In this document: one piece after another, positions 1-31,815 of the stretch
Layout of the letters: each line of letters starts with the position of its first letter
Position numbering within the stretch: the stretch's first letter is position 1
IMG/VR virus record: IMGVR_UViG_3300047301_000066
Coordinates: 1 to 31,815 of that record
DNA: 31,815 bases
Reading direction: 5' to 3' (one strand)
Source: a virus
Lineage: Duplodnaviria > Caudoviricetes
The notes under the pieces: model-generated
The model's database searches: none
What the model was told of the DNA's origin: nothing
What the model saw: only the letters and a program-made list of their open reading frames with translations
Translations under genes and position numbers: made by a program

Positions 1-12
1 TTCTTCATTCAT
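1..12 (-). CDS. 5' end of a gene running off the window (MNEE...)
   Basis: AGGAG RBS followed by ATG at 12-10 on the minus strand; only 4 codons are visible. Confidence 0.35.
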
Positions 13-68
13 ACGGTCTCCTGTGCCCAGTGGGCTCTTGTAGTATCGGCCTTATGCATAGGCTAGAG

Positions 69-323
69 TTAAAAAGCTGCGTATGCTACGTAGAATGCGT
101 CAGACACCGGTAAGGCCTGGAGTGCTTCCAGACGAACTGTAGTGGCCTGTGGTACACGATAGCCTCCGCCGCAGGGCAGTATAGCTCCAGACCACAAACA
201 CGCTTGCAGGGCCTGTCTAGCGGGCAGGACGCGGTTGCTGAAGAACTTACGGGCTAGGTCGCGCTCGGTAACGCCGGGGTTGAGTGTTATGTAGTTGAGG
301 ACTAGTGTGGTGTTGGTGGTCAT
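69..323 (-). CDS. small hypothetical protein, possible winged-helix DNA-binding fold
   Basis: Likely start MTTNTTLVLNYI at 323. The pattern VLNYITLNPGVTERDLARKF...GAI...GGYRV resembles wHTH proteins. Confidence 0.5.
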   Translation of the reverse strand: MTTNTTLVLNYITLNPGVTERDLARKFFSNRVLPARQALQACLWSGAILPCGGGYRVPQATTVRLEALQALPVSDAFYVAYAAF

Positions 324-343
324 GCCGTACCTAGGGCCGAGGC

Positions 344-931
344 TTAGTCTGTGGACGACTCGCCCCCGGTCATTTTTTTCTTGCGCCACCACTCTTTTTT
401 GATGTCAGATATTCGGCGCTTGGTCTCCTCAGACATGGAGAGCTTAGCATTCGATAGTTTTTGTCTCGTTGCCTCAGATATGGGCGCACGATCTCGATTT
501 GCCTGCGCGACCTTTGCCTTGGTCTCAGGAGACTGTTTCTTTCCTAGGTTTGCAGCCCGCAGTTTTTCTTTTGTTTCATCGGAGTGACCAAATCCAGTAG
601 GTCTAGTGCGCCTAATCCCAAGGCAACTACCAGCCATGGGGCAGATATTATACCCTTTCTCGGTCGCCTTATAGTAATCGATAAAAGTTTGTTCTACCGC
701 CACCAGATGTAGCAGATTATCTACGGGCTCTATAATCTCAAATTTGAATGCGGATTCACCATGGAGGATCCAATCGTCTTGTAGTTTTGCAGAGTGATGT
801 TTTCCTAGATTAAGATCGGATTTGTGATTTATCCATCTTTTGTGGATGTTGCTAGAAGCGCCGACATAGACTTTTCCATCAACTGTATTTTTAATTAGAT
901 AAACTCCAGAATTGCAAGATTCAAGCTTCAT
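344..931 (-). CDS. GIY-YIG homing endonuclease with NUMOD3-like repeats
   Basis: SGVYLIKN...VYVGAS...KRW..H, EQ..ID, GYN motifs; repeats HSDETKEKL, QSPETKAKV, ISEATRQKL, MSEETKRRI. The ATG at 931 overlaps the upstream stop. Confidence 0.9.
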   Translation of the reverse strand: MKLESCNSGVYLIKNTVDGKVYVGASSNIHKRWINHKSDLNLGKHHSAKLQDDWILHGESAFKFEIIEPVDNLLHLVAVEQTFIDYYKATEKGYNICPMAGSCLGIRRTRPTGFGHSDETKEKLRAANLGKKQSPETKAKVAQANRDRAPISEATRQKLSNAKLSMSEETKRRISDIKKEWWRKKKMTGGESSTD

Positions 932-2153
932 CGTCTGCTCCTGGGTAACCGGTCGAGGTATTGTTGGCGGTAATGCGGAATAAACTAGTGACCCGAGCTG
1001 TCGGAACCGCAGGAGCAATTACGGCTGGAGTAACCAGTTCCTCTGGAGGACTCCACCGGCTACCGATAGACGACCGGGACATTGTCCAACCACGAGCCCG
1101 CAACACAGTAGCGAAACCTTTATCGTCCAAGGAAACCTTCATGCCTTGTTGTTTGGCGAAGTCGCTCAGGTCTTTCAGCAAGTCACGCAGAGCCCAAAAC
1201 TCTTTACCAGCGGCAGTGTACTGAGGCTTGGCGGACAACCCAATGCAGAACCACTCTGCCACCGGGTCTCTGGTTAAACCGGCCTGGACGCCCTTTAAAG
1301 CAGCCAGGTGGGGCACTAGAGGGCTCTCTGCCCGAGGATCCACACTCGCCCAGTACGCCGTGAAGTCATACGAGTTGATGGCAGACCAGTCTAGCTTGGG
1401 CAGGCATTCTATCTCGAAGTACCGACGCATACCAGAGTCTTTGATTTGTTCTTTCAGACGTGTATTCGTAGCTCCGATAATCGTGGATTTGTTAACCATA
1501 GACTGGCGACCATTGGTGCCAAGTGGCCGGTACTCAATCGACGTGGACGTAATAAAGTTTTTCAGAGCATCTACGTCTGACTTTGAAGCACCTTGTAGCT
1601 CATCAGCTAGGTTGATGTACTTACCGGCGATACCGGCAACAGCTCGGTCATCTGATAACTCGTTAAATTTTAACGTACCCCACAAACTAGGGTGCAGCGG
1701 GCTAAGGAATTTCTCCCAAAATGTAGACTTACCGGATCCTTGCTCTGCCGAGTACAATACAACGCATACGTGGTTAGTAACCTTCAAGCCAAGCATCTTA
1801 CGTTTTACTTGCCATACGGTGTGCTTTAGAACCGCACTGCACATATCACGCTTGGAGGCCTGGGTGGAAGCTAGAACAAAGTCAATAGGGTCTACGTCCA
1901 GCTCGACGATATCCACTTCAGCTACGGATTCACGGTGTAATTCTCGCTCGTTACTGCACAAATCTCCTAGAAAATCTCGGAACTCATGTTCTCCACCAAA
2001 ATATCCGCTCAAACGGAGACCAGTGCGCAGTTTGTCTACGTAGTCGATATCCTGCATACAATCTAGTGCGCTGGTTTTATTGTTGACTAGCGTATCACGA
2101 ATACGGTTATAACGGTCCTGTGGCGTAATTTTGGGTGATTTATCTGTGGACAT
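921..2153 (-). CDS. VapE/VirE-like P-loop ATPase (primase-associated helicase type)
   Basis: Walker A EQGSGKST, Walker B INLADEL, then LKNFITS...YRPLG, IIGATN and RRYF, as in the VapE family. Confidence 0.8.
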   Translation of the reverse strand: MSTDKSPKITPQDRYNRIRDTLVNNKTSALDCMQDIDYVDKLRTGLRLSGYFGGEHEFRDFLGDLCSNERELHRESVAEVDIVELDVDPIDFVLASTQASKRDMCSAVLKHTVWQVKRKMLGLKVTNHVCVVLYSAEQGSGKSTFWEKFLSPLHPSLWGTLKFNELSDDRAVAGIAGKYINLADELQGASKSDVDALKNFITSTSIEYRPLGTNGRQSMVNKSTIIGATNTRLKEQIKDSGMRRYFEIECLPKLDWSAINSYDFTAYWASVDPRAESPLVPHLAALKGVQAGLTRDPVAEWFCIGLSAKPQYTAAGKEFWALRDLLKDLSDFAKQQGMKVSLDDKGFATVLRARGWTMSRSSIGSRWSPPEELVTPAVIAPAVPTARVTSLFRITANNTSTGYPGADDEA

Positions 2154-2843
2154 ATGTTTTCCTGTTTAAAATAGCTATAGCGGGCTGGGACTTGACTCTG
2201 TGTTATCCAGGAGCTATATCCTGGCGGGCTGGTCACCGTCGGCTGCGTACAGCCGGCCACATTAAGTCCGGTATGGGAGGAGAAACGAACCCATACCTAA
2301 AGACACTGAGGAACTTACTCTGTGTCTCTGTTCTATGTACATCTCTAAGCATAGATTCGGACGATTTATTTGTGGGGCCTGTATAACGTGGTGGGGCCGT
2401 AGGCCTAAAGTATTAACCCATGGGTCTGCGACGCTACAAAACAAAGAAGAACACGGAGATGTTTGGAGAAGTGAGGGGTATGTATGGAGAGTGTAGGGGA
2501 AAGTACAGGACCCTACATCTTTAAAACGGCTCCCTACCGCCTTCAAAGAAGGCGAGTGTAGGGAGTGTAGGCTATATAACAACTTTAAAGAGAGGTATAT
2601 AGGGAATAGGGGGGCCCCCACGCCCTATATCGGTGGGGGAGCGTAATACACCGAACACCACATTTGCGGGAGGTCTGAGTTTTTGGGTGCACAGCCCACC
2701 ACACTACACACTTGCTCCTAAAACGGCTTCCCAGAGCCATTTTAGCTATGTATGGTCGTGTATGGTCAGCCTACACACCCCACTCCCGCCTACACATCCA
2801 GGGTGCACCCTGCACCCCCGGGCTATTCGGTGTACAAATATAT
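2154..2843. other. divergent non-coding control region rich in hairpins and repeats (candidate origin, terminus or structured RNA)
   Basis: No credible ORF; more than 10 inverted repeats; GAGTGTAGG x3; TAAAACGGCT x2; 14-bp palindrome CAGGGTGCACCCTG at 2799-2812. Confidence 0.65.
2819..2843 (+). promoter_or_regulatory. putative phage promoter motif (CGGGCT-N10-CAAA), near-leaderless
   Basis: CGGGCT attcggtgta CAAA tatat ATG(2844); no Shine-Dalgarno. Confidence 0.5.
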
Positions 2844-3281
2844 ATGACCCCCACCACTCTACTCGCCCTGGACCCTTCACTAACTAACACGGGCTGGGCC
2901 GTATATACCGGGGGCGTACTTGTCCAGTCCGGGTGTCTAGGCAAAGTTACCGTGAAGTCTTTCTACGCAAAACTTACTGCGTTGCTTGCCGACTACTCGC
3001 CAGACTTTGTAATTACAGAGGATGTGTTTTGTGGACCAAACAAACAAACTTATAAAAAACTCTGCTGGCTACAAGGCGTAATACTGTCTCAATGTTCCCC
3101 AATTATCAAAACCCCTCATTTGTGGAGGGCTGAGTGGACTGCTATTACGGGAGTCGTGCTGCCCAAAGGAAAAGGGTCTGGCCCATTAATTAAAAAGTTA
3201 TTACAGGAGCACTACTCTACCAAAACAAACGATGAAGCCGAAGCGTGCGCCATTGGATTAACAGGAATAACACATGAGTAA
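2844..3281 (+). CDS. RuvC-like Holliday junction resolvase
   Basis: LLALDPSLTNTGWAV, VITED and NDEAEACAIG match the RuvC catalytic pattern; likely start at 2844. Confidence 0.85.
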   Translation: MTPTTLLALDPSLTNTGWAVYTGGVLVQSGCLGKVTVKSFYAKLTALLADYSPDFVITEDVFCGPNKQTYKKLCWLQGVILSQCSPIIKTPHLWRAEWTAITGVVLPKGKGSGPLIKKLLQEHYSTKTNDEAEACAIGLTGITHE

Positions 3282-3489
3282 AATAGTTGGAGCATAAAAC
3301 GCAGAAAGGGAGTGACTCCGCCACTCCCAATCCCGTTGTTTAGTTAGCCCGAGAACCGGACTAGCCAACTTACACCGCAGGACTGTACACCAAGAATAAC
3401 TGCTTCTTCCATCGATTGTATTTGCATACCTACCTTTACCTTTATCCATAGCCAGCTACTAATTGTAATTGGTTACTAGAGTACACTGA

Positions 3490-3511
3490 TGGGTGTGCTG
3501 TTATCCAAACA
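3490..3511 (+). promoter_or_regulatory. putative phage promoter motif (TGGGTG-N10-CAAA)
   Basis: TGGGTG tgctgttatc CAAA c AT, then AGGAG RBS and GTG at 3524. Confidence 0.5.
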
Positions 3512-3523
3512 TAGGAGTCATAA

Positions 3524-3859
3524 GTGAAACTTAAAAATCTATACCGCACAGGCCTGAAAGACGAGTACGTAAAGGGAGCCACCCTAAGCCCGAACTTGGC
3601 TGTGTTTCGGTGCGTTACCCAGTCAGACCTAGAAGCAAAAACTAACGCAATTATCCTCACCGGTGGACAAGCAGAAGCCACGATGGGTGTGGTGTTGTAC
3701 GAACTCCTAAGCTGCGGGGCTGTGTTCCAAGAACGGTGGGATTGCGCCCCCGGGGATCACTTCTTGCTCAGCCACCTGGCCGGTGATAAACTTGGGGTTT
3801 ACGTATTTGCTCAAGCAGATGATATCGTACTCCGTTGGGGTAAGGAAATATATGAGTGA
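3524..3859 (+). CDS. GroES/Cpn10-like co-chaperonin (divergent)
   Basis: EAKTNAIILTGGQAE resembles the mobile loop (EEKTKGGIILPD); DCAPGDHFLLSHLAG resembles VKVGDKVLFSKYAG; ends in DDIV; 111 aa; AGGAG RBS. Confidence 0.6.
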   Translation: MKLKNLYRTGLKDEYVKGATLSPNLAVFRCVTQSDLEAKTNAIILTGGQAEATMGVVLYELLSCGAVFQERWDCAPGDHFLLSHLAGDKLGVYVFAQADDIVLRWGKEIYE

Positions 3860-4355
3860 ATGCAATATGAAGTCTGGCGTATATCAAATTGTGTGTCGAG
3901 CGACTGGCGAGCGATATATTGGAAGCTCCAACAATATCCCTGTTCGATTTGCGAAACACCGGTACAAGCTAGGGCTAGGCAGCCATGACAATTATAGACT
4001 GCAGTCTGCTTGGAACCTTTATGGAAAAGAGCAGTTCCACTTTGGGGTTATCGTGTATTGCGACAGTGAAGATTTGCGAATTAAAGAGCAAAATTACATG
4101 GATGTTATGAATCCATCTTTCAATATATGCCCCAGTGCTTTTGGTTCAACGGGAGTCAAAAGGCGCCAGAAAACAAAAGATGCAGTCAGGATTGCAAAAC
4201 TAGGTACTGGTAAAGGGTATTGTTTTCACAAACGAGACAAATGCTGGCAGGCCGCAGTTAATATTGGACCCAACAAGCAAAAAACTTTTAGATTTTCTAT
4301 TGAGAGTGATGCAATTAACTTCATAGCAAAATACCGCGAGGACATCTCCAAATGA
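3852..4355 (+). CDS. GIY-YIG homing endonuclease with C-terminal AP2-like domain
   Basis: SGVYQIVC...YIGSS..RFAKH, EQNYMD, FNIC; C-terminus KGYCFHKRDKCWQAAV. Likely start 3852 after AAGGA. Confidence 0.85.
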   Translation: MSECNMKSGVYQIVCRATGERYIGSSNNIPVRFAKHRYKLGLGSHDNYRLQSAWNLYGKEQFHFGVIVYCDSEDLRIKEQNYMDVMNPSFNICPSAFGSTGVKRRQKTKDAVRIAKLGTGKGYCFHKRDKCWQAAVNIGPNKQKTFRFSIESDAINFIAKYREDISK

Positions 4356-4624
4356 CCAGTGACTCCTTACGAGCTTTGCTCGCCCAACACGGTACTGCTG
4401 CGGTGGACATCCTCAAAGACGCCCTAGCAGATCCGCTGTGTCCAAAGAAACTTAAATTAGACGTAGCCCGGTACATTATAGACGTGGTAGTTGCGGGTAG
4501 TGACTCACAAACCCCCAATGATAATCTCGCAAAAATACAAGCGTTGTTATCGGTCAAACTACCGCCGACTCCACCTGCGGCCGCCCCAGCCCCCAAGCGT
4601 AAACGCGGAGCCCCTAAAGTATGA
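4352..4624 (+). CDS. putative terminase small subunit
   Basis: Small helical protein with a basic tail, ATGA-coupled directly upstream of the large terminase (positional inference). Confidence 0.5.
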   Translation: MTSDSLRALLAQHGTAAVDILKDALADPLCPKKLKLDVARYIIDVVVAGSDSQTPNDNLAKIQALLSVKLPPTPPAAAPAPKRKRGAPKV

Positions 4625-6090
4625 ATCCAGACACACTTGCTAGCATAGCTAAGCTTCTGAAGACTTTAAATCAAGCCACAGGCACGCTAGACGAGTGGGT
4701 GCTGTACCCCCACCAGCTAGATCTGCTCGCAGCTGCGTGCTCTACACGTCGTTTAATCGTGCTTAAAGCTCGGCAGCTTGGTTCTTCTAGCGTGTGTACG
4801 TTCTATATGTTGATGCAAGCCATTGCTAACACAGGATTCCACGTAGGTATTGTGGCGGACTCATACGACAACGCCCAGGAACTCCTTGCAAAGATAAAAG
4901 ACTATTGTGCCCAGCTTGGTATCGCTACTACGACGGAGAACACTCGTAAGATAGTTTTAGCTAACGGTTCTAGTTTGTCCGCTATCACGGTGAACTCAGG
5001 CATCGGCAAAGAAAACAAAGCAGGCCGGTCTAAAACGTACCACGCGTTGTTGTTATCCGAGTGTGCATATTACCGCAATAGTTTCGCCGTGTTTGCTTCG
5101 TTAACCAGCGCGCTAATACCTGGCGGGCAAATCATCATCGAGTCAACCGCTACACCACAACCAACGATCTTTAAACACATTTGGAACAGCGATTTGTCCG
5201 AGTACACAAAAGTCTTTTATTCTTGCGAGGTCCACCCCAACTACAAAGACAATCCCGCCGATATACCTGATGACGTGTATCAGTCCCTAGCTACCCGGTG
5301 GGGCTTTACCGACCGATCTACTGCAGCCTTTTGGATGCGCAAACTTAACGTAGATTTCGGTGGAGACATACAAAAACTTCTACGGGAATTCCCTGTATTG
5401 CCCGAACACGCGTGGGCAGCCGCTAGTGGCCGCTGGATCAACGTAGATCCTCCGCTGGCCACGGTCACAGGTTACCTAGGAGACACGACGTGCTTCTATC
5501 CTACGTCGTTTGGCGGGCATTACATTGTAGGTGTGGACATTGCCTCAGGCACAGGCAGAGACTCTAGCGCTGTGCTGGTGTGGGACTTGGTGCATCGACG
5601 CGTAGTAGCGTTGTGGCACTCTAATACAACCCAGATGGACGGCCTAGCAGCGGTAATAAAGTCTATTAATGCGGCGTACAAACCTATTGCGATTGTTGCA
5701 GAGCGCAACGGTATCGGCGGTGGACTACCAGGATATTTTACGGGACTTACGTTGCCTATGATATACCACACCACCACAGAAGCTACCAAATACTCTAGTT
5801 TGTTGCAGGTTAAGCGGGTATTGGAGGCAGGTGCTTGTGCAGACCAGCAGTTCTCCACAGAAGCGCAGCAACTTACTTACGATCTGGTCGGTGAAAAAGA
5901 AAGATTTTCTCACGCAGGCGATACATTAATGGCACTGGCGATGTGTTTACACTATGAGCGGCAGTTCGAATACGTTACGACCCAGCCAGCCCCGCGTCCT
6001 CCAGTACCAGAAGGCCACTATGACATGGACCGGGCGCTACGCAAAGTAGAAAAACGCCGCCGACAAGACGCAGCCCGTGGTATATTCTGA
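4621..6090 (+). CDS. terL: terminase large subunit
   Basis: LYPHQ, LKARQLGSS (Walker A), LLLSECA (Walker B), IIIESTA coupling motif, nuclease motif IVGVDIASGTGRDSS. Confidence 0.92.
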   Translation: MNPDTLASIAKLLKTLNQATGTLDEWVLYPHQLDLLAAACSTRRLIVLKARQLGSSSVCTFYMLMQAIANTGFHVGIVADSYDNAQELLAKIKDYCAQLGIATTTENTRKIVLANGSSLSAITVNSGIGKENKAGRSKTYHALLLSECAYYRNSFAVFASLTSALIPGGQIIIESTATPQPTIFKHIWNSDLSEYTKVFYSCEVHPNYKDNPADIPDDVYQSLATRWGFTDRSTAAFWMRKLNVDFGGDIQKLLREFPVLPEHAWAAASGRWINVDPPLATVTGYLGDTTCFYPTSFGGHYIVGVDIASGTGRDSSAVLVWDLVHRRVVALWHSNTTQMDGLAAVIKSINAAYKPIAIVAERNGIGGGLPGYFTGLTLPMIYHTTTEATKYSSLLQVKRVLEAGACADQQFSTEAQQLTYDLVGEKERFSHAGDTLMALAMCLHYERQFEYVTTQPAPRPPVPEGHYDMDRALRKVEKRRRQDAARGIF

Positions 6091-6139
6091 GGCATGCTAT
6101 CAATAATAACCCAATAGTTCCTCAACCAGGAGAATAATT

Positions 6140-6562
6140 TTGCAAAAGAACCCATACATCGTAGGAAATGACACACCACAGAACTGGGGAACCCCTAGCA
6201 TCACCCAGGCTGAGCTATTGCAGCCGTTACTAGAAGACCTGGATGACGTGCAAACCGAACTCGCCGCCAGAGTATTTTTGTTCTGTGAACTTTATTTGAC
6301 TCCCACACAATATCGCCGGTGGATGAGTTACTTTACGCTGGGTAGCATTAAAGAAGTTGCCGCTGCTGAAGGGGTGTCTGCTACTGCAATAGCGAAGTCA
6401 ATTAACGGCACACGCCCAGGTGAGTCCTCGGCATCTAGGTTGAAGTCCCCGGTAGTAAAGTTGCGAGAAATTATCTATGCTGACCTGGTAGTTCAAGAAC
6501 TTCTTGCTAAGATCGCCGCCATTCAAGTTCAAATCAACGACATCGCTCAAAACACGTATTAA
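6140..6562 (+). CDS. HTH protein resembling sigma-70 region 4; candidate transcription regulator
   Basis: LTPTQYRRW...GSIKEVAAAEGVSATAIAKSI; TTG start with AGGAG RBS. Confidence 0.65.
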   Translation: MQKNPYIVGNDTPQNWGTPSITQAELLQPLLEDLDDVQTELAARVFLFCELYLTPTQYRRWMSYFTLGSIKEVAAAEGVSATAIAKSINGTRPGESSASRLKSPVVKLREIIYADLVVQELLAKIAAIQVQINDIAQNTY

Positions 6563-6570
6563 GGAAACAC

Positions 6571-6885
6571 ATGACTACCGCTATTACCCCCAAGCCCACT
6601 GTTGCCAGCCTAACCCAGGAACTTGCTGAAGCTAATGCTAGACTAGACGAACGAGAGGCCCTATTAGACGTGCTACTAACCGAGCTGTTGACGTCAAAAG
6701 ATTTTATTTGTACGCACATTAGAATGCTGTGTGTTGCTTCAGGCGGAGAGATCGACTTGCAGATCCTAGCCACCAAGTACGGTATGAACATGGCTCACAT
6801 CGGGCACATCGATGCCGCTGGGCAGCACTTTGTAGCCCGTGGTATGTTGCTCCGCGGACCACGAGTAGGAACTTACCGAATTTAA
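6571..6885 (+). CDS. hypothetical protein with N-terminal coiled coil
   Basis: AAGGA RBS; its stop shares TTAA with the convergent gene. Confidence 0.65.
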   Translation: MTTAITPKPTVASLTQELAEANARLDEREALLDVLLTELLTSKDFICTHIRMLCVASGGEIDLQILATKYGMNMAHIGHIDAAGQHFVARGMLLRGPRVGTYRI

Positions 6886-8321
6886 GTGTCGAAGATCGGT
6901 AGTCTAATACCCTCTAGGGTAACTGTGCACTGGGTCCACAAATACTCAGCAGGCCAGCCCCTGGTGGGTGCTAGAGCAATACTGGGCCCGGTAAGTCCTA
7001 GTGGGATATCCAACCCACCTACCCCACTACCCGGCTCTTCATAAGCATACGTCGTGCTGGTGGTTAGTACGGTGATGTTGTGCGAGGAATCTGTACGGAA
7101 AGTACAAGTAATTTTGTACCGAGATACTTTGCCGTCATCTGCACCGGTTTTGATTTGGCACGTTAGGTCCCACTCTACGTTATAAAAACAATCAGCTGGT
7201 AGGATTTCAGGGTCGGTTAAAGATATCGTTTCAGGTCCTACTCGGCCCACTGCCATCACAGAAGTAATCTGAAAATTGTTCGATTGCCACTGTGACCGAA
7301 AGGTATTGGTAGCTAGCGGAGGATCCACTCCTCCTATGTAGGTACGCCCAGGCATTGCGGTTGAATGCGCGATGAGTTGTCTGCTAGCGGCAAATACATG
7401 CCCGCCACTTCCACCTATAAACGTCCATCCACCGTAATCCCCAAAAGTTTGGATGCCAAGACCCGTAAAGACGTTGCCATCTCCGCACGTAGGTGATACG
7501 CTAAATCCAGGCACAAATGGTTCGAATTGTACGAGTGATGTTATGCCGCTAAAGGTATTGCGGGCAAATCCAGGGGTGGTACGGATAATAAGTTGATTTT
7601 CTGTGGATACGCCCGACAACCCAGCAACGTTTTGTACGCCACACCCCACTAGAACTGCGCGCTGGGTATTTAGGCCCATAGAAGTAGGGGTAAGGGCGGT
7701 GTTGTCTAGTATGATACCGTCTATAGAACTACCGGTATAAGCTACGGTGGAGATGTCTCCAAACCCGGAGTCGTAGAATAATCCAGTTGAATCATATGTG
7801 CCGAATACATTATACAACGACGTGGCCTTTAGGTCAAACACGTTCACAATAGGAGCTGCTAGTGCGTGGGCAACCAGATCAGTGCCATCTCCACCCAGGT
7901 CACACGCCACCAACGCCCCAAACGTAGGTGCATTTAATGAATTTATATTTAGCCCATTAAACGTATAGTTTCCCAAGCACGGACTAGTCGTCATAAGTCC
8001 GAAGTCAAACACGGGCATACTGGTTTGGGTTTCGTTCCAGTCATACGATATCACATTAGGACCCGCCGATAACCTAGCTCCGTTAATTGCAGAGATAGTT
8101 ATTTGGCGAGGTGTGTCGCCGGGCTGATTAAACGCCCGCAAAACAATTGGCTCTGTGATTACGATATCACCAGCGATTTGGATATCACCCACTCCGTCTG
8201 GCCGACCATACACAGTAGTTAAAGCAGTGCGGAGTTCACCTGCAGTAAAAACTTGAATTGTTGCCGCCATTTGGCGGGTAGCTGCAGCTCCGTACGTGCG
8301 CCCCACAAAACCTAGGCCCAT
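6882..8321 (-). CDS. putative virion protein, possibly beta-helix tailspike-like
   Basis: Start 8321 after GGAGG; TAGELRTAL...IQIAGDIVITEPIVL...ITIS resembles a beta-helix N-cap; rich in T, G, S and N. Confidence 0.5.
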   Translation of the reverse strand: MGLGFVGRTYGAAATRQMAATIQVFTAGELRTALTTVYGRPDGVGDIQIAGDIVITEPIVLRAFNQPGDTPRQITISAINGARLSAGPNVISYDWNETQTSMPVFDFGLMTTSPCLGNYTFNGLNINSLNAPTFGALVACDLGGDGTDLVAHALAAPIVNVFDLKATSLYNVFGTYDSTGLFYDSGFGDISTVAYTGSSIDGIILDNTALTPTSMGLNTQRAVLVGCGVQNVAGLSGVSTENQLIIRTTPGFARNTFSGITSLVQFEPFVPGFSVSPTCGDGNVFTGLGIQTFGDYGGWTFIGGSGGHVFAASRQLIAHSTAMPGRTYIGGVDPPLATNTFRSQWQSNNFQITSVMAVGRVGPETISLTDPEILPADCFYNVEWDLTCQIKTGADDGKVSRYKITCTFRTDSSHNITVLTTSTTYAYEEPGSGVGGLDIPLGLTGPSIALAPTRGWPAEYLWTQCTVTLEGIRLPIFDT

Positions 8322-8351
8322 ATTGTCCTCCACTCTGAAACCATGTGTACC

Positions 8352-9863
8352 TCAATTCGTTGGCCTGGTTTTGCCCCAGCCAGAAAATTCTATGTTTGCT
8401 ATCGGAGCAATACGTGTTCCGCCACCCGACCATGCTAGCTCCACGTCGGGCGCGTCACCACGTACGCTGCGCTGCATACGCCTAGACCGGTATTCACGCT
8501 CTACGAGTAACGCACTTACCGACCATACGTCCGTGCCAACGACCCTAGAGCCTTGTGGTGCTGGTACTGTAGCGGTACCCGTAGAGCCACGGCACTGGGA
8601 TTGCATTCTGACGCCTGCTCGGTCTCCGCCGATGGTGATTTCCCGCAGAACCGGGGACATCTTGGGAGAAGTTTCGATATTTTTGCACACGTACCCAACC
8701 GGGATAGACTCCAGTGGCGTTGGAACCGCACTAGTAGGAGTAAGACCTATGTCTACAGATCCCCACAACGCTACAACACCTACGTCCGTTAGGAGTATGT
8801 CCGTACCTTCGCTGTTCTTTAGGACACCAACGACGTTAAACGTAGAGCCACCAGTATAAGCGTTGCCCGTAGAATCCGCGCTAGGATAAATCCACGACGT
8901 TAAGCTAGAATCCAGATCGATTTGACAAACCCGTCCACCGATTGCTACGTAAAAACATGACTCTGCTGGAAATATCGCCCCTAGTCGGTAGTCACCCGCG
9001 GTGCCAGGCCCCACTGGAGCGGCCAAAGAACGCCTACGACGGTAATTGGTTAGGTCTCTGCGTTGAAAAGTTCCCAAAGATATCAGCCCGTCTTTGCACA
9101 ACCCCGCTGTGGTTCCACGTACGGTAGCTGCGTTATTGGGATAAGTGCCTTGATAGCCCGGTAGGCGTACTATTGACCCTTGGATCTGATAACCAGCCAG
9201 GGCATCAGGTGGAATTTGGTATGTAGCATCGGTGCAAACCACCACCAACGCCCCGCCTTCGCCTGCTTGAAACAAATCCAGCACTGTCCCGCCAAAACTT
9301 GCGGTATTTTGCCCGCAAATCGTGCGGGGTTCTGTGCCAGGGTCGTTTATGATGATTTGGTTGGCATACGCCCACACAAACCGGTCCGCAAAGCCACATA
9401 CACGACCAGGGAACAGCGTCAAGTCAGGGGTATCTGGGTTAATAGAGTCCACCGCTCTAGCACGCACCAGGGTACCGCCTATGAAGCCCCACAACGGAAA
9501 TGGTAAGCCGGGAGAATTCACTACAATTTGATTATAGTTGATTGCTACGCTAAAAGGAGTACGACTAGCTAGTTGACCTATTGTGTAAGACCCTAGGCAC
9601 TCCATTTCGTCTGAATAAACCCACCCAGTGCACTCGTTTACGGCGTCAACAGAGAACAAATAATGGAATACTTCGCCGGTGTTGGCGGATTCACAAGAAA
9701 ACCCACTTACTATAGCAGTTTGGGTACCAGCGGCCGTACGGGGAGTGACAACTCCAAGGTCCTCGACCCGCAATATAGTTTTCAGGCCGGGTCTGGTTTG
9801 CAGTCCCTCTGGCCCACTGACTACGTTGTGGAGTTCAGATTCGTTTATCAGGTTAATTTCCAT
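8352..9863 (-). CDS. putative tail tubular B / nozzle protein (T7 gp12 or P22 gp10-like)
   Basis: N-terminal NVV..PEGLQTRPG motif, FADRFVWA, beta-strand-rich 503 aa. Confidence 0.6.
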   Translation of the reverse strand: MEINLINESELHNVVSGPEGLQTRPGLKTILRVEDLGVVTPRTAAGTQTAIVSGFSCESANTGEVFHYLFSVDAVNECTGWVYSDEMECLGSYTIGQLASRTPFSVAINYNQIVVNSPGLPFPLWGFIGGTLVRARAVDSINPDTPDLTLFPGRVCGFADRFVWAYANQIIINDPGTEPRTICGQNTASFGGTVLDLFQAGEGGALVVVCTDATYQIPPDALAGYQIQGSIVRLPGYQGTYPNNAATVRGTTAGLCKDGLISLGTFQRRDLTNYRRRRSLAAPVGPGTAGDYRLGAIFPAESCFYVAIGGRVCQIDLDSSLTSWIYPSADSTGNAYTGGSTFNVVGVLKNSEGTDILLTDVGVVALWGSVDIGLTPTSAVPTPLESIPVGYVCKNIETSPKMSPVLREITIGGDRAGVRMQSQCRGSTGTATVPAPQGSRVVGTDVWSVSALLVEREYRSRRMQRSVRGDAPDVELAWSGGGTRIAPIANIEFSGWGKTRPTN

Positions 9864-9885
9864 ATCTTACCGAACCCAGCACCCG
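9864..9885 (-). promoter_or_regulatory. putative phage promoter motif (CGGGTG-N10-TAAG), leaderless
   Basis: Minus strand reads CGGGTG ctgggttcgg TAAG at ATG(9863). Confidence 0.65.
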
Positions 9886-9896
9886 GCGACAGCCCC

Positions 9897-9919
9897 CGGG
9901 TTAGCCGACCCACAAGTCT
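9897..9919 (+). promoter_or_regulatory. putative phage promoter motif (CGGGTT-N10-CAAG), leaderless
   Basis: CGGGTT agccgaccca CAAG tct ATG(9920); no Shine-Dalgarno. Confidence 0.65.
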
Positions 9920-10285
9920 ATGGACCCATATTCACCCGACGAAGACTCTAGCCTGACGGACGAAGAGCGCCAACTTATCCGCCAAATCGAAAACTCCCAG
10001 ACTAGTGACGACTGGGGTAATATGCTTGGTACAGGTGCTGGCCTAGCGGCGGGTGGTGTGGCTACGGCGTTAACGGGTGGGGCCGCAGCTCCACTGATTC
10101 CAGTAATCGGTGGAATTGGCGGGCAAATCGGTGCTTTAATCGGCGGCAATATCGGTGCTGGCCAGGCTAACTCGGCGTCCAACCAACTTGCCGACCTACA
10201 AAAGAAAAAGAATTCACGCAGCCTAGAGCAAGAAGCTCGTCAGCGCGCGTTCTCAACGTTGCTCGGTAAGTACTCTAGTTTTTGA
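9920..10285 (+). CDS. glycine-zipper protein, candidate pilot or ejection protein
   Basis: Hydrophobic G/A-rich segment GAGLAAGG...IGGIGGQIGALIGG followed by a Q/K-rich helix. Confidence 0.55.
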   Translation: MDPYSPDEDSSLTDEERQLIRQIENSQTSDDWGNMLGTGAGLAAGGVATALTGGAAAPLIPVIGGIGGQIGALIGGNIGAGQANSASNQLADLQKKKNSRSLEQEARQRAFSTLLGKYSSF

Positions 10286-10299
10286 TACGGAGGTTATAG

Positions 10300-10818
10300 A
10301 TGCCAATTACAAATGGTAGCGTAATAACTGCCGCCAACTTAGATGATATCTACACCACTGGGCTAGCTACGTTGCGTACCAACACGGCCGCTAATGTGGC
10401 TCGTAAACAATACACCGTAACCTTTCGATTTAACCAAATCAAATCTACCACAGCCGAGCACCTCCGCACCAAAGTGTGGGTACCGCGGACTGACGTAGTT
10501 ATACGTAATGCCCGCATTAGCGCTGTATCAGTAACGGCAGGGCTGGTATGCACAGTAGAAATCCCCGCACAAATTGTATCCCGGGAACGCATTGTAGGTG
10601 GGAATCTACCGTATTCGCTGGTAGGATCCGCTACTACATCGGCTACCGTTAATGCAGGCGTGGGTCAGGTCTCTAGCATATCAGGCACCGCGTTGTCTAC
10701 ATCAGAACGAGTAGTCGCCCTAGCCGGTGATAATATCGAAATTATCGTTGCAGCTCCTACAACCACCGAGTGTGGGATATGGGTTACGTTACTGGTCGAA
10801 ACTGTACTGGGAGAGTAA
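10300..10818 (+). CDS. putative virion structural protein
   Basis: GGAGG RBS; N-terminal ITNGSVITAANLD resembles fibre-anchor motifs; beta-rich. Confidence 0.6.
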   Translation: MPITNGSVITAANLDDIYTTGLATLRTNTAANVARKQYTVTFRFNQIKSTTAEHLRTKVWVPRTDVVIRNARISAVSVTAGLVCTVEIPAQIVSRERIVGGNLPYSLVGSATTSATVNAGVGQVSSISGTALSTSERVVALAGDNIEIIVAAPTTTECGIWVTLLVETVLGE

Positions 10819-11849
10819 TGTATATCGCACCACGCCCACCCTTTAGGTTTGCTACAGGAGACGTACTAGCTCCTAGTGACGTCAATACAAATAACAACTA
10901 TTTCCTCCAGGCTGCTAGTGCAGTAGACGCCGAGCGCGCTGTGCTTTGGTCGAGTTCTTATAGTTTACCTGTGGATGCATTTACTCCGCTTACTAGTGCG
11001 TCGGATGCAGCGTATTTAACTCGTGGAATTCCTCCGCAGTCATTCCGCACCATAAGTGGTACTGGGTCTATTACGGGCATTTCAGCTGCTGTTACAACGT
11101 ACTACACTGCTAGCGTGCCATTTACTCTAACGGTTTATCCCGGTCACGCCGGTGCCATTACTATCACATTTCCCGCAAGAGCTGCTGCATATGCGCTGGT
11201 GCCTTATACGGTTACAGAACTTTTCAACGTTAATTTAACTACCGAGACCGCTGCGTTAGTACTGGCTCCGAGTGTTGGGGCGTCCATTACCGTGATGGAC
11301 GTTGAACTCGGCTGGAGAGCTGATCGATATGTTTCAGGCGATCTCGCCGGCGCTGTGGCTACTCCGTCAATACCAGAAACCCTGGGGGATTTCACAGATG
11401 CTACGATTGGATCGGCAGCAGTATTTAGCGGTCTACAGTCCACCATTGAAGCCCTGGCTACTGCTGTACGTAAAGGTGCTCCATGTCGGTGGGCTGCGTG
11501 TGAACTGGTAAATATCTTCGATACCGCAACCGCCCAGTTCCGCCGAGTGCCTCTAGGGGCATACGACACTCCTGCATTTGGTCCCGTAGAACTCGCTCCT
11601 AGTGTGGTTGGCGTTTACGTAGATGCCGTGTATAGCGCGTCCGGTGGTACAGTTAGTTACGGAGTGGCAGACTTTAACGGTACTTTTACTGCGAAATTCA
11701 ACAACGTTGCACTGGCTTCTACGATACTCCAGTCAGGTGTTATTGCAGCTGCGGGTGCGTTTCAACTAACTACAGATTTCGCTGCTCAAATCACGGTGCC
11801 TGCGGGTAGGTCTTTGACCAGAGCAACCATATACGTTATTTTTCAATAA
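10818..11849 (+). CDS. putative virion structural protein with two repeated domains
   Basis: TAATG coupling gives start 10818; N-terminal FATGDVLAPSDVNTN; A/T/S-rich. Confidence 0.6.
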   Translation: MYIAPRPPFRFATGDVLAPSDVNTNNNYFLQAASAVDAERAVLWSSSYSLPVDAFTPLTSASDAAYLTRGIPPQSFRTISGTGSITGISAAVTTYYTASVPFTLTVYPGHAGAITITFPARAAAYALVPYTVTELFNVNLTTETAALVLAPSVGASITVMDVELGWRADRYVSGDLAGAVATPSIPETLGDFTDATIGSAAVFSGLQSTIEALATAVRKGAPCRWAACELVNIFDTATAQFRRVPLGAYDTPAFGPVELAPSVVGVYVDAVYSASGGTVSYGVADFNGTFTAKFNNVALASTILQSGVIAAAGAFQLTTDFAAQITVPAGRSLTRATIYVIFQ

Positions 11850-11858
11850 GGATCCTAA

Positions 11859-13001
11859 GTGGCTATCTACAATATAAATAAACTTCCAAAGAAAGGGGAC
11901 AAGCGCGCTCCTGGCTTTACTAGCGCTCAAGGCTTGGCTGCCCAAGTAGCTAAGCAGCAAATTTCTAAAGAATTTACTCCTGCTGCGGCCGCAGCCAATC
12001 CAGTTATTCCAGTGACAGCGCCTCCGAAGCCTGCTCCAGTCGAGCCTAAGGTACCAGGATATGTGTTGCCGCCGATGACTGGTGGTATTGAGGCCAAGCA
12101 ATTTGACCCTGGTGATCCAAATGCTAGAAACCTCAGCCAGGCCGCACAAGACTCTATTGCGTCTAAAAGTGACATATCTGGCCGGGTTGCTCCCCCGGCT
12201 CCCCCGGCTCCCCCGGCTCCCGCTCCAGCTGTCCTCACAGGAGGGTTGGTTGATGCAGCCGTTGCTGCCACCAGCACAGATCCTCGTTTAAATCCAGTGG
12301 GCCCCAAAGTTGGCGCCCCTATCAAAACCAACGCACAACTTCAAGAAGAAGCAATTCGTCGATTACTAGAAGGTACTCCTGACGCCGCAGCCGAACGCAA
12401 AGCTATGCAGGATCAACTTGCTGTTAATCAAGCTCGGGATATCCAGTCCATCCGCGCTCGCACGGGCCTAGGTGGCATGGGTCTAACTGGTGCTGCTGGT
12501 GCTCTAGAGTCTCAAGTCCGGCAAGAAACTGGCCGAGAATCTACGTCTCAACTTGCTGAGTTCGACCGGGCTAATCGCAAGGAAGCTGCCGAACGCGCTC
12601 TCGCGGGTATTCAAGCTGAACGTGGTTCACAAGTCTATAACGCTGAAGTTAAATTGTACGAGTCTGAAGCTGATATCGATATCGATGGCGACGGTATGAT
12701 TAACGGTCAACGCGTAGAAGGCATTGTTGGTGACGGCAACGCCGAGAATAATCCTGCTGGCGCATCAAAAGAAACTCCTGAGCAAAAAGCTGCTCGCCTA
12801 GACGCAGAACGGGTTGCTAAGCGGGAAGAGGCAGATGGCATGGAACTCCGTAACAGCCAGTGGGCTGGTGATCCAAAGGTCGATGGCGTACGGGTTGGCG
12901 GTGTGAATTACGATATCTACACTGACAACAACGGGAAAAAATATAAAGTTCGCAGTTGGGATCAAAACCGCGCGGACACTGTCTATACTAACTTAGGCTG
13001 A
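11859..13001 (+). CDS. putative internal virion / ejection protein
   Basis: Pro/Ala-rich N-half, helical core with RARTGLGGMGLTGAAGALE, and a DIDGDG motif. Confidence 0.55.
   Translation: MAIYNINKLPKKGDKRAPGFTSAQGLAAQVAKQQISKEFTPAAAAANPVIPVTAPPKPAPVEPKVPGYVLPPMTGGIEAKQFDPGDPNARNLSQAAQDSIASKSDISGRVAPPAPPAPPAPAPAVLTGGLVDAAVAATSTDPRLNPVGPKVGAPIKTNAQLQEEAIRRLLEGTPDAAAERKAMQDQLAVNQARDIQSIRARTGLGGMGLTGAAGALESQVRQETGRESTSQLAEFDRANRKEAAERALAGIQAERGSQVYNAEVKLYESEADIDIDGDGMINGQRVEGIVGDGNAENNPAGASKETPEQKAARLDAERVAKREEADGMELRNSQWAGDPKVDGVRVGGVNYDIYTDNNGKKYKVRSWDQNRADTVYTNLG
12189..12215 (+). repeat. in-frame 9-bp tandem repeat GCTCCCCCG x3
   Basis: Three exact copies encoding APP APP APP. Confidence 0.9.
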
Positions 13002-13011
13002 GGGTAAAAAA

Positions 13012-15210
13012 ATGGGTATCGGAAATTACTTGATGACTCGTATGGCGCTCCGCAAGGGCGTCCAAGACACTGACCTGGAACTAGAGCGCCAGCGCGCAGC
13101 CCGTGAAGCTGCCCTGACGGCGGGCAACCTAGGACTGGTCACTAGCCTAGGTAAGTCCATTACCAGTGGTATTCTGGATGCTGGCGAACTGGCAGACGCA
13201 GCCTATAAAGAAGACCTCGCCAAAACTGACGCCACAGCTGCTCAGGCCGCTGCTAATAGGGCGCTGGAAGAAGAAGCCCTGACCGTACCAGACGTAGAGG
13301 AGCGACCTCGTGTAAATGAGGCCGCTACTGCTGCAGAGTTTCCAGTGCAAGAAAGCCTGCCGTGGCGTGACTTGGTTCAACCCAAGGCACCCGCTGACGC
13401 CAATCCAGATGCGCAAGCAGATGATATGTCTATAAACCAGCTCACGGTCGTAAAAAACCCCAAAACCCCCAAGCCTAGCACGGCGGTTGATGCCATGCCT
13501 TCTGCGAAAGAAAAAAAAGAACAACTTGACCTTAGCTTGGCCATGTTGGACGAAAGCCTTGACCCACGAGATAAAAAGTCCGCGGCTATCCTAAGGGAAA
13601 CTCTTGCAAAAAGAGGTGTGGATGACGCTTGGCTAATGGCATATATGGGAGGGGCTCCGCTACCTGAACTACCGGGCAAGCAGTCCTATACTCAGCGCGA
13701 CTTCGGCAATGATAATCCTAAGAAAATAATCACACATCGCTACCAGATGCCTACAGAGCAAAAGCTTCCGCAGCTCCAACTGTCAGAAGAGGTCGTCCAA
13801 CCCCCAGTGCAAGAAAGCTTGCCGTGGGATAAGTTGCCACAACCAGAAGCTCCCAAAGTAAACGTAACCAAACCGGCCGTTTCAAAGGCACTTGAGGAAA
13901 AAGCTCCTCTGATTACCAAATTTACCCCTCCAAAATTCAGGAAAGATCCTCGTGTATTGGCTACTCAGATCGTTGAGGAAGCTTATGCACGGCGTCCCGT
14001 CGGCAATCCTTTGACTGAATTCTTCAATAAAAATCATACAGCTGCCGCCAAACAAGCTGCTATTGAATCTACGTTGGGCTCTATTTTAGCTACTCGCAAG
14101 ACTGCCATTAAAGACTCGTTTGAACGGTGGCATTCAGAGCAAAAACTTGTCTTGGACGAAGAATCTCTAGACTCAAAGATAAAGCTAGCTGCAGCACAGG
14201 CTGAACTAGCTGATGCAAAGGCGAAGAAAACTACTCTAGATGTGTCGGTTAAAAAACCTATCTCCAGCAAGGACCGTGATAAGCTAGACTCTTATCGCCA
14301 GGCCCACATCGTTGGTCGCAGGCTCACTCGGGCAGGAAAGCGTCTGACGTTTAAAATGGATGACAACGACCAGTACATACTTGATGCCAATGGCAAAAAG
14401 ATGCCTGGGGATGGAATTCCACTAGGCGTTATGCGTGAAATCGCGAAGGCGGAAATTGAATCCATTGGTAGCATCGCTAGCGTGCCTACATCCACAACCA
14501 CAATAGGTGGCGGCGGCGGTGCGGGTGGAGATGCAGGCATTCCTGGTGTGGCCAAAGTTGGCGCCAACCTAGAGGCCAGAGGACAAACGCAAACCACTGG
14601 CGGCGGGCCTGTATTGGACGCGGAAAAGTTTAAGGAAGCTCTTGCCCGTGTCGATATGACTAACCTGACAAAAGATCAAAAAGATTTCGTCAACCAGTAC
14701 CTGCAGACAGTGCAAACCATCGGTAAAGTAAAGGAAGGCGGCAAGATGACAGACAAAGATCTAGTCGGACACGCCAAGGCCTTGATTAACCAAGCAGATC
14801 CTGGGTTGGCTATGCGCCAAGTCAACGAACTTCTTGAAGATAACGCACTTGGTTACAAGCTCAACCGGGCAAGTATTGCGGCCAGCGTTACTAGTGGAGT
14901 CGAGGATATTTACGCAAAAGAGCTAGAACAAGAAGACCTGTATTTTACCAAAGAAGAAATGGATGCTGCCCATGAAGCAGACTTTAGTGCTACTGAGGCG
15001 TGGCGTCAGCAAAACCAGCCCCGCCAGCCGGGCGATACCAATCGTGCCAAAGCTAGTGCTTTACTTGATGACATTAATAAAAAAATAGACGAGGCTACCA
15101 AGGCAGGCAATGCAAGTGAGGTGGATCGATTGCGTAAAATGGCCGCTGATGCCCTTGCTAGACAGCGTGCGGGTGGGAAAAAGCCTAAGCCTGCTGCAGA
15201 TGCATATTAA
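13012..15210 (+). CDS. putative internal virion / ejection protein (732 aa)
   Basis: Long, charged, helical and Cys-free; lies in a cluster of similar genes. Confidence 0.55.
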   Translation: MGIGNYLMTRMALRKGVQDTDLELERQRAAREAALTAGNLGLVTSLGKSITSGILDAGELADAAYKEDLAKTDATAAQAAANRALEEEALTVPDVEERPRVNEAATAAEFPVQESLPWRDLVQPKAPADANPDAQADDMSINQLTVVKNPKTPKPSTAVDAMPSAKEKKEQLDLSLAMLDESLDPRDKKSAAILRETLAKRGVDDAWLMAYMGGAPLPELPGKQSYTQRDFGNDNPKKIITHRYQMPTEQKLPQLQLSEEVVQPPVQESLPWDKLPQPEAPKVNVTKPAVSKALEEKAPLITKFTPPKFRKDPRVLATQIVEEAYARRPVGNPLTEFFNKNHTAAAKQAAIESTLGSILATRKTAIKDSFERWHSEQKLVLDEESLDSKIKLAAAQAELADAKAKKTTLDVSVKKPISSKDRDKLDSYRQAHIVGRRLTRAGKRLTFKMDDNDQYILDANGKKMPGDGIPLGVMREIAKAEIESIGSIASVPTSTTTIGGGGGAGGDAGIPGVAKVGANLEARGQTQTTGGGPVLDAEKFKEALARVDMTNLTKDQKDFVNQYLQTVQTIGKVKEGGKMTDKDLVGHAKALINQADPGLAMRQVNELLEDNALGYKLNRASIAASVTSGVEDIYAKELEQEDLYFTKEEMDAAHEADFSATEAWRQQNQPRQPGDTNRAKASALLDDINKKIDEATKAGNASEVDRLRKMAADALARQRAGGKKPKPAADAY

Positions 15211-15219
15211 GGAGTAACC

Positions 15220-16482
15220 GTGGAATTTGAGTACGAGATTAAAGATACCGATACCGGCGAAGTCAAAAAACTAAAGGTTCCTGCTGCGAAAGTAGCGGCT
15301 GCTGAAGCACACTGGGCTAAGAACGGCTACACAGTAGTCAGCAAGCGGGACCTATCCGGGCCAGCGCCTGTAGTAAGTCCGTCGCCTGTCGGCCCTGACG
15401 CAGATATAATTAATCAAGCAACCAAAGAAGTAGGCGACGTAGGTATGCGCTCTTCATTGATGGGCGGCATATTGCAAGGCATCAGCCTCGGAGCCGAAGA
15501 CGAAGTACAAATATTTGGGCCACAAACTCCCCAAGAAAAAGAGCTTCTTCGTAAGCGGCAGGAAGCCGAAAATCCCGTTACGTTTGGTGCCGGAAAAATC
15601 GTAGGTGGACTTGCGCCGGGTGTAGCTGCAGGCGGTAGTGGTGCGTACTTGGGAGGACTCGCAGGTGGTGCGATTGGTGGCATGGCCGGTGGAATCGGGG
15701 CTCTTCCAGGTGCCGCTATAGGCGCTTTAGCAGGGGGTGTCCTTGGTGCTGGCGGAGCTGGCACTGCAGAGTCTTATTTGAACAAACCACAGGCCACTCG
15801 TGAATTAGAATGGTCTGACGCGGGTTGGGGTATCGTAAGTGGGCTGCTAAATGCAGCTGGCGACGTAGCTGCTCCAGTTTTACGTAAAGTTAAGTCTACT
15901 ATTTCCAGTAAAATCCTTGGAGACGCCGTCAAAGCTGGCACGCCAGAGGCCTTAGATCTAGCCGCCAAGGGACTTAATGCGGAGATAGCTCAAATAGACT
16001 CCCAATTAACCACGCTAGGAAAAGAATTGGCCCGCAGGCGCTCAGAGATGTTAGCCGCCCCCGGCAACAACACGCTGAAAGAAACTTTCAAACTGGCGGA
16101 AGACAAGTTGACGAAATTAATGGGCCGAAAGGCAGACTTGGTCAAATCCCTAGAGGCTACTCTGAACGATCCCCTATTGAATGCTACTGGCCGTACCGCC
16201 GTTGGCGTAGCAGGTGGCTCAGCTCTACGGGCAATTCCTGGTGAGCTCAGTGACGAACAGCAACGTGCAGCACTAGAAAGGCAAGCGATGGATCTTGCTG
16301 TTGCACGACTGAGTACCCCTAAGCCCATTGTTGGAGCAGGCGAAACCGAGCCAGGTTTTATCGATGACTCTTTTTTGAACGAGGATGACTTGCTTGCCAT
16401 ACGCCAAGAAGAAGAGCGGATCCGCCAGGAGCAGCGTAAAGATAGAAAATACCAAGACTTGCTAAGAGGTGACCGCCCATGA
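15220..16482 (+). CDS. putative DNA ejection protein with long glycine zipper
   Basis: AAGGAG RBS; QGISLGAEDEV...ENPVTFGAGKIVGG, then a GxxxG tract of about 60 aa and a coiled coil. Confidence 0.6.
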   Translation: MEFEYEIKDTDTGEVKKLKVPAAKVAAAEAHWAKNGYTVVSKRDLSGPAPVVSPSPVGPDADIINQATKEVGDVGMRSSLMGGILQGISLGAEDEVQIFGPQTPQEKELLRKRQEAENPVTFGAGKIVGGLAPGVAAGGSGAYLGGLAGGAIGGMAGGIGALPGAAIGALAGGVLGAGGAGTAESYLNKPQATRELEWSDAGWGIVSGLLNAAGDVAAPVLRKVKSTISSKILGDAVKAGTPEALDLAAKGLNAEIAQIDSQLTTLGKELARRRSEMLAAPGNNTLKETFKLAEDKLTKLMGRKADLVKSLEATLNDPLLNATGRTAVGVAGGSALRAIPGELSDEQQRAALERQAMDLAVARLSTPKPIVGAGETEPGFIDDSFLNEDDLLAIRQEEERIRQEQRKDRKYQDLLRGDRP

Positions 16483-17492
16483 CCCCTGAAGAAAAAAGAG
16501 CGAAAATGCGTGAACTCCTTAAGTGGAAGCAAGAAGCCTCAGACGAAGCGCAGGTAGCCATGGATCTAGACAAGCCTACGTCCCTAGGGGAAATGATTGA
16601 CGTTGCTGGTACTGCGGGGCTAACCGCAGTCACGGGTAATTGGGCGGACGAAGTCGCGGCTGAAGCAGGTGACCTTAGCGATGAAGAAACTCGGTTAATG
16701 CGCATGGAACTGGACGCTCGCCGTAATCGTAATGTAGGTAATGCCGCTGCTGGGTTAGCGGGTGACGTAATAGGGTCATTGGCCCTACCGGTCGTCAAAG
16801 CTGGCAAGGCGGGACTGGCCATAGCTGGGGCTGTGTCGGGCGCTGGTGGAGGTGAAGACCCGGGGTCACGTACGTTAGGGGCGGCCCTAGGTGCGCTGCT
16901 AGGACTCGCTCCTGCTGCGGGCAAAGCGGTTCTCAACAAACTCACGGGTAATGCCGCGGCTAAAAAAGAAGCTGAGGCCCTGATTAAACAATACGCTCAA
17001 GAAACACCAGTGGCTGCCCCGCAAGGAACTGTAGCGGACGTAGGTCTGCTAGAATCTTTGAAAAATAAACTGGGTCTAGGTCCTAAGCCTAAGCCCATTG
17101 ACATACCCGTGGGGCCTGCTAGGGAAATGCCTGGTGAAGTATTTGACCCTGCGGCAGACGCTGCAGTAGTAGTCAGAGGCCCGGGTCTACCTGTAGCTGC
17201 TGGTATCGAAGGCGGTCAAGCCTTGCCCGGTAACGTAAATTTGGACCCTGCTTTGCCTGTTGGTCCCGAACAGCGTGCAGTCAATGAAGCTCTGGCCCGG
17301 TTTGCACCCGCTAGACAAGAACTCGGTGTCGGAGGCGCGCAAAATCCTGTATTAACCGAGGCCATAAAGCAAGCAGATGAATTCAAACGCTTAGCTGGTA
17401 GGGAATTTACCCCAGGCGAGTACCGCGAACTCGTGCAGCTTAAAGTTCAGCAAATTTTGTCGGGTCCTAGACCCCCTAGACTAGAGGATTAA
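16479..17492 (+). CDS. putative DNA ejection protein, related to the preceding gene
   Basis: ATGA coupling; AVTGNWADEV...AAAGLAGDVIGS and GxxxG tracts. Confidence 0.55.
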   Translation: MTPEEKRAKMRELLKWKQEASDEAQVAMDLDKPTSLGEMIDVAGTAGLTAVTGNWADEVAAEAGDLSDEETRLMRMELDARRNRNVGNAAAGLAGDVIGSLALPVVKAGKAGLAIAGAVSGAGGGEDPGSRTLGAALGALLGLAPAAGKAVLNKLTGNAAAKKEAEALIKQYAQETPVAAPQGTVADVGLLESLKNKLGLGPKPKPIDIPVGPAREMPGEVFDPAADAAVVVRGPGLPVAAGIEGGQALPGNVNLDPALPVGPEQRAVNEALARFAPARQELGVGGAQNPVLTEAIKQADEFKRLAGREFTPGEYRELVQLKVQQILSGPRPPRLED

Positions 17493-17493
17493 T

Positions 17494-17814
17494 ATGAAGC
17501 CATCACCAGAAGTAATTAGAATCGCCATTGGAAAAGCCCGTAAAGACCGCGGAGACGCCAGCCAGTACCCCGCCGAAGAGTGTGACCGGTGTGGGGCTGC
17601 GGAGTGCGAGTGTGCCGAGGAATCAGAGGACCCAGAAGACGACGTAGAGTCCGACGCCGAAGGCGGTAGCGCTGCAGACTGGGCTGACCTGGTAGAGTCC
17701 GGTGTGTCTGGAGAAGAAGCGCAGGATCAAATCAGGATGTCTCCAGCTACGATTGCTCGGCTAAAGTCGGCGTTGGCAGAACTGGAGTCTGAGGACGAGT
17801 ATGGCGAAGATTAA
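17494..17814 (+). CDS. small acidic protein with CxxCxxxxCxC cluster
   Basis: GAGG RBS; CDRCGAAECEC; very D/E-rich. Confidence 0.65.
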   Translation: MKPSPEVIRIAIGKARKDRGDASQYPAEECDRCGAAECECAEESEDPEDDVESDAEGGSAADWADLVESGVSGEEAQDQIRMSPATIARLKSALAELESEDEYGED

Positions 17815-18250
17815 TTTAAGTCCGCACTTTACGCTAGAAGAACTTACGGTAACTTCTACTCGACACGACAACGCGCCGGGTACTAAGGAGCTACAGGCAC
17901 TGCAAGAACTTTGCGTACATGTACTGGAGCCACTGCGAGCACTAGCTGGCGGACCATTGCACGTTAATTCAGGCTATAGATCTGCCTTGGTTAATGCTGC
18001 GTGTCACGGGTCTCCGACCAGTCAACATTTGAACGGAGAAGCGGCTGATATCGTCGGTAGTACTTGTACACCGCTGGAATTAGCGTGGTTGGTTGTGGAT
18101 GCTGGACTTCCAGTAGATCAATTAATTTGGGAGAATACTTGGCTACACGTAAGCTACGGGCCTAAACGTAGAGGCCAGATTCTGACTGCTGTGTTTGGTA
18201 GTGGAAAGACAAAGTATAAAAGTGGATTACCTCCAAGACACCAGCCGTAA
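17801..18250 (+). CDS. endolysin, peptidase M15A family
   Basis: LSPHFTLEEL, SGYRS, SQHLNGEAADI, DQLIWE..WLHVSY. Confidence 0.9.
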   Translation: MAKINLSPHFTLEELTVTSTRHDNAPGTKELQALQELCVHVLEPLRALAGGPLHVNSGYRSALVNAACHGSPTSQHLNGEAADIVGSTCTPLELAWLVVDAGLPVDQLIWENTWLHVSYGPKRRGQILTAVFGSGKTKYKSGLPPRHQP

Positions 18251-18267
18251 TGCTCGGGGCCCTTGGC

Positions 18268-18840
18268 CTATGTAGTCTTAAGTGCCTCAACGTTGGCCAG
18301 ATGCCGAGCCATCATATCTTTCAGGATTCTTTTCGGCTTTGCTGGAGGAGCTCTAGGTACTCTGGTTTTTGCAGGCTCTTTTGTGCTCGCGACAACAACG
18401 GCCGGCTCTATCTTTTGTTCAAGTACTCTTTCAAAGGGCTGGTAGGAATACACAACTTCTCCATCTCCTTTTTCCTTTGGTGTTAGATTTTTGATTATCT
18501 CTATCGCCGTACCATCTGTGACTTGGTCGTTTCTCACGCGCAAGACGTTAAATCCCTTATCAAGGATGCGGTTAGTTTTCCAGCTATCTGTAGCGCGCTG
18601 GGTATCGGTATCGTGATACCCTCCGTCAATTTCAACGCACAAATTAAGACTGTGGATGTAGATATCAACAAAGAATCTGCGCTTTTTGCCGTCTCTGCGC
18701 CCAGCCATGGGCATTTCTGTCTGCACAGATAGATTTGATTCAGCCGCCTGTTCGCAGAGTAGTTTTTCCGCTGGAGTACGCGTGGCCGATTTCCTCAATG
18801 CAAGTAACCTGTCTGTTCTCTGATGCTTCTTCTTTTTCAT
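18268..18840 (-). CDS. DUF559 / Vsr-like endonuclease
   Basis: TPAEKLL, FFVDIY, CVEIDGGYH, GFNVLRVRNDQV. Confidence 0.8.
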   Translation of the reverse strand: MKKKKHQRTDRLLALRKSATRTPAEKLLCEQAAESNLSVQTEMPMAGRRDGKKRRFFVDIYIHSLNLCVEIDGGYHDTDTQRATDSWKTNRILDKGFNVLRVRNDQVTDGTAIEIIKNLTPKEKGDGEVVYSYQPFERVLEQKIEPAVVVASTKEPAKTRVPRAPPAKPKRILKDMMARHLANVEALKTT

Positions 18841-18940
18841 AAAGCGTCTACATCTAAATTAATATCTTCAGACTCATTTGTGGTCAGTCATCGTTAACCA
18901 CATCAAAAAACTAAAGAATATCACGTAGCCTATAACGAAT

Positions 18941-19483
18941 TTAGTCACTTTCTCCCCGTTTAACTACGTCCGCCATCCACAACTGCAACGGCTGGGTTAG
19001 CATTTCTCGAATTTGTTCCCGGGTCCAGATGTCTTCTGAAGCAATCCTAGCCGTGGGCATACCTGACGTGTATTCGGTTATGTAACCCCACAGCCCATCA
19101 TTAGCTAGTTGTGCGTACTCCAGGGCGTCTACGGCACCGTATTGTGACAGCAAAGACTGAGCCCGTATTTCTGCGTCTCTTTCGATCTCTAACACCGTTA
19201 AATAAGCTACCAAATTACGCTCAGGTAACAAGTCATACGCGTCCGAATACGTATCAAACACGTCCATGCCTCCTTCTAGGAACTGCAGCAGATGCCCGTA
19301 TTCGTGTGCTAGAGCCATGTACCACTCTGCACTAGCCGCAGCAACGGTTATCGTACGGGTGTGAGGATCAAATAACCCAGCTACTGGCTCGCCAGCATCC
19401 CAGACCAAACTAGTGGTGGGCAGGAGGACTTGTACGCGATGGCGCTTGCATTCGGCTAAGATGTGGGAGAGTAGTTGCATCAT
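18941..19483 (-). CDS. HExxH zinc metallopeptidase-like protein (ImmA/IrrE-like fold)
   Basis: GLFDP...ITV, LAHEYGHLLQ, downstream ERDAE. Confidence 0.65.
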   Translation of the reverse strand: MMQLLSHILAECKRHRVQVLLPTTSLVWDAGEPVAGLFDPHTRTITVAAASAEWYMALAHEYGHLLQFLEGGMDVFDTYSDAYDLLPERNLVAYLTVLEIERDAEIRAQSLLSQYGAVDALEYAQLANDGLWGYITEYTSGMPTARIASEDIWTREQIREMLTQPLQLWMADVVKRGESD

Positions 19484-19506
19484 GCTTTACCAAAGAAAAA
19501 AACCCT
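19484..19506 (-). promoter_or_regulatory. putative phage promoter motif (AGGGTT-N11-TAAA), leaderless
   Basis: Minus strand reads AGGGTT tttttctttgg TAAA gc ATG(19483). Confidence 0.55.
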
Positions 19507-19562
19507 GCAAACTATGGCTAGCCGAGGCAAAGGGTGTAAGGCGAGTGTATAAGGAGTCCAAA

Positions 19563-20309
19563 ATGAAGAACGCAGTAGTGTACGAAGGTGATAAGTGTTT
19601 TATTCAGGTAACGAACGCAGCAACAGGAGTAATTAGTCGGATCCAAGTAGACCCAGCAGACCTGCCAGTGCTTCTTAACCATTCTTGGCAAGTAAATAAC
19701 ACAGGCTATGCTCGTACAACACAAAAAGCCAATGGTAAGTTTTTCACTACCTATATGCACCGGTTCCTGACTGAGTGCCCCGAGGATCTTGTAGTCAATC
19801 ACAGAGACTTCAATCGGTTGAATAATACCCGTGCAAACATGGAGGTATGTAGCCAGATGCATAATCTGTTGCACAATCATGGCAAAGGGATCCGTCGGAA
19901 CTCCAGCGGACATTGTAGCGCCCAGGTAGGCATTGGCGGAGGAGAGGTACGACTAGGCACCTTCCCGACCGAAGAGGAAGCTAGGGCCGCCTATAACGCA
20001 GCGAAGTCCATATTGCGCAGTCTGCCAATTAGATATACTGACGAAGAACTGCAGCTGGCAATTCTAGAAGTTAAAAAACTCAAATCTACCCACCCACACG
20101 CAGCTCCGCGAACAACAGGAAAAAAGGGGTACGCAAAGGATCCCAAGAGTGGCAAGTACTACGCGCGGTTAATGCGCAATGGAAAACTACATCACTTGGG
20201 CGGGTTTTATACGGAAGAAGAGGCAAGGCAAGCTTACCTAGAGGCTAAAGGAGTTTTCAATGTTGGTGGATGTCAAATGCAAAACACCGGAGTGTCCAGC
20301 TCCTGTTGA
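19563..20309 (+). CDS. HNH homing endonuclease with two AP2 domains
   Basis: YMHRFL...VNHRDFNRLNNTRANM; LGTFPTEEEARAAY and LGGFYTEEEARQAY; AAGGAG RBS gives start 19563. Confidence 0.88.
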   Translation: MKNAVVYEGDKCFIQVTNAATGVISRIQVDPADLPVLLNHSWQVNNTGYARTTQKANGKFFTTYMHRFLTECPEDLVVNHRDFNRLNNTRANMEVCSQMHNLLHNHGKGIRRNSSGHCSAQVGIGGGEVRLGTFPTEEEARAAYNAAKSILRSLPIRYTDEELQLAILEVKKLKSTHPHAAPRTTGKKGYAKDPKSGKYYARLMRNGKLHHLGGFYTEEEARQAYLEAKGVFNVGGCQMQNTGVSSSC

Positions 20310-20463
20310 AGAAATCCTAATCAAGCGGGCAGACGTAGAGCCAGACGGCCGTATACGGGAGCACCAGTGCCCTGTATGCGGTCAGTCTCTTTTTAAGCCT
20401 ACGCAGCCCCAACGCACCAGCTTTGCTCTCGTGGGCAAGTGGTTCGCCAACGGCGGATACTAA
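20260..20463 (+). CDS. FmdB-like zinc-ribbon protein
   Basis: DVKCKTPEC...CPVCG...SFALVGKWFANGGY; AAGGAG RBS. Confidence 0.75.
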   Translation: MLVDVKCKTPECPAPVEEILIKRADVEPDGRIREHQCPVCGQSLFKPTQPQRTSFALVGKWFANGGY

Positions 20464-20464
20464 A

Positions 20465-20749
20465 GTGGCGGCCTTCAAAGACTTAATACACCCCGATCTA
20501 GCCGACGTATTAGAGTTGTGGCTAGCGGAAATAACCAAAATTATCCCATTGGATTTGTCCCAGGGCATTTCCATACAATATCGCGGTGGACACGCATGGG
20601 TATGCGTATTGGCCCGGACCGAGCTGGATCCCCAAGCAACAGATTACGTTTCCGTAGACGTATCGGCATGGGCTGACGAGAGGGGCTCGGTAGTAGGCAT
20701 GCGGTGGGTGGACCTACACGCAGATGCTCTAGGTTTCGGGGTGCTGTAG
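20465..20749 (+). CDS. hypothetical protein
   Basis: GTG at 20465 just after the previous stop; fills the operon gap. Confidence 0.55.
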   Translation: MAAFKDLIHPDLADVLELWLAEITKIIPLDLSQGISIQYRGGHAWVCVLARTELDPQATDYVSVDVSAWADERGSVVGMRWVDLHADALGFGVL

Positions 20750-20751
20750 GC

Positions 20752-20776
20752 CGGGTTGTGCGGTTCCATAAGATAT
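20752..20776 (+). promoter_or_regulatory. putative phage promoter motif (CGGGTT-N11-TAAG) upstream of scaffold and capsid genes
   Basis: CGGGTT gtgcggttcca TAAG at ATCAG; shares GGTTCnnTAAGATAT with the 9885 site. Confidence 0.65.
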
Positions 20777-20815
20777 CAGCGGACACACCACTGAGTACTT
20801 CTAGGAGTTTTAACC

Positions 20816-21661
20816 TTGTCTGATAATAACCTCGACGCAAATACTGGTTCGTCCCCAGAGATCGATAGTAACTCCGCCGACCAGGCCAGTACCGCCAGTG
20901 CTGCACCTAAGTCCGCTAGAGAGTTTCTAACTGAACGCAGCCAGCAGGCCAAAGCCCGATCTGCAGCGAAAGTCCCCAACGGAGAAGCCCTGGCAGGCGA
21001 GCCCGCAAAAGACTCTGACCCAAAAGGTGCCTCAGAAACACCAGTACCCGCCGATAAGAAGAACACTTCCGACCCTCGCGTACAAAAGCGTATGGACCAG
21101 CTAACGGCTCGTTACCACGAGTCAGAACGCAAATCCGCCGCCCAGAACGTAGAGCTACAAAAGTATAAAAAAGTTGCTGAGATGCTAGAGGCTGAAGTCA
21201 GCCGCATGGAAAAACTAGTTAAGTTAGATCCCCATCAAGAAGCGCAATTACGCGCCCAGCGGGATCGAGACATTCAGGACTTCAATAAGTCAATTGTAGG
21301 CAAGGATGAAGAGCTTTATACGGAATCCACTTCGCAGTGGGCCGTAGAGCAGCGTGCAGACGAAATATCACAGGAAATTAACGATTTAGTTTCTGACCGG
21401 TACGATCTGACTTCACTGGAAGAAGTTCTAATTAGAATGCGAGACACCGGAGACACAGCCGAAAAGGCCGCCCGGTACTTGCACGAATCACGAGTACAAA
21501 AGTCGCAGCGTCATAAGACGCCAGCACACCCCGGCACTACTGCAAACAGCGGTGCCAGCAGCAAAGCCCCTGATGCACGAGTGTACCAGGGAACCGGAGA
21601 CATCGCTAACGCATTACGCGAACGAATTGCTCTACGGACAGGCCGCGCTGGTAAGAACTAA
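20816..21661 (+). CDS. capsid scaffolding protein
   Basis: Disordered N-terminus, VQKRMDQLTARYHE coiled coil, directly upstream of the capsid gene; TTG start with AGGAG. Confidence 0.75.
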   Translation: MSDNNLDANTGSSPEIDSNSADQASTASAAPKSAREFLTERSQQAKARSAAKVPNGEALAGEPAKDSDPKGASETPVPADKKNTSDPRVQKRMDQLTARYHESERKSAAQNVELQKYKKVAEMLEAEVSRMEKLVKLDPHQEAQLRAQRDRDIQDFNKSIVGKDEELYTESTSQWAVEQRADEISQEINDLVSDRYDLTSLEEVLIRMRDTGDTAEKAARYLHESRVQKSQRHKTPAHPGTTANSGASSKAPDARVYQGTGDIANALRERIALRTGRAGKN

Positions 21662-21683
21662 CTTTTTTTAAGAGGATATACAG

Positions 21684-23060
21684 ATGGCTAATCAAGACGG
21701 AATTTCAGCTAGTGACATTGTAGACTTTGCAGCTCGCGAAGGCAATAAGAAGATCGAAGAGCAAGTTAATATGAAGGCGCGACTTTTTAGCGCGCTCGAT
21801 AAGCAGAAGATGACCGGTAAGCGGGCGATTATCAACATCGTCGCCGGTGGTTTGTCCAGCACCAGCCAGGTCGAGGATTTTGGCGCTCTTCCTACGGAAG
21901 CTGCCTCAACCCCTGACCAGGGCTTTGTAGACGCGGTTGCGTATGTTTCCCGGCTCGGCCTGGGTCGTATCGCCCTCGCTACGCTCTCGGGCGTGGATGA
22001 CTCAGCGGACCTCCTAGACACCCAGATCGGGCTTGCTGCTAGCGATATGGCTCGCCAGGTCGGTCGCGCTGTTTACGGTAGCACCCTCGCTATCCCTACT
22101 GCTTCAACCAACACTGTTCGTCAGGCAGTTGCCGGTGAGGTTGTTACGATGACAGTTACTTTGGCTGGTGGTCTAAGCGACTTCCGAGAAGGTGAAGCGT
22201 ATGTTTTTGAGGCTGCTGCGGTTACGACTGGCTCATTTCCTGTGCTTTGTACCAATGTTGCGATTACTTCCGCTAGCGTAGCTACGGTTACTTTTGTCGG
22301 CGGCCCCACTGGTGTTCCTGGTTACCAGACCACTACCTTTGCAGATAATCTCATGGTTTCTTGCGGTGGTGCTGCTGGCGAAGCTGCTGGCGTTATCGGT
22401 GACATTGCGGTTGGCGACAGGTTCTTCCTGCTCGGTTCACGCGTCAAGCCCACTGCCGGCTCTGCTGCAACTGGTTTGGTTACTCGTGGTGCCGCTAACG
22501 CTTCGCTGGTTAGCCTCGATACCATCTTTGCTTCTGGGTCACTACACGGCCTCGCCAGCGGCGTACTCGGTTGGACCGGTATCTCGTTTGCTGCCGCTCT
22601 GCCTACCGCTCAGACGTTCATGCAGGCCAGCCAGATCATGCAGGCCCGCTCCGGCGACCCCGCTACTCACCTGGTTCTTAATAATGTCGCGGCTGCCGCG
22701 TACGCTTCTGCCCAGGTTAGCTCTGGTTCGTTTCTAACCTCGCTTACCACGCAGCCCCGTCGCAACGTCGACGGCAAGCTTGACCAACTCGGTAAGGGTG
22801 CTGACTCTGAGTCTGGCATCTCGATGTTCGGTCGTCCGATCATCATCGACAATAACTGCCCAGCTAGCCAGTCATTTCTGATCAACAAAGATTACCTCAA
22901 GGTTGGCGAATGGCAGAAGATGCAGGCCGAAGACGAAGGTGGTTCACCGCTGTTGCTGAGCCGCACGACTTTCAGCAAAGAAGTTCAGTATTCTTGCATT
23001 TATAACTTGATCTGCAAGAAGCGGAACGCTCACGCCCAACAGCTCCTAACCCTAGCCTGA
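21684..23060 (+). CDS. major capsid protein (HK97 fold, with insertion domain)
   Basis: DMARQVGRAVYG, MFGRPIIIDNNCP...FLIN, YNLICKKRNAHA; preceded by the scaffold and followed by a terminator. Confidence 0.85.
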   Translation: MANQDGISASDIVDFAAREGNKKIEEQVNMKARLFSALDKQKMTGKRAIINIVAGGLSSTSQVEDFGALPTEAASTPDQGFVDAVAYVSRLGLGRIALATLSGVDDSADLLDTQIGLAASDMARQVGRAVYGSTLAIPTASTNTVRQAVAGEVVTMTVTLAGGLSDFREGEAYVFEAAAVTTGSFPVLCTNVAITSASVATVTFVGGPTGVPGYQTTTFADNLMVSCGGAAGEAAGVIGDIAVGDRFFLLGSRVKPTAGSAATGLVTRGAANASLVSLDTIFASGSLHGLASGVLGWTGISFAAALPTAQTFMQASQIMQARSGDPATHLVLNNVAAAAYASAQVSSGSFLTSLTTQPRRNVDGKLDQLGKGADSESGISMFGRPIIIDNNCPASQSFLINKDYLKVGEWQKMQAEDEGGSPLLLSRTTFSKEVQYSCIYNLICKKRNAHAQQLLTLA

Positions 23061-23081
23061 GTTGTAGTAGTGGCAACTGAA

Positions 23082-23113
23082 GAAACCCCGCTTATTAGGC
23101 GGGGTTTTTCTTT
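23082..23113 (+). terminator. intrinsic terminator after the capsid gene
   Basis: AAACCCCGC-TTATTAG-GCGGGGTTT followed by TTCTTT. Confidence 0.9.
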
Positions 23114-23114
23114 G

Positions 23115-23136
23115 CGGGTTGTGAACTACCCAAGTC
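23115..23136 (+). promoter_or_regulatory. putative phage promoter motif (CGGGTT-N10-CAAG), leaderless
   Basis: CGGGTT gtgaactacc CAAG tc ATG(23137), immediately after the terminator; no Shine-Dalgarno. Confidence 0.7.
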
Positions 23137-23526
23137 ATGCAACTAGAACTATCACCACGCAGCCTACAACGACTTTTCAATAGGCGGATGTCCCGCGAAG
23201 GCTACGTAGCAATCGTAAATAAGTGGGATTCCACTGCAGAAACAATGGTTTGTCACATCGACCGAGCCAACACCACCCGTGGCCTGTTTACTGAGCGCGG
23301 AGATCGCCGTAATAGCATGGGCGTATTGGATATGCCTTGCATAGAAATAAGATTTTCTCGCCTAGTACGTGATACCCAGCGCCAACTCCGCCAGTGGACT
23401 GACGTAATGGAGCGCCGAGACCGCATTGACCTAGCCCGGGAAGCTGAACTATCGGGTGAGCTTAAAGACAAGTGGAACGCCATGCTTAATCGTCACAATT
23501 TCTACCCAGTTACAAGGTCAAAATGA
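23137..23526 (+). CDS. hypothetical protein (Arg-rich)
   Basis: 129-aa ORF, ATGA-coupled to the next gene. Confidence 0.65.
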   Translation: MQLELSPRSLQRLFNRRMSREGYVAIVNKWDSTAETMVCHIDRANTTRGLFTERGDRRNSMGVLDMPCIEIRFSRLVRDTQRQLRQWTDVMERRDRIDLAREAELSGELKDKWNAMLNRHNFYPVTRSK

Positions 23527-24170
23527 TTGTATCCCAAGCCTTATCCCGAGTACGTCAGCGTCTTGACGACGTCAATAATGGCGCGGATTCGCGCTGGTCC
23601 GACATAGAACTACGAGAATGCCTGCAACTAGCCCACGATATGGTGCTATCAGAAGCAGTACGTTACGGCGTTCACCAGTCTTTTCGGCTTACGGCTCAAA
23701 CGTCAGTAGGTAGCGGACAAATCATTGTCCCCCCTAACGTAAAGATTATCTCAGCTTTTTATCTCGCGGGCAACGCTCGCATACCGATCTATGCAGCACC
23801 TCCCCGCAATCGTACTTACGTAGACCTGGGGGTCACGGGGTCAGTAGAGATCGATTATATCGCCCGTAATAACGTTGATTGGTCCAGCGCAGGTGATGCC
23901 TCGACCGTAACGTACGGCACTGTTAACGTAGCTGATCCCGTGTGGGACGCGTATGTCACGGTGCTAGCGGCAATAGATGCCTCTGTAAAAGAAGGGGAAG
24001 CTAATCCGTTGCTGCAAGATCAAGCTGCTAGATTGCGAGAATCCCTGCAATTTAAGCCCACCACCGGCCAGCTCGCAGTTATTCCTGGTGGATTTGGCGG
24101 TGGTGCTCAGCCCGAAGCTAGGCTGTATTACTATATGCGTAGCCCACTTGTCCTAGAGGTATATCGATGA
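23523..24170 (+). CDS. head-tail adaptor / tail tubular A-like protein
   Basis: LSRVRQRLDD...RWSDIELRECLQLA N-terminal helices typical of podovirus adaptors; adjacent to the portal. Confidence 0.65.
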   Translation: MIVSQALSRVRQRLDDVNNGADSRWSDIELRECLQLAHDMVLSEAVRYGVHQSFRLTAQTSVGSGQIIVPPNVKIISAFYLAGNARIPIYAAPPRNRTYVDLGVTGSVEIDYIARNNVDWSSAGDASTVTYGTVNVADPVWDAYVTVLAAIDASVKEGEANPLLQDQAARLRESLQFKPTTGQLAVIPGGFGGGAQPEARLYYYMRSPLVLEVYR

Positions 24171-25999
24171 GCACTAGTAAATACTCCCGAGCTGAACGGG
24201 ATTTAATCGTTGGAGATGACGAACAAATTCTAGCGTTGTTAGAGCAGTGCAAACTAAACGCCACCGGCCCTTTTCGCCGGGTATTAACCCAGTCCCGGTC
24301 TAATGAACGTATTGCCTCAGGCAATCTCGTGCCAGAGCAGTCCGGTAGATCGTTATTTGGTGTGTCGGAAGAATACCTAAATGCCCCGCAGCAAATTCTC
24401 CAAAACCTTGTACTGGCGTGGTCCAGCCAGATAACCAAAGATCGCCCCAGTGTGTACGCGGTTCCTTGCTCAACAGACCTAAGCGCGGTTTCTGCGTCTA
24501 AAATTTACACAAAAGTCATTGAGTACACCGAGCAAGAAGAAGGCGTGCAGAAAAAGTGGACTACTACGGCTGAGAACGCGGCTTACGCAGGTACTGGGTT
24601 CATGTACATTGTATTTAATCCAGAAAAAGCTAGGGTAGTATGGCGTGCTCTAAGCGTGCATGATGTTATCCTAGATGACCGGCCTGAGCGTGAAGACGTG
24701 CAGTGGTGCGTTATTCGGGAGTACATTGACGAGCACGTTGCTGAAGCCATGCTAGACGCAGCCGCCCCAGACGACGCAGTTGCTGGCGCTACACCCGACA
24801 CCGAAACCTACACCGACGGTTCGGGTGATGAGCACCGTGGCGTGCCGAAGTATACTATATGGTATCGCCCAGGTCCTCGGTACGCTAAAGGCCTGTACGC
24901 GTGCATTGTAGGTGACACCGTAGTGGAATCCACAGAATATCCGTATGTTTTTCCTGATGCAGACGGTAGCAAAGATGTTTCATTGCTGCCCGTGGCTTGG
25001 TGGCATTGCCGCGCTAATCGTGGCTCTCCATTGGGCGGGACGTGGGCCAATGACGTGGCTCCCTTGCAAGTACACCTTAATCGGTTGAACTCCAAATTAC
25101 TCCGCAACGCGCAGCAAGCGCAATCTTATTTGGTGCTACCTAAGTCAATGCAGTCCAACGAAGGATTCGATCCCAGCAACGGTATTATCTACACCCCAAC
25201 TGCAGGCCAAGGCGATCAAAAGCCAGAGTGGATTAATCCTGCTCCGTTGGATCCTAATCAGATCCAAGAAAAAGCTAGTTTAATTCAGTCGATGTACGAG
25301 TCTGCAGGTATTTCCGCGCAGTCCACGGGTCAAGCCGGGTCGTCTAGCGGCAAACAGCTTGCCTACCAAGCAGAACTCGACGTGCAAAAACATGCTACTT
25401 CGTTTAAATCTCTGGAGGTCGCTATTCAGGACTCGTGGATCTTAGATTTGAAACTAAAACAGAAATACTACACGGTTCCGCAGCAAATGGCCCTGTCTGA
25501 TGGTGGCAATGCAATGGTTTGGTCAGGCGCTGATATCGCTGGTATTGATATTCGTCTAGAGCCCCGGTCAGCCCGTGATGGTGCTTCGTCATCGAAGACC
25601 GACAAACTTAAAGCTGATATCGCGGCAGGATTTGCACCGATTGAGTCCCTAGCGGCTGAACAGCCTACACCTACTAGTGCTGCTAGCGCCATTATCGCTA
25701 GTGACTTAATCGACCGGTTGATCGCTGGCGAAGACGTAAGCATCGGACCTGAGTCTGCTGATCCAGTTGCGTTGCTAGAAGCAATCGACCGTAAAATTAA
25801 TGAAGCCTTACTAGCCCGAGACATCGAACTAGCTGAAAGACTCAGTGCTTTTAAACAACAGCTCCAGAGAGACCTAGCCATGGCTTCGGCCCCTAGTGCA
25901 GAACCAGCAGGAGCGCCTCCAGCAGCCGCTGCGACGCCGTTGCCGGACACCGTAGCTAATACGGACTCGATAGCAGTAGAAGGAGCCCAAGTCCAGTGA
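24167..25999 (+). CDS. portal protein (P22-like)
   Basis: 610 aa; ITKDRPSVYAVP, AAYAGTGFM, VAPLQVHLNRLNS, ESAGIS...G..SSGKQL. Confidence 0.85.
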   Translation: MSTSKYSRAERDLIVGDDEQILALLEQCKLNATGPFRRVLTQSRSNERIASGNLVPEQSGRSLFGVSEEYLNAPQQILQNLVLAWSSQITKDRPSVYAVPCSTDLSAVSASKIYTKVIEYTEQEEGVQKKWTTTAENAAYAGTGFMYIVFNPEKARVVWRALSVHDVILDDRPEREDVQWCVIREYIDEHVAEAMLDAAAPDDAVAGATPDTETYTDGSGDEHRGVPKYTIWYRPGPRYAKGLYACIVGDTVVESTEYPYVFPDADGSKDVSLLPVAWWHCRANRGSPLGGTWANDVAPLQVHLNRLNSKLLRNAQQAQSYLVLPKSMQSNEGFDPSNGIIYTPTAGQGDQKPEWINPAPLDPNQIQEKASLIQSMYESAGISAQSTGQAGSSSGKQLAYQAELDVQKHATSFKSLEVAIQDSWILDLKLKQKYYTVPQQMALSDGGNAMVWSGADIAGIDIRLEPRSARDGASSSKTDKLKADIAAGFAPIESLAAEQPTPTSAASAIIASDLIDRLIAGEDVSIGPESADPVALLEAIDRKINEALLARDIELAERLSAFKQQLQRDLAMASAPSAEPAGAPPAAAATPLPDTVANTDSIAVEGAQVQ

Positions 26000-26619
26000 G
26001 TCTTACGTATCCAAGTCATAAAATAGCTACAGCTACCACCTATACGCAGGAAACCTTAACGGCCTGTGTTAATGGTAGCGTCGTGGCTATGGATTGTCGC
26101 ACACGGGTACGGATTGGCATTACTGGCGCAGGTACCTTTACGTTAGAGGCGTCTACAGAAGATGGCATGTATCGTATGCTGGTGTGTGAAACCATCGCCG
26201 GTGGATCTACACTGTCGCTGGCCAGTGCAGGAAATACAAAACTTTTAAACGGTTCTTGGGCTCCTACGGTTACAGGTGAAGCGCTAGGCGTTATGTGGAA
26301 TGCCACCTTAAGTAAGTGGGTTGAGTTGTGGCGGTCTCAGGCTGCGGCTTCAGGTGGCGGCACTTACGGACAAGCAACTGCTGCATTTACGTTGGGTATG
26401 GACTCTATTACGGTGTCGGTTGTAGACGCTGGGGTTTCGACGGGGTCTAATATAATCGCGTCAGTCGGTGTGTCACCCGGCAGAGATCCAGATGAATTTG
26501 AATTCACACCGGTAATACCTTACGTAGCTACGATAACGCCGGGTGTTGGATTCGATATTTTAGTAGTGACGAACGGCGACTCTGATGGCGCTTGCTTAAT
26601 TAATTATACGAGGGACTAA
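25996..26619 (+). CDS. putative virion structural protein
   Basis: GTGA coupling; two beta-rich halves joined by ASGGG; VMWNATLSKWVE is a fibre-like motif. Confidence 0.55.
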   Translation: MSLTYPSHKIATATTYTQETLTACVNGSVVAMDCRTRVRIGITGAGTFTLEASTEDGMYRMLVCETIAGGSTLSLASAGNTKLLNGSWAPTVTGEALGVMWNATLSKWVELWRSQAAASGGGTYGQATAAFTLGMDSITVSVVDAGVSTGSNIIASVGVSPGRDPDEFEFTPVIPYVATITPGVGFDILVVTNGDSDGACLINYTRD

Positions 26620-26620
26620 T

Positions 26621-28096
26621 ATGGCTGGTATCACCGGTGGATCAGGAACATCAAACAAAGCAAACGTAGACACGGGGTTTAATCTCCAGGTCGCGCTACC
26701 CAATACGGACGCCCTAACGGGTAGTATACGTCTCAAGACAGAAAATGACGCTGGTGACATCACTGGTTTCCCTACGCTGGGACAGCCTGAGACTTCACCA
26801 GACTTCCGCCTGCGCACGGGCATAGATACTGTGCTATTTTCGGATAGTTTTAACGGTACTGCCCAGAACACCGAGAAATGGAACTATACTTTTGCTACGT
26901 TGACAGCTGTCGAGCCGGGTGCAGGCACAGTTAATTTCTCTGCAGTACAGGGGACAACTTCAGCTCACGGCGCTTTCATGCGTACGTCACAATATTTTCC
27001 TGTGGTATCTACGTCTCCTCTGGCCATTGACTTTACTGGTGCTCCGTACACTGCGGCACTAGCAGCTAATGAGAACTGGCTGGCTGGACTAGGCGTTCCA
27101 GCTGCTGTAAACGCCGCTCCCACAGATGGTTGCTGGTGGAAATTCACCACCGCTGGTTTGGAAGGCATCCTCAAATACAATGGTACTGAGACTTCCACTG
27201 GCATAATTTACCCTTTTGCCTCAGTAACACTCGGCGTCCAAGGCAAGTGGCTGATGGTTGTTGGCGAGCGAACTGTGCAATGGTGGGCTGATGACACACT
27301 GCTTCAAACGCAAGACATCCCTGCAGGACAGGCGACTCCCTTTATGTCTACGTCTCTACCGGTATTTATGCACAAATTTAACACCGGTAACGTGGCAAAC
27401 ACTAATACGATGCGCGTGTCCCGTATAGGTGTTACGCTATACGACGTTGCTATAGGCAAACCAGCCGCACAAATAGCTGCTACCCAGTGCGCGAATTCTG
27501 TGTCTATACAGAATGGCACGACTGTTTCAGGCAACACTGGCATAAACGTACTTAACGCTGCTTATCCCACCACGGCCGCTATCGCAAATGCCACAGCAGG
27601 TGCTACGTTCCTGGGACTAGGTGGGCTGTTTGTAGCTACGGCTCAAGCCGGTACGGCAGCGCTAGCTGGTGATATGATAGCGTGCTCTTATCTTAATCCT
27701 ATTCCAACAGCGAATATATCAGGAAGAAATCTAATTATAACTGGTGTGTATTTGTCCTGCATGAATACCGGAGCTATTGTGGCAGGCACACTTACGAGTC
27801 TAGTGTGGTCTGTAGCCTACGGACACTCAGCTCTCTCACTAGCCACTGTCGAGTCGGCATCATTTGCTACGGGTACAACTCGTGCTCCTCGTAGAAAGAT
27901 GTTGGGAATGATGGAGGCTCCTATAGGTGCGGCAATAGGTGCCCTGTACTCACGTCAAATTGAGCGAGAGTTCTCCACACCACTAGTCGTACACCCCGGC
28001 GAGTATATCCAAGCAGTTGTGCGATTCCGCATAGGTACCGCTACAGCACTACAAGAAATAACCTATGTCGTCGACTTTACCGGTTACTGGGATTGA
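26621..28096 (+). CDS. putative virion structural / fibre protein
   Basis: 491 aa, T/A/G-rich, lectin-like beta content; GAGG RBS. Confidence 0.6.
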   Translation: MAGITGGSGTSNKANVDTGFNLQVALPNTDALTGSIRLKTENDAGDITGFPTLGQPETSPDFRLRTGIDTVLFSDSFNGTAQNTEKWNYTFATLTAVEPGAGTVNFSAVQGTTSAHGAFMRTSQYFPVVSTSPLAIDFTGAPYTAALAANENWLAGLGVPAAVNAAPTDGCWWKFTTAGLEGILKYNGTETSTGIIYPFASVTLGVQGKWLMVVGERTVQWWADDTLLQTQDIPAGQATPFMSTSLPVFMHKFNTGNVANTNTMRVSRIGVTLYDVAIGKPAAQIAATQCANSVSIQNGTTVSGNTGINVLNAAYPTTAAIANATAGATFLGLGGLFVATAQAGTAALAGDMIACSYLNPIPTANISGRNLIITGVYLSCMNTGAIVAGTLTSLVWSVAYGHSALSLATVESASFATGTTRAPRRKMLGMMEAPIGAAIGALYSRQIEREFSTPLVVHPGEYIQAVVRFRIGTATALQEITYVVDFTGYWD

Positions 28097-28106
28097 CCTG
28101 CCCTAC

Positions 28107-28130
28107 CGGGTTCCCTAAACGATAAAGTAT
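28107..28130 (+). promoter_or_regulatory. putative phage promoter motif (CGGGTT-N10-TAAA)
   Basis: CGGGTT ccctaaacga TAAA gt ATCAG, then AGGAG RBS for 28158. Confidence 0.6.
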
Positions 28131-28157
28131 CAGGCATAATGCCCACAGGAGTTTCTA

Positions 28158-28535
28158 ATGGCTACGACAGATCCAAATCAATTACTTAAATCCGGCTTTG
28201 GCTGCGTAACGGCCAATCCGACGGTGTTTTCTTCGTCCACGCTCACCACGACCGCAGTCCGTGTTACTCCAGTAGATTCTGGAGTAGGTACGCTGACAAA
28301 AGTGAAGATTTCTAACCTCACTGCAGCAACGAATCGCTTGGCTTATGGCCTGGTGCCCAGAGGAGCTACCTTGACTGTGCTGACCGCTACACCAGGTACA
28401 GGTATTTGCGGAGTATGTCTGAACGTTGGACAGTCAGAGTTCATAACCATCGACTCAAACGTATGGGATATCGTGTTGGTTGGGTCAGCAGCTGCGACTA
28501 TTGTGGTTGTAGCTTCGTACCCCGTAGGCGTCTGA
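28158..28535 (+). CDS. small beta-rich virion protein (possible decoration protein)
   Basis: T/V/A-rich 125 aa, AGGAG RBS, with its own promoter motif. Confidence 0.55.
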   Translation: MATTDPNQLLKSGFGCVTANPTVFSSSTLTTTAVRVTPVDSGVGTLTKVKISNLTAATNRLAYGLVPRGATLTVLTATPGTGICGVCLNVGQSEFITIDSNVWDIVLVGSAAATIVVVASYPVGV

Positions 28536-28556
28536 CCACCAGAGGTAAAGACCTAT

Positions 28557-29297
28557 ATGACAAAAACATCTGGGATTTATCTCATCACCAACACCGTAAC
28601 TAAGAAAGTCTACGTAGGTAGCTCCGTGGACATTAAGGCAAGGTGGAAGGAGCACTTGTCATCACTGCGCAAAGGAAGACACCATTCCGTCAAACTACAG
28701 AGGTCTTGGGATAAGCATGGAGAAGACATTTTTAAGTTTGAGGTGATAGAACCTGTAGAAAATGTCCTCCACCTTGTGGCAATTGAACAAACGTTCATTG
28801 ACTACCACAAGGCAGCCACTATAGCAGGGTACAACGTCAGTCCTACGGCCGGTAGTCCACTTGGAGTTAGGCATTCCGAAGAGACCAAAGAAAAACAGCG
28901 CATCGCCAGCACAGGCAGAAAACATTCTGAGGAAACAAAAGCGATGATGTCTGCTATTCACATGGGAAAACCTGGCACAACAAATGGCAGAAGTCACTCT
29001 GACGAGACTCGGGCAAAGATCTCTGCCGCAACGAAAGGCGTTAAAAAAAGCGTAGTCCCGGTCAAGACGGAAGCTCATAAAAAGGCTATTGGTGATGCGC
29101 ATCGAGGCAAAAGAAAAACTCCAGAGCATATCGCAGCTTTGATAGCGTCTCGCAATCCGAAGAATTACTACTTTAACAAGCAGCACCAAAAATGGATTGC
29201 ATACAAGTATGTCGATAAAAAACAAATCAGGTTGGGTTCTTTTTTGACCGAAGAAGAAGCTATCGCTGCCGTTAAAGCGTACAGGAACTCGTTATGA
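28557..29297 (+). CDS. GIY-YIG homing endonuclease with NUMOD3 repeats and AP2-like domain
   Basis: SGIYLITN...VYVGSS..RWKEH; HSEETK x2, HSDETRAKIS; C-terminal KWIAY...LGSFLTEEEA. Confidence 0.9.
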   Translation: MTKTSGIYLITNTVTKKVYVGSSVDIKARWKEHLSSLRKGRHHSVKLQRSWDKHGEDIFKFEVIEPVENVLHLVAIEQTFIDYHKAATIAGYNVSPTAGSPLGVRHSEETKEKQRIASTGRKHSEETKAMMSAIHMGKPGTTNGRSHSDETRAKISAATKGVKKSVVPVKTEAHKKAIGDAHRGKRKTPEHIAALIASRNPKNYYFNKQHQKWIAYKYVDKKQIRLGSFLTEEEAIAAVKAYRNSL

Positions 29298-31453
29298 TGA
29301 GCCGTGGATGGATCTACACGTCGAATAACAATCTTATAGATTCCGCATCGTTCGGTCCTTCGTACGACAACTGGTATTTTGCGTTGGATATGACCTCACA
29401 AAACGGTGGGCCGAGTCTTCTCGAAAGTGAAATAACCATCAATGGCATAACAGAGTCTCCCATTATCGCGCTTTTTGCTTCCGACGCCACAACGTCTTCG
29501 TGGGCAAATCGCGGCAGCCTGGGCGGAACTCTAACTGCCGTCAATATCAGGCCCGAAGACCTCGGTCACGATACACCCTTCACCGACGGCTCTACGGCTG
29601 TACGGTTTCACTCTGTAGCTGGTGGCACTCGTCGTTACTACCAAGCACCTGATGCTACGTGGGGTGATATAGACACAGAAGATTTTTATTTCGAAGCTAT
29701 ATTTAGCCGTGATATGCCGGTAGCTACTACCAGTACGGCCGATGCTATTGTTTTTACCAAAAGAAATGAGTCTAGCAGTAGCACTGTTGGTTTTACTATG
29801 CACGGCGTATCAGCAACTACGTTTACGTTTACGGCAAGACCTGCAGCAGATGCCAAGAGAACCGCTGCTGTTACTACCACTGCTCGTAGTTGGCAACACA
29901 TAAGTGGATATTTTGATAATTCTGACTCCACTGCCGACGGCATGCGAACCTTTATGGGATCGCAGACAACCAACACGGTTGCACACACCCCTGGCTCTTT
30001 AACAAACGCGCTTATCGCTACAATTGGAGATGCTCCCAACTGGGGCGTTCCAAACGCTCTTGAAGTGAATTTTAAGTTAGTTTATCTTGCTATCTACAAA
30101 CGTGCTTCGTGGCTTCCAGGTGGAGCCACAAACAACACCGAGGTCTCAGCCCTAATCCGCCAACGACAAATGGTACTGGCTGGAATGGTTCCTCAGAAGG
30201 GCACCGCGACTCCTCTGGTGTCAACATGGACATACCACCAATCTCAACGAGTGGTAGACGGGTACGTACACAACTACTCGTGTGGCACTGGATTTGCTGC
30301 ACCAAATGAATCTATTCTGGCGTCTACAGGCCTACCAGTAAAAAACCAAGAATTTAACTCTGCGACAGCAGGGCTGGCCACTACAGAAACCTTTACCGAC
30401 TTTACCCACACAAATACTACTGCCGCAGCATCACTGATTGATCCTCCACAAAACCCCACACAAGGGGTAGCAGGACAAGGTATTTCACAGACCGGAGCAG
30501 CCGGTACTGCAGTTAAAAATTCAAAGATTGCTGCGTCGTCTAATAGCAGTTTGCGCAGACTGCTGTGGCAAATATACTTTAAAGCCAACACCGCTCCATT
30601 CTTTTATATGATGACGCCTGACACGGTCGATGGTACCAACAGACATGTTTGGGTTGATACGGCAACAGGTGCTACGACGCTGGGGTCTGGTGCATTTGGT
30701 GTTAAGGTGCAGAAGTGTCAAGGCGGTTGGTATCGTGCCCATCTCAGTTTTACATCTGTGGCTACGATTACGGTAGGTGATATCTTTTTTACTGTGGGTT
30801 TCTCTGATAATAACACTACGTTTAATTTGACCTCCGATGGCACGACCATTGATGGTTGGCTCTGGGGGCATTATCGCGGTACAATTGCGTCAGGTGCCGC
30901 CACCTACCCTGCACAATTCTTTCCTTATTCTGCCAACACAGCCAACAATATTGGCGCGGTTATTCAGTTCAACGGAGCCGATGTAACTGGTGCCCCATAC
31001 ACTTTGTGGTCTGAAATCTTTAGCCGAGACCAAGTGCCAAACGCATCTAGCACAAACCAAGGCACTATCATATATGGTACCGATTCCCTTAACTTCACAC
31101 AAGGACCGCTTGTTGTCAACTCAGGAACATTCCAGCGCATTGACTCCGGTGGTACAGCGGCGGGTGCTGCTCAGTGGGCAATCACCGGTACGCCTACTAC
31201 CACAAGTGGCGTCAATAACGTAGCTGATGGTGGGCTGGTGCGTGGCGCAGTGAGTTGTGCAACAAATGACATAAAATTGTACGCTAATGACGGCACTCTG
31301 CTGGGTTCAGACGCTGCCGCTACGGTACCAACTGGATGCACAAAGATTTGGGTTGGTTCGCTACAGAATGACACAATTGTCGGTCGCGGGTATCAAATTT
31401 CAAGATGCGGGTGCTACGCAGGTGTAAAGACAGATTCCAGTGGGCCTACATGA
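29294..31453 (+). CDS. large fibre or spike protein with LamG/ConA-like domains
   Basis: DFYFEAIF, SWQHISGYFD, ATIG (LamG-like); GGWYRAHLSFT; T/A/S/G-rich 719 aa. Confidence 0.65.
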   Translation: MMSRGWIYTSNNNLIDSASFGPSYDNWYFALDMTSQNGGPSLLESEITINGITESPIIALFASDATTSSWANRGSLGGTLTAVNIRPEDLGHDTPFTDGSTAVRFHSVAGGTRRYYQAPDATWGDIDTEDFYFEAIFSRDMPVATTSTADAIVFTKRNESSSSTVGFTMHGVSATTFTFTARPAADAKRTAAVTTTARSWQHISGYFDNSDSTADGMRTFMGSQTTNTVAHTPGSLTNALIATIGDAPNWGVPNALEVNFKLVYLAIYKRASWLPGGATNNTEVSALIRQRQMVLAGMVPQKGTATPLVSTWTYHQSQRVVDGYVHNYSCGTGFAAPNESILASTGLPVKNQEFNSATAGLATTETFTDFTHTNTTAAASLIDPPQNPTQGVAGQGISQTGAAGTAVKNSKIAASSNSSLRRLLWQIYFKANTAPFFYMMTPDTVDGTNRHVWVDTATGATTLGSGAFGVKVQKCQGGWYRAHLSFTSVATITVGDIFFTVGFSDNNTTFNLTSDGTTIDGWLWGHYRGTIASGAATYPAQFFPYSANTANNIGAVIQFNGADVTGAPYTLWSEIFSRDQVPNASSTNQGTIIYGTDSLNFTQGPLVVNSGTFQRIDSGGTAAGAAQWAITGTPTTTSGVNNVADGGLVRGAVSCATNDIKLYANDGTLLGSDAAATVPTGCTKIWVGSLQNDTIVGRGYQISRCGCYAGVKTDSSGPT

Positions 31454-31815
31454 AAATAATTGACGCAATTAAAGCCAGACTCGGCATTAAAAAAGACGAC
31501 ATCAATATAGTCGTCGATGACATACATGCCCGCTTCCTACAGGACATTGCACACTCAGAAGGCAGCGCGGTACAATTTGAATTATCGTCGCAAACCTTTA
31601 GCGACGTAGACGTATCGGACATGTTAAATGATGGCTTGATTTATATGTTCCACCGCGCAGCAAATCCAGACGGGTCAGTGGACGAAGATCCTACGGCGAA
31701 TTGGGTTGTGTATTCGGACAAAGATAGACTGGCTCGGTCGTTCGACCCCGCCGTCCTGCAAACCTTGGAGAAGTCGGGTTTGTGTCGGGCAAGTAAGCAT
31801 CGTAGTTGGGACTAA
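31450..31815 (+). CDS. hypothetical protein
   Basis: ATGA coupling gives start 31450 (MKIIDAIK). Confidence 0.6.
   Translation: MKIIDAIKARLGIKKDDINIVVDDIHARFLQDIAHSEGSAVQFELSSQTFSDVDVSDMLNDGLIYMFHRAANPDGSVDEDPTANWVVYSDKDRLARSFDPAVLQTLEKSGLCRASKHRSWD

Follow-up and report, generated by a model that had tools for sequence, protein, structure and literature searches.

The window analysed here, i.e., the whole 31,815-nt stretch of DNA from an uncultured freshwater tailed phage with a P22-like portal, carries eight sites at which a sequence-only reading had recognised a compact bipartite motif (GGG followed by TT, TG, or CT, then N10/11 and YAAR) and proposed it as a new class of phage promoter. 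All eight lie where that reading placed them, with the spacers it gave, and each is intergenic and oriented toward the next gene. The settings it described are also correct: 9885- and 9897+, as well as 19506-, stand at strand switches, 23115+ follows the capsid terminator, and 20752+ precedes the scaffold and capsid genes; the remaining three sites are 2819+, 3490+, and 28107+.

The core site before the scaffold and capsid genes (20752..20777, + strand) comprises CGGGTT, a spacer, TAAG, and TATC, with the A at 20775 as the putative +1; CGGGTTATT occupies the same place at eight of nine distinct relative loci. Just past this putative start lies a hairpin (20776..20794, +), a probable 5′-end stabiliser of the scaffold/capsid mRNA. 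The major capsid gene is followed by a hairpin and T run whose sequence resembles an intrinsic terminator (23086..23109, +), and similar post-capsid hairpins occur in L002, L005, and L011. The next core site (23115..23139, +) includes the SD-less ATG of a conserved 129-aa gene (23137-23526) and heads the portal/tail operon; CGGGTTATT stands 23-26 nt before this ATG in 9 of 10 relative loci, and M1, L5, and S6 of the product are invariant, with synonymous changes. The public gene call (P0074) starts this gene 17 codons too late. As a candidate regulator, its product was rejected (model pLDDT 58, fold search uninformative). The other two core sites are back to back: one (9897..9922, +) includes the SD-less ATG of gene 9920-10285 and heads a large, probable internal-virion-protein operon, and the other (9861..9885, -) includes the SD-less ATG of gene 8352-9863, the N-terminus of which is conserved. 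Their counterparts in the relative G001 are 28862+ and 28857-, respectively.

A window-specific site (28107..28131, +) precedes gene 28158, for which the relatives examined have no orthologue, and combines CGGGTT, TAAA, TATC, and a small hairpin that is not significant (p=0.33). Three sites are degenerate: (i) CGGGCT (2819..2846, +), with the SD-less ATG of a RuvC-like gene, not seen before ruvC in L009; (ii) TGGGTG (3490..3512, +), before gene 3524 at the head of the terminase/sigma4-like block, with its counterpart absent in four of four relatives; and (iii) AGGGTT (19481..19506, -), with the SD-less ATG of gene 18941-19483, itself lacking an orthologue in the relatives examined. Weaker variants had also been proposed at three positions, none of which holds up: 17461+ falls within CDS 16479-17492 and the gene after it has an SD; the nearest start downstream of 2421+ is some 420 nt away; and 19531+, which lacks a YAAR at N10, pairs with 19506- as the second arm of an imperfect inverted repeat. 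Two DNA contig sets give no cover of about 128-2858, which proves nothing.

Within the window, the strict form CGGGTT-N10/11-YAAR has four matches versus 0.54 expected, a count reached in none of 100 shuffles. The degenerate pattern matches 16 times rather than eight; its eight intergenic matches stand, and a further eight are coding (1862+, 7574+, 14803+, 15171+, 23454+, 31409+, 31703+, and 4469-). Requiring the AT leaves 10 matches, two of them coding. Half of the 16 matches are intergenic in a window with 5.1% intergenic DNA, an enrichment that P=4e-7 overstates because the pattern was drawn post hoc. The box followed by YAT(C/G) has 21 matches in the window (12 coding), where the box is thus of low information, a point against the promoter model. 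The AT, reported at 1-3 nt after YAAR, is in fact 0-3 nt away, and at five of the eight sites (2819, 9885, 9897, 19506, and 23115) it is the SD-less ATG start codon itself, which had gone unstated.

Conservation of the box and its link to gene starts

The relatives constitute an independent set, unseen by the author of the sequence-only reading. Eight of them contain 14 occurrences of CGGGTTATT in 193,774 strand-bases, and all 14 stand before three orthologous virion-operon starts; CGGGTT is found at 15 of 15 orthologous sites across eight lineages, site counts that are not independent events because the relatives share ancestry. The two halves of the proposed motif fare differently, with the CGGGTT box conserved and YAAR not: as a second element YAAR is present at 1 of 15 relatives' sites, with 1.1 expected. 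The spacer is unconserved (positions 10-22, like the 20 nt upstream of the box, hold ≤0.7 bits), and TAT(C/G), lying 22-26 counted from the C of the box, is the word that is kept downstream. The box is missing at three more distant loci, of which L015 retains an SD-less start and L016 and L017 have a different gene order. Searches of 50,697 phage records by capsid, portal, and sigma4-like protein found no cultured relative, the TerL and helicase matches there being distant; capsid or portal alignments to GTDB contigs yielded no relative and hence no host lead. From IMG/VR, alignments with the capsid, portal, and gene-9863 proteins returned the G001 contig only, and single-protein scans added no further relatives.

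In position, the motif behaves like a promoter element, as had been proposed. Among relatives the box-to-ATG distance is constant at 22-26 nt, whereas the distance from the capsid terminator to the box ranges from a few bases up to several hundred, tying the motif to the downstream start and not to the upstream terminator. The divergent gap (56 nt in the window, 54 nt in G001) holds one box copy per strand, a promoter-like arrangement because upstream transcripts cannot serve that gap. The helicase, DUF559, and sigma4-like genes of the window have no motif upstream, which fits the expectation for early or regulatory genes and so counts for a late promoter. We regard it as highly probable that the CGGGTT box is a promoter.

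The sequence-only reading placed +1 at the AT, which the SD-less ATGs, the TATC word, and the 5′ hairpins also favour here. All five motif-proximal starts pair weakly with the anti-SD, compared with 5 of the 30 remaining starts (p=8e-4 by Fisher's test and 9e-4 by Mann-Whitney). Eight of the 10 non-leaderless sites (0.19 expected) have TATC, its A falling at positions 23-25; this word, no start codon, holds that same position. At eight of eight scaffold sites, hairpins of unrelated sequence open 23-28 nt from the C (shuffle p 0.002-0.036), while one of nine upstream control windows falls below p 0.05. An SD-like word in the spacer before the gene-23137 ATG, present in four of six relatives, counts against this reading; it would lie outside the predicted transcript. 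Virion mRNAs here would be mostly leaderless, and a start at TAT(C/G) appears somewhat likelier than one 4-6 bases upstream of it, at the YA.

Known promoter classes and related phage systems

Bacterial RNA polymerase normally opens promoters via a -10 element (sigma-70 family) or a -24/-12 pair (sigma-54). As the sequence-only reading held, neither fits, layout tests on 19 core sites having failed for both: TTGACA-like words occur in at most 4 of 19 at any offset, and GG at -25/-24 with GC ten bases later occurs in 0 of 19 in either GG register. All eight sites are absent from the sigma-70 consensus scans of the window. L005 and L011 suggested a discriminator reading, with a -10 immediately before CGGGTT; this was rejected, no upstream offset reaching 4 of 19. 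Also rejected was a sigma-70 promoter conserved ahead of the GroES-like gene: G001 has a 10/12 match there, and L005, L007, and L009 show no clear counterpart, their counts being near shuffle levels.

Phage P1 late promoters have a 9-bp box centred near -22 and no -35, serve virion and lysis operons, and need a small phage DNA-binding activator (Lpa/gp10) together with host SspA (PMC3152322 and PMC1891329). The relatives' box is likewise 9 bp (CGGGTTATT); the sites here have a conserved box and no -35, with the distance of the box from +1 predicted from the putative start. The P1 layout (taken from the features of record AF234172) differs in having a sigma-70 -10 hexamer 4 nt after the box, where no TAnnnT is held here (positions 13-17, fewer than 4 of 19 core sites); unlike P1, the system here has an unrelated box sequence, probably leaderless mRNAs for the most part, and no annotated Lpa homologue. 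The Ltr superfamily (LtrA Sigma70_r4 type, RinA, and ArpU) comprises small stand-alone late activators, of which the LtrA type has a sigma region-4-like domain and switches on phage morphogenesis genes (PMC3753634 and PMC3152322). The window similarly encodes a small protein with such a domain (predicted fold, Z 8.2-8.4). Ltr activators are small and basic and come from siphoviruses of Gram-positive hosts; the portal here is P22-like. Unlike in the Ltr systems, the gene of the sigma4-like protein directly follows terL in both the window and G001; the Ltr binding region, made of direct repeats, lies ahead of one terS promoter, whereas here a single box would stand close to +1 at four or more promoters. 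None of the 20 largest repeat families of the window lies at the core operon starts, and no RinA or ArpU model is among the matches listed for the sigma4-like protein. The box system belongs to neither the P1 -22/Lpa type nor the LtrA type, though these are the closest known. To speak of a new promoter class was too strong, phage -22 boxes and late activators with sigma region 4 only being already known. A literature search, chiefly of freely readable papers, returned no description of this motif; the CGGGTT system is likely a real variant of the activator-dependent late promoter, with a putative reader and start site.

In Streptomyces phage phiC31, a motif opening with CGGGTTGC lies on the sense strand ahead of early genes in eight copies, followed some 10 nt on by TTAC or TTCAG; these intergenic copies are mapped promoters. 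This likeness is probably superficial because its relative phiBT1 keeps CCGACTCCCTT while the first six bases vary. The CCGACTCCCTT core is not conserved at the sites here (GCCGAC occurs only at window site 9897), nor is there a homologue of phiC31 gp12, an annotated sigma factor. A short word, TATG or TA/G, marks the start site in late promoters of the phiKZ and AR9 non-virion RNA polymerases (PMC5312081); phiKZ and AR9 encode multisubunit RNA polymerases, and they have no -23 box.

Candidate readers of the box

Structure predictions and comparisons make two small proteins candidate readers. The first, of 140 aa (6140..6562, +), has a predicted sigma region-4-like HTH fold and no region 2 (model pLDDT 82); the three best structural matches, all of them sigma region 4 domains, align over 73-82 residues at rmsd 2.1-3.1 and extend to region 4 and the preceding helix only, their Z of 8.2-8.4 being only middling. 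Its distant homologues match Sigma70_r4, while the window's own protein gave no hit in a Pfam search and nothing at E<=0.001 with Foldseek. One distant homologue belongs to G002, an unrelated phage that lacks both a capsid match and CGGGTT enrichment. The G001 copy is 50% identical, and its gene is coupled behind TerL, in a block that the late promoter could itself drive. Complex prediction with the E. coli beta-flap region scored 0.05 against a mark of 0.32, which speaks neither for nor against. At the TerL stop lies a putative extended -10-like word matching the consensus, TG-G-TATATT (6078..6086, +), from which the host might transcribe the sigma4-like gene early. The second candidate, a 104-aa winged-helix-like protein (6571..6885, +), has IclR/MarR/CRP-type HTH proteins as Atlas neighbours (TM 0.41-0.51, under the naming bar) and a 35% identical copy in G001.

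Sigma70_r2 gave no hit in the 43 window ORFs or 31 G001 ORFs, though it does hit phiC31 gp12. For RNA polymerase, there was no family match and no DxDGD-type catalytic motif in six frames.

A late-promoter model and its competitors

In our best explanation, which as a whole we hold to be about evenly balanced between right and wrong, CGGGTT(ATT) would be the upstream element of a late promoter at virion-operon heads, with the transcript starting 22-26 bases past the C, on the A of TAT(C/G), and the box thus at about -23 to -18. The phage sigma4-like protein would recruit host RNA polymerase, perhaps with its winged-helix-like neighbour, and the A/T-rich stretch would melt with no need of a fixed -10 word. 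The whole virion module would be served by four core promoters, those of scaffold-capsid, portal-tail, and the back-to-back pair; three of the four mRNAs would be leaderless or have 0-4 extra bases, and the fourth would open with a protective hairpin. Degenerate copies would have been added in the window's phage where accessory or reverse-strand modules interrupt operons. Reading of the box probably needs a phage factor; that this factor is the sigma4-like protein falls slightly short of an even bet. In the normal holoenzyme, region 4 reads -35, not -23 (PMC7403470), so the protein would act outside the normal geometry. The boldest version, in which a sigma-4 and winged-helix pair redirects host RNA polymerase from one -23 box with a TAT(C/G) initiator and no -10, is speculative and, in our estimation, unlikely.

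If true, a promoter consisting of a single box near -23 and an initiator would fit neither the sigma-70 nor the sigma-54 layout, a region-4 module would be shown working away from -35, and initiation would be sigma-2-independent or re-registered, yielding leaderless virion mRNAs. The system is compact (DNA of <30 bp and one or two 100-140-aa proteins), testable in vitro, and possibly of use as an orthogonal switch for leaderless expression. At minimum, the transcription map and true N-termini are fixed for an unannotated freshwater phage family.

The alternative that survives best, itself rather unlikely, is an earlier start, with CGGGT as an extended -10-type element (about -18 to -13), TATT(AT) as the -10 word, +1 at the A of YA(A) at 18-19, leaders of 4-9 bases, and a host or phage sigma-2/3 surface as reader. 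TAnnnT does peak at position 6 inside the box (8 of 19 core sites; position 18 follows with 5 of 19), but A7 is present in only two of eight window sites, leaving the window without a -10 at the box. The pyrimidine-purine start rule and a weak YA(A) signal at the relatives' sites (YA at N10/11 in 10 of 15 versus 5.4 expected, YAA in 6 versus 2.1) speak for it, as does A19 in eight of eight window sites, though these were selected for A19. It leaves TATC at 22-26 unexplained, calls on a sigma-2 domain found in neither the window nor G001, and implies SD-less 4-9-base leaders, which are translated more poorly than true leaderless mRNA.

We give still less weight to the idea that the reader is supplied by the host or a helper phage (e.g., a host activator or alternative sigma), with the sigma4-like protein doing another job, e.g., repression or a host-transcription block. 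The near-invariance of the CGGGTT core over lineages of 37-50% G+C would suit such a factor, as would G001, a complete-looking 32,239-nt circle with a 121-nt terminal repeat that leans heavily on its host because its proteins include no recognisable polymerase, helicase, or sigma-2. The motif, however, matches neither the sigma-70 nor the sigma-54 layout, and an IMG/VR scan with the family pattern retrieved 120 matches that look chance-like (18 open an ORF of >=60 aa and 63 lie inside open frames) and reveal no use of it by another phage family or a helper. Moreover, virion genes need late timing, for which phages usually use their own factor (PMC3152322).

Canonical geometry, with CGGGTT as a -35 read by the sigma4-like domain, TAT(C/G) opening the -10, and +1 near 35, is improbable: although the 15-17 nt from CGGGTT to TAT equal canonical sigma spacing and suit a region-4 fold (PMC7403470), transcription would start about 10 nt inside three ORFs with conserved first codons and synonymous changes, the divergent-pair ORFs have no alternative start, the conserved hairpin would be halved, and the final -10 position lacks a conserved T.

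An RNA-level signal and no promoter, i.e., a terminator or hairpin 3′ arm, or a processing or translation site, is highly improbable. In its favour, a CGGG running into T's looks like the end of a terminator, and the box closes a hairpin at G001 16111, the G001 divergent pair, and G001 12414. Against it, better folding than in shuffles (p<0.05) is confined to 5 of the 19 core sites. The back-to-back pair, where an inverted repeat is automatic, accounts for two of the five, and another owes its energy mostly to a separate hairpin. Moreover, the window has no Rfam match, and between two divergent start codons there is no transcript for a terminator to stop.

The CGGGTT box in the window and its relatives

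The CGGGTT feature holds up as real, and very probably represents a late promoter particular to this phage family. All eight sites that the sequence-only reading had assigned to the bipartite pattern GGG[TT/TG/CT]-N10/11-YAAR were found, each intergenic and sense-oriented, with the strict form (CGGGTT-N10/11-YAAR) occurring 4 times in the window vs 0.54 in shuffles. The degenerate pattern has 16 matches, 8 of them coding, or 10 with 2 coding when the following AT is included; given that 5.1% of window DNA is intergenic, the excess outside genes is strong (P=4e-7, for a pattern derived from these same sites). The three weaker variants (17461+, 19531+, and 2421+) were unsupported.

From an alignment of 48 capsid proteins, 17 loci were retrieved. 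Among distinct loci showing the respective regions, CGGGTTATT lies ahead of the scaffold gene in 8/9 and ahead of the gene 23137-23526 orthologue in 9/10, the misses being L017, where gene order differs and the scaffold was called by eye, and L015, whose capsid has 37% identity. One locus was counted per lineage (G001, L002, L005, L007, L009, L011, L013, and L014), with six near-duplicates and L015-L017 excluded. Conservation in relatives, a point raised by the sequence-only reading, was borne out in these eight lineages: CGGGTT, with 31 copies in total, is kept at 15/15 orthologous sites, which represent fewer than 15 independent events owing to shared ancestry. There, all 14 copies of CGGGTTATT in 193,774 strand-bases stand at orthologous sites, within unconserved flanks, and the divergent gap of the relative G001 carries one box per strand. 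Window sites 2819, 3490, 19506, and 28107 are not conserved in relatives. The box is also absent upstream of a conserved 111-aa gene preceding the terminase genes (3524-3859; no Pfam or PHROG match) in 4/4 relatives; judging by eye, we take its product to resemble GroES.

At L015:1560-1600, in a distant relative, the gene 23137 orthologue begins without a Shine-Dalgarno-type (SD) site after the capsid terminator, but has no box and a different upstream sequence, possibly reflecting a changed specificity. In L016, the gene 9863 orthologue sits after the capsid gene with an SD and without a box. Promoter copies at G001 16111 and 28862 are identical from the box through ATG and the next base, with unrelated genes behind them, which suggests recent copying of a promoter cassette. 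At G001 12414 (L001:8302-8340), a terminator 3' arm and its T run form CGGGTG-TTTTTTTT, 23 nt ahead of an SD-less ATG, much as at window site 19506-; here the terminator arm may double as a box.

Probable leaderless starts and the proposed position of +1

Overlooked by the sequence-only reading was that the AT is itself the start codon at five window sites, where starts are probably leaderless. Their anti-SD pairing is weak (-4.7 to +0.4 kcal/mol), with values above -5 in just 5 of 30 other starts (Fisher p=8e-4, at a -5 kcal/mol threshold chosen once values were known; Mann-Whitney p=9e-4); the comparison omits two short ORFs and places one of the 30 starts a codon off. Codons following the SD-less ATGs show synonymous changes that leave the N-termini conserved.

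The YAAR element did not survive, being present at 1/15 relative sites vs 1.1 expected, with mild enrichment of YAA (6 vs 2.1) and YA (10 vs 5.4). A better downstream word is TAT(C/G). Counting from the C of the box, TATC with its A at positions 23-25 is found at 8/10 non-leaderless sites vs 0.19 expected, and elsewhere the A of the ATG lies at positions 23-27. A predicted hairpin of differing sequence starts at positions 23-28 in 8/8 scaffold sites (p 0.002-0.036; upstream controls 1/9), and A+T content in the window is 74% at positions 17-25 vs 49% in the spacer. The simplest reading has transcription beginning with the A of TAT(C/G), so that the box would span roughly -23 to -18; the sequence-only proposal was very probably right about a promoter and probably right about +1 at the AT. 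Two observations count against this reading: the box plus YAT(C/G) alone has 21 window matches, 12 of them coding, and an SD-like word lies in the spacer ahead of gene 23137 in 4/6 relatives, which might serve read-through transcripts.

A start at the mildly enriched YA, at positions 18-19, is possible. Were the box instead the -35 word of a -35/-10 promoter, the start would fall within conserved coding sequence of the divergent pair (9885-/9897+), which would have no other source of its first codons. Sigma-54 spacing was found at 0/19 core sites (window plus relatives), and a terminator fits at best 5/19.

Candidate readers and known systems

The search for an RNA polymerase, sigma factor, or activator, as the sequence-only reading had advised, turned up neither an RNA polymerase motif nor a sigma-2 domain among 43 ORFs of the window and 31 of G001 or in six-frame scans (the other G001 genes have homologues among those annotated in the window), and yielded a sigma4-like candidate at 6140-6562. 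Its position after terL is kept in G001, and profile searches gave 18 relatives, of which several full-length ones match Sigma70_r4. Its structure model (pLDDT 82) best matches sigma region 4 domains, with middling scores (Z 8.2-8.4) and no significant Foldseek match. The neighbouring product (6571-6885) looks winged-helix-like, with a match below the naming bar; both are predicted candidate box readers. In the window, the box is absent ahead of the helicase, DUF559, and sigma4-like genes, the last preceded by an extended -10-like word that would allow its early expression. The unrelated phage G002 has a distant sigma4-like homologue and shows no enrichment of the motif; adjoining that gene is a 527-aa protein (L024:866-2449, minus strand) without a Pfam match, in which, by eye, we presume family-A-polymerase-like motifs.

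Judged from sequence, the feature would work like an activator-dependent -22-box promoter, yet belongs to none of the families tested; the box would putatively be read by a phage protein, without need for a -10. The phiC31 motif, copies of which are reportedly mapped promoters, has its first six bases in common with the box; the likeness is probably superficial, the phiBT1 comparison showing the phiC31 core to be another word. P1 late promoters carry a 9-bp box at -22 that is recognised by Lpa, but have a -10 hexamer as well (PMC3152322, PMC1891329, and PMC8198154). LtrA activators are sigma-r4-like, as the candidate reader here is predicted to be, but bind repeats ahead of terS (PMC3753634). 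In phiKZ and AR9, TATG or TA/G stands at +1 of promoters served by the phages' own polymerase (PMC5312081). Sigma domain geometry was taken from PMC7403470. No published description of the CGGGTT motif was found in a literature search covering few subscription papers.

Genome setting and neighbouring features

The window contig (50.5% G+C) is present in runs labelled freshwater metagenome. It is not closed, because contigs of sequencing run X1 extend it by 342 nt beyond base 31815 and 561 nt ahead of base 1; it is probably most of a genome, since relatives are ~32 kb, as given by G001 (L020, L021; 32,239 nt, terminally repeated over 121 nt and holding a full virion module) and by a metagenome contig with two capsid gene copies 32,314 nt apart. 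It encodes a T4-like large terminase (4621-6090), a P22-like portal (24167-25999), a major capsid protein (21684-23060), a RuvC-like resolvase, a VapE/D5-like helicase, and an M15 endolysin; family searches placed most remaining proteins in no family. Several homing endonucleases are also encoded. Endonuclease genes within these 32 kb comprise three of the GIY-YIG type plus one each of HNH/AP2 and DUF559 (344-931, 3852-4355, 18268-18840, 19563-20309, and 28557-29297), with another GIY-YIG-like stretch right past base 31815 in run X1.

The whole G001 record has no recognisable helicase, primase, or polymerase, and its replication possibly depends on a host or helper. It has a stand-alone protein of 113 aa (L020:12437-12778; shared with L005, L007, L009, and L010) that bears a weak resemblance to the window helicase at the latter's C-terminal end (hhalign probability 9%, E 0.0035). 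Large, probably injected proteins of relatives (L020:3751-7164, L007:2560-5634, and L012:899-4684) contain stretches resembling kinases (E 8e-5 to 8e-3 to PHROG kinase), that of L007 also with an ART-PolyVal ADP-ribosyltransferase domain (E 3e-10); the window gene at the equivalent position (16479-17492) is much shorter, with no match to either. Between the window helicase gene and ruvC lies a 690-nt non-coding stretch (2154-2843) holding 6 of the window's 23 TGTAGG/CCTACA words, in facing orientations, plus an inverted repeat, and it is likely a replication origin.
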